Positions 1 through 64,000 of a stretch of 64,000 nucleotides of DNA are shown in pieces (within the stretch, counting starts at the first letter, position 1; each line of letters opens with the position of its first letter). The stretch comes from Desulfuromonadaceae bacterium. GTDB taxonomy: Bacteria; Desulfobacterota; Desulfuromonadia; Geobacterales; Pseudopelobacteraceae. A program made the position numbers and the translations under genes. The notes under the pieces were generated by a model. It saw nothing but the letters and a program-made list of their open reading frames with translations, was not told the DNA's origin and did not search any database. The stretch lies in NCBI GenBank assembly GCA_028681335.1, contig JAQUIT010000007.1, positions 950-64,949 of the forward strand. Reading direction: 5' to 3'.

Positions 1-504
1 TGGAAATACCATCACCGTCCAGAATTGCCCCCCGACCGATCGAAGATGAAAGGTGATAAAATCACGTATTCCACCAATTCCGATATCGATCCTGAGGTTG
101 CCATCGGTTACTTTACCGAGTCGCGGAATCCTCACATCGGTAATGATGATCCCCTCTTTCATAGGTGATTCCTGTAAAAAAGGGTCGGATGGCACATTGC
201 CGCTGCCGTCAGCCCCTATTTCAAAAATCCCTACGGTTTCTGTGCCTGGTTCCAGATGCAAATAATAACCTGTTCTCGACGTTGCTGCCCTCTCCTGCAT
301 GTAGCGAATTGTCGAGGCAAGTGTACGGGCGGATATTTTCAGATTTTCCTGATCAGAGGAGGGGAGTCGCGGCAGTACCAGTAGCATTACCATACTGATA
401 ATTACCAGCACCACCGCAATCTCAATGAGTGTAAAACCACGCCGGTTAACCTGTTGCTGGTACAGCAGCTCCGAATCTGAACCGTAGGCAGGATGACGTG
501 TCAT
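1..504 (-). CDS. Prepilin-type (class III signal peptide) pseudopilin, GspH/FimT-like; C-terminus cut by window edge
   Basis: Not in the ORF track because it runs off nt 1. Reverse-strand ATG at 504-502. I translated all 168 codons by hand and found no in-frame stop. N-terminus MTRHPAYGSDSELLYQQQVNRRG-FTLIEIAVVLVIISMVMLLVL has the G/FTLIE prepilin cleavage-methylation motif plus a hydrophobic helix. Confidence 0.7.
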   Translation of the reverse strand, partial: MTRHPAYGSDSELLYQQQVNRRGFTLIEIAVVLVIISMVMLLVLPRLPSSDQENLKISARTLASTIRYMQERAATSRTGYYLHLEPGTETVGIFEIGADGSGNVPSDPFLQESPMKEGIIITDVRIPRLGKVTDGNLRIDIGIGGIRDFITFHLRSVGGQFWTVMVFP

Positions 505-508
505 CAAA

Positions 509-1657
509 TTATTCCAGGGTGAGTATGCGTGCAAGATCTTCGCCGAATAGACGCTTTTGCCACACCCTCATACCAGGGACCATGTCCAGCTCAGCCTGCG
601 TTGCACTCTCCGTGTCGGCAATGGCTTCCAGCAGCCAGTTAGGAGCGAGCAGGCCTGGTTCCAATCCCAATTCGGCGCTGTATCGTTCACGCCATGCCTT
701 GAGTCTCTTCAAGCGTTCCTTGACCCGCTCCAGCACCTCTTTTTTACCGTTGCGCGGAAAACGCGGCAGCTTGCTTTCCGGAGTCGCCAATCCCTGCTCA
801 ACTGCAGCCAGAATGCCGCTGCCATGCCGCTGGAGCTGTCCTGATGTCATTCCTTTAACCAGTGACAGATCATGCAACGACGTGGGCCTGCATTCCGCAA
901 CCTCAATGAGGGTGTCTGCCGATAACACCTTGAACGGCGGACGATCCAGCAGTTCTGACTGCCGATCACGCAGCTGTAGTAATTCTTCCAGAATGGCAAG
1001 AGTGTGGCCACGCAATTTGCTGGCACCCTTGCAGTACATAAACAGCGGGCCGTCTTTTTCAGAAACGCGTGCCTGGCATACAAGCTGCCCCTCTTCTTCA
1101 AGCCAATCCAAACGCTTTTTGTCTTCAAGCTCTGCCCGAAACTGGTCATAGAGCGGCAGCAGGTCAGAGGTATCGGCTACTGCGTAGGCACACATCTCAC
1201 GGCTCAATGGACGCTTGCTCCAATCAGCCTTCTGGTATTTCTTGTCCAGTTCAATACCAAAGCGGGCTCTTAACAGCGCAGCCAAACCAAACTCGCCAAT
1301 CCCAAGAAAACGTGCCGCTATCATCGTATCGAACAGGTTCGTAACTTCAATACCGAAATCCCGATGTAGCGAGCGGATATCGTAATCAGAGCCGTGCATG
1401 ACAACGACTATTTCCGGGTCGGCAAGCGGACCAGCCAGTGGTGTCAGAGATGGCAGCGCCAGCGGATCTATCAGCCAGCTTTGCTGACGTGTTGAGACCT
1501 GGGCAAGACAGACCTTTTCACGATAGTGGTGGAGAGAATCCATCTCAAGATCGACCGCAATTTCCTTCTGCGCTCCGAGTATGGCGGCAACTTCCGTTAA
1601 ACGCGCCATTGTTGTGATTATTTCGCAGGTTCCAGCCTGCCTATGGAAAGAACTCAA
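509..1657 (-). CDS. rnd: Ribonuclease D (DEDD 3'-5' exonuclease + HRDC)
   Basis: 382-aa ORF with exonuclease motifs (IAVDLEMDSLHHY, VVMHGSDYDIRSL, YAVADT) and a C-terminal HRDC-like region. The TTG start at 1657 overlaps the upstream stop (TTGA) and has AGGAG 7 nt upstream. An alternative ATG at 1609 lacks an SD. Confidence 0.85.
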   Translation of the reverse strand: MSSFHRQAGTCEIITTMARLTEVAAILGAQKEIAVDLEMDSLHHYREKVCLAQVSTRQQSWLIDPLALPSLTPLAGPLADPEIVVVMHGSDYDIRSLHRDFGIEVTNLFDTMIAARFLGIGEFGLAALLRARFGIELDKKYQKADWSKRPLSREMCAYAVADTSDLLPLYDQFRAELEDKKRLDWLEEEGQLVCQARVSEKDGPLFMYCKGASKLRGHTLAILEELLQLRDRQSELLDRPPFKVLSADTLIEVAECRPTSLHDLSLVKGMTSGQLQRHGSGILAAVEQGLATPESKLPRFPRNGKKEVLERVKERLKRLKAWRERYSAELGLEPGLLAPNWLLEAIADTESATQAELDMVPGMRVWQKRLFGEDLARILTLE

Positions 1658-2733
1658 ACCGCAAACTCCTGAATAATTGAATAGGTTGTGGTACGCTGTG
1701 CCGCCCTAAATCCGGCACCTTGTATGAGACTGATCATCTCTTGCTGCGACATGCAGAAACTGCAACCGGCAGCGGCTACAACGTTTTCTTCAAGCATTGT
1801 GCCGCCAAGGTCATTGGCCCCGAAAAACAGGGCTACCGAAGCCATCTTTGCTCCTTGTGTGACCCAGCTCGCCTGGATATTGGGGATATTATCAAGCACT
1901 ATCCGCGACAATGCCAACACTTTTAGATAATCGATACCGCTGGCGGTGTCTCCACCGAGCTCAGTATTACCTGGCTGATACGTCCACGGAATAAACGCCG
2001 TGAACGACCCGCCCGCATCCTGCATCTCACGAACGCGGAAGAGATGCTCGACAATATCCTCTGTTTTTTCACTACTGCCAAACATCATCGTGGCAGTAGT
2101 CGGCATTCCAAGGCCAGCGGCTTTCAGCATGACCTCTCCCCACTGTTTCCAGCCTATTTTCTTGGGGGAAATGTTGCTGCGTACCTCATCAACCAATATC
2201 TCTGCCCCGCCACCGGGAATTGAATTCAGGCCGGCTTCCTTGAGTCTCAGCAGCGTTTCGTCAATGGTAAGAGCCGAATTGGCCGCGATACACGTGACTT
2301 CTGCCGGAGAAAGTGAGTGATTCTGCACCCCCGGGAAACGTTTCTTTATCTCCTTGAACAGTCCTTCAAAAAAATCTATTTTCAAATCGGGGTTAAGCCC
2401 ACCCTGCATAAGCAGTTGCGTGCCACCCTGCGCCACCAGTTCGGCTATCTTCTCATAAATCTGTTCAGGGTCAAGAATATAGGCATCCGCAGCATCCTTT
2501 GATCGGTAAAAAGCGCAGAAGGAACATTTAGATTCACATATATTGGTATAATTAACGTTGCGATCAACAACAAAAGTAACAATATTGTCAGGATGAAGCT
2601 TGCGTCTGATAGCATCCGCTCTCTTCCCGAGCATAAGCAAATCACCGTTGATCAGCAGCTCAAGGGCAGCTGCACGCTCGATTCTTTCCTCGCCAGCTAT
2701 TTTCATCGTCTGACCCGAAATGTTTTCATACAA
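1654..2733 (-). CDS. Futalosine-pathway menaquinone radical SAM enzyme (MqnC/MqnE family; the two cannot be separated by eye)
   Basis: 359 aa. Radical SAM CxxxCxxC lies in NYTNICESKCSFCAFYR. Overall length and C-terminal pattern are typical of the MqnC/MqnE/CofH group. Confidence 0.75.
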   Translation of the reverse strand: MYENISGQTMKIAGEERIERAAALELLINGDLLMLGKRADAIRRKLHPDNIVTFVVDRNVNYTNICESKCSFCAFYRSKDAADAYILDPEQIYEKIAELVAQGGTQLLMQGGLNPDLKIDFFEGLFKEIKKRFPGVQNHSLSPAEVTCIAANSALTIDETLLRLKEAGLNSIPGGGAEILVDEVRSNISPKKIGWKQWGEVMLKAAGLGMPTTATMMFGSSEKTEDIVEHLFRVREMQDAGGSFTAFIPWTYQPGNTELGGDTASGIDYLKVLALSRIVLDNIPNIQASWVTQGAKMASVALFFGANDLGGTMLEENVVAAAGCSFCMSQQEMISLIQGAGFRAAQRTTTYSIIQEFAV

Positions 2734-3127
2734 GATTCTCCAATTCTGTGCCGAGCATTTCGCGGATCGCCAGCGGTATCCTCCTGGCTTTTAATGTTGG
2801 ACCTATGCAGGCCAATGTGACCAACCCTTCTACGAGTAACTTGTTATCATGCTTCCTTACTATTTTTTGGCTGAGCGTAATCGATGACCCACCACTACGG
2901 ACCGGACAGGTGGCAACCGAGAGAAGGTCGTCATGAAGAGCTGGATATCTGAAATGAATTTCAAGTTTTACCACCGGAAAAACGAAGCCGTTACCGGCAA
3001 GCACGGCTACACTAAAACCATGGCTGCGAAAATACTCAGTTCTCGCCCGCTCCATATACTTAAGGTAATTGGCATGGTAAACGACTCCACCGGAATCCGT
3101 ATCCTCGTAATAAATTCGAACATCCAT
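2726..3127 (-). CDS. YbgC/FadM-type 4HBT hotdog acyl-CoA thioesterase
   Basis: 133 aa. N-terminus RIYYEDTDSGGVVYHANYLKYMERARTEYF is the classic YbgC active-site Asp region. Confidence 0.85.
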   Translation of the reverse strand: MDVRIYYEDTDSGGVVYHANYLKYMERARTEYFRSHGFSVAVLAGNGFVFPVVKLEIHFRYPALHDDLLSVATCPVRSGGSSITLSQKIVRKHDNKLLVEGLVTLACIGPTLKARRIPLAIREMLGTELENLV

Positions 3128-3372
3128 TGACTATCGCTACTCCATCTATGCTATTGGCTTAGTTTTGCCTATCCGGGTTGATTACTCTAGTGCAGATTCT
3201 ATTCATCTGCAACTTATTCTCTGATATTACACTTCAAAAGGCTTATTTTATCAAAATACGGCCAAAAATTGGCCTGAAGACCAATTTCCATAAAACGCAT
3301 AGCAAGATAAGGGACTCTAGAAAACAAAGCTCTGGAGCCTTATTTTGGGGCATCACCCTCTGACCCCCCGTT

Positions 3373-4035
3373 CTATGCGGTTTTACACTGTTTTATAAAT
3401 GTAAGCGTCCGCTCACCCATGCTATGTGGCAGTGAATAACGTTGTATTGAGGCAACAGTGAACCCGCCGGAATGAACAACGGCATCAGCTGCTTCAATTT
3501 CATTTTCAGCCTGGTCGCCCTTCATGGCAATCAGGATACCACCCTCTGCAAGGAGCGGGGCAGCCAGAGACACAAAACGATCCAGCCGTGTAAAAGCTCG
3601 TGACGTAATTATGCTGAATGAATGACTGTGCGTTTTATGCAAATCTTCAATGCGAGTGTGGATCGCTTCAATATTTTGCAGCCCCAACACTCGAATGACA
3701 TGCCGTTGAAAATGTATTTTTTTAGCAACAGCATCAACAGAAATCATAACTGTTTCAGGGTTGATTATTTTCAAAGGTATTATCGGGAGCCCTGCTCCGG
3801 ACCCAATATCGAGCAGACGATCTCCGGAGGCTATATACGGGGCAAGACTGAGTGAATCCACGAAATGCTTGATAGCAATTTCGTTAACTTTTGTAATCGC
3901 CGTCAGGTTTACCTTTTTATTCCACTTTACAAGCTCTGCAGCATATGCTTCGAATAAAGCCAATTGTTGCGTAGAAAGTGACAGCCCCATAGCTACTGTT
4001 TCCCGGGATAGTATGTCGCTGATTATGGAGTTCAT
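3373..4035 (-). CDS. rsmG: 16S rRNA (guanine527-N7)-methyltransferase RsmG (GidB)
   Basis: 220 aa with SAM-binding LLDIGSGAGLPIIPLKI. Position directly downstream of mnmG with a 4-nt overlap. Confidence 0.93.
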   Translation of the reverse strand: MNSIISDILSRETVAMGLSLSTQQLALFEAYAAELVKWNKKVNLTAITKVNEIAIKHFVDSLSLAPYIASGDRLLDIGSGAGLPIIPLKIINPETVMISVDAVAKKIHFQRHVIRVLGLQNIEAIHTRIEDLHKTHSHSFSIITSRAFTRLDRFVSLAAPLLAEGGILIAMKGDQAENEIEAADAVVHSGGFTVASIQRYSLPHSMGERTLTFIKQCKTA

Positions 4036-5930
4036 TGTTCCGCACTATCCTTCCATGATGAGGACTTCAAGGCGATAGACAGGATCGATATGGCAGCGGG
4101 TGTCACCCCGGGGATCCTGGAAGCCTGCCCAAGTGTATCGGGTCTGTTTTTTGTGAGCTTTTCACGAACTTCGGTTGTCAGGCTTTTAATTGATGCATAA
4201 TCAAGAAGCGAGGGGATACATGTTTTTTCCAGTTTCTTAGACTGCTCTACCTGCTCGAGCTGACGGTCAATATAGCCCTTATATTTTGTCTGTATTTCAA
4301 CCTGTTCACGTATCGCTGCGGGGGTTTCACGTGAAACAGTGTCCAGTTCTGCCAGGTCAGAATAACTTACATCCGAACGTTTCAGAAGGTGTTCCAGAGT
4401 ATTACCTTTCTGAAGACCTTCTATACCCATCCTCGCAAGAACATCCAACTGATGTGGCGAGTGTGACATACGCGTCACCGAGATACGCTCCAATTCCTCC
4501 GATATCATGCGTCGCTTCTCAGTAAAAACATCATACTCCTGCTCCGTTACAAGACCCAGCCGATACCCTGCATCACGCAGACGCAGATCGGCATTGTCTT
4601 CGCGTAAGAGCAACCGGTATTCTGCCCGCGACGTGAACATACGATACGGTTCTTTGGTCCCGAGCGTCACGAGATCGTCAATCATGACGCCTATATAGGC
4701 CTGACTTCTCCCCAGCACGAGAGGATCTTGCCCTTTAACGCGAAGAGCGGCATTGATGCCGGCCATAAGCCCCTGCCCCGCCGCCTCTTCATAGCCGGAA
4801 GTACCATTGATCTGTCCGGCATGATACAGGTTAGTAAGCAACTTCGTTTCGAGAGTATTGTGTAACTGGATTGGATCGACGTAATCGTATTCAATCGCGT
4901 AAGCCGGGCGCATAATTTCAACCCGCTCGAGGCCAACAATTGAACGATAAAAAGCGATCTGAATATCTATCGGGAGCGACGTCGACATGCCACTGGGGTA
5001 AACTTCGATTGTATCAAGGCCTTCCGGTTCAATAAAGGTTTGGTGACGGTCCTTCTCTGGAAAACGCACAACCTTGTCTTCAATCGACGGACAGTAACGC
5101 GGGCCAACACCTTCTATAATGCCCGAATAGAGCGGTGAACGGTCAAGGCCGGAGCGTATAATATCGTGAGAACGTTGATTGGTATACGCGATGTGACAGG
5201 GAAGTTGAGGCATCGTGATCCGTTCCGTTGATAGCGAAAACGGCAGCGGATTTTTGTCACCATATTGCGGTTCTAGCTTTGTAAAATCAATGGAACGGGC
5301 ATCTAGTCTTGCCGGCGTTCCTGTCTTTAGCCGGCCGACCTGGAAACCAATGGTGCGAAGTTGGTCCGAAAGCCCAATCGACGGCTGATCACCGGCACGG
5401 CCTCCCGGATAGTGGTTGAGACCAATATGGATAAGTCCACGCATAAACGTGCCGGTCGTAACAACAACTGTTTTTGAGATAAACCTGATCCCAGACTGCA
5501 GTTCAACGCCTCGAAGTTCACCATTTTCCAGATAAAGAGAGGTAACCTCTCCCTGCTTGAGATCAAGGTTGATTTGCTGTTCAAGGACGCGTTTCATCCT
5601 GAGTCGATACAGTTGTTTATCTGCTTGGGCGCGCGAAGCCCTTACTGCAGGCCCCTTTTTGGTGTTGAGAATACGAAACTGAATGCCGGTAGCATCTATG
5701 TTTTTGGCCATCTCGCCACCAAGAGCATCAATTTCTTTTACCAGATGCCCCTTAGCGAGGCCGCCTATAGACGGATTGCAGGACATGAGAGCTATGGCAT
5801 CAAGGTTGATGGTCAGCAACATCGTACGGCACCCCATGCGGGCAGAAGCCAATGCAGCTTCACACCCGGCGTGTCCGGCACCGACAACAATTACGTCATA
5901 GAGCTGATCATAGGTCATCATAAGTCCCAC
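4032..5930 (-). CDS. mnmG: tRNA uridine 5-carboxymethylaminomethyl modification enzyme MnmG (GidA)
   Basis: 632 aa. FAD motif YDVIVVGAGHAGCEAALASARMG with full-length GidA-like sequence. Confidence 0.97.
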   Translation of the reverse strand: MGLMMTYDQLYDVIVVGAGHAGCEAALASARMGCRTMLLTINLDAIALMSCNPSIGGLAKGHLVKEIDALGGEMAKNIDATGIQFRILNTKKGPAVRASRAQADKQLYRLRMKRVLEQQINLDLKQGEVTSLYLENGELRGVELQSGIRFISKTVVVTTGTFMRGLIHIGLNHYPGGRAGDQPSIGLSDQLRTIGFQVGRLKTGTPARLDARSIDFTKLEPQYGDKNPLPFSLSTERITMPQLPCHIAYTNQRSHDIIRSGLDRSPLYSGIIEGVGPRYCPSIEDKVVRFPEKDRHQTFIEPEGLDTIEVYPSGMSTSLPIDIQIAFYRSIVGLERVEIMRPAYAIEYDYVDPIQLHNTLETKLLTNLYHAGQINGTSGYEEAAGQGLMAGINAALRVKGQDPLVLGRSQAYIGVMIDDLVTLGTKEPYRMFTSRAEYRLLLREDNADLRLRDAGYRLGLVTEQEYDVFTEKRRMISEELERISVTRMSHSPHQLDVLARMGIEGLQKGNTLEHLLKRSDVSYSDLAELDTVSRETPAAIREQVEIQTKYKGYIDRQLEQVEQSKKLEKTCIPSLLDYASIKSLTTEVREKLTKNRPDTLGQASRIPGVTPAAISILSIALKSSSWKDSAEQ

Positions 5931-5966
5931 CCACCACCCGATTTATGTTTCACGTGGAACATAACA

Positions 5967-7334
5967 TTATTTCCCGATACAAAATGATGAAAAGATAAGG
6001 TCAAGCACGTCGTCAGTTGCCGTTTGACCGGTCACCGCCCCGACAGACTGAAGAGCTCCACGCAAATCGAGAGCAAGCAGTTCAAGATTGCGATCCTTTA
6101 GATTGCAGGAAAACTGCTGTAAATGCTGCTGAGCAGTCACAAGTGCATCACGATGGCGGGCACGTGACAGTGCCACAAACTCTCGAGAATCTGGGGCGAC
6201 CGAATGCAGAAACTGCCTGCACACCGTATGCTTGAGAATATCCATGCCGTCGCCGGAAAGTGCCGCGATCCTGACAATATCAACAAAACGCGCTTCATCA
6301 GGCAGAACAAAACACTGCTGCAGATCAGTCTTGTTTAACACCGCTATTGTCTTGCAACCAGCCAGCGCATCAAATATTAACTGGTCTTCTTGACCGAACT
6401 CTCTGGAGGCGTCAAAAACAGCGAGAACGAGATCTGCCTGGGGAATCTTGGCAAGGGCTCTACTAATCCCCTCCTGCTCAACAAGATCATCAGTATGACG
6501 GATTCCGGCCGTATCAAGCAGGCGAACTGCTAAGCCGTCAAACGTCACAGTCTCCTCGATGATATCACGGGTTGTGCCTGGTATATGCGTTACAATCGCA
6601 CGGTTCTCGTTTAGCAGACGATTAAGTAGACTGGATTTACCTGCGTTCGGCTTGCCGACAATGAGAACCGAAATCCCATCCCTCATGATCCGTCCCTCTT
6701 CAAAGGTCAGCAGCAAAGATGAAATCATCTCCTGTGCCTCTGAAACGGAAGCAAGAATGGCTGACAGGTCAGTCTCACCCAGGTCATCATCAGGGAAATC
6801 GATATAAGCCTCCACCAAGGCAAGTGCGCGTAGCATAAAGCCACGAACAACGTCGATTCTTGCTGAAAGAGCACCTTCACGCTGCTTCTGGGCGAGTTGA
6901 AGCGCAGAATCGCTCTTTGAAGCAATAATATCCATGACCGCCTCAGCCTGGACAAGGTCAATACGGCCATTAAGGAACGCCCGCCGGGTGAATTCGCCCG
7001 GATCGGCCAAACGAATCCCACACGAAAGGACGACCGCCAAGACTCTTTCAACAACCAGCCAGCCGCCGTGACAATGGAGCTCCAAAACATCTTCCCTGGT
7101 ATATGAACGTGGGGAGCGCATATAAACGGCCATCGCCTCATCGACCTTTTCACCACTGGCAGGGTCAACGATAGCACCAAAAGAAAAACGGTGGCTCACA
7201 AGGCCACCGTCATAAACAGGTCTAAAAACAGCATTTCCGACCATAGCGGCCTGTTCACCACTCACCCGGATTATACCGATACCGCCATTACCAGGGGGGG
7301 TACTGACAGCCGCTATTGTATCGCGGATATACAT
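5967..7334 (-). CDS. mnmE: tRNA modification GTPase MnmE (TrmE)
   Basis: 455 aa. G1 motif [22 protein letters not shown], and the hallmark C-terminal CIGK. Confidence 0.97.
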
Positions 7335-7363
7335 AACACGTTACTCCGAAGTCCGTGGACTAA

Positions 7364-8968
7364 TCATTCCACCGTCTTGTTTATATACATCTGTTGGCCG
7401 ATAGTTAACACATTGTTGACCAACCAGTAAAGTACCAGACCGGAAGGAAAGCTGAGAAACATAAAGGTAAAAACAACCGGCAGGGCCAGCATCATTTTCT
7501 GCTGCATCGGATCCATATTGGATGGTGTCATTTTCTGCTGAAGAAACATTGTAATGCCCATGATAACAGGCGTTACATAGTAAGGGTCTTTGTCTGCAAG
7601 ATCAGTAATCCAGAAGAAGAATGGAGCATGACGAAGTTCAATAGAAAACATCAGCGATTTATAAAGAGCAAAGAAGACCGGTATCTGCACGACCATCGGC
7701 AAACAGCCACCCATTGGATTGACCTTATGCTCACGATACAGCTCCATGACCGCCTTATTCATGGAATCCTTATCGTCCTTGAATTTTTCGCGGAGCTTTG
7801 CCATTTCGGGCTGGATTTTCTGCATGCCCTTCATCGACTTATAGCTTTTATGGGTCAGTGGGAAAAAGAAGGCTTTAAGAATAACCGTAATTATTATTAT
7901 GGCAATTCCATAGTTGCCAACATAGCGATAAAAGAATTTCAGTGAGTAGAGTAGCGGTTTGGCAATGACCGTAAACCAGCCAAGATCGAGAGACCGCACA
8001 AGCGAATTACCTTGCGCTTTGAGTATATCAATATCCTTTGGACCGACAAAAAGGCGATTAGCAATAGTAACTGATTTACCTGGATTAACCGTAAACTGTG
8101 GTGATGAAACAACCGACTCGAAAAAACCGGTATTACTTTTCAAAAGTTCTACGGATGCAATGCTGTTGTTCTCGGAAAGGATCGCATTCAGAAAATACTT
8201 GTCTGCAAAACCGGACCACTGGATAGTCTTATCATAACGCTTTGAAGAACTGGCAACATCCTTGATTTTATTAGACTGCAGACCGTTATCTGCAAAGATG
8301 TATGAACCGGCCGTATCAAAACGGTTGTTCTTAACTTTAGGTTGTGCTGGATAGGTCATTACATATTGAATGGTACCTACCAAAGGAGCTGCAGAGTTAT
8401 TAAAAACCTGCGTTTCCAGCTTGATACCATATTGACCGTAAGAGAAGGTATACACTTTACGAACAGTATAACCCTGCCCTGAGACATAGTTGAATGTCAG
8501 TTGCCTGGATCCGTCTTTTTCAACCTTTATTCCGTCGGCATCAACAGCAAACACCGTACCGTCAGGAAGGTTAAAACCAGTGGCTCGGGTTGAGAATGAT
8601 AGAAGATTAGGATCAGCGTCATTGCCAAGGGTAACTTTATTTGACGTAGGAGTGTTTTCTTCCCGGTAGTTTTTAAGTGTCATGCTCTTGAGGCTCGCAC
8701 CTCGAGAAGAAAATACCGCAGTATACAGGTCCGTTTCTACAGTGACATCTTTTGTGGGGGCCGTTGAAGGTAGCTGCTGCACTGTAACTGGAGTAGAGCT
8801 CTGTAGCAGCCCTGGATTCTGGGTCTTCACAGCCTGACTGCTATCAGGCGAGGAGACAGTCTGAGGAGCGGGAGGTTCTACCTTTTGCTTATCTGGACCA
8901 AAAAACAGAGAGAACAGATAAAAAACAGCAATTGAAAGACCTACAGCTATAAAAGCGCGCTTTTCCAT
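7364..8968 (-). CDS. yidC: Membrane protein insertase YidC
   Basis: 534 aa. N-terminal TM, large periplasmic domain and a C-terminal 60-kDa IMP core ([16 protein letters not shown]). Confidence 0.96.
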
Positions 8969-8998
8969 CGATGCTCCTGATTAGAATTTACTTTTATA

Positions 8999-9211
8999 CT
9001 AGGGTACCGGATCGTGGCCGCCCGGATGAAACGGATGACACTTGCATATTCTAACAAAGGTAAGGAGCAAACCCCTGGCAACACCATGCCGAATTAAAGA
9101 CAAACGGGAATATTCGGAACAGGAGGGATAAAAGCGACAGGTCTGTGGAAGAAGAGGCGAAATCACCTTCTGATAAAACCTGATTACAAGGAGCAAGCAG
9201 CTTCTGAACAT
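8999..9211 (-). CDS. yidD: Membrane protein insertion efficiency factor YidD
   Basis: 70 aa. [23 protein letters not shown] motif. Located between rnpA and yidC. Confidence 0.93.
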
Positions 9212-9564
9212 GGAGATATGCCTATGAACCTGAAGGCTTTATTGAGTTCATGCACAACTTCTGAATACGTCATTTGTGCAGATTCACGCCGTGGTATTAT
9301 ATTAACATCCACGGCTGCCATACCAAAGCGATTATGTCTAAAATATTCGCGTAGATAACGCTTAAGCCTGTTACGGACAACTGCACAACCAATTTTCTTG
9401 CTTGCAGTAACTCCCAGCCTGGCCGTTTCGAGGTTATTTTCACGCCACACGACAAGAAAACCACGCACTGTCGTTTTATTACGAGCGGAAGAGAGCTGAA
9501 GGAATTCTGCTCTCTTCCGCAAGCGTGCTGTTTTTGGAAATGTAGCTGCGGAGTTAGCAATCAC
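9184..9564 (-). CDS. rnpA: Ribonuclease P protein component
   Basis: 126 aa, basic. RLRKRAEF and [13 protein letters not shown] motifs. Immediately downstream of rpmH. Confidence 0.92.
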
Positions 9565-9580
9565 GCAATATGGTCTAAGA

Positions 9581-9730
9581 CTATTTTGTTGCTATCTTTA
9601 CAGACAGGCTCTTACGCCCTTTTGCTCTTCTGCGTTTAATAACCAACCGACCATTCTTTGTGGCCATTCTTACCAGAAAACCGTGGGTGCGCTTGCGTGA
9701 AGTATTGCTTGGCTGATACGTTCTTTTCAT
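9581..9730 (-). CDS. rpmH: 50S ribosomal protein L34
   Basis: Below the ORF-track size cutoff, found by hand. Reverse-strand ATG at 9730 gives [49 protein letters not shown] with stop TAG at 9583-9581. The listed ORF 9636..9833 is the wrong frame. Confidence 0.95.
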
Positions 9731-10073
9731 CGTAATTTACCTCTACAAAATTATTTTTCAGGAAATGGGTTATTAAACACAACTCTCTCTTTATGTCAAT
9801 ACATATATCACATATTGTCACAACATCATACAAATTGATTTGCCTTGAAAAAGATGGGCGCCTCTGTTATTCTGCACCACCTTGAACGCACCTGTATTAA
9901 TCCTAAATATACCTTAATACCCTGTTTTTATTAAATATATTAGTTATCAACAGCTGTTGACAATAGTGTTGATAACTATTATGTGCATAGGTAACACTTA
10001 TTTAATAATACGCTTTTACTTATGAGCAGTTACGTGTCAAAATCGATGTTGATAACCACTACTACCATGAATT
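9731..10073. other. Candidate oriC / dnaA promoter region: AT-rich spacer with three identical DnaA-box variants
   Basis: TTATCAACA at 9944-9952, and its complement TGTTGATAA at 9967-9975 and 10047-10055 (1 mismatch to TTATCCACA). A weaker TGTTGACAA lies at 9955-9963. The first two form a dyad GTTATCAACAGCTGTTGACAAT. AT-rich tracts at 9903-9943 and 9997-10024. Divergent rpmH/dnaA position is a classic origin location. Confidence 0.6.
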
Positions 10074-10085
10074 GTGATTTCCCTG

Positions 10086-11435
10086 ATGTTAGATGCATGG
10101 CTACAAGCAACTGAAAATATTGAGAAAGTCTTATCGGAAGCCGATTTTGGCGCCTGGGTAAAGCCGGTTCATTACAGCCACCATAACGGTTCTACCGTTT
10201 TTTTGACTGTACCCAATTCATTCGTGAAAGAATGGCTGGAAGATCACTATTTAAAGGTCTTGACCGGAGCACTATCTGCAACATCAGGGTCCGCCGTTAC
10301 CCTGAACTTTATCATCAGGGACGATGAAGAACACCAACCATACATTTCAGAAGATTTTGTCGTTAAAGCTGAATCTGAACCAACAGCAGGTAGGAATGTA
10401 CCGCTGGAACAGGTATTCACCCCTCTCAATCAGAAGTACACGTTCGACCTTTTTGTAAGTGGAACCGGAAATCAATTTGCTCATGCTGCTGCAATGGCTG
10501 TAGCCAATAATCCTGCAGATACCTACAATCCTCTTTTTATCTATGGTGGCGTCGGTCTTGGGAAAAGTCACCTATTGAATTCAATTGGACACACAATCCG
10601 TGAAAATTCACCGGAGCTGAATGTCTGTTACTGCTCGGCAGAAAAATTCATGTATGAAATGGTAAACCACCTTCGTTTAAAGAAGATGGACGTATTCAGA
10701 AATAGATTCAGAACCGTTGATGTACTTTTAGTCGATGATATCCAGTTTATTTCCGGTAAGACAGGGACACAGGAAGAGTTTTTTCACACCTTTAACGCAC
10801 TCCATGATGCCCATAAACAGATTGTTATTACTTCAGATAAATTTCCTCGCGAAATATCCGACCTCGAAGAACGTCTGAGATCCAGATTTGAATGGGGTCT
10901 CATTGCCGATATACAACCACCAGATGTTGAAACAAAGATAGCAATTCTTAAAAAGAAATCCGAAATAACGAGGGTGTTTTTTCCGGAGGATGTTTATTAC
11001 TTCCTGGCGTCGAGTGATACGAGAAATATCCGTGAACTTGAAGGAATGCTCATAAGACTCGGAGCTTTTAGTAGTCTTCAGAATATTCCTGTGACACTTG
11101 ATATGGCAAAGGAAAATCTTAAAGATATCCTTGGAGACCGACATAAAGAAATTACTGTTGAGTTAATCCAGAAAACTGTTGCTGATTATTTTGACCTGAA
11201 ATTAGTTGACCTAAAGTCTGAGAAACGGTTAAAAAATATAGTCCAGGCTCGTCAAATAGCCATATGGTTCTGCAGAGATATGACTAAATCATCCTATCCT
11301 GACATAGGATTAAAGTTCGGCGGCAAGGATCATTCTACAGTTATACACTCGTACAAAAAAATAGACAAAGCACTGGCATCAGAACCAAAACTTTCTCGAA
11401 TTATGGATGAAATTAGACGAACACTTCTCAAGTAG
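10086..11435 (+). CDS. dnaA: Chromosomal replication initiator protein DnaA
   Basis: AAA+ Walker A GGVGLGKSHLL, Walker B LLVDDIQF and the C-terminal DNA-binding helix (GGKDHSTVIHSYKKI). The ORF opens at GTG 10074. I prefer ATG 10086 (MLDAWLQ...). Confidence 0.97.
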   Translation: MLDAWLQATENIEKVLSEADFGAWVKPVHYSHHNGSTVFLTVPNSFVKEWLEDHYLKVLTGALSATSGSAVTLNFIIRDDEEHQPYISEDFVVKAESEPTAGRNVPLEQVFTPLNQKYTFDLFVSGTGNQFAHAAAMAVANNPADTYNPLFIYGGVGLGKSHLLNSIGHTIRENSPELNVCYCSAEKFMYEMVNHLRLKKMDVFRNRFRTVDVLLVDDIQFISGKTGTQEEFFHTFNALHDAHKQIVITSDKFPREISDLEERLRSRFEWGLIADIQPPDVETKIAILKKKSEITRVFFPEDVYYFLASSDTRNIRELEGMLIRLGAFSSLQNIPVTLDMAKENLKDILGDRHKEITVELIQKTVADYFDLKLVDLKSEKRLKNIVQARQIAIWFCRDMTKSSYPDIGLKFGGKDHSTVIHSYKKIDKALASEPKLSRIMDEIRRTLLK

Positions 11436-11657
11436 GTAAAACCTGTTTATTCAATGTGGACAACTGTTGATATGTTTTTAGTCTGTTCATAAGTAAGAGA
11501 AACACGATTACATATGCACAGGTAAAAAGAGTCGTTATACGTAACAAATTGTGCATGTTATGCGTTTATCCCCTGTTTCCACAGGACCAACAATGTACTA
11601 CAAGGTTTTTAAATATATTATAAACATACTACTACGTAAGTAGAACAAGGGGCATCT
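11436..11657. other. dnaA-dnaN spacer with weaker DnaA-box-like sites (alternative or second origin segment)
   Basis: TGTGGACAA at 11455-11463 (1 mismatch to TGTGGATAA), TGTTGATAT at 11465-11473, and GTTTCCACA near 11575-11583 (2 mismatches). AT-rich tail before dnaN. Confidence 0.3.
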
Positions 11658-12779
11658 ATGGAATTCAAAATAGAAAAAGACCAATTCCTGAAGTCACTGC
11701 AGAAAATACAAGGCATTGTTGAAAAAAGAACCTCGATGCCTATTTTATCCAATGTCCTTCTGGAAGCTACTGAAACGTCGCTTCTGGTTACTGCAACAGA
11801 CCTGGAAGTAGGCATGAAAAGCTCTTATGCAGCCGAAGTTATTTCCACAGGAAAAATTACCGTTTCAGCAAAGAAACTATATGAAATTGTAAAGGAACTT
11901 CCAAACCAGCCGATATCATTTTTAACTAAAGATAATGACTGGGTTGAAATTAAATGTGGAAAAGTTCAGTTCAACATAGTTGGACTTTCTCCAGATGAAT
12001 TTCCTTATTTTCCTGATGTAAAGGAAGAAAATCTCTTTGAAATTGAAACATCTTTGCTGCGGGGCATGATCGAAAAAACCTCGTATGCCATCTGTACTGA
12101 TGAAACCAAATACAATCTCAACGGAATTTTTATCAAAGAGGAAGTACGCCCGGACGGCAGCAACGGTCTTAAAATGGTTTCTACGGATGGCCATCGCCTC
12201 TCGATAGCTTCAGGTAGTCTCAAAGGTACAGCCGGACCTGAACTCTTAAAAGGTGTCATACTACCCAAAAAGGGTGTTTATGAGATGAAGAAGATCACTG
12301 ACGAAGAGGGAGGCACACTGCTGTTTGGTTTTATGGATAACAGTGCTGTTATCAAGCGAGGTGATTCATACATGGTTATGCGCCTTGTAGATGGAGAGTT
12401 TCCCGATTACAACCGAGTGATACCAACTACAAATACGCAGGTGGTAACTGTCAACAAGGAAGATTTCAGTCATTCTGTACGTCGTATGGCAATTCTTTCC
12501 AGTGAAAAATTCAAAGGGATCATGCTGGAGATTTCAGCCGGTGGCATTAAGATTTCCTCCAGTAATCCGGAACTCGGAGATGCTATGGAAGAGCTGGATG
12601 TTGCCTATAGCGGGGACCCTATTTCCGTTAGATTTAATGCCCGTTATCTCCTTGATGTTCTTTCTGTTGCCGAAACTGAACGGGTTGAGATGAAATTCAA
12701 GGATGAACTTTCACCTTCGATAATTGTCCCGGAAAACTCTGACAGCTTTCTTGCGGTTATTATGCCGATGAGGCTCTAA
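11658..12779 (+). CDS. dnaN: DNA polymerase III beta sliding clamp
   Basis: 373 aa. N-terminus MEFKIEKDQFLKSLQKIQGIVEKRTSMPILSNVLLEA and C-terminal AVIMPMRL. Confidence 0.97.
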   Translation: MEFKIEKDQFLKSLQKIQGIVEKRTSMPILSNVLLEATETSLLVTATDLEVGMKSSYAAEVISTGKITVSAKKLYEIVKELPNQPISFLTKDNDWVEIKCGKVQFNIVGLSPDEFPYFPDVKEENLFEIETSLLRGMIEKTSYAICTDETKYNLNGIFIKEEVRPDGSNGLKMVSTDGHRLSIASGSLKGTAGPELLKGVILPKKGVYEMKKITDEEGGTLLFGFMDNSAVIKRGDSYMVMRLVDGEFPDYNRVIPTTNTQVVTVNKEDFSHSVRRMAILSSEKFKGIMLEISAGGIKISSSNPELGDAMEELDVAYSGDPISVRFNARYLLDVLSVAETERVEMKFKDELSPSIIVPENSDSFLAVIMPMRL

Positions 12780-12788
12780 AAGCGTCAG

Positions 12789-16296
<3,508 letters not shown>

Positions 16297-16356
16297 CTGA
16301 ATTAAATCAATTACTTTCTCATCGTTTTGATGATGAGCAGCAGATACGAGGTACCA

Positions 16357-18936
16357 ATGCAGATCCCAACGGAAATTCCAGCCAACAAGATAGCGGTTAA
16401 TATTGAAGATGAGATGAAGCGGTCCTACATGGACTACGCCATGTCGGTCATTATCGGCCGGGCGCTGCCGGATGTGCGCGACGGCCTCAAACCGGTTCAT
16501 CGCCGCTGCCTGTACGCCATGTACGACATGGGCAACGACTACAACAAACCGTACAAGAAATCCGCCCGTGTTGTCGGTGATGTTATCGGTAAGTACCACC
16601 CGCACGGCGATACGGCTGCGTACGACACGATCGTGCGTATGGCCCAGGATTTTTCCCTGCGCTACATGCTCGTAGAAGGCCAGGGTAACTTCGGTTCAGT
16701 GGACGGCGACCGCGCGGCGGCTATGCGTTATACCGAGATCCGCTTGCGTCACCTTTCCCATGAACTACTGACCGACCTTGACAAAGAAACGGTCAACATG
16801 GCGCCCAACTACAACGACGAGATGCTGGAACCGACGGTACTGCCGTCCAAGTTCCCCAACCTGCTGGTTAACGGTTCAACCGGTATTGCGGTCGGCATGG
16901 CCACGAACATCCCGCCCCACAATCTGGGGGAGATCATCGACGGCATAATAGCTGTCATCAACAATCCGGGGATCAGCTTTGAGGAGATGCTGGAAATGAT
17001 CCCAGGGCCTGATTTCCCGACCGGCGCCACGATTTATGGCCGCAAGGGTATCAGGGACGCCTATAGCACCGGCCGCGGTATCATCCAGATCCGTGCAAAG
17101 GCGCATGTTGAAGCTTCCAAACGTTCCGAGCGTCAGGCAATTATTGTCACCGAACTCCCTTATCAGGTCAATAAGGCCCGCCTTATTGAGAAGATAGCTG
17201 AACTGGTCAAGGAGAAGAAGGTTGAAGGGATTACTGAAATCCGCGACGAGTCCGATCGCCAGGGGATGCGGATCGTTATCGAGGTTAAACGGGACGAAAA
17301 CGCCGAGGTGCTGCTCAATCAGCTCTATAAGCAATCCCAACTGCAGGTTTCCTTCGGGATAATCATGCTGGCGATTGTCCACAATCGTCCCCGTGTGCTG
17401 ACACTGCGTGAGATGATGGACTGTTTTATTGAACACCGCTGCGAGGTCGTCACCCGCCGCACCAACTTCGAGCTGAAGAAGGCGCTGGCCCGGGCCCATA
17501 TCCTGGAAGGTCTCAAGATAGCCCTGGACTGGCTGGATGCCGTGATTGAGATGATCCGCGAGTCCAAGACACCGCCAGAAGCCAAACAGGGGCTGATGGA
17601 CGGTAAATTTGCCGATCCGGAATTCCTGACGCGTCTCAACCTGCCGCGTCCGGTAGATTTTGAAGGTTCGGTGCAGCTGTCCGAGATTCAGGCCCAGGCT
17701 ATTCTTGAGATGCGTTTGCAGCGCCTGACCGGCCTCGAGCGGGACAAGATCATTGCCGAGTACGAAGAGGTCATGAAACTGATCGCCCGTCTCCGGGAAA
17801 TCCTGGCGTCCGACACCGAGATCCTTAAGATTATCGTTGCCGAGCTGACCGAAATCAGGGAGCGCTTTGGCGACAAGCGCCGCTCCGAGATCGCGGATCA
17901 GAGTGCCGATATTTCGCTGGAAGATACCATAGAGGACGAAGAGATGGTGGTCACCATTTCCCATACCGGCTACATCAAGCGGAGTGCCGTTGACCTGTAT
18001 CGCTCGCAGCGACGCGGTGGCAAAGGGAAAACCGGCATGAAGACCAAAGAGGAGGATTTTGTCGAGCAGCTCTTCATCGCCTCGACCAAGGACTACCTGC
18101 TCTGCTTTACCGATGCCGGACGTATGTACTGGCTTAAGGTATACGAAATTCCCGAGGGGAGCCGTACCACCAAAGGGAAGGCGGTTGTCAATCTGGTCAA
18201 CGTTTCGGCCGGGGAAAAGATCACTACGATTCTGCCGGTCAAGGAGTTCAGCGAGCACACCTACCTCTTTATGGCGACTCAGAATGGCGTCGTTAAGAAG
18301 ACTCCGCTGGTGGACTACTCCAACGTCCGTTCCGGCGGCATTATCGCCGTTAATCTGGATGATGGCGACAGACTGATCTCCGTGGCCCTGACCGATGGCA
18401 CCAAGGACATCTTCCTCGCTTCGCGGAACGGCAAAGCGATCCGTTTCAACGAGGAGGACGTCCGTTCGATGGGACGTGTCACCCGCGGGGTGCGCGGCAT
18501 GAACCTTGCCAAGGATGACCGGGTAATCGGGATGGAGATCGTTGACAATCAGGCCGTGGGCTCGACGATCTTCACCGTGTGTGAGAACGGCTTCGGCAAG
18601 CGTACCGATCTGGACGAGTATCGCGACCAGTCGCGCGGTGGCAAGGGGATCATCACAATTAAAACCACCGAGCGTAATGGCTGCGTGGTCAATGTCATGC
18701 AGGTTGCTGATGATCACGATCTTATGGTGATAACCGACCAGGGCAAGATTCTGCGGGTACCGGTGTCCGGATTCTCGGTAATCGGTCGTAACACCCAGGG
18801 TGTCACATTGATGAATACCGAAGATAATGAGAAGGTTGTTGCCGTTGCCCGTCTGGCTGAAAAAGATGAAGACGAGGATGGTGAAGGCCTTGAAGAGGGC
18901 ATAGAGGGAACTGAAGAAGGGGAAGCAGAGGTCTAG
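16357..18936 (+). CDS. gyrA: DNA gyrase subunit A
   Basis: The ORF opens at TTG 16327. ATG 16357 has GAGG 5 nt upstream. Carries [24 protein letters not shown], the active-site AAMRYTE, beta-pinwheel repeats and an acidic tail. Confidence 0.97.
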
Positions 18937-18973
18937 CGGTAAAACCCCTCAAACAGCGAGCAGGAGACAGACA

Positions 18974-19012
18974 AAATCGGGACGCGACCAATCAGGTGCG
19001 TCCCGATTTTTA
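18974..19012. terminator. Intrinsic terminator between convergent gyrA and the PagL-like gene
   Basis: AAATCGGGACGC (18974-18985) pairs with GCGTCCCGATTT (18997-19008) around an 11-nt loop, followed by TTTAT. The A-tract on the left makes it potentially bidirectional. Confidence 0.8.
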
Positions 19013-19037
19013 TATCGGCGCAATGGTGCCGCTCCTC

Positions 19038-19628
19038 TTAGTAGTAAAATGAGACCCCAAACAGTATCTTGCTGGAGTTGATCGGTTCATTTGGCGAGGC
19101 TGTACCGGCATTTGAGATGTGATGATATCGGTATTCCATACTCAGGGTGGTCTTCTTGTGTATGAAATACTGAAGACCTGTGCCTCCCTGGTAGCTGTAG
19201 CACAGCCTTGTTCCCATCGTTGGCAGTCCAAGGTCGACATACAACGGACCGCCGCCGGCCAGCACATAAGGTACATATTTGTCCAGACTGGTGAATCTCC
19301 AGTGACCAATCACATACACGCCCACCATGGAGCGTCCGCCATAATTGATGGCCAGGTGATAGGGAAGTTCCACTACAATCTCATGTCGGCCTTGATACCA
19401 ACTTCCTTTACCGATCTCACCCGATACAAAAAAACCGGCCCGAGGGATCAAATCCAATGTTTGAATCTCATGGCGGGTGTCACCAAAGCCGATATGTGAG
19501 ATGCCGTAACCGGCAAGGAAGCCGTATTCACCGGTCGCAGTGGAAGCCGTGTTATCGGCTGAGGCCGGCAACGGCAGAGAAAGAATGATGAGCAGTATAA
19601 AAAAAAGAGATTTTTTTCTATGATTCAT
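19038..19628 (-). CDS. Outer-membrane acyloxyacyl hydrolase / lipid A 3-O-deacylase (PagL-like beta-barrel)
   Basis: 196 aa. Signal peptide MNHRKKSLFFILLIILSLPLPASA, alternating beta-strand pattern, aromatic C-terminus FGVSFYY and a PagL-type catalytic His/Ser motif YRYHHISNAG. Confidence 0.6.
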   Translation of the reverse strand: MNHRKKSLFFILLIILSLPLPASADNTASTATGEYGFLAGYGISHIGFGDTRHEIQTLDLIPRAGFFVSGEIGKGSWYQGRHEIVVELPYHLAINYGGRSMVGVYVIGHWRFTSLDKYVPYVLAGGGPLYVDLGLPTMGTRLCYSYQGGTGLQYFIHKKTTLSMEYRYHHISNAGTASPNEPINSSKILFGVSFYY

Positions 19629-19969
19629 TACGTGACTCCTGTGGAATGAATATCGTGCTAAGGTCTTTCAGCCATCCGGGCAAATTGCTGCCGTAACGGT
19701 GAAGGAGAAGGTTTTTCACTTATAGGCTCCGCGATAAAGGGAATAACCGGTTTCATGTATCTTCAGAGGTCGGGTGAATATCTATAGCACAGAGTTGTCG
19801 TAAAAGCTGGTTCGTTGTCATTAATAAATCTCATTACACCCGTCATATATGGCGGATATGTTGTGCGTGACGGGTGCCGCTGCTGGTTTGCACGTTGACA
19901 CACACCCTGCAAATTCATTTTTATTCGTACAATCATAGCGTTGCACTCATGCAAGTTTCTGGTATTCTC

Positions 19970-19985
19970 TGGCACGGTACTTGAA
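19970..19985 (+). promoter_or_regulatory. Sigma-54-like -24/-12 element upstream of the lipid cluster
   Basis: TGGCACGGTACTTGAA compared with consensus TGGCACG-N4-TTGCW. The -24 half is perfect and the -12 reads TTGA instead of TTGC. It lies about 160 nt upstream of ATG 20146 in a 517-bp non-coding gap. Confidence 0.3.
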
Positions 19986-20145
19986 GTTATTACGTCAGTA
20001 AAATTTGGCAGGACTACCGACAGATAGTTCCGCAGACAACGCAGATGCAAAACCGGACTGTGGAACCCTGTCATTAGCAGCCAGTTGAAGAATACTCTTC
20101 ACACTATTTTAGACCGGGTTGTTCGGGCCGGTAAAGGGAATCGGA

Positions 20146-21570
20146 ATGCCAGAAGAATCATCAAAACGCGCACCGCTTTCGCACCTCCACCCCCCGCAAC
20201 AGGCTCGTCCGAAACTCCTTCTTATTTACCCTGCAACCCACAAACTTGGCTGGGCAAAATATTTTCAGCTTCCTTCCCTCTCTCTCCAGCAGGTTGCCGC
20301 AGTGACGCCTCCGCAGTGGGAGGTGACTCTCGTGGATGAAAGCCAGGAATTGATTCCCTACGGCAGCCACTTTGATGTCGTCGGAATAACCGCCATGACC
20401 CACCAGGCGACACGTGCCTACGAAATTGCCGACCAGTTCAGGAGAGAGGGTGTCACGGTCATCATGGGGGGAATGCACCCGACGGTTATGCCTGAAGAAG
20501 CGCTCACCCACGCAGATGCAGTCGTTATAGGCGAAGCTGAGCCGGTCATGGCCAGGCTCCTCGACAATTTTTTCAGCGGCAGCCTGGAAAAGATCTACCG
20601 GGCACCGATTCCGCAGGACGATACACTTGTTGTGCCCTGGCCACGCCGCGAGATTTTGGCCGGCAAACGATATCTGACCACCCAGACTATTCAGGCCAGC
20701 CGCGGTTGCCCGTACGATTGCTCTTTTTGTACCGTTACGCACTATTTCGGGAATCGCTTCCGCTATCGCGACCCTGCCGACATCCTCGCCGAGATCCGCT
20801 CTTTTCCCCGGAAACTGGTGATTTTTCTGGACGACAATCTTCTGGGGGACCCTGCGATAGCGCGGCCGGTTCTTGAGGGGATGGCGGAGATGGGTATACG
20901 CTGGGGCTCTCAGACAAGTCTGCGTTTTGCCGAAGACCGGGAGCTGCTCAAGCTCGTCGCCCGTTCCGGCTGCATCGGCTTATTCGTCGGAATTGAGTCG
21001 GTAACGGGTCCGTACTCACTGCTCGCTAAATCAGCGGGGCAGACGTCTCAGGCCGAACTTATGAAGCGGGTCAGTGATGCCGGTATTATCCTTGAAACGT
21101 CTCTTATCTTCGGCTTTGACGACCACGATCAAAGCATTTTCGAACGGACTCTCCGTTTTGTTGAGAAGTGTTCTGTGAGTGTTCCAACCTTCAACCTGTT
21201 GACCCCGTATCCGGGAACGAAGCTTTTTCACCAGTATGAACAGGAGGGGCGCCTTTTGCACAGCGACTGGAACCGTTACAACCACTCGGAGGTTGTTTTC
21301 CAGCCGAAGCTGATGTCGCCTGAACAGCTCTACCGGGGGTGGCTGGAGGCTCGTAAGGAGGCGTATACCTGGCCTGCCGTCCTGTCCCGTGTCTGGAGAA
21401 ATCCGGGCCGCCGCATCACAAACCTGGCTTACAACATACTCCGCAAAGGGCCCAACGACCGTCTTAAGGCCGCAGATATGGATGAATGCTCTTTTCAGCA
21501 ACCAGTTCAGGAGTCACTCTATGAAGCCGACGGTACAAAATGCAGCCAGGAGTCGCACCATGCGCGATAG
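20146..21570 (+). CDS. Class B (cobalamin-binding domain) radical SAM enzyme with DUF4070-like C-terminus
   Basis: N-terminal B12-binding-like Rossmann region (LLLIYPAT..., VVGITAMTHQATRAYEIADQFRREGVTVIMGGMHPT), a radical SAM cluster ASRGCPYDCSFC, and a C-terminal tail. The ORF opens at 20119. ATG 20146 has AGGGA upstream. Confidence 0.85.
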   Translation: MPEESSKRAPLSHLHPPQQARPKLLLIYPATHKLGWAKYFQLPSLSLQQVAAVTPPQWEVTLVDESQELIPYGSHFDVVGITAMTHQATRAYEIADQFRREGVTVIMGGMHPTVMPEEALTHADAVVIGEAEPVMARLLDNFFSGSLEKIYRAPIPQDDTLVVPWPRREILAGKRYLTTQTIQASRGCPYDCSFCTVTHYFGNRFRYRDPADILAEIRSFPRKLVIFLDDNLLGDPAIARPVLEGMAEMGIRWGSQTSLRFAEDRELLKLVARSGCIGLFVGIESVTGPYSLLAKSAGQTSQAELMKRVSDAGIILETSLIFGFDDHDQSIFERTLRFVEKCSVSVPTFNLLTPYPGTKLFHQYEQEGRLLHSDWNRYNHSEVVFQPKLMSPEQLYRGWLEARKEAYTWPAVLSRVWRNPGRRITNLAYNILRKGPNDRLKAADMDECSFQQPVQESLYEADGTKCSQESHHAR

Positions 21571-22300
21571 CAGCGCCATCAACCGCGACTTCTATGATGT
21601 TCTCTGGTCAGAGTCTCACCTGAAACAGCCCGATCGTTTCAATACCTGGCCTCTGATTTCCGGTTTATTAGCGCTTGCCCCTGCACGCCTGGAGATAGGC
21701 CCCGGTCTGCGCCCGCGGCTGCCAATATGCGGCACCAGTTTCATAGACATCAGCCCACCGGTTATCGAATGTCTGGAGAAGTGCGGCGGCATCGCGGTCA
21801 CCGGTGAAATAGGTGCTCTCCCGTTCATCACCGGGAAATTCGAACTTGTCTGCGCGTTTGATGTCATTGAGCATGCCGAGGATGACCGGCGGGTTTTTGG
21901 TGAGGTAAGCCGCGTGCTCAAGGAGGGAGGCCATTTTGTCTTTTCCGTCCCGCTGCATACAAAATTCTGGACAAAATTTGACGAATTCGTGGGCCATGTG
22001 CGCAGGTATGATCCTGCTGATTTGCTGTTGCTGATTGCTGCCCACGATCTGGTTCTCGAAAAAAGTGCCATCTACGGCATGCAACCGGCAAACCCACGCT
22101 TGTTGGACCTCGGCATCTGGTGGCTCAAACATCACCGGCGGGAAGCGATGTGGTGCTATAATAAGGTGCTGATGCCGCTGGGGATGCTCATTCAAAAGCG
22201 ATTGAAATTCGTCGATGGACTGGTAGATACGGCCGGTGTCGATGAAATTGTTCTCGTGTGCCGCAAGCGGACCGGGACTTCACAGGGACAGGTACATTGA
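21521..22300 (+). CDS. Class I SAM-dependent methyltransferase
   Basis: Motif I-like LEIGPGLRPRL and FDVIEHAEDDRRVFGEVSRVLKEGGHFVFSVP (Methyltransf_11-like). The ORF opens at 21389 inside the upstream gene. ATG 21521 has AGGAG 7 nt upstream; ATG 21560 is an alternative. Confidence 0.75.
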   Translation: MKPTVQNAARSRTMRDSSAINRDFYDVLWSESHLKQPDRFNTWPLISGLLALAPARLEIGPGLRPRLPICGTSFIDISPPVIECLEKCGGIAVTGEIGALPFITGKFELVCAFDVIEHAEDDRRVFGEVSRVLKEGGHFVFSVPLHTKFWTKFDEFVGHVRRYDPADLLLLIAAHDLVLEKSAIYGMQPANPRLLDLGIWWLKHHRREAMWCYNKVLMPLGMLIQKRLKFVDGLVDTAGVDEIVLVCRKRTGTSQGQVH

Positions 22301-22366
22301 CTTGAAATCGCTTGTAATGTAATGATTATCAGTTTTTTACCGCACTTCCCGGGGTTTACTTAACAG

Positions 22367-23206
22367 ATGCACAATGTTTTAACTGTTGATGTCGAGGATT
22401 GGTACCATGTCTGCGAGCCGGGTAAGGCAGCACCCGTTCCACCGCGTGAATCATGGCGGATTCGTCGTAACCTGGAGAGGATTTTGGCACTGCTTTCCGG
22501 CCATGGTCAGAAGGGCACGTTTTTCATGCTCGGTTCCGTGGCGGAAAACGATCCTGATTTGGCACCTATGATCTGTTCGGCGGGGCATGAAATTGCCTCA
22601 CACGGCTATTCGCACCGTCTGGTCTCTGATTTGACACCAGAGCAGTTTCGGCATGAACTGCAGCTCACCGCACGGATACTGGTGGAGCAGACCGGGCAGC
22701 AACCGATCGGCTACCGGGCGCCGCAATGGTCTCTGTCTGAACAGGTCGGCTGGCCCTTTGCGATCCTGCGGGAAGAAGGGTATCGCTACGACTCAAGCCT
22801 CAATCCTCTTCCCTTTGTGGGTAATTCCCGCGGCAGCCGCACTCCCTATCCACTTGAGGGTGAAGGGGCAGGTCTGTGGGAGATCCCGCCGATGGTGACC
22901 CGGTCCTGGATCGGCAATTTGCCCACCGGTGGCGGGTGGGGCTTCAGGTTATTCCCTTTCAGGGCCATTTGTTCGACTATCGATGGGCTGAATCGGTCCC
23001 GTCAGCCGGCTGTTCTGTATCTCCACCCCCGGGAGGTGGACCCTGCCGGCCCCCGGCTTGACCTTCACGTCCTGAAACGGTTCGTATCCTATGGAACCAG
23101 AACGGATGCGTCCATCCGATTGGGTGGGTTGTTACAGCGGTATCAATTTACCACTATCAAGGAGTTACTAACACGTGGCAGCATGTATCCTGATTCCTGC
23201 ATATAA
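22367..23206 (+). CDS. CE4 polysaccharide deacetylase with DUF3473-type C-terminus
   Basis: N-terminus LTVDVEDWYHV, metal-binding HGYSHR and a YRAPQWS motif. This pattern is typical of deacetylases found in exopolysaccharide and lipid loci. Confidence 0.8.
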   Translation: MHNVLTVDVEDWYHVCEPGKAAPVPPRESWRIRRNLERILALLSGHGQKGTFFMLGSVAENDPDLAPMICSAGHEIASHGYSHRLVSDLTPEQFRHELQLTARILVEQTGQQPIGYRAPQWSLSEQVGWPFAILREEGYRYDSSLNPLPFVGNSRGSRTPYPLEGEGAGLWEIPPMVTRSWIGNLPTGGGWGFRLFPFRAICSTIDGLNRSRQPAVLYLHPREVDPAGPRLDLHVLKRFVSYGTRTDASIRLGGLLQRYQFTTIKELLTRGSMYPDSCI

Positions 23207-23837
23207 CGCTGCAAAAACCATTCTGCCGGTGGTACGGGAGAGTCTGGAACATGGCTTGTCGGTCGTACTGGTGGATGACGGTTCAACAGACAGTACGTCG
23301 ACTTTGGTGGCCGGACTGCCGGTGACGCTGCTGCGGCACCAGCAAAACCGTGGTAAGGGGGCTGCGCTGAAAACCGGGTTTGCCTGGGCGGTCAAGTCCG
23401 GATTTGATGCCGTCGTCACCATCGATGCCGATGGCCAACATGATGTTGCAGCCATCCCGAGGTTGATCTCATCGGCACAAAACGGTGCGTGGGGGATACT
23501 GATTGCGTCGCGTCACACCCAGTTTGAACAGATGGCCGGACTCCGTAAATTCTGGAATCGAATCGGTGTCTGGTGCATCTGGAAACGCACCGGTTTTGAG
23601 ATCACCGACAGTCAGTCCGGCTTCAGGTACTATTCGGGTGACGTCGTGGAAAAATTATCACTGGAGTCAAACGGATACGCACTTGAGATGGAAATCCTGC
23701 TTAAGGCCTGGAAGAACGGTTTTACGATTGGTTCCCTCCCGATTGCCGCACGGGTTGCCGATGGGCGCGCAACCAGCCACTACCGGCCCATAAGCGATAC
23801 CTTTACTATCAGCATGACATTCTTACGTAATATGTGA
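23175..23837 (+). CDS. Family 2 glycosyltransferase (short, soluble, DPM1/ArnC-like catalytic domain)
   Basis: 220 aa. ILIPAYNAAKTI, VLVDDGSTDST and TIDADGQHD (DXD). GTG start overlapping the upstream gene by 32 nt. Confidence 0.8.
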   Translation: MAACILIPAYNAAKTILPVVRESLEHGLSVVLVDDGSTDSTSTLVAGLPVTLLRHQQNRGKGAALKTGFAWAVKSGFDAVVTIDADGQHDVAAIPRLISSAQNGAWGILIASRHTQFEQMAGLRKFWNRIGVWCIWKRTGFEITDSQSGFRYYSGDVVEKLSLESNGYALEMEILLKAWKNGFTIGSLPIAARVADGRATSHYRPISDTFTISMTFLRNM

Positions 23838-23852
23838 CGAGGAACTTTTCAT

Positions 23853-25229
23853 ATGATCAACACCCTGAAAAACTATACAAAAGAGAAGGTCCTTTCCTAC
23901 CTCCTGGAACTGGCGATAAATTCATCGGATGAGACCCTGATCCGCATGACCCATCTGATGGAGATGATTCCCAAGAAAGACTACTACAAGGAACGCATCC
24001 GCTGGATTCGCGGCCTGGTGCGGGATAAGCATCCGAGTATCGAATTTCCGCGCCGGATTTTGCGTGATCTGCACCCCAATCAGCGCGACAAATGGATCAG
24101 CAATCTGTTGGTCAATCACCTGCTGAACGGCACCAACAAACGCAAGGAGTGGAGCGACACCCACGGCTATTATCCTCCTTCAACGGTGGTCATCAGCCCT
24201 ACCATGCGCTGCAACCTGAACTGCTATGGCTGTTACGCCGGCGACTACAACAAGTCGCTGGAGCTTTCTCTGGATGAGGTTGATTCCATCCTGCTCCAGA
24301 TGAAGGAGATGGGTGTCTACTTTGCGGTAATATCCGGCGGTGAGCCGTTTTATATGGAAGGTATCTTCGAGATATTCAAAAAGCATAGCGACATGGCCTT
24401 CCTGGTCTTTACCCACGGGGGCCTGATCGATGAGAAGATGGTTGAGAAGCTGACCGAGGTCGGCAACGTCATGCCGTCATTTTCGCTTGAAGGGTATGAA
24501 CAGGAAACCGACGAACGCCGCGGCGCGGGACATTTCAAAAAAGTCATGCACGCCATGGACCTGCTGCGGGAGGGGGGGCTCTCCTTCTGCGGTTCATTTA
24601 CCCATTCGCGCAAAAACTCCGATATTATCACCAATGGCGACTATATCGACATGCTCCTGAAGAAGGGTGTTTTTGCCATGTGGCTCTTTTCCTATGTACC
24701 GGTTGGCCGTAAGCCCGAGCCGGAGCTGATGCCGACCCCCGAACAGCGCGATGGCCTGCGCCGTACCGTTATCGACTACCGTGCCACCAAGCCGATGCTG
24801 TTCATCGATTTCTGGAACGACGGGCCGATGATCTCCGGCTGTCTGGCCGGCGGGCGCAAGTATTTCCATATCAACGCCAACGGCGATATCGAGCCGTGTG
24901 TCTTCTGTCATTTTGCCGTTGATAATATTCGCCGGACAACCATTCATGAGGCACTGGCATCGCCGTTTTTCACCAAAATCCGCCAAAAACAGGGTGAACA
25001 TGACAACCTGCTCCGTCCCTGTATGCTGATCGATCAACCTGCAGCCGGACGCGAGTTGTTCGCCTCGGAGGGTGCCTATCCGACCCATGACGGGGCGGAT
25101 GAAATTTTCACCGGGCTGGCGGACAGCATGGATGAATACTCCCGTGCCTATGGTGAGATTGCCGATCCGGTCTGGGAAAACGAGTTCAAAACTCTTCAGC
25201 CGAAGACGAAAAAAAGGGGCGGCAACTGA
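23853..25229 (+). CDS. Radical SAM enzyme with SPASM/twitch-like C-terminal Cys cluster and a roughly 110-aa N-terminal extension
   Basis: 458 aa. Radical SAM cluster ISPTMRCNLNCYGCYAG and an auxiliary-cluster-like ISGCLAGGRKYFHINANGDIEPCVFCHF. No precursor-peptide ORF is visible nearby. Confidence 0.8.
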   Translation: MINTLKNYTKEKVLSYLLELAINSSDETLIRMTHLMEMIPKKDYYKERIRWIRGLVRDKHPSIEFPRRILRDLHPNQRDKWISNLLVNHLLNGTNKRKEWSDTHGYYPPSTVVISPTMRCNLNCYGCYAGDYNKSLELSLDEVDSILLQMKEMGVYFAVISGGEPFYMEGIFEIFKKHSDMAFLVFTHGGLIDEKMVEKLTEVGNVMPSFSLEGYEQETDERRGAGHFKKVMHAMDLLREGGLSFCGSFTHSRKNSDIITNGDYIDMLLKKGVFAMWLFSYVPVGRKPEPELMPTPEQRDGLRRTVIDYRATKPMLFIDFWNDGPMISGCLAGGRKYFHINANGDIEPCVFCHFAVDNIRRTTIHEALASPFFTKIRQKQGEHDNLLRPCMLIDQPAAGRELFASEGAYPTHDGADEIFTGLADSMDEYSRAYGEIADPVWENEFKTLQPKTKKRGGN

Positions 25230-26584
25230 TGGATGTACTGCTGGTAAACCCCCCATCATCCAGCGTATTTAACACATTCGGCCTGAGTCTCCCATCCATC
25301 GGCCTGCTCTATGTCGCCGCCACCCTTGAACAGGCTGGCCACAGCGTGGTCGTACGGGATCTGGCCGCAGATGACGGACATCTGGATGACGCCGATATCC
25401 GCCAGGCTGACGTGGTCGGGATTTCGGCTGATACGACAAGGTCGGCCAAGGCGCTCGCCATTGCCCGCAGGGTCTCTGTGCTCGGCCGGCCGGTGGTGAT
25501 GGGCGGTCCGCATCCCCAATTCATGGCGGCTGATATTTTTGCTTCAGGATTTGTTGACTATATTGTCAGGGGAGAGGGGGAATTCATTTTTCCCAACCTG
25601 CTGGCCGCTCTTCAAAACCGGGATAGTGTCGCCTCGGTAAAAGGGTTGATCATCAAGGATGGGGGCCACCTGATTGAAACCGCTGCCGCCGATCCGATTG
25701 ACGTTGAAACCCTCCCTTTTCCCGCCCGGCACCTGGTGGATCTGCATCAGTACCGGGCCAGTATGGACGGCCGTCCCATCACTCCCATTGTTACCAGCCG
25801 CGGTTGCCCCGGTGCCTGTCATTTCTGCTCATCTTCAAGTTTTTTCGGCAGGGGATGGCGCTTCCGGAGTGCCGAATCGGTGCTGGCGGAGCTGGATGAG
25901 ATTTATACCCGCTATGGTTTTCGGGCCGTCTGCTTCATGGATGACAACTTCACCCTTGCGCCGCCGCGGGTCGAACAGATTGCCGCCGGCATCATCGAGC
26001 GCGGCTATGACCTGAAATGGTGGAATTTTTCACGGGTCGATACCATCGTGAAGAATCCGGCCATGGTCACCCGAATGGCGGCGGCCGGTTCCAAAACGGT
26101 CTATCTCGGCATCGAAAGCGGCAACGAGGATACGCTGAACTCCCTCGGGAAGAACACCAACGCACGTGATGTTACCAGGGCCGTGGAAATCCTGCGGCAA
26201 AACGGGATCGAATCCTATGGCAGCTACATCATCGGCAACCTGAACGAGACCGCCGCAGATGTTGAAAGTACGATTGATCTGGCGGTAAGGCTTAATACCA
26301 ACATTGCCCAGTTTACCATCCTGACCCCCTATCCCGGCACTCAGCTCTATGAGGAGATCAAGGACCGCATCTTCTGCCGGCGCTGGAAGTTTTACGATGG
26401 CTTGCACCTTGTTTTCCGCCATCCACTGATAAACCGTCATTACATGCAGTTTCTGCTGGTAAAGGCTTTTATGAAATTTTATCGACGTTCGCACGAGGCC
26501 ACCCGGGGTTTCAAGCAGGCTGCCGGCCGGGGCAAGCTAACCTCCCGAAAGCTGGCGCTCTGTGCGTGGGATCTCTTTTTTTAA
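25229..26584 (+). CDS. Second class B (cobalamin-binding domain) radical SAM enzyme
   Basis: 451 aa. B12-domain-like N-terminus (VLLVNPP..., VVGISADTTRSAKALAIARRVSVLGRPVVMGGPHP) and a radical SAM TSRGCPGACHFC. The start overlaps the upstream stop (TGATG). Confidence 0.85.
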   Translation: MDVLLVNPPSSSVFNTFGLSLPSIGLLYVAATLEQAGHSVVVRDLAADDGHLDDADIRQADVVGISADTTRSAKALAIARRVSVLGRPVVMGGPHPQFMAADIFASGFVDYIVRGEGEFIFPNLLAALQNRDSVASVKGLIIKDGGHLIETAAADPIDVETLPFPARHLVDLHQYRASMDGRPITPIVTSRGCPGACHFCSSSSFFGRGWRFRSAESVLAELDEIYTRYGFRAVCFMDDNFTLAPPRVEQIAAGIIERGYDLKWWNFSRVDTIVKNPAMVTRMAAAGSKTVYLGIESGNEDTLNSLGKNTNARDVTRAVEILRQNGIESYGSYIIGNLNETAADVESTIDLAVRLNTNIAQFTILTPYPGTQLYEEIKDRIFCRRWKFYDGLHLVFRHPLINRHYMQFLLVKAFMKFYRRSHEATRGFKQAAGRGKLTSRKLALCAWDLFF

Positions 26585-26640
26585 CCATGAAAGCGGGATG
26601 TTATCCTTACAACGATCATGCCGATACCGAGTGATATAAA

Positions 26641-27558
26641 GTGACCTTTTACAGCAATTTCAATCTGTTCCTTATCAAACTGTTCACCATTCTGGTGCCG
26701 CGGTGGCTGTTTCCGCCGTTCACTTTTTTCTGGGGGGGGCTGTTTTACCTGCTGCTGACGGAGACCCGGAGGGGTGTGCGTTCCAATCTGCAGGTGGTCA
26801 CCGGCAGGAATAATGTGGAACGGCTGGTGTTTTCAACCTTCCGCACGTTCAGCCATAACTGGTGTGATGAGATGCTGTTTATGCGGCTCAAGGGGGAAAA
26901 ACTCCAGGCGCTGATCGGGCGGCGCTGCAGCAGCGACTCACTCGATCGGGCGCTGGCAGCCGGCAACGGCGCGATCCTTGTCTCGCCCCATCTCGGCAGC
27001 TGGGAACTGGGCGGCTTGGCGCTGGCGGATTTAGGCTATACGGTCAACGTGTTGACGTTCCGCGAGCCGGATGAAAAGGTGAACGAGCTGCGTGAAGCGG
27101 TCAGACGGGAGCGTGGTGTCCGTTTCATCTATGTTGACCGGGACGATTCCTCGCCGTTTGCCATAATCGAGGCGGTTCACGCACTGAGGCGTAACGAGGT
27201 GCTGGCGATACTCGGTGACCGGGATGGCTCCTCCCACACCATTCTGATCGATTTTTTCGGTCGGCCGACCAACATCCCGGTGGGGGCAGCCTATCTGTCG
27301 CTGGCCAGCAGTGCGCCGGTAATCCCGGTTTTCGTGCTGCTGGAGGATAAAGGGCGCTATGCGACCGTCATGGAAGAGCCGATCTTTTTCACCAGCGGTC
27401 ACGGGGAGCATGAGAGTGCCATCCGCTCCGGCATGGAGAAGCTGCTGGCGGTGTTTGAGAGATATATACGGGCGTACCCTGATCAGTGGTACAATTTGTA
27501 TGATTTTTTCGGAAGAGGCATTGAACCGGACAAATCAAAAGGGCAGATAAACAGGTAA
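26641..27558 (+). CDS. LpxL/HtrB-family lysophospholipid / lipid A acyltransferase
   Basis: 305 aa. N-terminal TM, catalytic HX4E box VSPHLGSWELGG and a C-terminal YPDQWYNL motif typical of the Lip_A_acyltrans family. Confidence 0.8.
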   Translation: MTFYSNFNLFLIKLFTILVPRWLFPPFTFFWGGLFYLLLTETRRGVRSNLQVVTGRNNVERLVFSTFRTFSHNWCDEMLFMRLKGEKLQALIGRRCSSDSLDRALAAGNGAILVSPHLGSWELGGLALADLGYTVNVLTFREPDEKVNELREAVRRERGVRFIYVDRDDSSPFAIIEAVHALRRNEVLAILGDRDGSSHTILIDFFGRPTNIPVGAAYLSLASSAPVIPVFVLLEDKGRYATVMEEPIFFTSGHGEHESAIRSGMEKLLAVFERYIRAYPDQWYNLYDFFGRGIEPDKSKGQINR

Positions 27559-27607
27559 CGGCCGTTTGACGATAGTTAATAATGCGGACCAGAGAGAGGA
27601 ATAGTTC

Positions 27608-27865
27608 ATGAGCGATGAGTTGATTGAAAAGGTTAAACAGATGATTATTGACAGCCTGCGTATCGAGGGGATGGCGACCGATGAAATCGATGCTGACGCC
27701 CCGCTGTTCGGCGAAGGGCTGGGGCTTGACTCCATTGATGCGCTGCAGCTCGTTGTGGCCATGGAGAAGGAATTCGGCGTAGTCGTCCCTGACGCCGCCA
27801 CCGGTTCAACAGTTTTTGCCTCGGTGCGGAGCATGGCCGGGTATATCGGGGAACACCGGAAATGA
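27608..27865 (+). CDS. Acyl carrier protein (cluster-dedicated)
   Basis: 85 aa. Phosphopantetheine site GLGLDSIDALQLVVAMEKEFG. Confidence 0.9.
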   Translation: MSDELIEKVKQMIIDSLRIEGMATDEIDADAPLFGEGLGLDSIDALQLVVAMEKEFGVVVPDAATGSTVFASVRSMAGYIGEHRK

Positions 27866-27905
27866 AGGGACTCCTGATCTCCTCCGGGCGCAAGGGGAGA
27901 GGTGC

Positions 27906-28733
27906 ATGATCTGCTGGATGTACCCCGGACAGCCGGTAGCTTTTACCGATACCTACAATAACGATCCCGAATTTCAGAAGATCGCTCTGCTCTGCCAGGG
28001 TGCGACCGGCTTCAATCCGCTGGAAAGCGACACGTCAGCCCCAAGCCTCACCCGGAGTGTGCGTCTCCAGCTGCACGGGGTCTCTGTCAGCCTGTATCGT
28101 TCCGGGCTGCTGATGAGCCAGGGAGCAGGGCCGGATCTGATTGCCGGGCACAGCATGGGGATCTATGCCGCACTGGCGGCCTCCGGATCGATAGACAGCG
28201 GGACGGCCCTTGCATTGACATGCCGTCTCGGTGTCGCCATGGCAGGAATGGGGGAGTATGCGCTCGGATGTGTCATCGGCCTGACCTCCGGACCGCTGGT
28301 GGCAATAGCGGCCAACAACGGCGTATATATTGCCAATCACAACACCTCGCGCCATTTCCTGCTGGCAGGCGGACGGAAAGAGGTGGCTGCGGCACTGGCT
28401 GAAGCCACGGTTTCCGGCGCCTTTTCGGTGAACCTTTTCCCCTGTGACGCCCCGCTGCACACGCCGCTGATAGAAGCGATCGCCGGAGATCTGCGGCGGA
28501 TTGTGGCGGAGTACCGCTTTTCCGAACCACGGATACCGCTCGTAGAACACATCGGGCAGACGACCCTGGCAGCCGCCACCATTCCGGCGTTTCTGGTGGA
28601 TGAGCTCTGCCGCCCGGTGTATTGGGAAACAACCTACCGCACGCTTCGTTCCCGAGGGGTGACGCGTTTTCAAGAGGTGGGAGCCGGCTCTGTGCTTACC
28701 AAATTCAACCGCTGGATCGATAGCGATACATGA
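27906..28733 (+). CDS. FabD-like acyltransferase (malonyl-CoA:ACP transacylase family)
   Basis: Nucleophile elbow AGHSMGIYAALAASG. The ORF opens at 27816 but ATG 27906 has GGAGAGG upstream. About 275 aa, shorter than housekeeping FabD. Confidence 0.7.
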   Translation: MICWMYPGQPVAFTDTYNNDPEFQKIALLCQGATGFNPLESDTSAPSLTRSVRLQLHGVSVSLYRSGLLMSQGAGPDLIAGHSMGIYAALAASGSIDSGTALALTCRLGVAMAGMGEYALGCVIGLTSGPLVAIAANNGVYIANHNTSRHFLLAGGRKEVAAALAEATVSGAFSVNLFPCDAPLHTPLIEAIAGDLRRIVAEYRFSEPRIPLVEHIGQTTLAAATIPAFLVDELCRPVYWETTYRTLRSRGVTRFQEVGAGSVLTKFNRWIDSDT

Positions 28734-29152
28734 AAAATCACGAAATCTCCATAACAGTCCGTTTCAACGAAATCGATGCCTACCGGGTGGCGTGGCACGG
28801 CCATTATGTTGCCTGGATGGAGGTCGGCCGCAATGCTCTGGCGGGCCAGTTCGGTCTCGATGCCCTCCAGCTGATTGCCGACGGTTTTTTGGGGCCGGTC
28901 GTCGCTCTTGAGTTGAAGTATCTGCGTCCGGCCCGATTTAACGAGGTACTGACGGTCCAGACCACCATGCGGCGCACCGCCACCGCCACACTGGAATTTA
29001 TCACCACTATTATCGGCCCGGACGGTACAAAATGTGCCACGGGCGTGACTACCCACGCAGTGACCGATTTGAATGGCGTGCTCCAGTTCCGGATGCCGCA
29101 GGTGATCGCCGAGCGGGTAATCCGCCTGCTGGAGTGGCTTGAGGTGCCGTGA
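28730..29152 (+). CDS. 4HBT hotdog thioesterase
   Basis: 140 aa. ITVRFNEIDAYRVAWHGHYVAWMEVGRNAL (YbgC-like Asp). 4-nt overlap with the upstream gene. Confidence 0.8.
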   Translation: MKNHEISITVRFNEIDAYRVAWHGHYVAWMEVGRNALAGQFGLDALQLIADGFLGPVVALELKYLRPARFNEVLTVQTTMRRTATATLEFITTIIGPDGTKCATGVTTHAVTDLNGVLQFRMPQVIAERVIRLLEWLEVP

Positions 29153-29390
29153 CGCTGCCGGCCATCTTCTGGCCGTGCTCGACCTCTGTTTTGAATCAGA
29201 TACCCTGCAGGCGGTTTCCTCCACTCTTGCGGAAGAGTAACCCGGTGCCGCTCTCCTCTCCCTGTGCAACATGATCCAGGGCAGACATCATCGGTCGCTC
29301 TGTTGACCGCTCCAGCAAGTGCCACTTGCTGGACATTTTACGGTGTGACCAGTATAGTGGGAGAACTGTTTATAAGGGCTTGGGGTGGGT

Positions 29391-30131
29391 ATGGAGTTTA
29401 AGGATTCAATCATTATTGTTACCGGCGGGACGAGGGGCATCGGCAGGGCCGTCTCCCTGGCTTTTGCCCGTGAAGGCGCCACCGTATTCGCCGCCTATCT
29501 GAGTAATGACGGAGCGGCCCGGACGGCGACCGAAGAGGCCGTCGGCCTGCCGGGGACAGTTACGCCGTTCAAGTGTGACGTGTCGACCTCAGAAGGGGCA
29601 TCCAGTCTGATTAACGCCGCTGCGGCGGCATCCGGGCACATTGATGTACTGGTGAACAACGCCGGGATCATCAGGGACTGCTACCTGGCCATGATGTCGG
29701 AGGAGGATTGGGACGCGGTCATCCGCTCAAATATCAATCCGCTTTTTCACTGCTGCAAGTGGGGCCTGCGCAAGATGATGGGGCGCCGCAGCGGCAGTAT
29801 TGTCAACATCTCTTCAATCTCCGGGGTGATCGGCACCCAGGGACAGACCAACTATGCCGCCTCCAAAGGGGCTGCGATCAGCTTCACAAAATCGTTGGCT
29901 CGCGAGGCCGGACCGATGGGGATACGTGTCAACGCGGTTGTCGCGGGGATGATTGCGACGGAGATGACCGCTGGTCTGAAACAGGATGTGGTGGAACAGG
30001 TTGTCCGCAGGTCGTCCCTCGGGAGGATCGGTACCCCTGAGGAGGTTGCAGCCGCAGTCCTGTTTCTCGCGTCGGAGCGGGCTTCGTATATTACCGGCCA
30101 ATCAATCATTGTTGACGGTGGTATCGTGTGA
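29391..30131 (+). CDS. 3-oxoacyl-ACP reductase (FabG-like SDR)
   Basis: TGGTRGIGRA cofactor motif, NNAG and the catalytic YAASKGA. ATG 29391 is 2 codons into the listed ORF. Confidence 0.88.
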   Translation: MEFKDSIIIVTGGTRGIGRAVSLAFAREGATVFAAYLSNDGAARTATEEAVGLPGTVTPFKCDVSTSEGASSLINAAAAASGHIDVLVNNAGIIRDCYLAMMSEEDWDAVIRSNINPLFHCCKWGLRKMMGRRSGSIVNISSISGVIGTQGQTNYAASKGAAISFTKSLAREAGPMGIRVNAVVAGMIATEMTAGLKQDVVEQVVRRSSLGRIGTPEEVAAAVLFLASERASYITGQSIIVDGGIV

Positions 30132-31333
30132 ACAGAAAACGTGTCGTCATCACCGGTTTGGGGGTCTTCTGCAGCGTCGGGAAGAACGTCGTGGAATTTA
30201 CCGATGCGCTCTGCACAGGCAGATGCGGCATTGGGCCGGTGGACCTGTTTGACGTTTCTCCCTTTCCGGCCAAAATAGGTGCGCAGATCAAGGGGTATGA
30301 CCCGCTCGATTACTTCGATTCACGTTCATCCCGCAAACTGTCCCGTTCCGATCAGTTCGGTGTCATTGCCGCCGGCCAGGCGCTCCGGGACAGTGGCGCT
30401 GTTGACTGTTACTCCCCCTATGACAGGGGGGTCTCCATGGGTGCGGGCGCTGCCGGCATGTTCCAGGGAGAGACCTGGCTCAAAGCCCTGCTCGAGGGGA
30501 GGGAGGAGCGTCCATCGCTGCTGCGCGGCATCCTGCCGGATCAGACCTCGACGGATATCGCCCGTACCTACAATCTCTGCGGCTACCAGGGGACGGTGAC
30601 GACCGCCTGTTCCTCCTCCGCAACCGCCATCGGGTGGGCGGCAGATCTGGTGGCGTGCGGTCGTCAGAAGCTTATGGTGGCAGGCGGAGCGGATACGCTC
30701 TCGATGCTTACGTTTGCAGGGTTCAATTCACTGCGGGTGGTCGACTCCCAGCCCTGTGCCCCTTTCAGCCTCGGCCGTCAGGGCATTTCCCTCGGTGAGG
30801 GGGCTGCTTTTGTTGTGCTGGAGCGTGAGGAGGATGCCCTCGCCCGCGGCGCCCGGGTGTACGGTGCCGTGCTCGGCTATGCCCTGGCGGGCGAAGCGTA
30901 CCACATGACGGCGCCCGAACCGGGTGGTACGGCGGCGGCGGGTGTCATGCTCCAGGCCCTTGAGCGGTCGGCTGTTGATGCGTCGCAGGTCGGCTGGGTT
31001 AACGCCCATGGTACCGGTACGCCGCTCAACGACGTGGTTGAGTCGAATGCGATGAAACTGGTCTTTGGTGAGCGCGCTCCCCATGTGCCCCTCATTTCCA
31101 CCAAAGGGATGACCGGACACTGCCTGGGTGCTGCAGGAGCTATCGAGGCCGTCGCAACCGTGATCGCACTCAATAGGAAAATTATCCCCCGGACGCTCAA
31201 TTTCCGTGGCCGTGACCCTGAATGTGACCTGGAGTATTGTCATGGCGGCAGCGTGCCGACCGATAGTACCATCGCCATGTCCAACTCCTTTGCCTTCGGC
31301 GGGAATATTACCTCTCTGGTGCTGTCACTATGA
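30128..31333 (+). CDS. Beta-ketoacyl-ACP synthase (KAS II-like, catalytically complete)
   Basis: 401 aa. Cys in TTACSSSATAIG, His in NAHGTGTPLND and His in STKGMTGHCLGAAG. Confidence 0.9.
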   Translation: MNRKRVVITGLGVFCSVGKNVVEFTDALCTGRCGIGPVDLFDVSPFPAKIGAQIKGYDPLDYFDSRSSRKLSRSDQFGVIAAGQALRDSGAVDCYSPYDRGVSMGAGAAGMFQGETWLKALLEGREERPSLLRGILPDQTSTDIARTYNLCGYQGTVTTACSSSATAIGWAADLVACGRQKLMVAGGADTLSMLTFAGFNSLRVVDSQPCAPFSLGRQGISLGEGAAFVVLEREEDALARGARVYGAVLGYALAGEAYHMTAPEPGGTAAAGVMLQALERSAVDASQVGWVNAHGTGTPLNDVVESNAMKLVFGERAPHVPLISTKGMTGHCLGAAGAIEAVATVIALNRKIIPRTLNFRGRDPECDLEYCHGGSVPTDSTIAMSNSFAFGGNITSLVLSL

Positions 31334-32373
31334 ATACTCCGATCTCAGGAATTGTCGTTACCGGTTACTCCGCTGTATCCGCTGCCGGAATTGGGATAGC
31401 CGCCATTCAGGAGCTTCTGTGCAGTGGACGTGATGCGCTTGCGCCCATTCCCGGCGATCTGATTGGCAGGGATGGCTTGCGCTGGGGGAAAGTGAACGGG
31501 TTCAAGGCGTCCGATTTTATGCCGCCCATGAAGGCCCGCAAGATGGATCGTTGCAGCCAGTTTGCGGTTGCGGTCGCCGGTCTGGCCTTGAAAGAGGCCG
31601 GTATCGACCTGAAAGAGCTCCCTCCGGAACGGGTCGGAATTGCGCTCGGCAGCGGTTTTTGCGGTGTCTCCAATTCCGCCGAATTTCTGACCGGGTACTT
31701 CACCGGTGGCGTTGAGGGGTTGATCCCGATGATTTTTCCCAACACCGTCCCCAATTCCCCTGCCAGTAATGCCTCCATCGAGCACGGCTTCAAGGGGCCC
31801 AACGTTACTCTGATCCAGCGCTTCTGCTCGGCAGAATCCGCGTTCATGATGGCATGCCGTTTTATCGAAGAGGGACGTGCCGATATCATGCTGACCGGAG
31901 GAGCGGATGAGCTCATACCGCTCATCGTCAAGGGTTTGGATACCATGGGGCAGATGAAGCCCGCTTCCGCACCATTCGGAGAAGGGTGCGGCATGGTCGT
32001 CCTGGAGAGTGCGGCCCATGCCGCACGGCGCGGTGCATCGGTAAAAGCATCGGTAGAAGCCATCACAACCATCGGTATGCTTGCTTCCGGACATGAAGGT
32101 GAAGCTCTCGACCTGCTTGCCGGTTCACCTGATTCCGGGTGCCACGTCTCGCTCTCCGGGACGGCAGCTGATATGCCGGGACTACTGGAGCGGGTTTCCC
32201 CCGGCTCCGCGATCGATATCGGGCGTACGGTCGGCCGTTCTCTGGCCATGGGCGGCACCGCCATGGCGGCACTGCTTGCCTCGCTCCAGCATGGCCAGGC
32301 AGGCCTGCACCTGGCTGCCTCACCCGAAGGTCCGTACTATGCCATCCGCTTCAGAGGAGGAGCCCCTGTTTAA
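31330..32373 (+). CDS. KS-like partner subunit (chain-length-factor-like; lacks the His-His dyad)
   Basis: 347 aa with thiolase-fold similarity to the upstream KS (LTGGADE). A Cys is retained in QRFCSAESAF, but no HGTGT or GH motifs are present and the C-terminal half is short and divergent. 4-nt overlap with the KS gene. Confidence 0.7.
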   Translation: MNTPISGIVVTGYSAVSAAGIGIAAIQELLCSGRDALAPIPGDLIGRDGLRWGKVNGFKASDFMPPMKARKMDRCSQFAVAVAGLALKEAGIDLKELPPERVGIALGSGFCGVSNSAEFLTGYFTGGVEGLIPMIFPNTVPNSPASNASIEHGFKGPNVTLIQRFCSAESAFMMACRFIEEGRADIMLTGGADELIPLIVKGLDTMGQMKPASAPFGEGCGMVVLESAAHAARRGASVKASVEAITTIGMLASGHEGEALDLLAGSPDSGCHVSLSGTAADMPGLLERVSPGSAIDIGRTVGRSLAMGGTAMAALLASLQHGQAGLHLAASPEGPYYAIRFRGGAPV

Positions 32374-32749
32374 TCCCGACCCTGCACATTATCTGCCGCA
32401 CCGCTACCCCTTTCTGTTCCTTGACCGGATTCTTGAGCTGGAACAGGGGGTACGGGGAGTTGCCCGGAAAGGTGTGGGAGCTACCCGCGGTTTCCCTCAG
32501 ATCCTCATGATCGAATGCGTTGCCCAGTTGGCCGGTATTGTTGTTGCGCAGGAAGAGGGGGAGGGAGGCTTTATGGCTTCGATTGATCACGCCGAATTTT
32601 CCGCCCCGCCGGATGCGGGGGAGATACTGACCGTTTCAGCAAGGGTGATAAAATCATTCGGGCGGTTGTTCATGATAGAAGGGACTGTTTCCAGCGGCGC
32701 GGATCAGCTCCTCTCCGTGCAACTGACCCTGGGAGTGGGAAAACTGTGA
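32339..32749 (+). CDS. FabZ/FabA-like 3-hydroxyacyl-ACP dehydratase
   Basis: Hallmark LPHRYPFLFLDRI plus a hotdog core (IECVAQLAG). The listed ORF (32081) starts inside the upstream gene. ATG 32339 gives 136 aa. Confidence 0.85.
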   Translation: MPSASEEEPLFNPDPAHYLPHRYPFLFLDRILELEQGVRGVARKGVGATRGFPQILMIECVAQLAGIVVAQEEGEGGFMASIDHAEFSAPPDAGEILTVSARVIKSFGRLFMIEGTVSSGADQLLSVQLTLGVGKL

Positions 32750-33381
32750 AGTGTATGAATCAGGCACGGCTGTTGCCAACTATATTCGTTTTGTTGCTGG
32801 TGATGCTCCTGCTGGACAGCACCATCTGCACCGCACGTACCATTTCTCCTCTTGAAGGGCTGGAGGCTTTTCGCCGCGGCTTTGCCGGCATTACTGATTT
32901 CACCGCCGATATCACCCAGGAAAAACGGCTCTCCCTGATGAAACGGGCCATGGTGATGAACGGCTCGCTTCGCTTTAAAAAGCCCGATCTGTTTTTTATG
33001 GAGATAAACCCTCCCTTCAGCAGCCGTATGCTGCTGCGGGATACCGTCATTGAACAGGTCGCCGGCAGAGACAAAAGCCCCACCAGGATTGCACTTCCGC
33101 CGGAACAGGGGCTGAAACAGTGGTTTTCCAAACTGGCTGCACCGGTCACGTCGTTGCCGGACGGGGTTCAAGTGCGGGCCGACCTGACCAACTCCGTCTA
33201 CACCTTGACAATTTCCCCTGCAGACAAAGGGCAGGTCTCGGATATCTCCATAGTTTTTCTGGAGAACGGCACGGTCAGAAAGCTCGTTATTAACGAGAGG
33301 AACGGTGACCGGGCCACCATGACCCTTAAAAATGTACGCCGCAATGTCGGCCTGACCGAGAAGGATTTCCGGCTGGAATAG
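32746..33381 (+). CDS. LolA-like outer-membrane lipoprotein/lipid carrier protein
   Basis: 211 aa. Signal peptide, then FTADITQEKRLSLMKRAMVMNGSLRFKKPDLFFMEI, the LolA-family pattern. Confidence 0.75.
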   Translation: MKCMNQARLLPTIFVLLLVMLLLDSTICTARTISPLEGLEAFRRGFAGITDFTADITQEKRLSLMKRAMVMNGSLRFKKPDLFFMEINPPFSSRMLLRDTVIEQVAGRDKSPTRIALPPEQGLKQWFSKLAAPVTSLPDGVQVRADLTNSVYTLTISPADKGQVSDISIVFLENGTVRKLVINERNGDRATMTLKNVRRNVGLTEKDFRLE

Positions 33382-33395
33382 ATTGAGTATCAGGA

Positions 33396-33557
33396 GAGCC
33401 TCTTGCAAAAGTCACAAAAAGTTCCCTCACCTCTGGCGGGGAAGGGTTAGGGTGGGGGGGAGGTTGCCATGAAATCAGCATGTTGTAACTTCACCCACCC
33501 CCCCAACCCCCTCCCGTCAAGGGAGGGGGAGTCAAATTCTAAGACTTTTGCAAGAGC
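33396..33557. repeat. Composite palindromic G/C-tract element (REP/MITE-like) inside the cluster
   Basis: Outer arms CTCTTGCAAAAGTC (33400-33413) and GACTTTTGCAAGAG (33543-33556) are perfectly complementary. Inner arms are CCCTCACCTCTGGCGGGGAAGGGTTAGGGTGGGGGGG and CACCCACCCCCCCAACCCCCTCCCGTCAAGGGAGGGGG, imperfectly complementary. Confidence 0.85.
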
Positions 33558-33575
33558 CCCAGGAAAGAGTCCATT

Positions 33576-34271
33576 ATGCCGTTCTATCGATTACTAAAAC
33601 ATCTGCTGCCGCTTCTGCTGCTGACCGCGTGCGCCACGATCCCGACCCCGCTGCCCGATCACCGCCCGGGAGCGGTCATGGAAACACTCTCGTCTGCCGT
33701 ATCCATATCGATCCACACCGCAGGTCGGAGTATGGGTGGGAGCGGTTATCTGCTCTTTCGCCGCCCCGATCAACTCCATCTCGTGGTGCTCTCACCCTTT
33801 GGTACGACGATGCTGGAGGCCTTTGCCCTTGGAGACCGCATCACCCTGATCTATCCCTCCCGCTCAACCGCCTATGTGGGGCGTTTTGATGAGCTGCCCG
33901 AAAAGGGGGGCTTGCAGGGATGGCGTTTGATGCGCTGGGTGATGGATGCGGACCCTCGCGAAGCGGGGCAGCCGCTGAACGGAACGGTGGAACGCACCGG
34001 TGCGCTGGGAAGTTCTGAAAAGGTGACCTACGAGAACGGCCTGGTCACCGCCAAGGATTCTGCGAGCGGCGATCATGTCAGCTACAGCAGCTATAGCGTC
34101 GTCAACGGTGTCCCGGTTGCAGCGGAACTGGACCTGCGCAACGCGCGAGACAACCGGATCCGGATAACACTCGATGAGCCGGAGGTCAACACACACCTTG
34201 ATGATGCCGTTTTTGCGCCGCATCTTGACGGGTTGACGGTCATGCCCCTGTCGGCCATCAAGGGGCTTTAG
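33576..34271 (+). CDS. Lipoprotein (LolB/DUF3261-like, as found beside LolA-like genes in aryl-polyene-type clusters)
   Basis: 231 aa. Lipobox LLLTAC in MPFYRLLKHLLPLLLLTACA. No other motif is recognisable by eye. Confidence 0.55.
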   Translation: MPFYRLLKHLLPLLLLTACATIPTPLPDHRPGAVMETLSSAVSISIHTAGRSMGGSGYLLFRRPDQLHLVVLSPFGTTMLEAFALGDRITLIYPSRSTAYVGRFDELPEKGGLQGWRLMRWVMDADPREAGQPLNGTVERTGALGSSEKVTYENGLVTAKDSASGDHVSYSSYSVVNGVPVAAELDLRNARDNRIRITLDEPEVNTHLDDAVFAPHLDGLTVMPLSAIKGL

Positions 34272-34277
34272 AGCCGG

Positions 34278-36833
34278 ATGCCTCTGAAAACCGCCTTCCG
34301 GCTGACGTCACTGTTCAACGCCCTCACCCGCCGCCATCTGGAATGGCTCTTTCGGGTCACCACCACGAGGCCCCGGGCCGTCCTGGGCGCTTTTTTTATT
34401 TCGCTGCTGATCTCGGTCGCCGTGATCTCCACAACCCGCTTCGACTCCGATATCTTTCAGCTCTTCCCATCGCGCCAGCCTGCACTGAAGCTCCTGCTCG
34501 ACTCACTGCAGTGGAGCGGCAGCGCCAACGAAGCCTATTTTCTGCTGGAAGGGGAGAGTCAGGAGCTGCCCCGAGAGGCGGCGCGTTTTGCCGAACGTCT
34601 CCGTACGGCGCAGGTTGACGGGAAGCCGGCCTTCCGGCGCATCACCTGGAGAGTGTTCGACGAGAGTGAGGCCGCTTCCTTTACCGACTTCATCGCCTAC
34701 GCCGTGACCCATCCGCAACTGTTTATCGGCCCCGACGATGTCCCCGCTCTGCTGCAGCGCTTTACCCCCGCCTCAATGGACGAATCACTACGCCGGACCC
34801 AGGCCGATCTCGCCGGCCAGTTCGGCGGTGCCATGACCGGGTTGGCCAGTGCCGACCCGCTCCAGCTGCGGGATCTTATCCTGCCGCGCCTCAAGGCTGC
34901 AAGCCAGGCGCTCGACCTGGACCCGGACTCACCCTACTTCATCTCGCGGGATGGCAAGGTGCTCATCATGATCGCCGAGCCGGCCCGACCGGTACAGGAT
35001 ATGGTTTTTGCCCGCGCCCTGGTGGCGACCATCAACCAGGCGCGACAGGGGTCAACGGTCGCCATCTCCTGCGCCGGTGCCCATATCAGTGCGGTGCTGG
35101 ATGAGGCGGCGATGAAGTTCAATATTCTCGCCTGCATCATCTCCTCGCTCGTGGTGGTACTGGCGATCTTCTATGCGGTCTACCGTCGCCTCCTGCCCAC
35201 GCTGCTCCTGCCGCTGATCATCAGCGTCGGCGTTATCTTGGCGCTGGGGGTTGCCGGGGCGCTGCTCCCTTCGATCCACATCATCTCCTTTGCCTTTATG
35301 GCGCTTATCGTCGGTCTCGGGACCGACTATTCAATCCACCTCTATGACCGTTTTCACAGCGAACGGGCTGGCGGCAGAGATTCGGAGGAGGCGCTCCACC
35401 TGGCGGTTGTCGATACCGGCCACAGCCTTTTCACCGCTGCCACCACCACCTCCATGCCGTTCTTCGCCCTGATGCTCTCCGATGTGCGGGCCCTGTCCGA
35501 GTTGGGACTGCTGGTCGGGCTGGGGGTGCTGTTCTCGCTCTACACGACCTTCTTCTTTCTTCCGCCGCTCCTGGTGTTTATGGAAAAACGCTTTCCCGCC
35601 ACCTACCTGCCGATACCGGGTCTTGGCATGCGCCATATCTGGCGCCTGGCCGGCCGGTTTCCCCGTGCCGTCGTGACACTATCGCTTCTGATAGTCGTCA
35701 TTATGGCCGCGGCTTCCACCCGGACCTTCTTTGACGGTGATCTTAAAAACCTGCAGCCGCGCCATTCCGAGGCGTTTCTGGCCCAGGAGAAGATCGAGCG
35801 CCACCTGAGTCTGGCCCCCAAACAGCTGCTCGTAGCGGTGGAGGGGAAGGCGTTGGCAGAGGTGCTCCGGCGTGCGTCACTCGTGGATGGATTGGCCGGA
35901 AGGTGGCTGAGTAGCGGCCGTATCAGCAGTTGGTCGTCACTGGGACAGATTGTAAATAACCGTGACCGGCAGAGCGAGGTCAGCCGCGGCATCACCGCCG
36001 GGGCGGAGGGTGGCCTGCCGGTTATGAGCTTGAACGGAGTGCTGGAAAAGCAGGGGTTCGAGACCCGCCCCTTTCAGCCCTTCATTGCGGCGCTTTCCGG
36101 CGGTAGTGCCCTGACACCGGTGCCCGAAGAGGAGGCGCTTGCCCGGCTGAAAGCCTCGCCGCTGCGGGGAGTCGTTGAGCGCCATCTGGTGAAAGATGCC
36201 AACGGGTATCACGCGCTGCTCTATCTGTATTACCGGAATACCGGCTTTGACCAGAGCGCTTTTCTGCGCGAGCTGAGCGCAATCGATCCCACGGCACGGG
36301 TTACCAGTGTGGATCTGGTGAGCTCGCAACTGGCCACATCGGTCCGGCAGGGTTTCCTCCGGGCATTTCTGGTCGGCGGCCTGTTGGTGCTGTTTCTGCT
36401 CTTGTCCCATTTTAAATCCCCCGGCGGCATCTTCTACACGATGTTTCCGATAATTGCCGGTTCGCTGGCAATGTTGGGCCTCATGGCGTTCAGCGGAATG
36501 GGGCTCAATTTTATGAATGTCATGGTACTGGTGACGATCATCGGGATGGGGAGCGATTACGGTCTGCATCTCAGCCACCGGATTTCAACCGGTGATCCGC
36601 AGGGGAGAGAGAGTCGGTTCATCCAGGCCGGCCGGGCGGTGATCATGTCGGCGCTGACCACCATCGCCGGCTTCGGTTCCCTGGCGCTGGCCGATTACCC
36701 CGCCCTCGCCTCCATCGGCTGGGCCACAAATTTCGGGGTTGGGTGCACCGCTCTGTTTGCGCTGGTGACGTTACCGGCGGTTATGGTTCTGCTGCTGCGA
36801 CGGAGGGAGGCAGCGTGCGGTCAGCCGGAATAA
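34278..36833 (+). CDS. MMPL/RND-superfamily lipid exporter (two 6-TM bundles, two periplasmic loops)
   Basis: 851 aa. Duplicated hydrophobic blocks (around aa 280-440 and 700-840), each preceded by a long soluble loop. The architecture resembles HpnN/ApeM-type exporters. Confidence 0.8.
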   Translation: MPLKTAFRLTSLFNALTRRHLEWLFRVTTTRPRAVLGAFFISLLISVAVISTTRFDSDIFQLFPSRQPALKLLLDSLQWSGSANEAYFLLEGESQELPREAARFAERLRTAQVDGKPAFRRITWRVFDESEAASFTDFIAYAVTHPQLFIGPDDVPALLQRFTPASMDESLRRTQADLAGQFGGAMTGLASADPLQLRDLILPRLKAASQALDLDPDSPYFISRDGKVLIMIAEPARPVQDMVFARALVATINQARQGSTVAISCAGAHISAVLDEAAMKFNILACIISSLVVVLAIFYAVYRRLLPTLLLPLIISVGVILALGVAGALLPSIHIISFAFMALIVGLGTDYSIHLYDRFHSERAGGRDSEEALHLAVVDTGHSLFTAATTTSMPFFALMLSDVRALSELGLLVGLGVLFSLYTTFFFLPPLLVFMEKRFPATYLPIPGLGMRHIWRLAGRFPRAVVTLSLLIVVIMAAASTRTFFDGDLKNLQPRHSEAFLAQEKIERHLSLAPKQLLVAVEGKALAEVLRRASLVDGLAGRWLSSGRISSWSSLGQIVNNRDRQSEVSRGITAGAEGGLPVMSLNGVLEKQGFETRPFQPFIAALSGGSALTPVPEEEALARLKASPLRGVVERHLVKDANGYHALLYLYYRNTGFDQSAFLRELSAIDPTARVTSVDLVSSQLATSVRQGFLRAFLVGGLLVLFLLLSHFKSPGGIFYTMFPIIAGSLAMLGLMAFSGMGLNFMNVMVLVTIIGMGSDYGLHLSHRISTGDPQGRESRFIQAGRAVIMSALTTIAGFGSLALADYPALASIGWATNFGVGCTALFALVTLPAVMVLLLRRREAACGQPE

Positions 36834-36954
36834 TCTTTCCGTTTGAGACGGCGCAACCGTGTAGTATATCCATGTTTTCCTATCATTGCCTTCATGCTGT
36901 GCGTATGATAGGATTGGTTCCCTAATTCGAGAAGCAATTGAGGCAAGCAAACAT

Positions 36955-38541
36955 ATGGCGATGGTGATGAAACTCGACAAAACCCTCCGTGAACGGCGCA
37001 GCATCAACCGCTTGCTGGAGTTCCTCAAGCGGGATAACCTGACCGGCGAGCAGATGGAACGTATTGGCCGGAGATTGCAGAAGTCCGGTAAACGGGCGCT
37101 CTCACCGCTCGTGCGCAAGCTTTGGCGTGAGCAGAATGGCACCGCCATCTACCGTTATACCTGCATGCTCGATTTTTTCGATGCCTCGGCCTGGATGGAT
37201 CAGCTGATCCAGATTACGCTGCGGCGCAAGGATCTTGAAGAGGATGGCAAGCTGGCGCTGCTTGATGTCCTTCATGACAGCGGCATCGACGTCACCGCCC
37301 CACCCTTCGCCGCCATGACCGGTTACGGCTCACCGACACTGGAAGGTTTTGTTGACGACTGCCTGGGCGACCACGAACGCGGTCTGGTCAGGTTTGTGGA
37401 TAGTTTTCTTGATGTGGCCGACGAGTTCCGCGAGCGGATGATGGGGCGTCTTGCCGAGGTTGGCACTGCTGAAGCGGCGGCGCTTCTGGAAATCCTGGTG
37501 TCGTTCGAGAAGCAGGAGATCGTACGCGAAGCGATCAGCGCTCTTGGCCGTGCCAGAAGCGGCTACGCCCTCGATGTCCTCAAGCGCGCCGAAGAGCGCT
37601 TTGACGGGGAACTTGCCGATATGATCAGGCGCAGCATCAGGCGACTCTCTTTCGTCGGCATTAGCAATGCCGTATCATTACCGCGCTCTTTCCAACAGCC
37701 GCTCCCGTTTTACGAAGTGTATGCCGGTCCGGTCGATTTCTACGGTTCCCGCACACTCTGGTTTTCGTGGCAGCTGGATAACCAGAGTTTTGCCGCCATG
37801 CTGATCCTTACCGGTGAGGCTGACGGCATGTTGAATGCCATCAGCTACCGCATGAAGGACCAGAAAGAGTACGGCCATATTCTGAAAGATGTGGCCGGTG
37901 GCGAAATGCTGCTGCCGGTTGAACATGACTATGCCCTCGCTTCGTTGCGTGATGCACTGCACCGCAGCCGCGAAGGGGGATTTTACCTGCCGCCGGACTT
38001 CTACGTCGATATGCGCCTTTTCCGCCAGGACTCCCTGAAACCGGAAGCGTACATCCCCCGTTTCAAAATCAAGCATCTGGAAGACATCGTCGAGAAAATT
38101 CCTGCCCACGTCGCCACCAGCAATGAACTGTTGGACCAGCCGGGGCTCGAAGGGTGGGTGTTGACCGAGACGGCGCTCTACGATTCTGCCGAGCGTTTCA
38201 ATGCCATGGAAGCTGCCGGCATTGAAACCGTGATGCCTGAGGATGTTGAGCGGGAGATCACCCGCTGCTGTGAAGAGCTGATTGTGCCGCGCCGCGCCGA
38301 TATCATCAAACGGATGATGCTGACTGCGGATTACCTGCAGCAGATACAGGGAGATGAAAATGCGGTACAAAAGACGCTTGCCACCGCCTTAAGTCTTGTT
38401 GGCGGGTTTTTACCGGATTGCCGGCATCCTTTTATCCGGCGGCTGCTGCTGGACAGTGTGGACGCTGCCCGGCAGACGCTGGCAGAGGGATACGATCCGC
38501 GTCTTGAGGAAGGGTACGATGACGATGACTATGAAGAGTAA
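36955..38541 (+). CDS. Conserved-looking cytoplasmic protein of unknown function, acidic C-terminal tail
   Basis: Long ORF (opens at 36886; ATG 36955 = MAMVMKLDK...). No TM segment, signal peptide or recognisable motif. Ends EEGYDDDDYEE. Its last 11 nt overlap the gpsA start. Confidence 0.7.
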   Translation: MAMVMKLDKTLRERRSINRLLEFLKRDNLTGEQMERIGRRLQKSGKRALSPLVRKLWREQNGTAIYRYTCMLDFFDASAWMDQLIQITLRRKDLEEDGKLALLDVLHDSGIDVTAPPFAAMTGYGSPTLEGFVDDCLGDHERGLVRFVDSFLDVADEFRERMMGRLAEVGTAEAAALLEILVSFEKQEIVREAISALGRARSGYALDVLKRAEERFDGELADMIRRSIRRLSFVGISNAVSLPRSFQQPLPFYEVYAGPVDFYGSRTLWFSWQLDNQSFAAMLILTGEADGMLNAISYRMKDQKEYGHILKDVAGGEMLLPVEHDYALASLRDALHRSREGGFYLPPDFYVDMRLFRQDSLKPEAYIPRFKIKHLEDIVEKIPAHVATSNELLDQPGLEGWVLTETALYDSAERFNAMEAAGIETVMPEDVEREITRCCEELIVPRRADIIKRMMLTADYLQQIQGDENAVQKTLATALSLVGGFLPDCRHPFIRRLLLDSVDAARQTLAEGYDPRLEEGYDDDDYEE

Positions 38542-39568
38542 CGGGCCGGTTAAATTGTCAACCGGTGTTGAGCGGATTGCTGTTATCGGTGGCGGCAGCT
38601 GGGGTACAGCCCTTGCCGGGCGACTGGCGGCAAACGGTAATGATACGCTCTTGTGGGCCTACGAGCCGGAACTGGTGGCAGAGATCAACTCCAGCCATAC
38701 CAACTCGGCCTATCTGCCCGGCATCAACCTGCACCCGGCTCTGGTGTGCACGGGAGATCTGGCGGAGGCGGTTCGCGGGCGCGGTATCGTGTTGCTGGTC
38801 ACGCCGGTACAGGTCATGCGCGGAGTGCTGAAACAGCTTGCCCCTTACATCGGGGCTGATACGATCATAGCCAATGCCTCCAAAGGGATTGAACTCGAAA
38901 CACTCCAGACGGTTTCACAGATCTGCGGGGAACTGCTCGGCGAGGCTGCACTTGACCGCTACGTGGCGCTGTCAGGACCGACCTTCGCCCGCGAAGTCGC
39001 CCAGGAGCTCCCTTCGTTAATCGTCGCCGCGTCACGCAACCCGGGCGCTGCCGAGCGCGTTCAGGGGGCCTTCAGCTGTCCCTGCCTGCGGGTTTATACC
39101 AACAGTGATGTTGTCGGTGTTGAACTCGGCGGGGCGGTAAAGAACGTCATCGCCATCGCTGCCGGGATCTGTGACGGCCTCGGCTTTGGTCACAATGCCA
39201 GGGCAGCCCTGATTACCAGAGGGCTGGCGGAGATGAACCGCCTGGGGCAGGCCATGGGAGCTCAGGCAGCTACCTTTGCCGGTCTGGCAGGCATGGGGGA
39301 CCTGGTACTGACCTGTACCGGAGACCTTTCCCGCAACCGCACGGTCGGCTTCAAGCTTGGTCAGGGGATGAAACTGGCTGATATTCTTGCCGAGATGCGC
39401 ATGGTGGCCGAAGGGGTCAAAAGTTCCGAATCAGTGTATCAACTTGCGTGCCGTCTTGGTGTCGAGATGCCGATCGTCGAGAATACCTATCATATTCTGC
39501 ATGAAGACAAGCCGGCACGGCAGGCGGTCATGGAGCTGATGACGCGAGACCTGAAGGCCGAAGGCTGA
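38531..39568 (+). CDS. gpsA: NAD(P)H-dependent glycerol-3-phosphate dehydrogenase
   Basis: IAVIGGGSWGTALA dinucleotide fold, GVELGGAVKNVIAIAAG and LSRNRTVG. Candidate ATGs at 38519, 38525 and 38531. The listed ORF start at 38396 is an in-frame upstream extension. Confidence 0.93.
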   Translation: MKSNGPVKLSTGVERIAVIGGGSWGTALAGRLAANGNDTLLWAYEPELVAEINSSHTNSAYLPGINLHPALVCTGDLAEAVRGRGIVLLVTPVQVMRGVLKQLAPYIGADTIIANASKGIELETLQTVSQICGELLGEAALDRYVALSGPTFAREVAQELPSLIVAASRNPGAAERVQGAFSCPCLRVYTNSDVVGVELGGAVKNVIAIAAGICDGLGFGHNARAALITRGLAEMNRLGQAMGAQAATFAGLAGMGDLVLTCTGDLSRNRTVGFKLGQGMKLADILAEMRMVAEGVKSSESVYQLACRLGVEMPIVENTYHILHEDKPARQAVMELMTRDLKAEG

Positions 39569-39615
39569 ACGGGAACGTTCCAATAGCTGATTTACTTGGT
39601 GAACGAGCCAAAATA

Positions 39616-39685
39616 AACAGGGATGAGCAGGATGCTGCGGATATTTTTGATCCAGACAATCCTGGGCATCCCTGTTATTTTTTTA
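39616..39685 (+). terminator. Intrinsic terminator after gpsA
   Basis: AACAGGGATGAGCAGGAT pairs with ATCCTGGGCATCCCTGTT (10 bp + 2x2 internal loop + 6 bp), followed by ATTTTTTTA. Confidence 0.75.
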
Positions 39686-39702
39686 TCTGAAAGGGCATGG
39701 GT

Positions 39703-40176
39703 ATGAGAATTGGTCACGGTTATGACGTCCACCGTCTGGTAGAGGGAAGAAAGCTGATCATGGGTGGAGTGGACATCCACTATGAAAAGGGGCTGCTGGG
39801 ACATTCCGATGCCGATGTGCTGCTGCATGCGATTGCGGATGCTATCCTTGGCGCTCTCGGTGAAGGGGACATCGGCAGGCATTTTCCCGACACGGACCCG
39901 GCATTCAAGGGGGCCGACAGCCTGAAGCTTCTGGCACACGTGATGACTCTGGCTGATGAACGCGGTTACAAACTGGGCAACCTGGATGCAACAATCATTG
40001 CTCAGCGGCCGAAGATGGCGCCACATATACCGGTCATGTGCGCGAATATCGCGCGGGTTCTGAACAGCACGGTCGGGCAGATAAATGTCAAGGCAACCAC
40101 CGAAGAGGGGCTCGGTTTCACCGGCTTGGGAGAAGGAATTTCTGCTCATGCTGTGGTGCTTCTCATAAGAAGGTAA
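39703..40176 (+). CDS. ispF: 2-C-methyl-D-erythritol 2,4-cyclodiphosphate synthase
   Basis: [12 protein letters not shown]...[19 protein letters not shown], about 157 aa. Confidence 0.96.
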
Positions 40177-40244
40177 TTCAGTGCCTGTTCTTTCTGCTCA
40201 AGTTTCAGTTGAGAACGGCAGATGTATAGAAGAGGAGGTATTTA

Positions 40245-42035
40245 ATGAAATACATGCGTTCAGAATTTATTAAGAGTACCTCAATCGTGTCAGCTTTCAT
40301 ACTGTCGGCAGCGTGCAGCGCCGCATACGCTGCTGATGGCGCTGGTGGCGTTCTTCAGCAACTTGAAAAAACCGATACAATGTACAAGTTCAAGAATCAG
40401 GCCCCACCGGTAGTGGAAAAAGAGGATAAAAAGCCGTCCATGGAGCAACAGCCGGCCAATGTCAGGGTTTTTGTAAAGAGATTTCGGCTTGAAGGGAATA
40501 CCCTGATAAGCGAGAAGGAACTCCTGTCGGGCATTAAACTTGGCAGCGGGAAAGATATGACTCTGGACGAAATTAAAAGTGTGGCTGACATGATTACGGC
40601 CAGATATCGCGCCAAAGGCTTCCTCATCGTTAATGCCTATGTACCGTCGCAAAGCATCTTCGACGGGGCTACCATAATAAAAAGCAAAAGCGGTTTTCAT
40701 ATTGTAAATGCGTTTGGGGCGGTCATGATAAAGGTTGTCGAAGGGAAAGTCGGGACTGTTTCCGTAACCGGCAACGATTATTACAAGAGTTCATTTATTG
40801 AAGGCTATCTGAACACGGTGAGAAAGGACCCTTCACTGAAGGAGGAGGCGTTGGAAAGGGCGCTGCTTCTCCTTGGTGAGTACGAGTCCCTGTCGGTGAA
40901 GGCAACGCTGAAAGCCGGAACCGAATTCGGGACGACGGATATCATCGCCACGGTAACAGATAAATTCCCGCTATCCGGCACGGTTGCCTATGACAACTTT
41001 GGTGTGAAGTCCACGAGCAAGAATCGCCTCTCAGCATCACTGAATGTCGGCAATTCGATCACGAGCGGAGATGTTCTCAAGCTGAACGGCATTATCGGGC
41101 TGGATGACCTGGATCCGGGCAGGCTCTCATACGGGCGTGCCGAATATATCGTCCCGGTGGGAGTCTTCGGTACACAGGTCGGCGCCTACTATTCGAACAC
41201 GGTATACAGTGTTGGCGGAGTGGATCCGCTTGCCACATTGGGGCTTAACGGTAAAGCGCATGTTGCCGGTATCTATGCAACCCATCCGCTAATAAAGAAG
41301 CGCAGTGAAAGCCTTACAATAAGATTTGGTGGCGAATACACTTCTCTGCATGACAACCTGCTGGGGAGCACCCAGGATAAAGATGAAATCCGCAAGATGG
41401 TGACGGGGATTTCCTACGAATCGACGGACAGATTCCTGGGGAGAAATTTCGTCGGCTTCGGCTATGCACAGGGAATCGGCGCCTTATTGGGTGGTACGGA
41501 AAAAGGGGCGCTTAATCCCAGTCCCAGTTATCTCGGCGCTGACAACATGTTCAGTAAATTCAATCTTGATGCGATGAGATTGCAAAAACTGCCCGGCTAT
41601 AATTATCTGACGGCAAAGGGGAGCTTCCAGTATTCGCCGGACCGCCTCTTTTCCGCAGAGAGAATGCAGCTTGGCGGTGAAGGTTCCGTAAGGGGGTTCA
41701 AGCCGGCCAGCGTAAGCGGAGACAGCGCCTACTTCACGTCACTGGAGCTGTTACTGTCGCCCCTCTATCCCGAAGCTGAGATATTCGGGCAGAAGGTGGG
41801 CAATACGCTGAAATTTGCCCTGTTCACCGATTACGGCGGGGTAATCAACACGAGTCCACGTCCCTCGGAAATAACGTCCGCAAAACTTTCAAGTATTGGT
41901 GCCGGACTAAGGCTGTACGGCGGCAGCACGCTTTACTGCAAACTTGATTGGGCGCTGCCCGGTGAGGACGGCGGTTACAGCGGCTTTAAAGTGGATAACA
42001 GCCGGATTTATTTCCAGACGGTAGTGTCGTTCTAA
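40245..42035 (+). CDS. Two-partner secretion outer-membrane transporter (ShlB/FhaC/HecB family TpsB)
   Basis: 596 aa. Signal peptide ending AYAADG, a POTRA-type VKRFRLEGNTLISEKELL, a 16-strand-barrel-sized C-terminal region and an aromatic terminus VVSF. Confidence 0.88.
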   Translation: MKYMRSEFIKSTSIVSAFILSAACSAAYAADGAGGVLQQLEKTDTMYKFKNQAPPVVEKEDKKPSMEQQPANVRVFVKRFRLEGNTLISEKELLSGIKLGSGKDMTLDEIKSVADMITARYRAKGFLIVNAYVPSQSIFDGATIIKSKSGFHIVNAFGAVMIKVVEGKVGTVSVTGNDYYKSSFIEGYLNTVRKDPSLKEEALERALLLLGEYESLSVKATLKAGTEFGTTDIIATVTDKFPLSGTVAYDNFGVKSTSKNRLSASLNVGNSITSGDVLKLNGIIGLDDLDPGRLSYGRAEYIVPVGVFGTQVGAYYSNTVYSVGGVDPLATLGLNGKAHVAGIYATHPLIKKRSESLTIRFGGEYTSLHDNLLGSTQDKDEIRKMVTGISYESTDRFLGRNFVGFGYAQGIGALLGGTEKGALNPSPSYLGADNMFSKFNLDAMRLQKLPGYNYLTAKGSFQYSPDRLFSAERMQLGGEGSVRGFKPASVSGDSAYFTSLELLLSPLYPEAEIFGQKVGNTLKFALFTDYGGVINTSPRPSEITSAKLSSIGAGLRLYGGSTLYCKLDWALPGEDGGYSGFKVDNSRIYFQTVVSF

Positions 42036-42069
42036 GATACTGAACACGTAGTGATTCAGGAGGAAACTC

Positions 42070-45000
42070 ATGCAACAACACCATAAGTTTAGTGCGGCCG
42101 GTACGGCAGTCTGTACCCTCACGCTTTTATCCGGATTAGCAGCCTCCCCCTGTTACGCCCTGCCGCAAAATGGTGCTGTTGTCGGAGGAACGGCGACCAT
42201 TGCGCAGCCGAACACCACGACCATGAATATCAATCAGACCTCCGCCAACGCCATCATAAATTGGCAGGGGTACAATATCGGTGCCAATGAGGCGGTAAAG
42301 TATATCCAGCCCGGCAGCAGCTCGATTGCCCTGAACAGGGTGACCGGTGTCGACCCCTCGTATATTTACGGCCTCCTCTCCGGCAACGGCCAGGTCTGGG
42401 TGATAAATCCCAACGGCCTGCTGGTCGGTCCCGGGGCAACGGTACAAACCGGCAGCTTCCTCGCCTCAACCATGAATATCACCGATGAAAATTTCCTCTC
42501 CGGTAAACATCTCTTCACCACCACGCCAGGCTCTCAGGCATCAATCGTCAACCAGGGAAATATTACGGCCGCAAACGGCGGCTATGTGGTTCTTGCCGCT
42601 CCCACGGTCAGTAATTCCGGCACGATCGTCGCGAACCTGGGCTCGGTGCATCTGGCATCGGGCGACACCGCGACTCTCACGATTGATAACGGCAGCCTCA
42701 TCAACGTGGCGGTAGACGGTGCGGTTGCTGCACAGGCGCTCGGGGTCTCCAATAGCGGCCGCATAAGCGCCGCTGGCGGCCAGGTGGTAATGACGGCAAA
42801 AGTTGCCGGCGACATCATGAAGAGTATCGTCAATAACGACGGGATTATCGAAGTAAATTCCACTCTTGATGGCAGCGGCTTTATCCTTCTGGACAGTGGC
42901 GACTACGGGATTGCGGCAAACAGCGGCATCCTCGATGCGTCGGGCAAAAACGCGGGAGAGGTTGGCGGTACGGTCAAGGTCCTGGGCGAGAAGGTGGCTC
43001 TATACGCCGGTTCAACCATTGATGTGTCCGGCGATGCCGGCGGCGGCACGGTACTGGCCGGCGGAAACTTCCACGGGGCAGGAGCGGAGCAGAACGCCTC
43101 CATGATCTATGTGGATAAAGACGCTTCCATAAAGGCCGATGCGCTCACTAATGGTAACGGCGGCACGGTGGCGGTCTGGTCGGATGATGCGACCCGTTTT
43201 TACGGCACCATATCCGCAAAAGGGGGGGCTAAGGGGGGCAACGGCGGCTTCGCCGAAGTGTCCGGCAGGCATTCATTGACCTATGCGGGGCTTGTCAACC
43301 TCGGCGCGGCAAAAGGTGCGACCGGGACGCTGCTGCTCGACCCTGACGAAATCACCATCATTCACGGTGCCGGCGACACAAATATTCTGGTAACCGGCAC
43401 AAGTCCCTTTGACGATACAAGTTCCGGCAGTGGTTCTCTTCTTTCCGATGGCACACTTACTACCCAGCTGGGCACTGCAAGCGTTTCGGTTATAACCTCA
43501 ACAGGCAATATAACCTCCAACTCCGGTGTGATTATCGATATTAACAGCAACACGCTGACGCTTGACTCTGCGAAAGACATTACACTGGGTGGTCTCTTCA
43601 GCGACACCGGCGCAGCAGGCACCCTCGCGTTGAAAATAGGTCAAAGCGGCAGCGGCGGGACGCTCACCATTCCCGGTACCACCACGATCGATGCGAATAA
43701 CGTGACCGTTAGCGGCGGAACCGGAAGCGACACGATAAACGTCACTCGTGATGCGGACATGACGCTCACGAATACAGCGCTGACGGTCGGTACCGCCTAT
43801 ACACTCAACCACGCGAGTATTGAGTCTGCCGTCCTGACGGGTGGTGCGGGCGACAATGTCATCGATGCCGGTGGTTGGGGAGGATCCGCTTCGATCTATG
43901 ATACCGGCGGTGCGGATACGCTCACCGGCAATGGTGCGCATACGACCCTCATCGGTTCAAACAGCGGCTCAACGTTTGCAATATCAGGATCGAATGCCGG
44001 TACGCTCAACGGTGTTACAACGTTTTCCGGGATCACAAGTCTGATCGGCGGTTCGAATGCAGACACCTTTACGTTGAACACAGGGAGTTTCAACGGCTCG
44101 ATTGCCGGCGGTGGCGGCACTGACACACTGGCCGCAACCAACGGCACCAACAGCTGGCAGGTGACAGGAGCGAACGCCGGCACGCTGAACACAACGACAA
44201 CCTTTTCGGGGATCACGAACCTGGCCGGCGGTGTGGACGCAGATACGTTCACGTTGGGAGTGCCGACTTTCGGCGGCTCGATTGCCGGTGGCGGCGGCTC
44301 CGACACGGTGGCTGCCGCTAACGGCACCAACAGCTGGCAGGTGACAGGAGCGAACGCCGGCACGCTAAACACAACGACGACCTTTGCGGGGATCACGAAT
44401 CTGTCAGGCGGTTCAGTGGCAGACACCTTCACGTTAGCCACGGATATTACCACTTTCAACGGCTCGATTGACGGCGGTGGCGGCACCGACACTCTCCATG
44501 TGACCAACGGGAGCAACGCCTGGCAGACGACCGGCACCAACAGCGGCACGCTGAACGCAACGACAGCTTTTTCCGGGATTACCAATCTGTCAGGCGGGTC
44601 CGGTGCCGATACAATCACACTGGGGGTTTCGACGTATAACGGCTCGATAACCGGCGGTGGCGGCATCGACACACTTGCCGCCAGTAACGGGGCCAATATG
44701 TGGCAGTCAACCGGTTCGAACAGCGGCACACTGAACACAACCACACTCTTTTCAGGAATTACGAATCTGACCGGCGGTTCCGGTGTTGATACGCTGACGG
44801 GCCGTAATGTCATCAATAGCTGGAATATTACGGGCGCCAAAGCGGTAACAGTTGACAGCATGAACGCAACAGGAATGGATGCACTGGCAGGCGGTTCGGC
44901 CGCCGATACCTTCAGGTTGGCTACCGGTGTTTCAACATTCAACGGTTCCGTTACCGGCGGTGGTGGGAGCGACTTACTTGCCGCTATCAATGGAACCAAC

Positions 45001-48000
45001 GCCTGGCAGGTGACGGGAGCGAATGCCGGTACGCTGAATGGAACGACATCCTTTTCAGGAATCACGAGCCTGAGCGGCGGTACCGGTGCGGATACGTTCC
45101 GCTTAGGTTCGGGTGTTCCGGTTTTCAGCGGCTCGATTACCGGTGGTGGTGGTGTCGACACCGTTGCTGCTACCAACGGGGTCAACTTGTGGCAGGTGAC
45201 CGGAAATAATGCCGGCACACTGAACGGCTCCACAATTTTTTCAGCGATTACCAACCTTGGCGGTGGCACCGATAGCGACACGTTAACGGGACTGAATTCA
45301 ACCAATACGACCGGGTGGAGTATTACCGGCATCAATGCTGCGACTATCAACAGCATGAACGCAAGCGGAATGGATGCGCTCGTCGGCGGCACCGGAAAAG
45401 ACATCTTTACGTTGGCTACGGGAATATCGGGTTTCAACGGCTCGATTACCGGCGGTGGCGGTATTGACACGCTGGCCGCCACCAACGGCACCAACAGTTG
45501 GCAGGTGACCGGGCCTGCTGTCGGAACGCTGAACGGTTCCACAACTTTTTCAGGGATCACAACTCTGGCGGGCGGTTCCGGAGCGGATACCTTCAGGCTG
45601 AGTGCGGATGTTCCGGTTTTCAACGGTTCGATCAGCGGCGGTGGCGGCGTTGACACGCTTGCTGCTACCAACGGCCCCAACGTCTGGCAGGTGACCGGAG
45701 CTAATGCCGGTACGCTGAATAGTACCACGGTCTTTTCGGGGATCACGAACCTGACCGGCGGCGTCGATAGCGATACGCTGAAGGGGCGCAATACCACCAA
45801 TGACTGGCGTATCACCGGCCAGACCGCCGCGACAGTGGACGGCATGAGTGCCACCTTGATGGATGCACTGGTTGGCGGTACGGCTGCGGACACATTTACA
45901 CTGAATGCCGGCATAGCGACTTTCAACGGGCCGATCAGCGGCGGTGGCGGCGTTGATACGCTTGCCGCTACCAATGGCCCCAACACCTGGCAGGTGACCG
46001 GAGCTAATACCGGCACACTGAACGCGACCACAACTTTTTCCGGGATGACGAATCTGACCGGTGGCTCGGATGCAGACGTGTTTACGCTTGGCACGGGGGT
46101 AACAAGTTTCAACGGTTTGATCGCCGGTGGTGGCGGTACCGACACACTGGCGATGACTGACGGCAGTAACGCATGGAAACTCGGCGGAGCTAATGCCGGT
46201 ACGCTGAACACGACGACTGTTTTCTCCGGGATCACCAACCTTAACGGCGGCACGGATACTGATACCCTCACGGGTACTAATCAGACGTACACCTTGGACA
46301 ACCTTATTCAGGACAAGGGGAGCAACGGCAACGTAAACTGGACGTCAATGGAGAATCTGACCGACACCGCTGCGGGTGTCTTCAAATTTGGCACGGCAGG
46401 GAGCGTCTCAGGCAACATTGCCGCCTCGGGCGGTACGCTGGATTACACCGACCGCACCATAGCAGTAAACATGAACCTGGCCGCCGGTACCGGCACCGGT
46501 ATCGGCATCGGCGGTGCCTGGAGCGGGATAGGCCACGTGATCGGCAGCGGTAACGCCGACACTCTCAGTGGCACCTCGCAAACCTACAACCTGACCGCAG
46601 CCAATGCAGGTAACAATGGCGTTGTCTCCTGGACATCATTTGAGAAAATAGATGACAGCGGCATCGGCACACTAACGACCTCAGGCGGTCAGACCTACAA
46701 CCTGACGGGCGCCGACAGCGGGACTGTGACAACGCTGCTGCCGGGTGGCTACACCGGCATCGGAAACCTTCATGATGCGGGCGCCGGCATTTTCAGGTTC
46801 AGCACTGGCGGTGCAGTATCCGGCGGCATCACGGCAACGGACGGCACGCTGGACTATTCAGGAGCCGCGGGGCCGGTTGCACTGAACCTTAGTTCAAAAA
46901 CCGGCAGCGGTATCGGTACCACGTGGAGTGGAATCACTACCGTGACCGGCAGTGGCGGTTTACTGGATACTATTGGCGGAACTAACGCCACCTACAACCT
47001 GACTGCGGCCAATGCCGGCAACAGCGGCGGCATTTTCTGGACTTCATTTGAGAAGATAGCCGACACCGGGACCGGATCCATCACGACAGGCGGCGGCCGG
47101 ACCTTCAACCTGACCGGCGCCAACAGCGGTGACGTAACAACCTTGCTGCCGGGCGGCTACACGAACATTGGTAACCTGTCGGATTCCGCTGCAGGGAACT
47201 TCCTGTTTGGACCGGGTGGCGCTGTTTCCGGAAATATTACTGCTGATAACGGCACATTGGCTTACGCCGCTTATAATGCCGACGTACACGTCAATCTCGG
47301 CGGCACGGTCGGCGCTACCACCGGCATCGGCGGCAGCTGGAGCGGCATCGGCACGGTGACCGGCAGCAGCGGCTTGCAGGACACTATTGGCGGGACCAAT
47401 GCAACCTACAACCTGACGGGGCTGAACAGCGGCACCGACGGCATCGTCTCCTGGACATCCTTTGAGAACCTGCATGATACGGCTGCCGGGATATTCAAAT
47501 TTACTGCAGCAGGCGGCGTCACGGGCGGTGTCTCCGCAACAGGCGGTACGCTGGACTATTCGGAACTCACCGGGCCGGTAACGGTGGATCTGACGGCACA
47601 GAGTGCTCCCAATATCGGCACCGCCTGGAGCGGGATTACCACGGTGGCCGGCAGCGCAAGCGGTGCCGATAGTCTCACCGGCAGCAACCAGGCGTACAAC
47701 CTGACAGGCGTTGACACCGGCAGCAACGGCAGCCTCAACTGGGTTTCGTTCGAGAATATCTTCGGCGTGGGCGGAAACAACTCTTACAGCGGAATCAGCG
47801 GTTCTCTGCTCTCCGGCGCGATCAGTGACAGCGGCAGCGCTGCCACCGTCCAGGGCTATCTACAGACCGGGGGCGCCCAGACCTATGCCGGTCCGGTGAC
47901 GCTTGCAGGCGCGACAACCATGACTTCAAACGGCTCCGGTGACATCACCTTTGCCGGCACGGTAGCCAGTGACGCGACTCCCCGTGACCTGACGGTAGGT

Positions 48001-49083
48001 ACCTCCGGCGTAATCACCTTTGCCGCTGCTGTCGGAGCAACACCGCTCAACAGCCTGACGATCAATGCCGGGGGCACGACCCATATCAACGGCGGTCTGG
48101 TTGCAACGAGCGGAGCGGCCGGCCAGACGTACAACAACGACGTTGTCCTTGCCACTGACACTACTTTGAACGCCGCTTCCGGCGCAATTTCCGAGGGAAG
48201 CAGCGGTTCCATCACGACTCCGGGGCTTTTGACCACACTGTCCGGCAGTGGTCAGGACCTCGTCGGCAACGGCGCCAATGCCATCGCCTTCTTTGATGCC
48301 ACCAACAGCAGCAGCGGTGATATCAACCTGACTAACAATGCACAGCCGCTGACCATTGCCGGTATTAACCAGGCCGGTGGCGGACTCAACATAACAAACA
48401 GCGGTGCAATTACCAGTTCCGGCCCCTTGACGGTAAGCGGTACAACGTCAATAACCGCTGTCGGTCAGCCGATTACCCTGACCAATGTCAATAATGACTT
48501 TGTCGGCAGCGTGGCCGTAACCGGAGCAGCAACCGAAATCACGGACAAAAATGATCTGGCCGTGGTTCTGGATACCACCGGCACGACAACCGTGACAGCC
48601 GGCGCAAACCTGACTCTCGCCGGTACGAGTACGGACACTGTTTCAGCAACAGCCGTTGCCAAGGTGACTTTGCTCGACCCGACGGCTTCACTGCTCACGG
48701 TAACCGGCGCAACAATCGTCGGCACCATGAACAATTCCAGCCCGCTCAATCTTACGACAACCAGTGATCATGACCCGATTACCGTTAACCTGACCGGTAA
48801 CCTCCCCTTCCTTACGCTTGAAGGTGATATAAAAACGCAAATCATGAGCCTCGGTTTATACAATGGGGCGATCGTCATGGGCACTGAGATGGATCATTAT
48901 AAGGAGTCGATTGACTTGAGAGCGGCAACCACAGCCCTGGCTGTCAACGCCGAACGATTCGGTACCATGGGGATGCAGGAGTCTTTTGGTAGCTTTTTCA
49001 ACATTGCGCCGCCGGCGAGCGGCATAGATGGCAGCCAGGCATTTATCGCGCCTGAGACGGAGCCGAAACTCATTGATCGCTGA
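42070..49083 (+). CDS. Giant TpsA exoprotein (filamentous-haemagglutinin-type TPS domain + repetitive beta-helical passenger)
   Basis: 2337 aa. Signal peptide, then a TPS domain with ANAIINWQGYNIGANEAVKY and VWVINPNGLLVG (NPNG motif). The rest is Gly/Thr/Asn/Ala-rich repeats. No VENN or other pretoxin motif at the C-terminus. Confidence 0.9.
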   Translation: MQQHHKFSAAGTAVCTLTLLSGLAASPCYALPQNGAVVGGTATIAQPNTTTMNINQTSANAIINWQGYNIGANEAVKYIQPGSSSIALNRVTGVDPSYIYGLLSGNGQVWVINPNGLLVGPGATVQTGSFLASTMNITDENFLSGKHLFTTTPGSQASIVNQGNITAANGGYVVLAAPTVSNSGTIVANLGSVHLASGDTATLTIDNGSLINVAVDGAVAAQALGVSNSGRISAAGGQVVMTAKVAGDIMKSIVNNDGIIEVNSTLDGSGFILLDSGDYGIAANSGILDASGKNAGEVGGTVKVLGEKVALYAGSTIDVSGDAGGGTVLAGGNFHGAGAEQNASMIYVDKDASIKADALTNGNGGTVAVWSDDATRFYGTISAKGGAKGGNGGFAEVSGRHSLTYAGLVNLGAAKGATGTLLLDPDEITIIHGAGDTNILVTGTSPFDDTSSGSGSLLSDGTLTTQLGTASVSVITSTGNITSNSGVIIDINSNTLTLDSAKDITLGGLFSDTGAAGTLALKIGQSGSGGTLTIPGTTTIDANNVTVSGGTGSDTINVTRDADMTLTNTALTVGTAYTLNHASIESAVLTGGAGDNVIDAGGWGGSASIYDTGGADTLTGNGAHTTLIGSNSGSTFAISGSNAGTLNGVTTFSGITSLIGGSNADTFTLNTGSFNGSIAGGGGTDTLAATNGTNSWQVTGANAGTLNTTTTFSGITNLAGGVDADTFTLGVPTFGGSIAGGGGSDTVAAANGTNSWQVTGANAGTLNTTTTFAGITNLSGGSVADTFTLATDITTFNGSIDGGGGTDTLHVTNGSNAWQTTGTNSGTLNATTAFSGITNLSGGSGADTITLGVSTYNGSITGGGGIDTLAASNGANMWQSTGSNSGTLNTTTLFSGITNLTGGSGVDTLTGRNVINSWNITGAKAVTVDSMNATGMDALAGGSAADTFRLATGVSTFNGSVTGGGGSDLLAAINGTNAWQVTGANAGTLNGTTSFSGITSLSGGTGADTFRLGSGVPVFSGSITGGGGVDTVAATNGVNLWQVTGNNAGTLNGSTIFSAITNLGGGTDSDTLTGLNSTNTTGWSITGINAATINSMNASGMDALVGGTGKDIFTLATGISGFNGSITGGGGIDTLAATNGTNSWQVTGPAVGTLNGSTTFSGITTLAGGSGADTFRLSADVPVFNGSISGGGGVDTLAATNGPNVWQVTGANAGTLNSTTVFSGITNLTGGVDSDTLKGRNTTNDWRITGQTAATVDGMSATLMDALVGGTAADTFTLNAGIATFNGPISGGGGVDTLAATNGPNTWQVTGANTGTLNATTTFSGMTNLTGGSDADVFTLGTGVTSFNGLIAGGGGTDTLAMTDGSNAWKLGGANAGTLNTTTVFSGITNLNGGTDTDTLTGTNQTYTLDNLIQDKGSNGNVNWTSMENLTDTAAGVFKFGTAGSVSGNIAASGGTLDYTDRTIAVNMNLAAGTGTGIGIGGAWSGIGHVIGSGNADTLSGTSQTYNLTAANAGNNGVVSWTSFEKIDDSGIGTLTTSGGQTYNLTGADSGTVTTLLPGGYTGIGNLHDAGAGIFRFSTGGAVSGGITATDGTLDYSGAAGPVALNLSSKTGSGIGTTWSGITTVTGSGGLLDTIGGTNATYNLTAANAGNSGGIFWTSFEKIADTGTGSITTGGGRTFNLTGANSGDVTTLLPGGYTNIGNLSDSAAGNFLFGPGGAVSGNITADNGTLAYAAYNADVHVNLGGTVGATTGIGGSWSGIGTVTGSSGLQDTIGGTNATYNLTGLNSGTDGIVSWTSFENLHDTAAGIFKFTAAGGVTGGVSATGGTLDYSELTGPVTVDLTAQSAPNIGTAWSGITTVAGSASGADSLTGSNQAYNLTGVDTGSNGSLNWVSFENIFGVGGNNSYSGISGSLLSGAISDSGSAATVQGYLQTGGAQTYAGPVTLAGATTMTSNGSGDITFAGTVASDATPRDLTVGTSGVITFAAAVGATPLNSLTINAGGTTHINGGLVATSGAAGQTYNNDVVLATDTTLNAASGAISEGSSGSITTPGLLTTLSGSGQDLVGNGANAIAFFDATNSSSGDINLTNNAQPLTIAGINQAGGGLNITNSGAITSSGPLTVSGTTSITAVGQPITLTNVNNDFVGSVAVTGAATEITDKNDLAVVLDTTGTTTVTAGANLTLAGTSTDTVSATAVAKVTLLDPTASLLTVTGATIVGTMNNSSPLNLTTTSDHDPITVNLTGNLPFLTLEGDIKTQIMSLGLYNGAIVMGTEMDHYKESIDLRAATTALAVNAERFGTMGMQESFGSFFNIAPPASGIDGSQAFIAPETEPKLIDR
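44047..46290 (+). repeat. In-frame tandem repeats, family 1 (180-bp / 60-aa unit, some about 100-aa extended units; about 10 units)
   Basis: Unit GGSxADTFTLxxxxxxFNGSIxGGGGxDTLAATNGTNSWQVTGANAGTLNxTTxFSGITNL. For example, 44101-44220 and 44281-44400 share an identical 47-mer aacggcaccaacagctggcaggtgacaggagcgaacgccggcacgct. A higher-order period of about 165 aa is visible. Confidence 0.9.
46290..47770 (+). repeat. In-frame tandem repeats, family 2 (about 135-aa / 400-bp unit, about 3.5 units)
   Basis: Unit TYNLTAANAGNxGxxSWTSFEKIxD...NLTGAxSGxVTTLLPGGYTxIGNL...GGAVSGxITAxxGTLxY...WSGIxTVTGSxGLxDTIGGTNA. Confidence 0.85.
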
Positions 49084-49203
49084 TTTGCCCGGCGAGAGGT
49101 ATTTCAAGCTCCCTTTACAGTGTTTACAATTAGATGATATAAGTGGCGAACGGTACGCGAGTCCGCTTACACGTCAGAGCAAAGAGTGGTAAAGGAGAAA
49201 ATT

Positions 49204-49806
49204 ATGAAGATACTGTTGGGAGCTATGATGGCTCTGTCCATTATCTGTCTTGCCGGTGGCTGTGCAACCTACTCCGCTACCGACAGCAGCGCACCGATAG
49301 AAAAAGATGTCGCCCTTCCCCCGGTCGGTGACTTTAACGACAAAATGAAAAACCTTGCCGATCAGCTTGACAAAAATGCCGGTGCCAACAGTCTGTCCAA
49401 CATTTACATCGTCACAAGTTTTACGAATCTGGACAAAATCGACGATACGATGGCGCTTGGGCGCCTGATTTCCGAAAACCTCATATATGGTCTGCAGATG
49501 CATAAATGGCGGATCATCGAGATCAGGCTGACGAAAGGGGTTGATGTCAATGCGGCGGGAGAGTTCTTTCTGAGCAGGGATATCAATAAACTGCGCGATG
49601 AATACAAGATAAGCGGCGTTATTACCGGCACATACTCTGTTGCCGAAGGTAACCTGACGATAAATGCCCGTGTGATTGACGTCAACACCGGTGAAGTGAT
49701 CTCTTCGGCTCAGACGTACGTACCGGTAAATATGGTGCCTAAGGCGCAGCCCCGGAATGAGAATACCAATAAAACAATGAAAATTGTCAGCGACGGGATC
49801 AACTAG
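49204..49806 (+). CDS. FlgO-family outer-membrane lipoprotein (non-flagellar context), copy 1
   Basis: Lipobox LAGGC (MKILLGAMMALSIICLAGGCA) with AGGAG upstream of ATG 49204. Core VTSFTNLDKIDDTMALGRLISENL...IEIRL...GEFFLSRDINKL...GTYSVAEGNLTINARVIDVNTGEVISS matches my recollection of the FlgO-family pattern. Confidence 0.6.
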   Translation: MKILLGAMMALSIICLAGGCATYSATDSSAPIEKDVALPPVGDFNDKMKNLADQLDKNAGANSLSNIYIVTSFTNLDKIDDTMALGRLISENLIYGLQMHKWRIIEIRLTKGVDVNAAGEFFLSRDINKLRDEYKISGVITGTYSVAEGNLTINARVIDVNTGEVISSAQTYVPVNMVPKAQPRNENTNKTMKIVSDGIN

Positions 49807-49807
49807 C

Positions 49808-50428
49808 ATGAATATATTTAAAACTGCAGTGGCGGCCTGTGTGGTGATAGTTCTCAGCGGTTGTGCTTCCCAGAGCGTGGTCAAACGCTATAGTACCTGC
49901 TCCGGCAAATCGTTCAACCAACTGCTGGAGGCAACCGAGCTGAAACCGCTCTTCAACGATATTGCCCGTGAGCTCTGCTCGGAGCCGTGTGTCAATGAAG
50001 ATGGTACGCCGACTGAGACGAGGTCAAAATGTTCCAGCGGCAACGACAGTACTGATTATTCTGTCCTGATTACCGACTTTGTTGACATTCAATCCTTCGC
50101 TCCGGCGTCTCAAGGGCTGTTGATGGGGGAGTTAATGCGCGGCAGCCTCAGTTCGGTCTGCAGCACAAAGATAACGCAGGTCGAGTTCGCAAAATTCTTC
50201 AATCTGAATGAGAGGGGGCTGGTCGTGCTGTCACGGAAGGTTTCCGAGATAAAGAAGGACGAGTACGATCAAACTGAGGCTGTTGTCGGAACGTACAGCT
50301 ATCTCAACAATAAAATCGTCATATTTGTACGTAAAATTAATGTCGTGTCCGGCAAGATATCGCGGATGGTCACGCGTGAGATCGATTATAACTGCGCTGG
50401 CGGCACGGTGAGCTACAGCGTTAAATAA
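49808..50428 (+). CDS. FlgO-family outer-membrane lipoprotein, copy 2 (diverged paralogue)
   Basis: Lipobox VLSGC (MNIFKTAVAACVVIVLSGCA). ATG 49808 begins 1 nt after the copy-1 stop. Core ITDFVDIQSFAPASQGLLMGELM...VVLSRKVSEIKKD...GTYSYLNNKIVIFVRKINVVSGKISR has the same architecture as copy 1. Confidence 0.55.
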   Translation: MNIFKTAVAACVVIVLSGCASQSVVKRYSTCSGKSFNQLLEATELKPLFNDIARELCSEPCVNEDGTPTETRSKCSSGNDSTDYSVLITDFVDIQSFAPASQGLLMGELMRGSLSSVCSTKITQVEFAKFFNLNERGLVVLSRKVSEIKKDEYDQTEAVVGTYSYLNNKIVIFVRKINVVSGKISRMVTREIDYNCAGGTVSYSVK

Positions 50429-50432
50429 CCCC

Positions 50433-50981
50433 TCAGCGGGTTGAATACTTCAGGCATTTCCTGTGCCGTTTTTTTGCCCCCTTGTGCTTGCGACCGGCTT
50501 GTTTCGAGGGGGTAGTTTTTTTCTGTGTGGACGCTGTTTCAGCCTCTAGGCGGGGATTTTCAATCAATGCCGCCTTGGCAGCCTCCAGTCGCGTTATGGC
50601 GGCTTGCAGTGCGGCCTCTTCTTCCTGCGCTCCTTTTATCTCTGCAAGGCGATCCTGCTCCGCTTTTTCAGCCACCTCCCCTCCCCCTTCCACCGCAGAA
50701 GCGGACTGAGCCGCTTCTGGCCGCACAGCCTGCTTGCGGGCTGGTTTCGGGGATGTCGTCTGTTTGTCGCCGATAATCCTGATGAAGGTCTTCCCTCCGG
50801 CAGAAGAAGGAGGAGTCTCCACAACCGCCTGTTTGTTTTCTTCTCGATGCTGAGCCGTCGGAGCCCTGTTGCCGGTGATGTGCATAACGGTATCCGCACT
50901 GACTGGCTCGGTGAGGGCACAGAAGAGCAGGGCAGCGGCTGAAAGCGCGCAGTGTGCTCTGTAAGAAGATAATCGTATCAT
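50433..50981 (-). CDS. Secreted low-complexity protein with coiled-coil segment and Lys/Arg-rich C-terminus; function unknown
   Basis: ATG 50981 gives MIRLSSYRAHCALSAAALLFCALTEPVSA (signal peptide). It carries an Ala/Glu-rich heptad-like AEKAEQDRLAEIKGAQEEEAALQAAITRLEAAKAAL and the tail KKTTPSKQAGRKHKGAKKRHRK. Downstream of the cbpA-like gene on the same strand. Confidence 0.5.
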   Translation of the reverse strand: MIRLSSYRAHCALSAAALLFCALTEPVSADTVMHITGNRAPTAQHREENKQAVVETPPSSAGGKTFIRIIGDKQTTSPKPARKQAVRPEAAQSASAVEGGGEVAEKAEQDRLAEIKGAQEEEAALQAAITRLEAAKAALIENPRLEAETASTQKKTTPSKQAGRKHKGAKKRHRKCLKYSTR

Positions 50982-51052
50982 GGTGTTAGTCTGTCCAATA
51001 AACTGCACTTTTAAATTCCAAAAATGTCTGTACGGCACTGCTTACGACAGAG

Positions 51053-51964
51053 TTACAGCCCGCTCTTCGCCAGCTCTTCCACCAGCTTCTTCTGCTCGCC
51101 GTTCAGTGTCTCCGGGATATGTACGCTGATCTTCACATACAGATCCCCTTTGGCGTTTGAACCGATCGTTTTGATGCCGCACCCCTTCAGCCTGATCTTG
51201 GTGCCAGGTTGAATCCCTGCCGGCACCTTGATCCGTTTGTCACCCTCCAGGGTTGGTACGTCCAGTGAAATGCCCTGGCAGGCCGCGCTGAAAGGAATGA
51301 CGCGCTCGACAAAGAGATCGCCGCCGTCGCGGGTGAAGACCGGGTCCGGCAGTACATGGATGATCAAGAACAGGTCGCCCGGCTGGCCGCCCCCCTCTCC
51401 CTGGGCTCCTTTGCCGCTGATACGGATCTTGCTGCCATTATCGACACCAGCCGGAATTTTGACCCTCAGCTCCTCACGCTGGCCGCCGCGCCGGAAGGCT
51501 ATCTGCTTTTCCGCCCCCTGTGCCGCATCGCGAAAAGAGACGGTCAGCTCCATCTCATGATCGCCCCCCTTTTGCGGGCCTCTGCGGAACCCGCCGCGGG
51601 CGTCTCCCCGCCCGAAAGCGCCGCCGAACAGGCGTGAAAAAAGGTCGTCAGCCCCGCCTCCGCCGACGCCTCCACCCATATCCTTATAGGCATTGCCGAA
51701 GTCGAAACCGCGGAAGATATCCTCCTGGCTGTACTGCTTGTGAAAGCCGCTGGAGCCGAAGGTGTCGTACTGCTGTTTCTTCTCCGGGTCGGAGAGCACC
51801 GCGTAGGCTTCGTTGATCTCCTTGAACTTATCCTCGGCGTCCTTGTTGTCGGGATTGCGGTCCGGGTGATACTTAACCGCCAGTTTGCGGAATGCCTTCT
51901 TTATCTCGTCCGGTGAGGCCCCTTTTTCGAGTCCCAGCGCCTTGTAATAATCTGCCTGTGCCAT
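51053..51964 (-). CDS. cbpA: DnaJ-class co-chaperone without zinc finger (CbpA-like)
   Basis: J domain ADYYKALGLEKGASPDEIKKAFRKLAVKYHPDRNP, a G/F-rich linker and DnaJ C-terminal domains. No CxxCxGxG repeats. ATG 51964 (MAQADYY). Confidence 0.85.
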   Translation of the reverse strand: MAQADYYKALGLEKGASPDEIKKAFRKLAVKYHPDRNPDNKDAEDKFKEINEAYAVLSDPEKKQQYDTFGSSGFHKQYSQEDIFRGFDFGNAYKDMGGGVGGGGADDLFSRLFGGAFGRGDARGGFRRGPQKGGDHEMELTVSFRDAAQGAEKQIAFRRGGQREELRVKIPAGVDNGSKIRISGKGAQGEGGGQPGDLFLIIHVLPDPVFTRDGGDLFVERVIPFSAACQGISLDVPTLEGDKRIKVPAGIQPGTKIRLKGCGIKTIGSNAKGDLYVKISVHIPETLNGEQKKLVEELAKSGL

Positions 51965-52042
51965 AAAATCCCCATCCTTCAATATTTGCATACAATGTAA
52001 GCTCTAACACCGGAGCTGTCAACTGCGGCAGCAGTGTATACC

Positions 52043-52071
52043 TTGACAGAGCCGGTGCCCATACGTACTAT
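52043..52071 (+). promoter_or_regulatory. Near-consensus sigma-70 promoter for the hemY-type gene
   Basis: TTGACA (52043-52048), a 17-bp spacer, then TACTAT (52066-52071). About 38 nt upstream of ATG 52110. Confidence 0.55.
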
Positions 52072-52109
52072 CAACAGCTGTGCGACATCAACTATGCGGG
52101 GGTTTTCCC

Positions 52110-53522
52110 ATGAAAAAAATAATCATAATCGGCGGCGGCATCTCCGGCCTGGCAACAGCCTGGCTGCTCCGTTCCAAGGCACTGGCTGCCGGAAAAGAGC
52201 TGGAGATAACCCTGCTGGAGAAGGAAGAGCGCCCGGGGGGGAAAATCCGCAGCATCAAGGCCGAAGGCTACACCTGCGAATGGGGGCCGAACGGTTTTCT
52301 GGACAGCAAGCCGCAGACGCTCGACCTCTGCAGGAAGCTTGGCGTCGAGGACAACCTGCACCGCAGCAATGATAACGCCCGCAAGCGCTTCATCTTTTCC
52401 GGCGGCGAGCTGCACCAGCTGCCGGACGGCGCCCCCGCCTTTCTGAAGAGCCGCCTCATCTCCTGGCCCGGCAAGTTGCGTCTGGCGCTGGAACCGACCC
52501 CGTTCATAGCGCCGCCCCCCGCAGGCGTAGACGAAACCCTGGCCGCCTTCGGCCGACGCCGATTGGGGGGGGAGGCGCTGGACAAGCTGATCGCGCCGAT
52601 GGTTTCCGGCATCTTCGCCGGCGATCCTGAGACGATGTCGCTCGTCTCCTGCTTTCCGCGCATTGCCGAACTGGAGCGTGAATACGGCGGCCTGATCCGC
52701 GCCATGATCATGCTGGCCAAAAAGAAGAAACGTGACCAGGCCGCCGGAAAGGTTGTCTCCAGCGCCGCCGGCCCCGGTGGCGTGCTGACGTCGTTCCGTG
52801 AGGGGATTCAGTACCTGGCCGATGCCATGGCCGCGTCGCTGGGGGATCTTGTCAAGCCGGGCATTGCTGTCACCAGCGTGGAGAAGGGAGCGGATCTCCC
52901 CTATCTGGTAAAGTGCAGCGATGGCAGCGAGTACGGCGCAGATCAGGTGATCATCGCTTCTCCTGCCTTCGCAGCGGCAGAGATGCTCTCCGCCATGGAC
53001 GGCGAAATTGCCGGGACGTTGCGCCGGATTCCCTACGCCAGCATGACGGTGATCTGCTTCGGCTACAGCCGTGGCCAGATCGGCCGTTCACTGGACGGTT
53101 TCGGCTACCTGATCCCGAAGAAGGAGGGGCTGAGCACGCTCGGCACCCTGTGGGATTCAAGCATGTTCGAAAATCGGGCTCCGGAAGGGAAAGTGCTGTT
53201 GCGCAGTATGATGGGTGGGGCCTGCTTCCCTGACTACGTTACATTGAGTGATGATGAAGTTGTCGCCAGGGTGAGGGAAGATCTACAGTTGACGATGGGC
53301 ATAGACGCCGCGCCGGAGTTTGTCAGGATTTTTCGCCATCCGCAGGCGATTCCGCAGTATACGGTCGGACACAATGATCGGTTGCAGGCGCTGGAGCAGG
53401 CGCTTAAAGCGTATCCGGGACTTATTTTGACCGGCAATTCTTATCGCGGCATCGGTCTGAACGACTGTGTAGCGGCGGCAGAGCGGGCCGCAGACGAGGC
53501 GTTGGCATGCGTATTGGATTAG
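52110..53522 (+). CDS. hemY: HemY-type FAD-dependent protoporphyrinogen/coproporphyrinogen oxidase
   Basis: MKKIIIIGGGISGLATAW dinucleotide fold, about 470 aa, with C-terminal LTGNSYRGIGLNDCV typical of the PPOX family. Confidence 0.88.
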   Translation: MKKIIIIGGGISGLATAWLLRSKALAAGKELEITLLEKEERPGGKIRSIKAEGYTCEWGPNGFLDSKPQTLDLCRKLGVEDNLHRSNDNARKRFIFSGGELHQLPDGAPAFLKSRLISWPGKLRLALEPTPFIAPPPAGVDETLAAFGRRRLGGEALDKLIAPMVSGIFAGDPETMSLVSCFPRIAELEREYGGLIRAMIMLAKKKKRDQAAGKVVSSAAGPGGVLTSFREGIQYLADAMAASLGDLVKPGIAVTSVEKGADLPYLVKCSDGSEYGADQVIIASPAFAAAEMLSAMDGEIAGTLRRIPYASMTVICFGYSRGQIGRSLDGFGYLIPKKEGLSTLGTLWDSSMFENRAPEGKVLLRSMMGGACFPDYVTLSDDEVVARVREDLQLTMGIDAAPEFVRIFRHPQAIPQYTVGHNDRLQALEQALKAYPGLILTGNSYRGIGLNDCVAAAERAADEALACVLD

Positions 53523-53710
53523 GAATAATCTTTGCTCTGTTCATAGTCTGTTTTGTCGTGATCATCGTGGAGGAGACGTTTCTCGGTGGCCGGCGTCGTC
53601 GCAAGGCGCTTAAAAAAGCGAGAGAGCGGGAGATTGAAGCAGAAATGCTGACGTCTGCTACAAAAGGCCCCGCTCGACAAAACTCAGGTACTCACCATCC
53701 CCCACAATAA
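53507..53710 (+). CDS. Possible small membrane protein (one TM helix + basic tail)
   Basis: ATG overlaps the hemY end by 16 nt. MRIGLGIIFALFIVCFVVIIV then GGRRRRKALKKAREREIE. Its 3' end overlaps convergent radC by 53 nt, which weakens the call. Confidence 0.3.
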   Translation: MRIGLGIIFALFIVCFVVIIVEETFLGGRRRRKALKKAREREIEAEMLTSATKGPARQNSGTHHPPQ

Positions 53711-54347
53711 TGTGGTCAAGCACCTTGATCCCCATGATCTCCCCCGCCTCCTTCAGCCGCCGTGTGATGGCGATATCCTCGCTGCTGGGGGCCGGGTCAC
53801 CGGTCGGATGGTTATGCACCAGGATTACTGCGGCAGCCGATTCCTTCACCGCCGGTGAGAAGACCTCACGTGGATGGACGATGCTCTGATTGAGGCTTCC
53901 CTCTGATACCTGTACCCGCCTGATAATGCGGTTCTTGCCATCCAGCAGCAGGATGAGGAAATACTCCTTGCGGCTGTCGCGGAACTCGTGGTGGAAATAG
54001 TCAAATACCTGCTGCGGCGAGGTGAAGCGGTCGAGGTGTTCCAGCTTGCGCCCCTGGAAGCGTCCAGCCAGGGTGAAGGCCGCTTTGACGCTGGAGGCCT
54101 TGGCCAGCCCCATTCCCTTTACTGCACAGAGTTCACTGATATCCGCTCCGCCCAGCTCCCGCAGGTTGCCGCTGAAATGCGTGATCAATTCACGGCCGAG
54201 ATCGATAGCGCTCTGCCTGCTGCCCGGGTCGCCGCTTCTGATAACCAGCGCCAGCAGTTCGGCGTCGGAAAGTGTTGCCGCGCCTTTTTTGAGCATCTTT
54301 TCGCGCGGGCGCTCGTCCTCCGGCCACTCCTTGATGCCGCCAGTCAT
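53658..54347 (-). CDS. radC: RadC-family JAMM-motif protein
   Basis: MTGGIKEWPEDERPREKM...LSDAELLALVIRSG (HhH region) and HNHPTGDPAPSSEDI (JAMM). The listed 296-aa ORF is extended upstream through non-coding repeats. ATG 54347 gives 229 aa. Confidence 0.9.
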   Translation of the reverse strand: MTGGIKEWPEDERPREKMLKKGAATLSDAELLALVIRSGDPGSRQSAIDLGRELITHFSGNLRELGGADISELCAVKGMGLAKASSVKAAFTLAGRFQGRKLEHLDRFTSPQQVFDYFHHEFRDSRKEYFLILLLDGKNRIIRRVQVSEGSLNQSIVHPREVFSPAVKESAAAVILVHNHPTGDPAPSSEDIAITRRLKEAGEIMGIKVLDHIIVGDGEYLSFVERGLL

Positions 54348-54362
54348 AAATCCCCCCTGCCC

Positions 54363-54510
54363 CCCTTTCATAAAGGGGGGAACCTTGAAATCACTGCACC
54401 GAATGTACAAGAGAACGTTTTTAAGCATCCCTCTTTTCATAAGTGGGAACCTTGAAATCACCGCACCGAATGTACAAGAGAACATTTTTAAGCATCCCCC
54501 TTTATGAAAG
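54363..54510. repeat. Two tandem 67-bp repeats, each headed by a CCCTTT...AAAGGG mini-palindrome
   Basis: GGAACCTTGAAATCAC(T/C)GCACCGAATGTACAAGAGAAC(G/A)TTTTTAAGCATCCC starts at 54379 and again at 54446. A third mini-palindrome CCCCCTTTATGAAAGAGG follows. Confidence 0.9.
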
Positions 54511-54522
54511 AGGAGAATATAA

Positions 54523-54606
54523 AACCACTCATTTTGCAAACCACTCACTTTGCAAGATGGAATGATTCCAAGCCTCCCCCTTTAAGAAAGGGGGATTGAG
54601 GGGGAT
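54523..54606. repeat. 17-bp direct repeat plus G/C-tract hairpin and shared 18-mer
   Basis: AACCACTCATTTTGCAA / ACCACTCACTTTGCAA (54523-54555). Hairpin CCCCCTTTAAGAAAGGGGG. The 18-mer AAAGGGGGATTGAGGGGG at 54587-54604 recurs at 57302-57319. Confidence 0.85.
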
Positions 54607-54613
54607 TTGCTTT

Positions 54614-55435
54614 TTACCCCAGGCATCCTGCCAGAATGGCGACAATCAGACCACACCCGACAACCACCCGATACCAGACAAACGGTGCAAGGCTCCGCTT
54701 TTGCACAAAACGGAGCAGGAAGGCGACGCTGATATAGCCGGTAACAGCAGAGAAGGCTATTCCGACAAGCATCGGCAGGCCTTCACCGGCAGGAATGCCA
54801 TGCTCAAACAGCTGGATGGATTTAAGCAGCGCCGCCCCGGCAACAATCGGCAGTGACATCAGGAAGGAGAAGCGGGCGGCACTCTCGCGGGTGAAGCCGA
54901 GCATCAGGGCGGCGGTGATCGTGATCCCGGAGCGGGAAACACCCGGTATAAGCGCCAGGCACTGCATTATACCGATGGCCATGGCGCTGAGCGGTTTGAT
55001 CTCGTCCAGAGCCAGACGTTTGCGGCCGAGGTAGTCGGCCAGGCCGAGGATAAAGCCGAATACGATCAGAAACGCGGCTATGAGCAGCGGACTTGAGCGG
55101 AACATCGCCTCCACCGGCCCTTCGAGCAGCTTACCGGCGACGGCGGCCGGGACCGTTGCGGCGATGATCAGAAACGGCAATCTCCGGGCGGGGGTGTTCA
55201 GGCGGCGCGAAGTGACGGCGTCAAAGAAAGAGAGCACGATCTCGATGATATCGCGCCAGAAATAAAGCGACAGTGCCAGAAATGTTCCGAGATGCAGTGC
55301 AACATCGAATGTCAGGCCGGATTCGGGCCATTGCAGCAGCCACGGGAGCAGAATAAGGTGGGCCGAACTACTGATCGGAAGCACCTCGGTAAAACCTTGC
55401 AGTGTACCAAGAACGGCAGCGTGAAGCAGATTCAT
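54614..55435 (-). CDS. uppP: Undecaprenyl-diphosphate phosphatase (BacA/UppP)
   Basis: GFTEVLPISSSAHLILL and PGVSRSGITI motifs with 8 TM-like segments. ATG 55435 or 55438 with AAGGAG upstream. The listed ORF start at 55492 is too far upstream. Confidence 0.93.
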   Translation of the reverse strand: MNLLHAAVLGTLQGFTEVLPISSSAHLILLPWLLQWPESGLTFDVALHLGTFLALSLYFWRDIIEIVLSFFDAVTSRRLNTPARRLPFLIIAATVPAAVAGKLLEGPVEAMFRSSPLLIAAFLIVFGFILGLADYLGRKRLALDEIKPLSAMAIGIMQCLALIPGVSRSGITITAALMLGFTRESAARFSFLMSLPIVAGAALLKSIQLFEHGIPAGEGLPMLVGIAFSAVTGYISVAFLLRFVQKRSLAPFVWYRVVVGCGLIVAILAGCLG

Positions 55436-55612
55436 CATGTACTCCTTAACGTGGTAAGCGCAAAGGATACTGCAACTGATCGGCAAAGGCAATCCATGTT
55501 GCTACGTTAGATGGCGGTCATGAATAAATTTAGTCTGTGAACAGCGCTAAAAGTATGGTATTAGTGGCAAGTTTTAATGCGGTCGGCACGAAAATTTACG
55601 GAGGCGTAACCT

Positions 55613-56233
55613 ATGTTCGGATTGATTCCCAAGGAAGAAAAATTTTTCAGACTTTTCAAGGATATGACCGAGAATATCATCGAAGGAGCCAAGCTCCTCA
55701 AAGACATGCTCGACAACTTTGATACCCCGGTTGAAAGTCAGCGCAGGATCAAGGATGTTGAGCACAAGGGTGATTCAATAACCCACGAGATTATCCAGAC
55801 GCTGCACAAAACCTTCGTAACACCGCTCGATCCTGAAGATATCTACGCACTCGCTTCAAAGCTGGATGATATCCTTGACCTGATCGACGCCTCTGCCCAG
55901 CGGATCATCATGTACAATGTCGAAGCCATCCCTGCCGAAGCAAAATCGCTCGGCTTCATCATCCTGCAGTCATGCATTGCAATTGACAAAGCGGTTGCCA
56001 TGCTCGGCAAGAAGACCAACGAGCAGATTTTTGAGGCGTGCGTGGAGATCAACTCGCTGGAGAACGAAGCTGATCGCGTTTCACGCGAAGCTATCAGCCG
56101 TCTCTTTGATGAAGAGAAAGATCCGATCCAGCTGATCAAGTGGAAGGAAATCTACGAAACGCTTGAAAAATCGACCGACAGGTGCGAAGACGCCTCCAAT
56201 ATCCTTGAAAGCGTGGTGGTAAAGAATGCTTGA
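55613..56233 (+). CDS. DUF47 (PhoU-like, TIGR00153-type) phosphate-transport accessory protein
   Basis: 206 aa. MFGLIPKEEKFFRLF..., KDVEHKGDSITHEI and the conserved pairing with a Pit gene (8-nt overlap). Confidence 0.85.
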   Translation: MFGLIPKEEKFFRLFKDMTENIIEGAKLLKDMLDNFDTPVESQRRIKDVEHKGDSITHEIIQTLHKTFVTPLDPEDIYALASKLDDILDLIDASAQRIIMYNVEAIPAEAKSLGFIILQSCIAIDKAVAMLGKKTNEQIFEACVEINSLENEADRVSREAISRLFDEEKDPIQLIKWKEIYETLEKSTDRCEDASNILESVVVKNA

Positions 56234-57227
56234 GCCGGCCTTCCTGATGCTCTGCCTCGTGGTCGTGGCAGCGCTCCTGTTCGACTATATCAACGGTTTC
56301 CACGACACCGCCAACGCCATTGCCACCTGTATCTCGACGCGCGCCCTTTCGGTCAGATCGGCCATCATCATGGCGGCGGTGCTGAACTTTGCCGGTGCCA
56401 TGATCTCCACCAAGGTGGCAACGACGATCGGCAAGGGGATTGTGGACGCATCCAATATAACCCAGATGGTCGTATTGGCCGGTATTGTGGGGGCAATTAT
56501 CTGGAACCTGATAACCTGGTACTACGGACTGCCATCCTCCTCTTCGCACGCCATTATCGGCGGAATCTCGGGGGCGGTCATTGCCCACGCCGGGGTTTCC
56601 GCCCTGAAGTGGGCCGGTCTCAAAAAGATTATCATGGCGCTGATTCTGTCGCCGATCATGGGAACCCTCGTCGGTTTCATCTTCATGTTGATCCTCTATC
56701 GCGTCTTCCGCAACAGCGCCCCCAGTGGTTTAAATAAGAACTTCCGCAAACTGCAGGTTGCATCGGCCGCCTTGATGGCGTTCTCGCACGGCACCGCCGA
56801 TGCCCAGAAGTCGATGGGTGTCATCACCATGGCTCTGGTCAGTTATGGGACGCTTAAAACATTTGATGTCCCCTGGGAAGTCATGGTGGCCTGTGCTACG
56901 GCGATGGCTTTTGGAACAGCCGCCGGCGGCTGGCGGATCATCAAGACGGTCGGCCGTGACTTTGTCAAGCTGCAGCCGGTCCATGGTTTTTGTGTAGAGA
57001 CCGCTTCGGCCGGTGTTATCCTCGGAGCCTCGGCTTTCGGCATGCCGACCAGTACCACACACGTTATAACCTCTACCATTCTCGGCGTCGGTCTTTCCAA
57101 AAGGCTCAACGCAGTAAACTGGAACGTTGCCAAGCGGATTCTTATCGCCTGGGTTCTTACCATCCCGGCCTCGGCTCTGGTCTCCTACCTGACCTATCAG
57201 GTTTTGAGCCCGCTGTTAGGGAGATAA
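56226..57227 (+). CDS. pit: Inorganic phosphate transporter, PiT (PHO4) family
   Basis: 333 aa. FDYINGFHDTANAIAT and the duplicated PHO4 signature (GTADAQKSMG). Confidence 0.93.
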   Translation: MLEPAFLMLCLVVVAALLFDYINGFHDTANAIATCISTRALSVRSAIIMAAVLNFAGAMISTKVATTIGKGIVDASNITQMVVLAGIVGAIIWNLITWYYGLPSSSSHAIIGGISGAVIAHAGVSALKWAGLKKIIMALILSPIMGTLVGFIFMLILYRVFRNSAPSGLNKNFRKLQVASAALMAFSHGTADAQKSMGVITMALVSYGTLKTFDVPWEVMVACATAMAFGTAAGGWRIIKTVGRDFVKLQPVHGFCVETASAGVILGASAFGMPTSTTHVITSTILGVGLSKRLNAVNWNVAKRILIAWVLTIPASALVSYLTYQVLSPLLGR

Positions 57228-57245
57228 ACTAACCCCTCCAAACCT

Positions 57246-57322
57246 CCCCTTATCAAGGGAGGCTTAAAGGCTTCCCCCCTGATAAGTACCCTCTGGGGCA
57301 TAAAGGGGGATTGAGGGGGGGG
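57246..57322. repeat. G/C-tract palindromic element, same family as 54575-54606
   Basis: Hairpin CCTCCCCTTATCAAGGGAGG (57246-57265) and the 18-mer AAAGGGGGATTGAGGGGG (57302-57319) followed by a G-run. Confidence 0.8.
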
Positions 57323-57371
57323 GAAACCAGCGGTATACTTAATTACTATTTATATACGGAGGAAACTACCG

Positions 57372-58421
57372 ATGAAAAAAGCGCTTATCACCGGCATAAC
57401 CGGCCAGGACGGCTCCTATCTGGCGGAACTTCTCCTTGCCAAAGGATACGAAGTTCATGGCATGATCCGCAGATCCTCCTCTTTCAACACCGCTCGTATC
57501 GACCACCTCTACCGCGACCCGCACGAAAAAGATGTGCGCATGTTCCTCCACTACGGCGACCTGAACGATGCCAGCTCCATCAACATTCTGCTGCGCAATA
57601 TCCAGCCTGATGAAATCTACAACCTCGGTGCCCAGAGTCATGTACGGGTCTCCTTTGATGTCCCTGAGTACACCGGTGAAGTAGACGGTCTGGGTGCCGT
57701 GCGTATCCTTGAGGGAATCCGCGAAACCGGCCTGCAGACAAAATTCTACCAGGCATCATCGTCAGAACTGTACGGCAAGGTAGTGGAAACCCCGCAGAAG
57801 GAGACCACCCCCTTCTACCCCCGTTCCCCCTATGCCTGCGCCAAAGCCTACGCCTTCTACATCACCCAGAACTACCGCGAAAGCTACGGCATGCACGCCT
57901 CCAACGGCATACTCTTCAACCACGAATCGCCCCGTCGCGGTGAGACCTTTGTTACCCGTAAAATCACCCGCGCAGCCGCCCGTATCAAGCTCGGTATGCA
58001 GGAGTGTCTCTACCTCGGCAACATCGATGCGAAAAGGGACTGGGGCTTTGCCGGCGATTACGTCGAAGCGATGTGGCGGATGCTGCAGCAGGAGCAGCCG
58101 GACGATTACGTCATCGCCACCGGCGAGACCTACATGGTGCGCACCTTTGCCGAAAAAGTCTTTGCCCGTCTCGGCATGCCGCTGGAATGGCAGGGGAGCG
58201 GTGTTGATGAAGTGGGAACCGACACGGTAACCGGCAGGGCGGTCATTCGCATCGACCCGAAATACTTCCGTCCGGCGGAAGTTGACCTGCTTCTCGGTGA
58301 TCCGGCCAAGGCAAGGAAACAGCTGGGATGGGAGCTGAAGACCAGTTTCGAAGAGCTCGTGAATATGATGACCGATGCCGACTTCACGCTTGCAGAGCGG
58401 GAGAAGCGGGCGGACGGGTGA
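57372..58421 (+). CDS. gmd: GDP-mannose 4,6-dehydratase
   Basis: [40 protein letters not shown]...; YACAKAYA catalytic motif; 349 aa. Confidence 0.96.
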
Positions 58422-58436
58422 CTCATGAACAATAAC

Positions 58437-59195
58437 GTGGCTAAAGAAAAGATTTAATACTGTTTTGGCCACGGATTAACACGGATGTTCACGGATAACG
58501 GCAAACCATAGATGCCTTGGTTTAACCAATAAAAGTTTTACAGGTTCAGATTTCATCCGTGTTCATCAGTGTCCATCCGTGGCTAAAGAAAAGATTTAAG
58601 ACTGTTTTGGCCACCGATTAGCACGAATGTTCACGGATAACGGCAAACCATAGATGCCTTGGTTTAACCCAAAAAAGTTTTACAGGTTCAGATTTCATCC
58701 GTGTTTATCAGTGTCCATCCGTGGCTAAAGAAAAGATTTAAGACTGTTTTAGCCACCGATTAGCACGAATGTTCACGGATAACGGCAAACCATAGATGCC
58801 TTGGTTTAACCCAAAAAAGTTTTACAGGTTCAGATTTCTTCCGTGTTTATCAGTGTCCATCCGTGGCTAAAGAAAAGATTTAAGACTGTTTTAGCCACCG
58901 ATTAGCACGAATGTTCACCGATAACGGCAAACCAAGATGCCTTGGTTTAACCCATAAAAGTTTTGCAGGTTCAGATTTCATTCGTGTTTATCAGTGTCCA
59001 TCCGTGGCTAAAGAAAAGATTTAAGACTGTTTTAGCCACGGATTAGCACGAATGTTCACCGATAACGGCAACAACCAGAATTCATGGTTCCATCCGGAAG
59101 ATTTTTTGTAGGTTTTGATTTCATTTGTGTACATCCGTGGCTGAAAAAAGATTCTAGAATAAATTTCCCACCGACTATACATATAGTCACTGAGG
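58437..59195. repeat. Tandem array of five 141-142-bp units plus one degenerate unit; each unit is itself a long imperfect palindrome
   Basis: GTGGCTAAAG recurs at 58437, 58579, 58721, 58863 and 59004 (periods 142, 142, 142, 141), with a degenerate copy at 59137. Unit: TTTAGCCACCGATTAGCACGAATGTTCACGGATAACGGCAAACC...CAGATTTCATCCGTGTTTATCAGTGTCCATCCGTGGCTAAA plus an 18-bp linker GAAAAGATTTAAGACTGT. Confidence 0.95.
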
Positions 59196-59213
59196 ATGAC
59201 AAAAAGGTCCATT

Positions 59214-59600
59214 ATGCCAGATGATGCCTTTGCGGAACTGCTTTACAAGGACACCAGTTTTCAGATTATTGCTGCTGTCTATGAAGTACACAACGTTCTT
59301 GGCTATGGATTTTTGGAGGCTGTTTACCAAAAAGCGCTTGAAAAAGAACTTCGCTTAAGGGATCTAAAAGCCGAGGTACAGAAAGAGATAACAGTTACGT
59401 ATAAAAATGAAGATATTGGCTCGTACTATGCCGATATAATAGTAAACGATGAAATAATTCTAGAGCTGAAGGCTGTAGAAAATTTGACAAAAGCCCACGA
59501 ATCTCAACTACTGAATTACCTGAAGGGGACCGGACTAAAGCTTGGTTTTTTGATCAATTTTGGGAAAGAGAAAGCCATATATAAACGTATGGTATTGTGA
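59214..59600 (+). CDS. GxxExxY-family protein (PD-(D/E)xK-like fold)
   Basis: Signature GYGFLEAVYQKAL (G-x-x-E-x-x-Y), then ADIIVNDEIILELKAV...LLNYLK. ATG 59214 has a better SD spacing than 59196. AT-rich relative to its neighbours. Confidence 0.85.
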   Translation: MPDDAFAELLYKDTSFQIIAAVYEVHNVLGYGFLEAVYQKALEKELRLRDLKAEVQKEITVTYKNEDIGSYYADIIVNDEIILELKAVENLTKAHESQLLNYLKGTGLKLGFLINFGKEKAIYKRMVL

Positions 59601-59604
59601 TTTT

Positions 59605-59664
59605 TCCGTTTATAGTCGTGTTCGGCGGTTAAACAAAGAATCGAAATACTTTTGGCTGCGGGAT
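59605..59664. repeat. Half-elements of the palindromic family (right arm after GxxExxY, then a left-arm-like start)
   Basis: TCCGTTTATAGTCGTGTTCGGCGGTTAAA (59605-59633) parallels ATCCGTGTTTATCAGTGTCCATCCGTGGCTAAA. TTTTGGCTGCGGGAT (59650-59664) parallels TTTTGGCCACGGAT. Confidence 0.6.
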
Positions 59665-59720
59665 CTAGCGAAGAATTGATTCTTCGTTGATTTGAGCCGA
59701 CGTGATGTGGAGGAGATAGG

Positions 59721-60152
59721 GTGCCAACTCAACCGCTTGATGCAAATGTTGGTGTTTCTGATACGGTTTCAACAACTGTCCAGCAGTTGTCTGATATGCT
59801 TGTCAGCATCAATGGGATTGAGCTGGCGATCCTGATCGGTAGCCGGGCAACCGGCACTGCTGGCCCGGAGAGTGATTGGGATATTGCCATCCAGTGGAAA
59901 CGCGGAATGGATTTTATGCAGCAGCTCGCCGCCACCGAACAGCTTCGTAGAGCCGTTGCAAAAATGCTTGGTATCTCAGAGCAGGAAGTTGACCTGATTG
60001 ACCTCCCGACTGCCCGGCTTGCCATGCGGGCGGTGGTTGCTGAAGATGGAATCGCGCTAAAGGGAGAGGACAGTCTGGCCTGGCACCATTTTCTGCAGCG
60101 GACCTGGCGGGAGCTTGAAGAACAATATTGGGAGAAGACCTATGCGGCTTGA
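59721..60152 (+). CDS. MNT-type nucleotidyltransferase (type VII antitoxin-like)
   Basis: 143 aa. LAILIGSRATGTAGPESDWDIAIQW carries the GSxxxG...DxD nucleotidyltransferase motif. GTG start. Confidence 0.8.
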   Translation: MPTQPLDANVGVSDTVSTTVQQLSDMLVSINGIELAILIGSRATGTAGPESDWDIAIQWKRGMDFMQQLAATEQLRRAVAKMLGISEQEVDLIDLPTARLAMRAVVAEDGIALKGEDSLAWHHFLQRTWRELEEQYWEKTYAA

Positions 60153-60561
60153 TCTCTACCAGGCGGAAACCGCCCTCATTGCCCAGGACCAGACAGCCCT
60201 GCTGGATGAAGCCCGCGCAACAATGCTTGCAGGTGGTGCTCTGTCACGTTTGGAGCAAAACGGTGTCCTGCATGCGATCCAGGTATTGGTAGAAAATGCG
60301 ATCGGCAAGGCTAAGCAGCTGCTTAAGGCCGCAGGAAAGCACGTGCCGTTGTCTGCCTATGACGGTTTTCTCGGCGTGGCAGCGCTTGGTGCGGTGAAAA
60401 GCAGTGACCTGACCGCCTGGAATGCCGCCATCGGACTGCGTAACAGGATCGTTCATGACTACATGAATATTGACATGCTACGGGTACTGGAGTTGGTAAA
60501 AAACGAGCAGTATCGGTTTATTACAGACTTCCTGCTGGCACCAAATGACTTTCTGGAATAG
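60142..60561 (+). CDS. HEPN/DUF86 (HepT-like) toxin
   Basis: The R-x4-H HEPN motif lies in GLRNRIVHDYMNID. ATG 60142 overlaps the MNT stop by 11 nt. Confidence 0.8.
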   Translation: MRLDLYQAETALIAQDQTALLDEARATMLAGGALSRLEQNGVLHAIQVLVENAIGKAKQLLKAAGKHVPLSAYDGFLGVAALGAVKSSDLTAWNAAIGLRNRIVHDYMNIDMLRVLELVKNEQYRFITDFLLAPNDFLE

Positions 60562-60606
60562 GAAATAGATTGGATTAAAACCAGAAACGGCGGTTCCCCT
60601 AGAAGA

Positions 60607-60660
60607 GTTTTTATAGGTTTAGATTCCATCCGTGTTTATCTGTGTCCATCCGTGGCTAAA
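60607..60660. repeat. Right arm of the palindromic element family after the HEPN gene
   Basis: GTTTTTATAGGTTTAGATTCCATCCGTGTTTATCTGTGTCCATCCGTGGCTAAA is nearly identical to the right arm of the 142-bp units. Confidence 0.85.
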
Positions 60661-60705
60661 TAGTATGTTATACCAAAGTATCTGATTTATCGTGGAGTAG
60701 TTATA

Positions 60706-61926
60706 ATGTCCTGTCCTGAAAACAAAAACCTGGATCTACAAACCCCTCCGACTGAACCTGACGAAATAAACCTGCTCGACCTACTTCTTGTCCTGGCAAA
60801 AAACTGGAAGATGATTATTGGCGTGCCCTTTATCGTGGCGGTTATCACTGCCATCTTCAGTTTGTCCATGCCCAATATCTACACCGCCAAGGCAATGATC
60901 CTGCCGGGAGACGATAACAGCAGCGGGTTGATGAGTGCGATGATGGGTCAACTGGGTGGCCTGGCCGGTCTGGCAGGTGGTTTGGGTGGTGCCACCAAAG
61001 CGGACCTTTATGTGACCATGCTCAAAAGTGAATCGCTTAAAGACCCGATCATCGATCAATTTAAGTTGATGCAGCTGTATAAAGCCAAGTTTCGCGCCAA
61101 TGCCTACAAAACACTCGGCAGCAATGCGGCCATCAGCACCGGCAAAAAGGATGGTGTCATCACCATTGCGGTCTCCGACAAAGACCCTAAGCTGGCTGCG
61201 GCCATTGCCAATGCCTATGTGGATGAGTTGGGCAAAATGGCGGCAAAGTTGAGCATGTCCGGTGCCGGCAGGAGCAGGGTCTTCCTCGAAGAGCGTCTTA
61301 CCAAGGCCAAGGTTGATCTGGCGGCGGCGGAGGAAACACTGAAGAGTTTCCAGACGAGGAACAAGGTGGTGGCCGTCACCGATCAGGCCAAGGCGACGCT
61401 GGAAGGGGTGGCGCAGCTGCGTGCCCAGTTGGTTGCCCAGGAAGTGCAGATGGCAACCATGCGGCAGCAGTTCACCGATGAGAGCCAGGAGATCAGATCG
61501 ATCAAGGCTACCATCGCCAGTCTGCGCGGGCAGGTAGCCCGTCTGGAGGGGGGCGGTTCGGCAGGCTCCATGCCCGGCGTCGGCGCCATGCCGCAGTTGG
61601 GGCAGGAATACATGCGTCTGATGCGCGAGTTCAAGATCCAGGAAACGCTGGTGGAGCTGTTGACCAAGCAGTACGAGATGACCAAGCTGAATGAGGCCAA
61701 AGATGTGGTGCCGTTCCAGCTGTTGCAGTCGGCCAGGGTGCCGGAGCTGAAGAGCAAGCCGAAGCGGAGCAGGATTGTTATCATGGCTGCCTTTGCCAGC
61801 GGTTTTCTGATGGTGCTGGTTGCTTTTATGCGTGAGTTTGGTGCGAAGATGAATGACGAGGATCGTACGCGGTGGCAGGAGCTGAAGAGGGTGCTGCCAC
61901 TCCCGCGCCGGTTCAGGCAGGAATAA
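60706..61926 (+). CDS. Polysaccharide co-polymerase / chain-length determinant (Wzz + GNVR type, no kinase domain)
   Basis: 406 aa. N-terminal EINLLDLLLVLAKNWKMIIGVPFIVAVITAIF (Wzz TM1), a long coiled-coil periplasmic region and a C-terminal TM after KPKRSRIVIMAAF. Confidence 0.85.
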   Translation: MSCPENKNLDLQTPPTEPDEINLLDLLLVLAKNWKMIIGVPFIVAVITAIFSLSMPNIYTAKAMILPGDDNSSGLMSAMMGQLGGLAGLAGGLGGATKADLYVTMLKSESLKDPIIDQFKLMQLYKAKFRANAYKTLGSNAAISTGKKDGVITIAVSDKDPKLAAAIANAYVDELGKMAAKLSMSGAGRSRVFLEERLTKAKVDLAAAEETLKSFQTRNKVVAVTDQAKATLEGVAQLRAQLVAQEVQMATMRQQFTDESQEIRSIKATIASLRGQVARLEGGGSAGSMPGVGAMPQLGQEYMRLMREFKIQETLVELLTKQYEMTKLNEAKDVVPFQLLQSARVPELKSKPKRSRIVIMAAFASGFLMVLVAFMREFGAKMNDEDRTRWQELKRVLPLPRRFRQE

Positions 61927-61962
61927 CGAGAAGATGTTCGCGGCAGAACAAACTTCAAAGCC

Positions 61963-62055
61963 TTTAGCTTCAGGATTCCCCAGGATTTCGACGGATTACG
62001 GCAAAGACTTTTTGGTTTTAGAATCCCGGGTAATCGCAGTAATCCCGAGGCTAAC
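61963..62055. repeat. Complete diverged unit of the palindromic family after wzz
   Basis: TTTAGCTTCAGGATTCCCCAGGATTTCGACGGATTACGGCAAAGAC...GAATCCCGGGTAATCGCAGTAATCCCGAGGCTAAC. It has the same architecture, with the arm repeats changed on both arms (CAGGATT / AATCCCG). Confidence 0.75.
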
Positions 62056-62330
62056 AGACTTAAGGCCTTTGGGATCAAGGCAATAGGCAGAAGAGTTGAA
62101 GAGCAGAGAAATAATCAATCTGTACTGAGAGAAGAACCTGTCGCTTACAATAGTGGTTTTGACCACAAAAGAGACTTTTAAGCTCGAAAAACAGCTGTTT
62201 ATGGGGTGTAAAACTTTAAATATTAAATGGTTACCTTGGTCCGACCCCCAAGCAACGCATCCGGAGAGGACGACCATGGGGCAATTTAGTAAAGCAGCCT
62301 GTCCCATTTACTCTAAAGGATAATTACTAA

Positions 62331-63467
62331 ATGTTGAAAGTTCTGTCTGTTTTTGGTACCCGCCCTGAAGCAATCAAGATGGCTCCTGTCATCAAAGAGC
62401 TGGAAAAGTATCCCGATCTGTTCAAGAGCATTGTCTGTGTTACCGCTCAGCATCGCCAGATGCTCGATCAGGTGCTCAGTCTTTTCAATATCGTCCCCGA
62501 CTATGACCTGAATATCATGAAGCCGGGACAGGATCTTACCGATATAACCTGCAACGTCATACAGGGACTGAAACCTGTTCTCGAAAAAGAGCGCCCCGAT
62601 ATCGTTTTGGTACATGGTGATACTTCTACAACCATGGCTGCTTCGATAGCAGCTTATTACGCGAGAGTAAGGGTTGGGCATGTTGAAGCAGGGCTCCGGA
62701 CTGGCGATAAATTTGCTCCGTTTCCCGAGGAGATGAATAGGCGGGTTACGGGTTCTTTGACGGATCTTCATTTCGCACCGACTGGAGCCGCGCGGCAGAA
62801 TCTCCTCAGAGAAGGTGTTACAGACAGCACTATTTATGTCACAGGTAATACGGTAGTTGATGCACTTCTTTTAGTTTCAGAGATGCTCACCAAGAATCCT
62901 GAGCTTGACCGCAAATTTACTAATGAGTTCTCTTTTCTGGATCCAAGTAAAAAACTCATTCTTGTCACCGGCCATCGTAGAGAGAATTTTGGATCAGGTT
63001 TTGAAAATATCTGCTTCGCCCTTGTCGACATCGCCAGCAGGAACCCGGACGTGGAGATACTCTATCCAGTTCATCTGAATCCAAATGTTCAGGAACCGGT
63101 GCAACGGATTCTAGGTGCCGGGAATATAAGTAACGTGCATCTTATCGAACCGGTTGACTATCTACCATTTGTATATCTGATGAACCGATCATATCTGATC
63201 ATCACTGATTCCGGTGGGGTACAGGAGGAGGCACCGTCTCTCGGCAAACCGGTGCTGGTCATGCGCGACACGACTGAGAGGCCGGAGGCAGTCGAAGCGG
63301 GTACCGTCAAGCTGGTGGGAACGGATAAGGCAAAAATCGTTACTGAAACGCTGGCGCTCCTGTATGATCAAGCAGCCTATGATCATATGGCTAAGGCTCA
63401 TAACCCGTATGGGGATGGACAGGCCGCGTCACGGATCTGTCAGGTGCTTGGTAAAACCATTTTGTAA
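62331..63467 (+). CDS. wecB: UDP-N-acetylglucosamine 2-epimerase (non-hydrolysing)
   Basis: [28 protein letters not shown] and [20 protein letters not shown]. Confidence 0.95.
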
Positions 63468-63568
63468 CCGCCGATAGGCGTAGAGAAACCAAGATAAGGG
63501 GTTAATTTCTACCCAAAAACAGTTTTTGAACTTTTCGGCGTGCATCCGCTTTTATCGGCGGTTACAAA
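63461..63568. repeat. Complete diverged unit of the palindromic family spanning the wecB stop
   Basis: TTTGTAACCGCCGATA (63461-63476, containing the wecB TAA) and TATCGGCGGTTACAAA (63553-63568) are 16/16 complementary across a 76-bp loop. The right arm CTTTTCGGCGTGCATCCGCTTTTATCGGCGGTTACAAA parallels the array's right arm. Confidence 0.8.
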
Positions 63569-63592
63569 TAGTTTTTAAGGAAGGTGTCTTAC

Positions 63593-64000
63593 ATGCAATT
63601 CGAAACAATCTCCGTTATCGGCCTCGGTTACATCGGCCTACCAACTGCGGCAGTCTTTGCTTCACGCAAGAAAAAGGTGATCGGTGTTGATGTTAACCAG
63701 CACGCTGTTGATACGATAAACCAGGGTAGAATCCACATCATTGAACCCGACCTGGATATGGTCGTGCAGGCAGCAGTGTCGCAAGGTTATTTGCGTGCCA
63801 CGAGCACCCCCGAATCTGCCGATGCTTTTCTGATTGCTGTACCAACTCCATTCAAGGATGGCCACCACCCCGATTTGAGTTACATAGAAGCGGCGAGCAA
63901 AGCTATTGCACCGGTGCTAAAAAAGGGCGATCTGGTTATCTTGGAATCCACATCGCCGGTCGGCGCTACCGAGCAGATGGCTGATTGGTTAGCTGAGGTT
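63593..64000 (+). CDS. wecC: UDP-N-acetyl-D-mannosamine dehydrogenase (UDP-glucose/GDP-mannose dehydrogenase family), N-terminal 136 aa only
   Basis: Not in the ORF track because it runs off the window. ATG 63593 gives MQFETISVIGLGYIGLPTAAVFASRKKKVIGVDVNQHAVDTINQGRIHIIEPDL...FLIAVPTPF. Confidence 0.85.
   Translation, partial: MQFETISVIGLGYIGLPTAAVFASRKKKVIGVDVNQHAVDTINQGRIHIIEPDLDMVVQAAVSQGYLRATSTPESADAFLIAVPTPFKDGHHPDLSYIEAASKAIAPVLKKGDLVILESTSPVGATEQMADWLAEV

Follow-up and report, generated by a model that had tools for sequence, protein, structure and literature searches.

A trimmed yet intact gene cluster of a Geobacterales family with acyl carrier, lipid export and radical SAM genes

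ArnC/ArnD and LgmA/LgmB are pairs of a GT2 glycosyltransferase and a CE4 deacetylase which make lipid-phosphate-linked aminosugars. In the aryl-polyene (APE) system of X. doucetiae, ApeJ is proposed to transfer GalNAc onto a glycerophosphate lipid and next to acylate this sugar from ApeE; ApeM, ApeL and ApeN are proposed lipid exporters (bioRxiv 10.1101/2020.12.19.423268; PMC8253772). A cluster family in Geobacter and Pelobacter was already noticed in 2009 and likened to genes of anammox bacteria that are candidates for ladderane synthesis (PMC2649909). No characterised product of this family was found in the literature searched, nor was one found for the gene combination described here, in agreement with an earlier note on this DNA. 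The window, a stretch of 64,000 nucleotides, carries one such cluster.

Gene content of the operon

Positions 20146-36833 are filled by 17 intact and co-directional plus-strand open reading frames. The source MAG has the same gene calls, and these, together with ORF calls and Pfam and NCBIfam scans, bear out the gene number, direction and domains given in the earlier note. Core and optional refer to the cluster family treated below.

20146..21570, +: G1, B12-binding radical SAM (rSAM) protein with DUF4070 tail (Pfam; no NCBIfam cut-off reached)
21521..22300, +: G2, class I SAM methyltransferase, accessory (Pfam Methyltransf_11; source MAG gene call)
22367..23206, +: G3, CE4 deacetylase with DUF3473, core (Pfam; TIGR03006 215 bits, cut-off 276 not reached)
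23175..23837, +: G4, GT2 of the lipid-phosphate hexose(NAc) synthase type, core (NCBIfam PpgS 94.7 and AglJ 91 bits, both below cut-off)
23853..25229, +: G5, Radical_SAM protein with SPASM/twitch-type auxiliary-cluster domain, core (Pfam; no family cut-off reached)
25229..26584, +: G6, B12-binding and Radical_SAM domains, accessory (Pfam; BchE 190 bits, cut-off 481)
26641..27558, +: G7, LPLAT/LpxL-family acyltransferase (Lip_A_acyltrans), core (Pfam PF03279)
27608..27865, +: G8, dedicated ApeE-type ACP (PP-binding), core (NF006617 71.6 bits, cut-off 70)
27906..28733, +: G9, FabD/MdcH-like malonyl-CoA:ACP transacylase (AT), core (Pfam Acyl_transf_1; MdcH 122 and FabD 102 bits, both below cut-off)
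28730..29152, +: G10, hotdog (YbgC/4HBT) thioesterase (TE), ApeK-like, core (Pfam; 30% identical to ApeK)
29391..30131, +: G11, FabG-type ketoreductase (KR), optional block (domain scans, source MAG call; 33% identical to ApeQ)
30128..31333, +: G12, FabF-like ketosynthase (KS) (domain scans; Cys161/His294/His331 triad intact)
31330..32373, +: G13, full-length KS-like partner of the chain-length-factor (CLF) type (domain scans; Cys kept, two His replaced by Ser and Arg)
32339..32749, +: G14, FabZ-like dehydratase (DH) (NCBIfam FabZ 56 bits, below cut-off)
32746..33381, +: G15, LolA-like periplasmic carrier (Pfam LolA 45 bits; LolA2_flexi 50 bits, cut-off 125)
33576..34271, +: G16, LolB-like lipoprotein with LTAC lipobox (Pfam LolB 30.8 bits; N-terminus read)
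34278..36833, +: G17, MMPL/RND-type lipid exporter (Pfam MMPL; HpnN 203 bits, below cut-off; 24% identical to ApeM)

The coordinates give eight overlaps (1-50 bp), six gaps (6-66 bp) and two wide gaps, TE-KR with 238 bp and LolA-LolB with 194 bp. All 17 genes are under purifying selection, with dN/dS values of 0.03-0.26 for each against two relatives (loci L004 and L006). The gene order is repeated in about 20 other genomes at protein identities of 45-97%. This is a real, intact lipid-building and export operon of a Geobacter-like bacterium.

Several motifs were read from the sequence. G9, the dedicated FabD-like acyltransferase of the earlier note, has the GHSMG motif, the His of PLHTP and, about 24 residues past the Ser, the malonyl Arg. 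The KS with a His-less partner described there is found in G12 and G13. The catalytic residues of G14 are the His in LPHRYPF and the Glu in MIECVAQ. The CE4 deacetylase G3 occurs in all full loci; the methyltransferase G2 is limited to the nearest relatives (L004, L005, L006, L017, L023). Among named NCBIfam models, G4 comes nearest to polyprenyl-phospho-GalNAc synthase, below its cut-off, and G7 to the PIM acyltransferase, an enzyme for sugar hydroxyls (107 bits, cut-off 209).

The earlier note had raised the possibility that the radical SAM enzymes map to characterised families; in the NCBIfam scan, none of G1, G5 and G6 reached the cut-off of a named family, and none of them fits a characterised one. 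G1 belongs to a semi-core paralogue group (G1/G1b), whose orthologues are 64-89% identical in most relatives and vary in position; its dN/dS is 0.11. G5 carries an N-terminal extension of about 105 aa, and its top PDB match is SkfB (50.6 bits). No other gene of the cluster is under such strong constraint: G5 has a dN/dS of 0.03, like gyrA, and an identity of 75-98% across Geobacterales; more distant relatives are placed in unrelated gene contexts. G6 is missing from L086-L089. In at least nine loci, orthologues with 69-84% identity stand isolated with unrelated genes around them, and in Planctomycetota G6 adjoins LPLAT and LolA-like genes.

The cluster family and three deletions

The related loci in Geobacterales, about 25 in number and some of them in cultured carriers such as G. 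pickeringii, T. lovleyi and Geotalea toluenoxydans, have a common core: CE4-GT2-SPASM rSAM (G5)-LPLAT-ACP-B12 rSAM rA-AT-TE-B12 rSAM rL. The block KR-KS-CLF-DH-LolA-LolB-MMPL is optional and is missing in the G. anodireducens-type strain AM-1 and in Geobacter sp. FeAm09. The distinction is based on a locus presence matrix and on four loci retrieved via G5. The cluster in the window is an intact but trimmed member of this conserved family. A Fab/export unit fused to a trio of radical SAM enzymes, as proposed before, does not describe it, since the core reaches from CE4 to rL. Separate occurrence of the first six genes was found in part: besides isolated G6, locus L012 has G1-G5-G6-ACP as a four-gene unit and L013 has G5-G6-ACP (this locus is cut at its 5' end, so that the position of G1 is not covered), both without other cluster genes; CE4-GT2-G5, however, was always together with LPLAT-ACP-AT-TE in the locus matrix.

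Trimming concerns B12 radical SAM genes. The following features lie upstream of and within the operon.

19038..19628, -: PagL-like outer-membrane beta-barrel protein, lipid A 3-O-deacylase family (Pfam PF09411, 72.8 bits)
19629..20145, no strand: intergenic stretch with a junction at ~19647 where relatives carry rJ (blastn against L004, L006)
27862..27909, +: 15-codon stub (MKGLLISSGRKGRGA*) of the core B12 rSAM rA (in-frame deletion; read from sequence)
29154..29273, +: 120-bp pseudogene remnant of the TIGR04072-type B12 rSAM rL (tblastn, in-frame stop)
29330..29358, +: candidate sigma-70-like site TGGACA-17-TATAGT (best of the region; immediately 5' of KR)

Three clean, lineage-specific deletions, common to three independent assemblies, have taken out rA, rL and, upstream, rJ. 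Compared by blastn with L004, L005, L006 and L038, 1.22 kb is missing at rA, which 18 of the 19 other loci carry; the junction has a 17-bp overlap, and the ATGA overlaps with ACP and with AT are both kept. The gene rL is present in all 19 other loci, and in L008 and L032 it passes the cut-off of TIGR04072 ("rSAM_ladder_B12", NCBIfam). About 1.3 kb flanking its remnant is missing relative to the same four loci. The remnant corresponds to residues 31-70 of the L008 protein (60% identity over 40 aa, tblastn), and the TE-KR gap between G10 and G11, which holds it, is no plain spacer. At the ~19647 junction, 1.05-1.36 kb of L004/L006 sequence is missing (blastn). There, rJ, a minus-strand HpnJ-like B12 radical SAM gene, is found in L006, L008, L010, L015, L032 and L038, and some relatives have an additional small radical SAM gene at this site. 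The radical SAM set in the window is the leftover of five or six B12 enzymes and the SPASM enzyme. The product of the trimmed copy should be without whatever rA, rL and rJ add in relatives.

The PagL-like gene adjoins the cluster in L004, L006, L008, L010, L015, L024, L032 and L038, and in L015 it is placed between G1 and rJ. This neighbour, divergent and conserved, is possibly an associated part. The sigma-70-like site may serve the elongation/export block as an internal promoter; with the number of such sites in the region not exceeding the shuffled expectation, it is a lead only.

Proposed pathway and alternative readings

As no family member has a known product, we infer all chemical steps. 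The explanation to which we incline, with slightly better than even confidence, is a trimmed family member in which an ACP-bound chain is tailored by radical SAM enzymes, moved to a lipid-phosphate hexosamine and exported. G9 would load malonyl onto the ApeE-type ACP G8, on which G12/G13, G11 and G14 would elongate the chain. The cluster encodes no enoyl reductase; unless a housekeeping FabI acts, hydroxyl groups or one or more double bonds would therefore remain in the chain. G5, G1 and G6 and the methyltransferase G2 would tailor the chain on the ACP, G6 possibly after transfer, most plausibly by C-methylation or another C-H functionalisation. G4 would add HexNAc to a lipid phosphate (phosphatidic acid or polyprenyl phosphate) in the manner of ApeJ and PpgS-type GT2s, G3 would take off the N-acetyl group and G7 would transfer the tailored chain from G8 to the freed amine or an O position of the sugar. 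The nearest named models of G4 and G7 appear to fit these steps, and glmU and glmS, immediately upstream of the G. pickeringii cluster, may be counted as sugar supply. G10 could serve in editing or release; the completed lipid would reach the outer membrane by way of G17, G15 and G16. As the likely product we see a phospho-hexosamine lipid of the outer membrane with a radical SAM-tailored acyl chain. Interleaving of the relatives' B12 radical SAM genes with acyl genes (ACP-[rSAM]-AT and TE-[rSAM]-KR) and the ACP-containing units of L012 and L013 suggest that the radical SAM enzymes belong to the acyl pathway. Against this, some of them may act on a general substrate, because G6 occurs without neighbouring cluster genes and distant G5 relatives in unrelated contexts.

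Remodelling of lipid A or LPS is rather unlikely. GT2 and CE4 would make a lipid-phosphate-linked aminosugar in the way of ArnC/ArnD and LgmA/LgmB, G7 would transfer the special acyl chain to lipid A and the PagL-like deacylase would free a position. Membership of G7 in Lip_A_acyltrans, the conserved PagL-family neighbour, located inside the cluster in L015, and a weak match of G4 to ArnC (40 bits) are in line with it. However, an ArnT-like GT-C transferase is lacking, export genes are of the MMPL, LolA and LolB-like types instead of MsbA/Lpt, the PIM model scores higher for G7 than any LpxL/LpxM model (at most 73 bits), and G4 and G7 jointly match ApeJ. Loss of two otherwise universal radical SAM genes could also mean that the pathway is being dismantled, with no product made after the loss of rA, rL and rJ and the remaining genes not yet degraded. 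The deleted TIGR04072 gene, kept in every other locus, and its still recognisable remnant with the in-frame stop point in this direction; yet all 17 genes are full length and constrained, the rA deletion is in frame with both start/stop overlaps preserved, and the deletions removed radical SAM genes alone, which makes decay quite unlikely.

A division into two unrelated side-by-side pathways, sugar/rSAM (G1-G6) and Fab/export (G7-G17), agrees with the isolated occurrence of G6, with L086 and L088, which are without the KR-to-MMPL block, and with the promoter-like site upstream of KR. The break does not lie at G6/G7, though: CE4-GT2-G5 always accompanies LPLAT-ACP-AT-TE, the relatives' radical SAM genes are interleaved with ACP, AT, TE and KR, and two parts of a single APE protein are matched by G4 on one side of the supposed border and by G7 on the other. 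We consider this division very improbable. The ladderane likeness mentioned in the earlier note stands as family homology, since rL of relatives meets the rSAM_ladder_B12 model. Anammox Cluster I likewise has KS/CLF, an ACP of its own and a DH similar to FabZ. The parallel was drawn by Rattray et al. (PMC2649909). That radical SAM enzymes here close strained rings such as cyclobutane on a polyunsaturated chain is nevertheless extremely improbable. The rL gene is deleted in the window, and the Fab-like proteins are not particularly close to their anammox counterparts: neither G14 (37 bits with ordinary FabZ of the PDB versus 35 bits with amxFabZ) nor G8, compared with amxACP, stands out. No phytoene-desaturase-like gene is present; the amine oxidase at 52047-53522 was rejected as a candidate, being a protoporphyrinogen oxidase in the domain scan of flanking ORFs. 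The role of the anammox cluster itself is unproven, and D. psychrophila, with a similar cluster, makes no ladderanes (PMC2649909).

Comparison with the aryl-polyene system

The operon is without an aryl-starter enzyme, as the earlier note had observed. An ApeH-type ligase was not found across the 64 kb (tblastn with E. coli APE proteins), and Pfam and NCBIfam revealed no ammonia-lyase or chorismate-utilising enzyme among the 17 cluster proteins and about 20 flanking ORFs. G12 is nearer to FabF (276 bits) than to Iga11 (221 bits) or ApeO (6smo_B, 185 bits) in PDB scores, and G13 is full-length and FabF-derived, in contrast to ApeC with 240 aa. The APE-like anchoring and export genes recognised earlier are confirmed as homologues of APE proteins, all similarities ranging from 24 to 42% identity: G8 resembles ApeE (42%; top PDB match 9ls6, the APE ACP of A. 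baumannii), G10 ApeK, G11 ApeQ, G12 ApeO and G17 ApeM. No match to G7 was obtained with ApeD. ApeJ is a fused protein, whereas here two genes match separate stretches of it, G4 the GT2 part (30% identity, E = 1e-22) and G7 a second stretch, the acyltransferase part (25.5% identity, E = 7e-14).

Gene content and genomic setting

Seventeen open reading frames (ORFs) at 20146-36833, all on the plus strand, form the cluster and coincide with the gene calls of the metagenome-assembled genome (MAG) GCA_028701675.1. Neighbouring genes overlap at eight junctions; at six they are 6-66 bp apart, and at the remaining two the distances are 238 bp and 194 bp. In order, the genes encode a cobalamin-binding (B12) radical SAM enzyme (rSAM, G1), a methyltransferase (G2), a CE4 deacetylase (G3), a GT2 glycosyltransferase (G4), a SPASM rSAM (G5), a second B12 rSAM (G6), an LPLAT-type acyltransferase (G7), an ACP (G8), an acyltransferase (AT, G9), a hotdog thioesterase (TE, G10), a KR (G11), a KS (G12) with a KS-like partner (G13), a DH (G14), LolA-like and LolB-like proteins (G15, G16) and an MMPL exporter (G17). 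Every domain named in the earlier note was recovered by Pfam and NCBIfam scans. G12 has Cys161, His294 and His331 in place. G13 (347 aa) retains the Cys and carries Ser and Arg instead of the two His. The FabZ His and Glu are both there in G14, a GHSMG motif and the malonyl-binding Arg were found in G9, and G16 carries a lipobox. At the level of sequence, the active-site residues of G9, G12 and G14 and the lipobox of G16 support function. All seventeen genes are full length, with dN/dS values of 0.03-0.26 against two relatives; the value for G5, 0.03, indicates a constraint equal to that on gyrA.

The locus is matched in contig JAQVQH010000009.1 (GCA_028701675.1), in another MAG and in a single Logan assembly. 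The best protein matches of the window come from Desulfuromonadaceae and Geobacteraceae. The setting is the neighbourhood of the replication origin, with gyrB and gyrA confirmed upstream; gpsA lies downstream of the cluster, as probably does ispF. The following features surround the cluster in the window:

1654-2790, minus strand: CofH/MqnC-type radical SAM gene within an origin-proximal housekeeping block (rnd, mnmG, mnmE, yidC), unrelated to the cluster
10071-13889: three ORFs between yidC and gyrB, probably dnaA, dnaN and recF
19038-19628, minus strand: beta-barrel gene of the PagL family (lipid A 3-O-deacylase)
36886-38541, co-directional: ORF of 551 aa right past the MMPL gene, with a faint HEAT-repeat match and no NCBIfam match; the flanks of related loci end earlier
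40245-49083: ShlB/FhaC-type transporter gene followed by an ORF of 2342 aa, together a putative two-partner secretion pair

The PagL-family gene is a conserved divergent neighbour and occurs also in related loci (among them L006, L008, L015, L032 and L038), in L015 between G1 and an HpnJ-like B12 rSAM gene (rJ); it may belong to the system.

The lack of an aryl-starter enzyme, which the earlier note had pointed out, was borne out. ApeH of Escherichia coli CFT073 had no tblastn match in the 64 kb, and the scanned cluster and flanking proteins are without such a domain. Neither an ammonia-lyase nor a chorismate enzyme appeared in Pfam and NCBIfam scans of the 17 cluster proteins and about 20 flanking ORFs, and tblastn of the E. 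coli aryl-polyene (APE) proteins against the 64 kb revealed no aryl-CoA or aryl-AMP ligase. G3 scored 215 bits with the XrtA/PEP-CTERM polysaccharide deacetylase model TIGR03006, below its cut-off of 276. Flexirubin models likewise stayed below their cut-offs, with 220 bits (cut-off 340) for G11 against FlxB and 50 bits (cut-off 125) for G15 against LolA2. The APE-like and rSAM features had been correctly seen, and the finding is real and uncharacterised.

The cluster family and three deletions in the window

An alignment scan with G6, using one genome per species, yielded 79 loci, in which all window proteins were compared by tblastn. Four loci from cultured strains were added via G5 homologues, and every gene was assigned by best match. 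The core order CE4, GT2, G5, LPLAT, ACP, rA, AT, TE, rL, in which rA and rL are further B12 rSAM genes, is invariant in every non-window locus covering the core; rL is present in 19/19 and rA in 18/19 of these loci. The position of rL is fixed, directly past the TE gene. The rL proteins of two loci (L008 and L032) reach 376 and 386 bits with TIGR04072 (cut-off 360), a model with the short name rSAM_ladder_B12 and described as "lipid biosynthesis B12-binding/radical SAM protein". An optional block, KR-KS-partner-DH-LolA-LolB-MMPL, follows 3' of rL in most loci, Geobacter pickeringii and Trichlorobacter lovleyi included. Strain AM-1 (G. anodireducens type) has no such block and carries MaoC, DCC1 and Tex at that place; in Geobacter sp. 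FeAm09, which is also without the block, an MFS gene comes next. In the window, the best sigma-70-like match of the region (29330-29358, 10/12) lies ahead of the KR gene at the border between core and optional block; the count of such sites is not above chance. Variable genes comprise G6, G1/G1b, an HpnR-like rSAM, the HpnJ-like rJ, a small rSAM, the methyltransferase G2 and an ORF of 201 aa; L032 has about five B12 rSAMs. In about 20 loci the core genes CE4-GT2-G5-LPLAT-ACP-AT-TE and the KR-to-MMPL block keep the same order with 45-98% protein identity, which establishes synteny and orthology. A locus from Syntrophobacteraceae (L025) is rearranged with an unchanged gene set. L012 holds G1-G5-G6-ACP and no other cluster gene, and L013, cut at its 5' end, holds G5-G6-ACP.

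Cultured carriers are Geobacter pickeringii G13, Trichlorobacter lovleyi, Geotalea toluenoxydans, G. anodireducens/soli, Oryzomonas and Pelotalea. In G. pickeringii (CP009788.1; L089, 2169-5498), GlmU-type and GlmS-type genes lie 3-6 kb upstream of the cluster CE4 gene, with two divergent B12 rSAM genes between. GlmU and GlmS are both on the route to UDP-GlcNAc.

Relatives of two of the rSAM genes, G6 and G5, also occur outside the cluster. G6 is absent from all four loci reached through G5, and orthologues with 69-84% identity stand alone amid unrelated genes in at least nine loci (L007, L009, L011, L014, L016, L019, L020, L021, L035). The hosts of lone G6 genes are Geobacterales-like MAGs, one of which contains two such copies (L009 and L035). 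Two Planctomycetota MAGs (L034; L036, 8177-11362) carry a trio of LPLAT, LolA-like and G6-like genes at 47-49% identity, the G6 homologue of L036 being 49% identical. L036 is titled Candidatus Kuenenia stuttgartiensis, yet has 59-65% G+C; the label looks wrong, and the record was used as a Planctomycetota MAG only, not as an anammox link. The family of G5, including its N-terminal extension, comprises 552 representative clusters at E <= 1e-30 and is much wider than the lipid cluster. Relatives at about 40% identity are followed directly 3' by a B12 rSAM gene in a Bacillota MAG (L090, 7929-10758) or stand alone among housekeeping genes in another MAG (L091, 7159-8574). Distant relatives, taken as 50%-identity representatives, are nearly all unnamed metagenome proteins, and lipid genes did not figure in the two contexts that were inspected.

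The window is colinear with L004, L005, L006 and L038 at 72-89% nucleotide identity (85-89% for the first three), excepting three gaps:

about 19647: junction of the rJ gap; 1.05-1.36 kb beside the PagL-family gene are gone
27862-27909: stub of rA, an in-frame loss that left 15 codons, the first and last of the gene
29154-29273: remnant of rL, 120 bp with 60% identity to rL residues 31-70 and an in-frame stop

The rA stub begins with an ATG shared with the stop of ACP and ends in a stop shared with the start of AT. Both ATGA overlaps are thus kept, and translational coupling of ACP and AT across the stub looks preserved. An assembly artefact was rejected as the origin of the gaps: three assemblies agree on them, the paralogues are only 25-40% identical, the rA junction has a 17-bp overlap, and the stub is in frame. 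No other copy of rA or rL was found in the 64-kb window, and no B12 rSAM above the TIGR04072 cut-off follows the TE gene (G1 reaches 73 bits, G6 107 bits). The lineage of the window has lost two otherwise universal B12 rSAMs, rA and rL. The three rSAM genes described in the earlier note are present. Given the three deletions and the lack of a second rA or rL in the 64 kb, the trio is the remainder of a larger set that had included rA, rL and rJ. The cluster family has already been flagged in the literature and is captured by a curated model, and the window copy is a trimmed variant of it. What the window contributes is a reduced variant and a sharper outline of the core; the kind of system is not new.

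Radical SAM enzymes and predicted chemistry

G1, G5 and G6 reached no curated NCBIfam rSAM cut-off and have no close solved homologue, the best PDB scores of the rSAMs being 75 bits or less. The trio fits no characterised family; BchE, HpnR, HpnJ, PhpK, AprD4, MgmA, AhbD, NirJ, PqqE and others were scored. The highest scores relative to the cut-offs were 190/481 bits for G6 with BchE, 99/481 for G1 with BchE and 86/500 for G5 with AhbD. An assignment of G5 to the Tes/Mss type was rejected: a profile search of the PDB gave just generic rSAM/SPASM matches, and GDGT-MAS/Tes scored 21 bits. An AlphaFold2 model of G5 from a 30-sequence alignment had a mean pLDDT of 58.5, with the N-terminal 104 residues below 50, and was judged unsuitable for fold searching.

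C-methylation or another C-H functionalisation of an ACP-bound chain is the most economical guess for the chemistry, because the rSAM genes interleave with ACP, AT and TE and a G1-G5-G6-ACP module exists. A bolder proposal, possible but held with less than even confidence, is that the family produces outer-membrane phospho-aminosugar lipids of a new class, with a fatty-acyl or polyketide chain that is tailored on the dedicated ACP by the SPASM rSAM and a variable set of up to six cobalamin rSAMs, e.g. by multiple C-methylations or C-C bond formation. If true, this would be the first example of an acyl lipid tailored by rSAMs besides the unproven anammox case, and the window, as a natural triple-deletion variant, would allow the 'ladderane-type' reaction of TIGR04072 to be assigned by comparison with relatives and cultured carriers.

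According to a 2026 review, lipid modification by rSAM enzymes is known nearly exclusively from isoprenoid lipids, and the only acyl lipids proposed are ladderanes and the Jaw5 product (PMC13459092). Anammox bacteria lack genetics, and heterologous production of the rSAM has not been achieved (PMC10139942). The Geobacterales family has an rSAM of the same named type, TIGR04072, in the cluster of cultured strains too. Since nature made variants with different rSAM sets, including the triple deletion of the window, and cultured carriers exist, comparative lipidomics could reveal the roles of the enzymes. The value of the finding lies in the core definition, in a naturally occurring series of rSAM complements and in the fact that cultured strains carry the family.

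Comparison with known biosynthetic systems

The ape cluster of E. coli CFT073 was fetched and the window proteins were compared with it by BLASTP.

Table. BLASTP matches of window proteins in the ape cluster of E. coli CFT073
G4 (GT2): ApeJ, GT2 part; 30% identity, E = 1e-22
G7 (LPLAT): ApeJ, second stretch, no match to ApeD; 25.5% identity, E = 7e-14
G8 (ACP): ApeE; 42% identity
G10 (TE): ApeK; 30% identity
G11 (KR): ApeQ; 33% identity
G12 (KS): ApeO; 32% identity
G17 (MMPL): ApeM; 24% identity

The window cluster and the aryl-polyene lipid clusters (apeA-R) of E. coli CFT073 and Xenorhabdus doucetiae both contain a dedicated ACP of the ApeE type, a hotdog TE (ApeK), a KR (ApeQ) and a FabZ/FabA-like DH without an enoyl reductase. 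A KS (compare ApeO) with an inactive partner and LolA-like, LolB-like and MMPL export genes occur in both as well, with the differences given below. G8 reached the cut-off of NF006617 (71.6 bits, cut-off 70), and its best PDB match is 9ls6, the APE ACP of Acinetobacter baumannii. Homologues of the aryl ligase ApeH and of ApeD, ApeG, ApeI, ApeA and ApeB were found neither by BLASTP nor by tblastn. Instead of the tandem ACPs ApeE and ApeF, the window has one ACP, and the ApeJ fusion corresponds to two separate genes, G4 and G7. G12 matches FabF better (276 bits) than ApeO (185 bits). Its partner G13 is derived from FabF and complete in length, unlike ApeC, which at 240 aa is without the C-terminal half. 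A third KS, as represented by ApeR in APE clusters, is missing. Pfam LolA, LolB and MMPL domains were detected in G15-G17, although G15 and G16 have no BLAST match to ApeL and ApeN. Additional in the window are the CE4 deacetylase, a FabD/MdcH transacylase, the SPASM rSAM and two B12 rSAMs, of which relatives have up to about six.

In the solved structure of the APE lipid, the aryl polyene is esterified to GalNAc, which is linked via phosphate to diacylglycerol; the role proposed for ApeJ is to attach the sugar and afterwards acylate it, with ApeE as the acyl donor (bioRxiv 10.1101/2020.12.19.423268). This sugar-acylated phospho-GalNAc glycerolipid serves as a template for the proposed mechanism of G4, G7 and G8. 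Ape clusters have no counterpart of the CE4 enzyme G3, which would free the amine of the sugar. Among named models, the nearest are a polyprenyl-phospho-GalNAc synthase (PpgS) for G4 and a PIM sugar acyltransferase for G7; both fit this predicted route.

ArnC/ArnD, LgmA/LgmB of Bordetella and mycobacterial PpgS, the best NCBIfam match of G4, represent systems in which a small DPM1-like GT2 uses a lipid phosphate as substrate and a CE4-type deacylase then uncovers an amine. In contrast to these pairs, the window is without a downstream GT-C transferase, its GT2 and CE4 genes are embedded with ACP, acyltransferase and rSAM genes, and all scores are below the family cut-offs. Nod factor synthesis combines the same activities: the GT2 enzyme NodC makes a HexNAc unit, the CE4 enzyme NodB frees one amine, the ACP NodF and the KS NodE supply an unusual unsaturated chain, and the acyltransferase NodA attaches it. 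The likeness is a functional analogy and does not extend to specific sequence similarity: with NodB, G3 reaches 42 bits, the cut-off being 240. Nod factors use a chitin oligomer as acceptor; in the window cluster a sugar on a lipid phosphate probably takes this role. The window acyltransferase belongs to the LPLAT and not to the NodA type, and the product would be directed to the outer membrane, not secreted.

Clusters of Geobacter, Pelobacter and Desulfotalea were recognized early as resembling the ladderane candidates of Kuenenia, among which are a deacetylase-like gene, rSAMs and a methyltransferase; ladderanes were not found in Desulfotalea psychrophila (Rattray et al., 2009; PMC2649909). 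Ladderane-type clusters in Desulfobacterota and other phyla have been reported as unexplained antiSMASH calls. Literature searches on Geobacter with aryl polyene or ladderane, and on TIGR04072, found no characterised product. In three Omnitrophota loci (L079-L081), B12 rSAM genes with 26-28% identity to those of the family lie within 2-3 kb of a KR gene and a tandem pair of KS-like genes; the arrangement may be a distantly related version of this theme.

Anammox Cluster I (kuste3603-3608) encodes amxACP, amxFabZ, the KS/CLF-like pair amxFabF2/amxFabFmut, a phytoene-desaturase-like protein and a B12 rSAM, with an unproven role (PMC10139942). The window shares several components with the Kuenenia clusters: a dedicated ACP, a Fab-type KS whose partner is mutated, a FabZ-like DH, and genes for several rSAMs, a methyltransferase and a deacetylase-like protein. 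The likeness of the relatives' rL lies in its profile score, which is above the TIGR04072 cut-off; this gene is gone from the window. The Cluster I set is incomplete there, as a phytoene-desaturase-like gene is lacking: the candidate at 52047-53522, the only amine oxidase in the window, is protoporphyrinogen oxidase (HemY). G14 scores 35 bits with amxFabZ and 37 bits with ordinary FabZ, and the best PDB match of G8 is the APE ACP. PDB entry 9s5h, a KS pair that may be the anammox heterodimer, was not relied on, since the preprint gives no code. The ladderane link thus holds for the family through rL; for the window copy it is weak, because rL is deleted, the desaturase-like gene is missing, and the Fab-like proteins, G14 and G8 included, are not specifically anammox-like. 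The Geobacterales clusters add APE-type genes for sugar addition, acyl transfer and export.

Follow-up and report, generated by a model that had tools for sequence, protein, structure and literature searches.

Gene clusters of the 'ladderane-type', in which type II fatty acid synthase (FASII) genes are joined by radical SAM (rSAM) enzymes, are found in Kuenenia stuttgartiensis, Desulfotalea psychrophila, Geobacter and Pelobacter (PMC2649909; NCBIfam TIGR04072). A 2009 study pointed out that such clusters share synteny with the putative ladderane clusters of anammox bacteria and named Geobacter as a carrier (Rattray 2009, PMC2649909), and the antiSMASH 'ladderane' class occurs in non-anammox phyla (PMC9902471). 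In archaea, the lipid cross-linker Gms is the GMGT synthase and Gmm is its B12 rSAM methylase (Garcia et al. 2024, PMC11214058); Gms is an AhbD-like rSAM with an N-terminal lipid-pocket domain of ~100 aa, and it often adjoins a B12 rSAM (PMC11214058). Mss is the bacterial membrane-spanning lipid synthase (Sahonero-Canavesi et al. 2022, PMC13159169). The locus described below belongs to a type already known as a non-anammox cousin of the 'ladderane' clusters (Rattray 2009, PMC2649909).

The window, by which we mean the whole stretch of 64,000 nucleotides analyzed, comes from a Geobacteraceae chromosome and carries an operon-like lipid cluster of ~18 kb that adjoins dnaA-gyrA. The first genes of the cluster (20146-26584) code for three rSAM proteins, two with a B12 domain and a third with an Fe-S domain at its C-terminus; genes for a methyltransferase, a CE4 deacetylase and a GT2 glycosyltransferase are interleaved with them. 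A first-pass annotation had reported this arrangement; all three rSAM ORFs are present on the + strand, their motifs read exactly as claimed, and the Pfam domains agree. B12a (20146..21570; 474 aa; Pfam B12-binding 51 bits, Radical_SAM 48 bits; motif RGCPYDCSFC) is followed by a class I SAM-dependent methyltransferase (21560..22300; Methyltransf_11) that overlaps the B12a stop codon and whose uncertain start is probably 21560 or 21521, not the first GTG of the ORF at 21389. The CE4 deacetylase (22367..23206; Polysacc_deac_1 with a C-terminal DUF3473; TIGR03006 215 bits versus a cut-off of 276) retains its metal and catalytic motifs, DVED (8-11) and HGYSH (79-83). The GT2 protein (23175..23837; Glycos_transf_2, DAD motif) is short, soluble and of the polyprenyl-phosphate glycosyltransferase type (DPMS/ArnC/PpgS-like), its best solved relatives being DPMS (5mlz, 1.4e-11) and ArnC (9bhc, 1.9e-8). 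Next come the twitch-like rSAM (23853..25229; 458 aa; Radical_SAM 73 bits) and B12b (25229..26584; 451 aa; B12-binding 76 bits, Radical_SAM 80 bits; motif RGCPGACHFC), a class B rSAM like B12a, the start codon of B12b overlapping the stop of the twitch enzyme.

The remaining genes, all on the + strand, encode an LpxL/PatA-type acyltransferase (26641..27558; Lip_A_acyltrans), a dedicated acyl carrier protein (ACP; 27608..27865; serine in LGLDSI; NF006617 71.6 bits versus a cut-off of 70), a FabD-like acyltransferase (27816..28733; GHSMG; true start probably near 27906), a 4HBT-fold thioesterase (28730..29152), FabG (29385-30131), a ketosynthase (KS; 30128-31333; Cys-His-His triad intact), its truncated CLF-like partner (31330-32373) and a FabZ-like dehydratase (ORF 32081-32749; likely start ~32339). 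An export module (32746..36833) follows, consisting of a LolA-like protein with a signal peptide (32746-33381), a LolB-like lipoprotein (33576-34271) and an MMPL/HpnN-like RND transporter (34278-36833). Catalytic motifs are intact in the CE4, GT2, FabD-like, ACP and KS proteins. The cluster contains neither an enoyl reductase nor a phytoene-desaturase-like gene, and the sole amine-oxidase-type gene in the window, that of protoporphyrinogen oxidase, is ~15 kb off.

A genome scan yielded 81 related loci, 31 from closer relatives (L001-L030 and L035) and 50 more distant. Within the fetched flanks of the closer loci, GT2 was found in 25 of 31, ACP in 23, thioesterase in 22 and a B12 rSAM in 26, whereas GT2, CE4, ACP and KS occurred in none of the 50 distant loci; the grouping is therefore not due to chance. 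Across Geobacterales, the order CE4-GT2-rSAM-acyltransferase-ACP-(B12)-FabD-TE-(B12)-FabG-KS-CLF-DH-LolA-LolB-MMPL is conserved, and the same gene set is retained in rearranged order in loci titled Syntrophaceae, Syntrophobacteraceae, Desulfatiglandales and Thermodesulfovibrio. The trio is not the full complement of this cluster type: in close relatives there are as many as four B12 rSAMs and an additional small rSAM.

The twitch-like enzyme carries RCNLNCYGC (the CX3CX2C motif, C120/C124/C127), GGE at 162-164 and a C-terminal GCLAGG...EPCVFCHF. Its labeling as a SPASM enzyme in the first-pass annotation holds insofar as Pfam SPASM matches at 31 bits, but only C330, C349 and C390 are invariant family-wide, together with H339, and C352 is a cysteine in 28 of 31 closer-relative sequences versus 8 of 48 others. 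Three family-wide cysteines and one clade-specific cysteine fit a twitch-like domain that would bind one auxiliary cluster, not the two of a full SPASM domain. The N-terminal extension (~105 aa, residues 1-104), in which the same annotation had recognized no motif, is a conserved all-helical domain of five helices with no relative in Pfam or the PDB. In a neighbor-joining tree without support values, the cluster-linked copies form one clade, marked by the fourth cysteine that stand-alone relatives mostly lack, within a large family of anaerobe enzymes; elsewhere in this family, in Actinomycetota, Bacillota, Chloroflexota and Synergistota, the gene mostly stands alone among housekeeping genes, and its ancestral substrate was therefore not the product of this cluster.

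None of the three rSAMs attains the cut-off of any curated NCBIfam family (BchE, HpnJ/R, TIGR04072 or AhbD), and orthology to BchE, HpnR, HpnJ or TIGR04072 is absent, with every score far below the cut-off; clear orthology to hopanoid methylases, BchE or other known enzymes would, according to the first-pass annotation, have spoken against its suggestion of a lipid-related role. B12a scores 99 bits against a cut-off of 481 for BchE, its best NCBIfam match, and 73 against 360 for TIGR04072; B12b scores 190/481 for BchE, 138/650 for HpnR and 107/360 for TIGR04072. B12a is an accessory found in only some Geobacterales clusters (62-82% identity), and its pairing with the methyltransferase recurs in two related loci (L002 and L029). 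Loci outside this cluster type, among them ones from Zixibacteria and Planctomycetota, also have adjacent twitch rSAM and B12b genes, and five B12 paralogue types have been gained or lost between close relatives. Judged from these sequences, the twitch enzyme is the constant, conserved core rSAM of the cluster and the B12 enzymes are variable accessories. The window itself has lost its TIGR04072 ('lipid biosynthesis B12-binding/radical SAM') gene, of which a 41-codon relic with an in-frame stop remains (29151..29273, + strand; 49% identity to residues 30-70 of the L001 protein).

The trio is best read as a set of enzymes for the radical tailoring of an acyl product or a glycolipid. We tentatively favor, at a little short of even chances, the view that a type II FAS/PKS-like cluster makes and exports a specialized outer-membrane (glyco)lipid and that the rSAMs serve it as tailoring enzymes independent of oxygen, the cluster being, as part of this explanation, a member of the aryl-polyene/'ladderane-type' family of anaerobic bacteria. 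What the sequences show is the domain make-up, the synteny, the phylogeny, the intact motifs and the lack of peptide features; each chemical step is our inference. The FabD-like protein would load the dedicated ACP, and KS/CLF, FabG and the FabZ-like dehydratase would build a chain that, as there is no enoyl reductase, is probably unsaturated or hydroxylated. GT2 would place an N-acetyl-hexosamine on a lipid phosphate, CE4 would then free the amine, the LpxL-type acyltransferase would couple the chain to the sugar, and the LolA-like, LolB-like and MMPL proteins would carry the product to the outer membrane. The twitch enzyme may catalyze the obligatory radical step, in which it would abstract hydrogen at an unactivated carbon in the lipid chain and then form a C-C (or C-O) bond; its single auxiliary cluster would take care of the second electron, and its N-terminal helical domain would hold the lipid. 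B12b, whose place beside the twitch enzyme is conserved, and B12a, the latter with the class I methyltransferase, could be cobalamin-type accessories that are exchangeable and act on the same scaffold by methylation or rearrangement.

The earlier suggestion of lipid-tail coupling or cyclization becomes somewhat more plausible by the architectural parallel with Gms, including its B12 neighbor, and a second copy of the core rSAM, accompanied by B12a and the methyltransferase, adjoins the phospholipid genes Aas-LplT-MlaA in L002 (one MAG). Against action on a lipid chain, the characterized lipid C-C couplers Tes and Gms carry two auxiliary clusters, whereas the cysteines of the core rSAM provide for one; Tes is a remote match (Foldseek rank 39, TM 0.39; profile match to the rSAM core only), the best sub-threshold matches of B12b include BchE and HpnJ, which are not methylases, and in the wider family the gene mostly stands alone among housekeeping genes.

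The strict adjacency of the CE4, GT2 and rSAM genes, which abut or overlap one another in every locus of the Geobacterales, fits a sugar head group as substrate just as well. In that case, the rSAMs may have as their substrate the aminosugar that GT2 attaches and CE4 deacetylates, and not the acyl chain, and may alter it by ring contraction to an aminocyclitol (as by HpnI/HpnK/HpnJ on hopanoid glucosamine or Cds on calditol; PMC13459092), AprD4-like deoxygenation or BtrN/anSME-like anaerobic alcohol oxidation. The type of the GT2 and the intact CE4 motifs agree with this possibility; among solved structures, AprD4 (6fd2) ranks first for B12a and second for B12b, and HpnJ comes second among the families matched by the B12b-type partners of Zixibacteria (229 bits) and Planctomycetota (183 bits). 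However, B12b is far under the cut-offs for HpnJ (122 versus 578) and AprD4 (85 versus 500), neither GT2 nor CE4 lies near those family members that stand alone or are paired with a B12 enzyme, the second copy in L002 likewise lacks both yet lies beside phospholipid genes, and other B12 paralogues in related loci are located between ACP, FabD and thioesterase genes. We consider action on the head group possible but unlikely.

Less probable still, the twitch enzyme could be an Mss/Gms-kind cross-linker of bulk phospholipid tails (tail-to-tail or bridge C-C) with B12b as its methylase partner, like Gmm, its position in the cluster reflecting shared regulation and not a shared substrate. Members of its family occur in the anaerobic phyla from which Mss homologues have been reported (Actinomycetota including Humimicrobiia-type MAGs, Chloroflexota, Spirochaetota, Synergistota, Omnitrophota, Patescibacteria, Desulfobacterota and Bacillota), it stands alone outside Thermodesulfobacteriota, and its architecture is Gms-like. 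Yet when the family members from Moorella mulderi and Thermosediminibacter oceani were used as queries, the matches listed included no named Mss carrier (Thermoanaerobacter, Moorella thermoacetica, Fervidicola, Caldanaerobacter or Caldicellulosiruptor) at >=55% identity. Gms shares 36% identity with AhbD (E = 7e-79); the core rSAM, by contrast, reaches only 86 bits with the AhbD model, in the core region and below the curated cut-off; its cysteines suffice for one auxiliary cluster, and the cluster-linked copies form the separate clade with its own cysteine.

Ladderane-like chemistry, in which an rSAM turns a polyunsaturated chain into a system of small fused rings, a route proposed for anammox bacteria, is very improbable: synteny with the Kuenenia and Desulfotalea clusters (Rattray 2009, PMC2649909), a true TIGR04072 member in related Geobacter loci (378 bits versus the cut-off of 360) and a KS/CLF pair without enoyl reductase speak for it, but the window has only the relic of that gene and no phytoene-desaturase-like gene in the cluster, and ladderanes were not found in Desulfotalea (PMC2649909) and are strictly tied to anammox genera. 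To a RiPP pathway, in which the rSAM/SPASM enzyme cross-links a ribosomal peptide that the B12 enzymes methylate, we give almost no credence: among solved structures, the RiPP maturases SkfB and SuiB come closest, and ApyD is among the sub-threshold matches of the B12 enzymes, but, as the first-pass annotation had held, the context is lipid and not peptide and no precursor ORF is visible (gaps within 20146-26584 are <=66 bp, with no free-standing small ORF between genes, and the only upstream ORF, 19763-20074 on the minus strand, is conserved in 0 of 81 related loci), the N-terminal extension has no beta strands and no PqqD/RRE match, which leaves no RiPP recognition element there, and the cluster, whose neighbors are all lipid genes, has no protease, leader-peptide transporter or immunity gene.

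Among solved enzymes, the SPASM and twitch rSAMs SkfB, SuiB and anSME are the best sequence and structure matches of the core rSAM, SkfB leading (phmmer 9.6e-13, profile 2.2e-24, Foldseek 2e-14) with a match spanning the rSAM core and the twitch domain; these enzymes modify peptides or proteins, and SkfB and SuiB have an N-terminal RRE in place of the unmatched five-helix domain found here, where there is no peptide gene. Compared by published description, Gms shares with the core rSAM an AhbD-like core, a C-terminal Fe-S domain, an extension of ~100 aa missing from AhbD, a B12 neighbor and an anaerobic lipid context, and differs in its COG4001 extension, its two auxiliary clusters and its closeness to AhbD. 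Mss, likewise compared by description, resembles the core-rSAM family as an rSAM of anaerobes in a lipid setting with a very similar phylum distribution, including 'deltaproteobacteria'; its named carriers are not among the listed close homologues of Bacillota members.

The logic of HpnI/HpnK/HpnJ, in which a GT2, then a deacetylase and then a B12-domain rSAM act on lipid-linked glucosamine, is that of the window, although B12b falls short of HpnJ and the GT2 of HpnB (24/379) and PpgS (95/370). To our knowledge, HpnK is not a CE4 enzyme; no hopanoid genes lie near the cluster. The ArnC/ArnD and PpgS pathways for lipid-linked aminosugars are comparable in that the GT2 is related to DPMS and ArnC and that ArnD-type deformylases are CE4 enzymes.

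With the 'ladderane-type' clusters, the window shares ACP, a FabF-like KS pair, dehydratase, rSAMs including B12-domain enzymes, SAM methyltransferase, polysaccharide deacetylase and glycosyltransferase; it differs in B12 enzymes that fail TIGR04072, in the relic state of its TIGR04072 gene and in the missing phytoene-desaturase-like gene. The Ape and Flx gene sets of the aryl polyene and flexirubin clusters of Gram-negative bacteria provide a further basis of comparison. KS/CLF, ketoreductase, dehydratase, thioesterase, ACP, GT2, an LpxL/LPLAT-type acyltransferase, LolA/LolB-like proteins, an MMPL exporter and the absence of an enoyl reductase are common to both, and the flexirubin families FlxB (220/340) and LolA2_flexi (50/125) are matched below their NCBIfam cut-offs. 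Unlike the aryl polyene clusters, the window cluster has no aryl-starter genes (adenylating enzyme, ammonia lyase) among its ORFs, and its type contains, in addition, CE4, a FabD-like protein and three to six rSAMs.

The three radical SAM genes stand at the head of about 18 kb of co-directional genes, and this run is a lipid, not a peptide, cluster. The ORFs, coordinates and cysteine motifs described in the first-pass annotation were all recovered in our ORF and motif check: the two B12-domain class B enzymes, B12a (20146-21570, + strand) and B12b (25229-26584, +), each carry the Pfam domains B12-binding and Radical_SAM, and the middle enzyme of the trio (23853-25229, +; hereafter the twitch enzyme) matches Radical_SAM and SPASM. 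Pfam matches to Methyltransf_11, to Polysacc_deac_1 with DUF3473 and to Glycos_transf_2 lie between the trio genes and correspond to the methyltransferase, CE4 deacetylase and GT2 with which the trio had been said to be interleaved. Neighbouring genes lie close together or overlap, with gaps of at most 66 bp from B12a to B12b; the stop codon of the twitch gene overlaps the start of B12b, and the most likely start of the methyltransferase is 21560 or 21521 instead of its ORF's initial GTG. On the same strand, the first gene after the trio encodes an LpxL/PatA-type acyltransferase; a dedicated ACP (27608-27865, above the cut-off of NCBIfam NF006617) is followed by a FabD-like acyltransferase and a 4HBT thioesterase, and the run further encodes FabG, a KS with an intact Cys-His-His triad, a truncated CLF-like partner, a FabZ-like dehydratase, a LolA-like protein, a LolB-like lipoprotein and an MMPL/HpnN-like transporter, with no enoyl reductase anywhere in the cluster. 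This content bears out the earlier impression of a lipid rather than a peptide context. CE4 (DVED and HGYSH), GT2 (DAD) and the FabD-like protein (GHSMG) retain their catalytic motifs, as do the ACP and KS, and no membrane spans are predicted in the three radical SAM proteins, GT2, CE4 or the methyltransferase. Directly 3' of the MMPL gene and before gpsA is a 551-aa ORF (36886-38541, +) with no Pfam or NCBIfam match, which may be a further, unrecognised component of the cluster; its 3' end overlaps the long gpsA ORF (38396-39568).

The host group is Geobacteraceae/Desulfuromonadales, and the segment lies beside the chromosomal replication origin: a minus-strand run of rsmG-mnmG-mnmE-yidC is succeeded by dnaA (10074), dnaN, recF, gyrB (13876) and gyrA (16327). 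GC content is 52-60% over most of the window but dips to 39-42% at about 8000-12000, in the surroundings of the rnpA/rpmH-dnaA intergenic region. Such a low-GC stretch is consistent with oriC, and an origin at this site would put the lipid cluster no more than about 10 kb away. A strong hairpin at 18976-19012 (10-bp GC-rich stem, 12-nt loop, then a T-run), set between gyrA and the convergent pagL, looks, from its sequence, like a bidirectional terminator; our terminator scan was limited to loops of at most 8 nt and hence missed it, and the matches of the promoter and terminator scan did not exceed shuffled expectation. The PagL-like lipid A 3-O-deacylase itself (19038-19628, -), divergent from the cluster, adds a lipid A or outer-membrane flavour to the region; as a cluster member it is ruled out, because it lies beside the cluster in none of the related loci, so that the adjacency is probably fortuitous. 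The whole window gave zero Rfam matches, and thus no cobalamin riboswitch was detected in the 517-bp region upstream of the cluster (19629-20145), despite the B12-domain enzymes. Further away, a ShlB/FhaC-type two-partner-secretion transporter and, after it, a 2337-aa ORF occupy 40245-49083 (+), the latter with no Pfam match whatever, which is unusual for a TpsA-like passenger. The window also contains a fourth radical SAM gene (1654-2733, -) of the MqnC/CofH type (Radical_SAM and CofH_C), probably a futalosine-pathway menaquinone gene with no relation to the lipid cluster.

A RiPP pathway, for which the first-pass annotation had seen no precursor and which it had named as the alternative reading, is ruled out by the lack of a precursor ORF and of a recognition element and by neighbours that are all lipid genes: a six-frame list extending down to 20 aa contains no free-standing intergenic ORF in 20146-27650, a 103-aa minus-strand ORF upstream (19763-20074) has no Pfam match and is missing from all 81 related loci, and no PqqD-like winged helix was found, residues 1-104 of the twitch enzyme being five helices.

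The anatomy of the twitch enzyme departs in one respect from the first description, which had called it a SPASM protein. An alignment of 30 diverse relatives showed that C120, C124 and C127 and the GGE at 162-164 are invariant in the family, and that the only invariant cysteines further downstream are C330, C349 and C390. C352, the second cysteine of the CVFC motif, is a cysteine in 28 of 31 closer-relative sequences versus 8 of 48 others; among the same 79 family members H339 is invariant and H353 is a histidine in 74. A full SPASM domain, with two auxiliary [4Fe-4S] clusters, has 7 or 8 conserved cysteines including a CX2CX5CX3C motif, which was not found in this protein. By cysteine count, the three family-wide residues and the clade-specific C352 therefore provide ligands for one auxiliary cluster, and the Fe-S domain, as judged from sequence, is twitch-like rather than a two-cluster SPASM. 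The AlphaFold model (pLDDT 85, pTM 0.86) comprises a partial TIM barrel and a twitch hairpin; Foldseek placed SkfB, SuiB and anSME at the top, and a search of PDB sequences with the family profile agreed (SkfB, 2e-24). The nearest solved relatives, SkfB, BlsE and SuiB, are generic. The N-terminal extension, noted at first pass as bearing no recognised motif, proved to be a domain of about 105 aa with five helices (residues 2-104) and no strands; family members share its length and, in part, its sequence. A Pfam search relaxed to E = 10 gave no match, nor did a fold search of the PDB at E <= 0.001 with a model of the domain by itself (pLDDT 72). Two of the helices, 43-57 and 61-72, are basic in character and strongly amphipathic, which would suit a membrane or lipid surface.

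Domain content assigns B12a and B12b to the class B cobalamin-dependent radical SAM enzymes, with PF02310 scores of 51 and 76 bits, respectively, against a cut-off of 32 and PF04055 in both; cobalamin binding is thus a prediction. Their nearest solved relatives, MgmA (9ccb) and AprD4 (6fd2), are again generic, and AprD4 carries a B12-binding domain yet is not known to use cobalamin. Orthology of the three radical SAM proteins to BchE, HpnR, HpnJ, HpnH, AhbD, NirJ, PqqE or TIGR04072 is rejected, every score falling below the curated cut-off; the possibility of a known BchE-type or hopanoid-methylase identity, left standing at first pass, goes with it. Against NCBIfam models, B12a scored 99 bits for BchE (cut-off 481) and 73.4 for TIGR04072 (360), and B12b scored 190 for BchE (481), 138 for HpnR (650), 122 for HpnJ (578), 85 for AprD4 (500), 123 for PhpK (600) and 107.5 for TIGR04072 (360), while the middle enzyme reached 86 for AhbD and 84 for NirJ2 (500 each). 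The paralogue in the Geobacter sulfurreducens-type locus L001, a B12 radical SAM gene after the thioesterase, served as positive control and passed TIGR04072 with 377.9 bits against 360.

The twitch family is large, with 16,160 cluster representatives at 50% identity for E <= 1e-3 and 552 for E <= 1e-30, and a scan of one genome per species yielded at least 597 loci. The best 80 of these belong to Thermodesulfobacteriota, Nitrospirota, Zixibacteria, Actinomycetota, Chloroflexota, Synergistota, Spirochaetota, Bacillota, Planctomycetota, Omnitrophota, Patescibacteria and Bacteroidales. The nearest homologue, from a Desulfuromonadaceae MAG, is 95% identical, and named Geobacter, Pelotalea and Trichlorobacter homologues are 76-87% identical. 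When all cluster proteins of the window were compared by tblastn with the loci of the scan, flanks included, the 31 closer loci (L001-L030 and L035) contained GT2 in 25, CE4 in 19, the acyltransferase in 20, ACP in 23, the thioesterase in 22 and a B12 radical SAM enzyme in 26, versus none of GT2, CE4, ACP, thioesterase or KS in the 50 remaining loci. The cluster-linked twitch proteins, from Thermodesulfobacteriota and one Thermodesulfovibrio, formed a single clade in a neighbour-joining tree drawn without support values. Outside this clade the twitch gene stands alone among housekeeping genes or is directly paired with a B12b-type radical SAM gene, as in Zixibacteria (L028 and L030), Planctomycetota (L073) and two further loci (L032 and L051); these partners share the sub-threshold BchE/HpnJ/HpnR profile of B12b. 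The neighbours of the distant members are housekeeping genes only (IF-3, L20, PheST, ThrS, PriA, HU and MiaB-like), joined in six loci by a class III aminotransferase, and so are uninformative. Such an aminotransferase (HemL-like or acetylornithine-aminotransferase-like) lies 0.1-5.5 kb from stand-alone twitch genes in several phyla (L037, L042, L044, L048, L052, L080 and L083). A link to heme, prompted by AhbD-type matches and these HemL-like neighbours, was dropped, as the annotated loci contain no other hem genes.

The twitch enzyme is thus the constant radical step of the cluster, distinguished by a clade-specific fourth cysteine, and the B12 enzymes and the methyltransferase are its variable tailoring genes. 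Gene-order maps and paralogue-specific tblastn distinguished five B12 types in Geobacterales clusters, namely B12a, B12b, an "after-ACP" type, the TIGR04072 "after-thioesterase" type and an HpnR-like type, all patchily distributed; the window has B12a and B12b only. Its nearest relative, L029, about 92-93% identical (92% by tblastn, 93% in the genome scan), has four B12 genes and a small non-B12 radical SAM gene and no B12b orthologue; B12b recurs in L009 and L012. The small radical SAM protein, of about 319 aa, is encoded between the methyltransferase and CE4 genes in L029 (4812-5771) and in L003 (7494-8402), is absent from the window, and carries the motifs CNLRCDHC and, C-terminally, CX8CX2CXC, with a weak likeness to AhbC/NirJ. 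In the window, the 230-bp gap between the thioesterase gene and fabG holds a 41-codon pseudogene relic (29151-29273, +) that shares 49% identity with residues 30-70 of the TIGR04072-type protein of L001 and contains an in-frame stop; this lineage has therefore lost a TIGR04072-type gene through a deletion. Just downstream of the relic, inside the deletion scar, is the region's best sigma-70-like match (10/12, at 29330-29358). One MAG has two copies of the twitch gene, one in a full cluster (L003) and one at a second site apart from it (L002, 1656-11380), the latter together with B12a and the methyltransferase. Beside it are genes for an Aas-like AMP-binding/acyltransferase fusion, an MFS (LplT-like) transporter and an MlaA lipoprotein, which serve the turnover and transport of phospholipids, and for an unassigned 425-aa protein. 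A phage-type integrase is found about 4.5 kb downstream. The B12 enzymes are, accordingly, exchangeable accessories.

The first-pass finding is genuine, and its reading as a non-RiPP, lipid-associated radical SAM set was correct. By analogy with the encoded functions, a chain would first be built on the ACP, a hexosamine would be transferred to a lipid phosphate and then de-N-acetylated, and acyl transfer would precede export to the outer membrane. We tentatively favour a radical change on the hydrophobic chain, with the twitch enzyme forming a C-C or C-O bond and the B12 enzymes methylating or rearranging; we consider this quite possible, if not quite probable. It is favoured because further B12 paralogues are interspersed with the ACP, FabD and thioesterase genes, because the extra twitch copy adjoins phospholipid genes without GT2 or CE4, and because the twitch architecture with its B12 neighbour parallels archaeal Gms, a lipid cross-linker, and its methylase Gmm. 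The invariant adjacency of CE4, GT2 and the radical SAM genes speaks instead for the main rival, remodelling of the aminosugar head group, as performed by HpnI/K/J, AprD4 or BtrN, which we regard as rather unlikely, the second twitch copy being found where GT2 and CE4 are lacking. Within chain modification, the coupling or cyclisation chemistry suggested at first pass is retained as a hypothesis. A broader proposal is, as a whole, improbable: the twitch family (552 clusters at 50% identity and E <= 1e-30, in more than 10 anaerobic phyla) would constitute new bacterial lipid C-C-forming radical SAM enzymes, the helical N-terminus would be a lipid-binding module analogous, not homologous, to the COG4001 domain of Gms, and the four-cysteine Geobacter sub-clade would have been recruited to an outer-membrane lipid cluster, there to form cross-links or rings in a polyketide-like acyl chain, which the exchangeable B12 enzymes would go on to methylate or rearrange.

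If this proposal is true, the products would be bridged or cyclic lipids new to bacteria, and if the family consists of lipid cross-linkers, it would be relevant to where, among bacteria, the bridged or branched tetraether-type biomarkers originate that are used in palaeoclimate work. If the enzymes merely decorate a sugar head group, the cluster would be a routine variant of a glycolipid pathway. How anaerobes functionalise unactivated lipid carbons in "ladderane-like" clusters is an unsolved problem, as is the anammox ladderane pathway according to a 2026 review (PMC13459092); Geobacter is genetically tractable and has the same kind of cluster, and could therefore serve as an experimental model. 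The twitch enzyme, as the constant core, ranks first among targets, ahead of the swappable B12 accessories, and the natural loss of the TIGR04072 gene in the window's lineage offers a ready-made comparison.

This type of cluster has been known since 2009, when Rattray et al. set the putative ladderane clusters of Kuenenia stuttgartiensis against other genomes (PMC2649909). Those clusters contain FASII genes, radical SAM genes including one with a B12 domain, a SAM methyltransferase, a polysaccharide deacetylase and a glycosyltransferase, and similar ones were reported from Desulfotalea psychrophila, in which no ladderanes were found, Geobacter species and Pelobacter carbinolicus (PMC2649909); antiSMASH "ladderane" clusters are now known from many non-anammox phyla (PMC9902471). 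The NCBIfam model TIGR04072 was itself built for a B12 radical SAM enzyme of ladderane-type clusters. An amine oxidase at 52080, considered as the "phytoene desaturase" of a ladderane cluster, is protoporphyrinogen oxidase and is ruled out. With aryl-polyene/flexirubin clusters the window's cluster shares KS/CLF, KR, DH, TE, ACP, GT2, an LPLAT-type acyltransferase, LolA/LolB-like proteins and MMPL, but it adds CE4, the FabD-like protein and the radical SAM enzymes and is without aryl-starter enzymes, no AMP-binding or lyase domain occurring in any ORF of 19038-39568.

Among lipid-joining radical SAM enzymes, Tes (7tol) matches the family profile in the radical SAM core alone (residues 114-220, 7.6e-11, ninth in the list) and ranks 39th in Foldseek (TM 0.39, rmsd 16.7); with a core-only profile match and a poor fold match, membership of the Tes/GDGT-MAS family is ruled out. 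The published phylum distribution of homologues of Mss, the bacterial membrane-spanning lipid synthase, matches that of the twitch family very closely. Its authors define homologues by at least 30% identity and E <= 1e-50 to WP_129545148.1 or Tmari_0825 (PMC13159169). Our comparison went through named Mss carriers, and none of those looked for (Thermoanaerobacter, M. thermoacetica, Fervidicola, Caldanaerobacter and Caldicellulosiruptor) was among the best 120 homologues, at 55% identity or more, of the twitch members of Moorella mulderi and Thermosediminibacter oceani; on this indirect comparison, Mss membership of the twitch enzyme appears unlikely. Gms, whose members would be recognised by E <= 1e-80 to Tg-Gms and an N-terminal COG4001 domain, is far closer to AhbD and has two auxiliary clusters, whereas the twitch enzyme has, by count, cysteines for one cluster; its N-terminal extension of about 105 aa matches no Pfam family or PDB fold. 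The likeness to Mss and Gms is one of design, by analogy, rather than of demonstrated descent. To the known cluster type the present analysis adds the split between core and accessory genes, the twitch assignment with its clade-specific cysteine, a novel N-terminal domain, the pairing of twitch and B12b-type genes beyond the cluster, and the TIGR04072 relic.

Follow-up and report, generated by a model that had tools for sequence, protein, structure and literature searches.

What is a row of near-identical, palindromic units without genes doing between gmd and a GxxExxY gene in the glycan operon of a Desulfuromonadaceae bacterium? We addressed this question in the whole stretch of DNA that was analysed (64,000 nt, hereafter the window) and by comparison with arms and genes of the same kind in other genomes. 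Tandem Repeats Finder placed the array at 58436–59071 (period 142, 4.5 copies, 96% matches, score 1153), and a fifth, shorter unit extends it to about 59145. The periodicity of ~142 bp that an earlier, sequence-only reading had claimed is thus real. Spacing from start to start is 142, 142 and 141 nt, followed by 133 nt to a short last copy at 59120–59149. Within each unit a linker precedes the left arm, the centre or cargo comes next, and the right arm closes the unit. An arm consists of three CAC-N-GAT heptads placed 10 bp apart, i.e. at one helical turn, and the two arms point in opposite directions. Searched with up to one mismatch, the pattern CACGGATNNNCACGRAT matched 18 times against 0.08 expected: 16 matches fall within the array and two at 60628–60654.

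Most of the anatomy proposed earlier held up. The quoted left arm occurs five times at up to three mismatches and never in 100 shuffles, the AAACCA/TGGTTT mini-hairpin and the pairing of GTGGCTAAA with TTTAGCCAC over the 18-nt linker are present in the sequence, and no open reading frame of at least 40 aa lies wholly within 58473–59020. The flanking genes were correctly named as gmd and GxxExxY. The array was also rightly kept apart from CRISPR, since the whole 142-bp period repeats at 96% and nothing unique lies between the arms. What had been described as a degenerate copy at 59137, however, is actually the junction into the next, gene-carrying unit, so the repeat system continues to 60660. 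Its features and neighbours are the following.

57372–58421, + strand: gmd (GDP-mannose 4,6-dehydratase), 5′ of the array (TIGR01472, E 5e-175; PF16363)
58436–58468, + strand: left edge of the array, CGTGGCTAAAG plus linker, the remainder of the right arm missing
58437–58578, + strand: empty unit 1 (left arm 58469–58496, right arm 58555–58582)
58579–58720, + strand: empty unit 2 (left arm 58611–58638, right arm 58697–58724)
58721–58862, + strand: empty unit 3 (left arm 58753–58780, right arm 58839–58866)
58863–59003, + strand: empty unit 4 (left arm 58895–58922, right arm 58980–59007)
59004–59145, + strand: empty unit 5 (right arm one heptad short, 59113–59140; other centre subtype)
59146–59640, + strand: gene-carrying unit 6 with GxxExxY cargo (junction alignment; TIGR04256, E 3e-41; PF13366)
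59641–60660, + strand: gene-carrying unit 7 with MntA/HepT toxin-antitoxin cargo (NF047752/NF047751)
60706–61926, + strand: wzz-like chain-length determinant, 3′ of the system (PF02706, PF13807)
61973–62051, + strand: lone palindrome in the spacer between wzz and wecB, of like architecture with another heptad (GGATTNC three times, then three times inverted)
63466–63563, + strand: decayed lone unit, AACCGCCGATA ... TATCGGCGGTT, in the spacer between wecB and ugd

Units 6 and 7 are homologous to the array units, and the final right arm ends at 60660. In unit 6 the GxxExxY gene occupies 59214–59600 (a gene call of 128 aa; alternative start 59196) between decayed arms (left about 59168–59197, right about 59604–59634), and a relative keeps a well-preserved left arm where that of unit 6 stands. 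Unit 7 carries mntA (59721–60152) and hepT (60142–60561) behind a decayed left arm at about 59654–59687. A centre remnant (60579–60627) and an intact right arm (60628–60655) follow, then CTAAA. Evidence for this unit includes an arm scan and an nhmmer match of model positions 41–123 at 60579–60660 (E 1.4e-13). The centre subtype of unit 5 resembles that of the units at locus L262 and the centre 5′ of 60628. The 10 nt CGTGGCTAAA are identical at both outer edges, at the array start and at the system end (60651–60660), and the 5′ leader of the wzz-like gene aligns with the relative L212 starting directly after CTAAATAGT. A palindrome of this kind is found in nearly every intergenic spacer of the glycan operon. 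Three heptad types occur in this one operon, and just one GxxExxY gene is present in the whole 64-kb window.

We defined the family by two inverted arms, each with at least three copies of one heptad at 9–11-nt spacing, that bracket a loop or a small gene; the window units have this structure, as do at least 60 pairs in other genomes. A genome scan with the arm pattern (20 specified bases) matched at least 120 loci, where ~1 is expected by chance according to our own arithmetic. Among the matches listed there are at least 60 left-right arm pairs, with loops of 1–562 nt. The matching MAGs are labelled, in their titles, as many phyla, and most matches are lone palindromes. Two megaplasmids of Gemmatirosa, a cultured strain, bear 17 copies of the palindrome versus two GxxExxY matches. 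On viral contigs, 46 stretches match the arm pattern; arm pairs 2–4 kb apart there, considered as ends of insertion sequences, proved to be separate lone copies between phage structural genes. A plasmid BLAST with two units gave no match, and a literature search for the exact arm sequence returned no paper.

GxxExxY (PF13366) genes are characterised by inverted phased-heptad arms, which flank most of those sampled. Among the matches listed for arm-selected loci, all six GxxExxY genes adjoin arms and five are bracketed on both sides; no other gene recurs between arms. The association also appears in a sample drawn blind to the arms. The GxxExxY sample comprised the 80 closest of 587 relatives (46–83% identity) from a family of ~35,000 clusters (35,014 for PF13366/TIGR04256 at 50% identity, E ≤ 1e-3). 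The best inverted repeat between upstream and downstream flanks scored at least 13 in 46 of 69 genes and at least 17 in 34 of 69, while control scores had a maximum of 16 and a median of 8. Phased 7-mer arrays reach 4.05 per kb within 150 nt of a GxxExxY gene, against 0.32 elsewhere and 0.04 in shuffles; such an array stands on at least one side of 53 of the 69 genes and on both sides of 30.

Several observations count against the idea that this nuclease serves the arms: only about 5% of the arm pairs in arm-selected loci (among the matches listed) hold a GxxExxY gene, no such gene lies within 13 kb of the array at L210, the arms around the window's own GxxExxY gene are decayed, and that single gene contrasts with three heptad types in one operon. 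We rejected the notion that loops are deletion remnants of GxxExxY, since a recognisable remnant was seen in one loop of 38 (L063). Open reading frames that appear to start inside the left arm (MDTDEHG...) were judged weak, because the arm is open in two of three frames with an ATG and the tblastn queries included those residues.

The predicted structure of the GxxExxY protein (pLDDT 92) has Cas4 SSO0001 as its best PDB match. Conservation is complete at residues E35, D74, E84-x-K86 and Q98 and almost so at Y102; many family members are two-domain fusions. With intact catalytic motifs and a Cas4-like fold, the enzyme probably serves the arms, but it has no separate DNA-binding domain, which counts against its binding the heptads itself. 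Sequence comparison of GxxExxY with the PDB, PADLOC and PHROGs yielded nothing useful. A survey of PD-(D/E)XK proteins gives the function of PF13366/TIGR04256 as unknown (PMC3424549). In our literature search the terms ‘GxxExxY’, PDDEXK_3, PF13366 and TIGR04256 were named only in passing, and no paper tying phased-heptad arms to GxxExxY was found. Both this link and the cross-phylum spread of the arms were absent from the sequence-only reading.

Close relatives differ in where arrays and cassettes are present. At L210, whose gmd is 95% identical, about five units and a PemK/MazE cassette lie between DAO and RadC; the window has no units at this junction, and in L212 and L213 the two genes overlap. 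Between wecB and ugd, L262 carries 4.7 units and a second GxxExxY gene where the window has its one decayed unit, and between gmd and wzz L212 has one decayed unit. A 534-nt GxxExxY cassette is 91% identical in L122 and L204 in different contexts, the breakpoints falling within right-arm modules. For a 111-bp array, copy number is 2.2 in L204 and at least 4.9 in L205, on contigs otherwise 99.9% identical, a difference in tandem copy number that assembly collapse could also cause. The 100-nt junction between GxxExxY and mntA is missing in a relative. Joints of the type ‘skips 1506 / goes back 1506’ in runs X3 and X4 were considered as excision or circles and rejected, because flank depth equals segment depth and the joints fall on a repeat common to both ends.

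We tentatively read the array, with slightly less than even confidence, as five gene-less copies of a selfish cassette element followed by two gene-carrying copies, the gene-less ones being non-autonomous and probably served by GxxExxY. The suggestion that the units are a series of empty insertion sites came close; they would rather be empty copies of a cassette that carries genes elsewhere and 3′ of the array. The heptads would be putative protein sites on double-stranded DNA, and the most likely candidate binder is the GxxExxY nuclease, which we picture as a minimal PD-(D/E)XK enzyme of RecB/Cas4 type whose E, D, ExK and QxxxY site is intact and which probably works as a dimer. Bound protein may synapse the arms and, without duplicating the target, cut or recombine at the outer arm ends or close to them. 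Recombination at arm ends could then lead to cassettes being inserted, exchanged, lost or tandemly amplified, with gene-less units being acted on in trans; consequences for the mRNA of the glycan operon, if any, would be a by-product.

Heptad sequences bear on whether DNA or RNA is the relevant form. The heptad type varies across elements (CACGGAT, CACAGAC, CGCAAAT, CGCGGAT, CACGAAA and others), and within an element one type is common to all six to eight heptads. Among GxxExxY paralogues with heptads other than those of the window are gene 1 of L204 (CATGAT) and the one in Gemmatirosa (CGCGGAT). Covariation between arms is absent at the variable heptad base: arm-to-arm matching within elements is at the level found between elements (0.85/0.83, 0.53/0.46 and 0.72/0.75, within/between). 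Other arm positions do covary: the values are 0.88 vs 0.55 for the 4 nt that lie beyond CCACGG and 0.57 vs 0.33 for column 10 of the spacer, so some pairing or subfamily effect exists. A palindrome reaching more than 4 nt outside the arms was discarded, as these flanks have only a common A-rich/T-rich composition without within-element pairing. Because the heptads are phased and uniform while their variable base does not covary, protein sites on DNA fit better than an RNA stem. The earlier idea of a protein-binding iteron field agrees with this anatomy: identical heptads at 10-bp phase, varying by lineage yet uniform per element.

An RNA-level element is unlikely for the same reasons. Here the arms would form long stems in the polycistronic glycan mRNA, as REP/BIME hairpins do, and act as stabilisers, RNase III/E sites or attenuators that set the gmd:wzz ratio, or would excise cassettes from the transcript. 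The whole array as RNA indeed folds far better than shuffles (z −10.3), and the palindromes sit in nearly every spacer of the operon. We found no promoter or terminator signals in the array region, so it is probably co-transcribed; metatranscriptome contigs carry the cassettes and arms of relatives at gmd-like depth, and on a phage contig a lone palindrome directly follows the major capsid gene. Yet nothing about a stem calls for identical heptads phased at 10 nt, complementarity between the window arms reaches only about 70–80%, and one unit by itself, folded as DNA, does no better than shuffles (z −0.89). Lone palindromes lie between divergent genes about as often as between convergent ones (6 vs 7), and this together with the lack of a terminator-like site in the array also supports the earlier view that the units are not simple terminators. 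Rfam gave 0 matches in the window at gathering score; at E ≤ 10, the only matches in region 58300–59300 were at chance level, to models of eukaryotic miRNAs and snoRNAs and with no more than 19.7 bits. The tandem structured-RNA array suggested by the sequence-only reading thus fails on Rfam, on the fold of the unit and on the variable heptad base.

It is quite unlikely that the heptads serve as sites for a chromosomal protein of the host (IHF/HU, a global regulator, or a response regulator recognising one-turn direct repeats) and that the array is a regulatory or nucleoid-organising field. Phasing at 10 bp does suit winged-helix regulators. The window organism is a Desulfuromonadales relative, and in Geobacter metallireducens paired inverted sites of short tandem repeats have been proposed as regulator sites: the ‘predicted global regulator binding sites’ of classes 1–3 (Aklujkar et al. 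2009, PMC2700814). As the account of these sites in that paper has it, they are multicopy and intergenic, and form opposite-strand pairs of three to five short tandem repeats each at variable distance, much as here and in a related lineage. Compared by the consensus sequences given there, their repeats are contiguous and of 7–9 nt (GTTGCTYN, TCTCCGTS[Y], MTYCTGA) in contrast to heptads of 10-nt period, and that account draws no link to GxxExxY, cassettes or tandem arrays. A lineage-specific regulator would not explain a nearly identical 28-nt arm in many phyla and on viral contigs. The strong link to GxxExxY genes, presence/absence and cassette behaviour among relatives, and several heptad types in one operon also argue against host sites.

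Integron-like cassette arrays, in which the repeat modules would be attC-like sites for a recombinase encoded elsewhere and the empty units geneless cassettes, are very unlikely. Some features do recall integrons and CALINs (attC clusters without integrase). Loci L204–L207 and L212 contain same-strand arrays of small toxin-antitoxin cassettes, each closed by an imperfectly palindromic, conserved right-arm module, and cassette content varies among close relatives (L204–L207, L212, and the window vs L208). The identical 10-nt core at both system edges and the exchange breakpoints within repeat modules fit as well. However, RYYYAAC/GTTRRRY attC cores are absent from the unit boundaries, which read CCGTGGCTAAAG...TTTTAGCCAC, and arms are made up of three heptads, with no R and L boxes. 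The genes called within 10 kb on either side of the array include no integrase (intI), and across phyla the dominant form is not an array but one palindrome standing alone or one gene between arms.

A type III toxin-antitoxin-like system, with repeats transcribed and processed to RNA units by which the GxxExxY nuclease is held in check, as ToxN is by ToxI, is scarcely credible: tandem repeats do lie directly 5′ of this small nuclease gene in the window (about 5.5) and in L262 (4.7) and directly 3′ in L205 (4.9), and Foldseek matches include RNA endonucleases, but most GxxExxY genes have single arms without an array, the L210 array adjoins PemK/MazE without a GxxExxY gene, no terminator separates array and gene, the best structural matches are DNA nucleases, and the units are palindromic and of 111–156 nt versus 36 nt in ToxIN.

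We return to the selfish cassette served by GxxExxY, which invites comparison with MITEs. The sequence-only reading had considered a match to a known MITE with terminal inverted repeats and target-site duplications; the inverted ends and many dispersed copies are there, while target-site duplications at any offset and a known transposase are not. Like MITEs, the elements are of 90–150 bp, end in terminal inverted arms (28–33 nt) and appear as dispersed relatives, themselves without genes, of a form that carries them; binding-site repeats in subterminal rows recall Mu, Tn7 and IR/DR elements. They differ from MITEs by the lack of target-site duplication, with no excess of direct repeats at offsets 0–7 and lengths 2–5 (59 elements vs 200 shuffles) and with the 2–4 nt outside the arms inverted, not direct. 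The lack of a DDE transposase, cargo that may be toxin-antitoxin pairs, and deletion derivatives detectable in only one of 38 loops set them further apart.

The REP/BIME-RAYT systems of Enterobacteria and Pseudomonas are similar in having short, dispersed, intergenic inverted pairs, also inside operons, and repeats that far outnumber the single small gene they flank; with BIME-2 the elements share some tandem clusters, alternating orientations and two linker kinds. In contrast to REPs, an arm here is made of three direct heptads instead of a self-complementary hairpin, its sequence is common to many phyla and not species-specific, and the flanked gene encodes a PD-(D/E)XK nuclease rather than a Y1 (HUH) transposase.

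Possible, though doubtful, is the wider proposition that GxxExxY (about 125 aa) and phased-heptad arms make up a so far unrecognised kind of minimal mobile cassette, ~0.5 kb long and spread across phyla. The RecB/Cas4-type PD-(D/E)XK nuclease would be the only enzyme of such a cassette, which would move without target duplication and give rise to gene-less palindromes in their thousands, in the way that RAYTs do to REPs. Integron-like arrays of toxin-antitoxin and empty cassettes would form from it in the surface-glycan operons of some lineages, and it might drive the recombination of these operons. Mobilisation of the arms by the nuclease, if real, would make this a second system of the REP/RAYT type with another enzyme, a very small autonomous element and a possible driver of cassette turnover in O-antigen and capsule (phage-receptor) loci. 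The DNA signature around PF13366/TIGR04256 genes offers the first testable hypothesis for this family, heptad binding and end cleavage, and would explain dispersed palindromes that disrupt metagenome assemblies and were previously guessed to be regulator sites. For annotation, the array is best labelled as repeat or mobile DNA, neither an RNA gene nor CRISPR. A RAYT was set aside as mobiliser of the units, since the sole RAYT-like (Y1_Tnp) gene found, at L262, is flanked by its own, different REP, GGTGCCTGTCCCCCTTAG.

The sequence-only reading had placed five-and-a-half tandem 142-bp units between gmd and a gene of the GxxExxY family (small, nuclease-like; TIGR04256, PF13366/PDDEXK_3). The array itself is real. 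Tandem Repeats Finder gives a period of 142 with 4.5 copies and 96% matches at 58436–59071, and unit spacings in a repeat search are 142, 142 and 141 nt, followed by 133 nt to a short final copy. The flanking genes are gmd and that of the GxxExxY/PF13366 protein, and no ORF of at least 40 aa was found within the array body. Each unit is a palindrome made of a linker, a left arm, a centre (or cargo gene) and a right arm, and each arm has three CAC-N-GAT-type heptads at 10-bp spacing. The inverted arms span 33 nt and are 73–82% complementary (repeat search). The left arm occurs five times (0 in 100 shuffles), while a two-heptad pattern is matched 18 times against 0.08 expected, 16 times inside the array and twice at 60628–60654.

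Alignment of eight junctions, each composed of right arm, linker and left arm, extended the array by two further units that carry genes:

~59146–59197, 5′ of the GxxExxY gene: decayed linker and left arm
59601–59700, the 100-nt GxxExxY–mntA interval: decayed right arm, linker and left arm
59721–60561, inside an arm-bounded unit: MntA (NF047752) and HepT (NF047751), a type VII toxin–antitoxin pair
after MntA/HepT: centre remnant, then an intact right arm whose end, CCGTGGCTAAA, lies at 60660; the two match the unit profile with E 1.4e-13

The decayed junctions and the final right arm thus give the layout gmd, five empty units (without a gene), GxxExxY unit, MntA/HepT unit, wzz. Since the system starts with CGTGGCTAAAG and ends with CCGTGGCTAAA, an identical 10 nt stands at both outer edges. 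One type of centre is common to units 1–4, and another, also found in a relative's units, to unit 5 and the toxin–antitoxin unit; the array is therefore not a single simple recent duplication. In a ~92% identical relative GxxExxY and MntA/HepT lie within one common pair of arms, because 18 nt stand in place of the 100-nt junction (59603–59702).

Arms accompany GxxExxY genes well beyond the window. All six such genes in arm-selected loci adjoin arms, and five are bracketed on both sides. For an arm-blind sample we took, from metagenome loci, the 80 closest of 587 relatives by GxxExxY protein similarity (46–83% identity only), 69 of them with complete flanks. The top-scoring inverted repeat between the two 160-nt flanks reached at least 13 in 46/69 genes and at least 17 in 34/69; a mirror control of the same composition reached 16 at most, with a median of 8. 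A generic finder of phased arrays (at least three copies of a 7-mer, up to one mismatch, spacing 9–11 nt) returned, per kb, 4.05 arrays at up to 150 nt from GxxExxY genes, versus 0.32 in the rest of these loci and 0.04 in shuffles; 53 of the 69 genes are flanked by such an array, 30 of these on both sides. The heptad type varies by element (CACGGAT, CACAGAT, CACAGAC, CGCAAAT, CGCGGAT, CACGAAA, CGCAGAC and others), while within one element all heptads of both arms are alike. Among cultured organisms, Treponema saccharophilum has a GxxExxY gene bracketed by arms, and in Gemmatirosa kalamazoonensis such a gene is followed by a CGCGGAT palindrome; 6 copies of this palindrome lie on one megaplasmid and 11 on another, versus two GxxExxY matches, both on one of these.

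A scan of one genome per species (596 Gb) with the pattern CCGTGNNNATCNGTGNNCATCCGTGG matched at least 120 loci; by our own arithmetic its 20 specified bases should yield about one chance match. The listed matches are labelled Verrucomicrobiota, Planctomycetota, Acidobacteriota, Nitrospirota, Proteobacteria, Bacteroidota, Leptospiraceae, Bifidobacterium and others, though the scan is specific to one pattern. The majority of all loci used here come from MAGs or metagenome contigs, where errors are possible both in phylum labels and in tandem copy number. Among these listed matches we counted 201 arms at up to four mismatches, and adjacent arms formed 60 left-then-right pairs (loops of 1–562 nt) versus 21 other arrangements. 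The common form is thus a lone palindrome, (T)TTAR-CCACGGATGnACACGGATnnACACGGAT, loop, inverted copy. In viral contigs 46 stretches match the arm pattern, as lone copies between phage genes; one contig (L219) has arm copies at ~1990–2040 and 3900–3960 between structural genes, one of them directly 3′ of the major capsid gene.

Relatives by gmd are labelled Desulfuromonadales or Geobacteraceae, and those syntenic with the window differ exactly at these repeat elements. The gmd–wzz interval of one (L212) has only 198 nt and looks like one decayed unit, MntA/HepT cassettes lying 3′ of wzz; in another (L213) the gmd spacer is 68 nt and leads to a different downstream gene. A third (L210, gmd 95% identical) carries at 990–2470 a 1.5-kb block of about five tandem units of 121–136 bp with heptads CACGGAC/GTCCGTG, a reverse-strand PemK/MazE cassette, and a closing centre and right arm. 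A small membrane-protein ORF that follows DAO and the stop of RadC bound this block; at this position the window lacks any unit, and the two genes overlap in L212 and L213. Between wecB and ugd, locus L262 has 4.7 units and a second GxxExxY gene, versus one decayed unit in the window.

Loci L122 and L204 have in common only a 534-nt GxxExxY cassette, 91% identical and ending in right-arm modules, with unrelated flanks. In the capsule locus of L204–L207 (L204 5900–12387) GxxExxY is followed by at least ten same-strand toxin–antitoxin mini-cassettes (in L204 HicAB, MazE, PIN, DUF4160/DUF2442, HicA, BrnT, ParE and ORF6N), each ending in TTTAGATTT and a right arm of 2–7 heptads; several begin with a second module, GACGGGAAATCGGCATTATGTCCCCGGATTATTC. 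Directly 3′ of a second, 57% identical GxxExxY gene (L204 293–539, L205 1–539) stands a tandem array of a 111-bp unit whose heptads are of the CATGAT type, in 2.2 copies in L204 versus at least 4.9 in L205, contigs otherwise 99.9% identical, where assembly collapse is possible. A 156-bp array of 2.9 copies in L209 uses the heptad CGGATAA, which also flanks a GxxExxY gene 5 kb away.

Given this anatomy, spread, association, site-like conservation and presence or absence among relatives, the array is best read as non-autonomous copies, arranged in tandem, of a selfish family of cassettes; where members of this family carry a gene, it is most often GxxExxY. The AlphaFold model of this protein (pLDDT 92) has Cas4 SSO0001 as its top PDB structural match (E 1e-4, TM 0.55), then lambda exonuclease and, lower in the list, RNA-splicing endonucleases and Hjc-type resolvases; a PDB sequence search found no relative. 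E35, D74, E84-x-K86 and Q98 are invariant in 51 homologues and Y102 nearly so; the window copy has the complete set, which we take to be that of RecB/Cas4. The family numbers 35,014 clusters at E ≤1e-3, is rare on plasmids (8 records) and was not found in PADLOC or PHROGs. Many of its best matches are proteins of 250–290 aa in which the GxxExxY domain occurs twice, because of either tandem fusion or read-through from one cassette into the next; because many members are two-domain fusions, the protein may act as a dimer. A survey of PD-(D/E)XK proteins lists PDDEXK_3 as of unknown function with multiple horizontal transfers (PMC3424549), and other literature matches to GxxExxY and PF13366 are mentions in passing. 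We infer both the binder and the chemistry of movement: the heptads would be binding sites, most likely for the GxxExxY nuclease, and binding and cleavage at the arms could drive insertion, exchange and tandem amplification.

An RNA hairpin role for the array is unlikely. In its favour, self-complementarity across the entire array is strong (z -10.3) and a signal search found it free of interrupting promoters or terminators. In metatranscriptomes, the ~92% identical relative has contigs of gmd-like depth that start at the linker and left arm, cover GxxExxY, mntA and hepT and reach the right arm, though DNA carry-over in these libraries is possible; RNA and DNA evidence alike consists of assembled contigs. 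However, a single unit folds no differently from shuffles (z -0.89), Rfam gave no relevant match for a structured RNA as envisaged in the sequence-only reading, and lone palindromes have no 3′-end bias (7 convergent, 6 divergent and 9 tandem by crude ORF calls). In 60 elements the variable base of CAC-R-GAT agrees with the partner arm no more often than with unrelated elements (0.85 vs 0.83, 0.53 vs 0.46, 0.72 vs 0.75); arm-to-arm covariation is confined to 1–4 nt outside CCACGG (first: 0.88 vs 0.55) and a single column of the spacer (0.57 vs 0.33). Since arms consist of identical heptads at one helical turn, all heptads change together between lineages, and the variable base is free of pairing constraint, these patterns favour heptads read by a protein on duplex DNA rather than a base-paired stem.

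That protein could be a host regulator. The closest prior description is a Geobacter metallireducens catalogue of short tandem repeats in blocks, paired and inverted, which it reads as sites of IHF/HU or a global regulator (PMC2700814); its accessible portion draws no link to GxxExxY, and a literature search by exact sequence did not find the arm. We regard host-regulator sites as distinctly unlikely. An integron-like system served in trans is highly unlikely: integron or CALIN arrays are, with MITEs, among the closest architectural analogues, but membership fails for each on a defining feature, as it does for REP/BIME with RAYT, the closest functional analogue. For a MITE with target-site duplications, raised in the sequence-only reading, no duplication was found at any offset tested. 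A ToxIN-like antitoxin array is barely credible.

Empty units in tandem arrays tend to come to about five copies (5.5 in the window, 4.7 in L262, ~5 in L210, at least 4.9 in L205, 2.9 in L209), and such an array usually borders on a gene-carrying unit. In L212 a ~30-nt copy of the gmd 3′ end (CGCCGAACGCGAAAAACG...GGGTGA) at 9186–9218, within the cassette array 3′ of wzz, adjoins a ATTATGTCCCCGGAATATTC module and is the footprint of an old rearrangement. In L262 (5990–6700) and L122 (60–130) the cassette hotspot also holds a gene for a RAYT-like Y1 transposase (PF01797, 214 aa), flanked by its own REP-like repeat (GGTGCCTGTCCCCCTTAG; 17-nt unit ×2.9) unrelated to the heptad arms.

Elsewhere in the window, the wzz/wecB spacer holds a lone palindrome of the same build with another heptad (61973–62051; GGATTCC/GGATTTC/GGATTAC, then inverted), its centre (AAGACTTTTTGGTTTTAGAAT) similar to those of units with other heptads. 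The wecB/ugd spacer is taken up by a lone, decayed unit (63466–63563) whose 11-nt ends (AACCGCCGATA/TATCGGCGGTT) are perfectly complementary, so that nearly every spacer of the glycan operon has such an element. A different repeat lies 5′ of a PhoU-like gene (54360–54600; 67-nt unit ×2.1 at 89%, 16-nt unit ×2.1), with several C-run/G-run mini-hairpins (CCCCCCTTTCATAAAGGGGGG). The G+C-rich tandem repeat at 44017–44778 (period 180 or 366 nt, 4.2 copies, 73% identity) is probably the coding region of a repeat domain.
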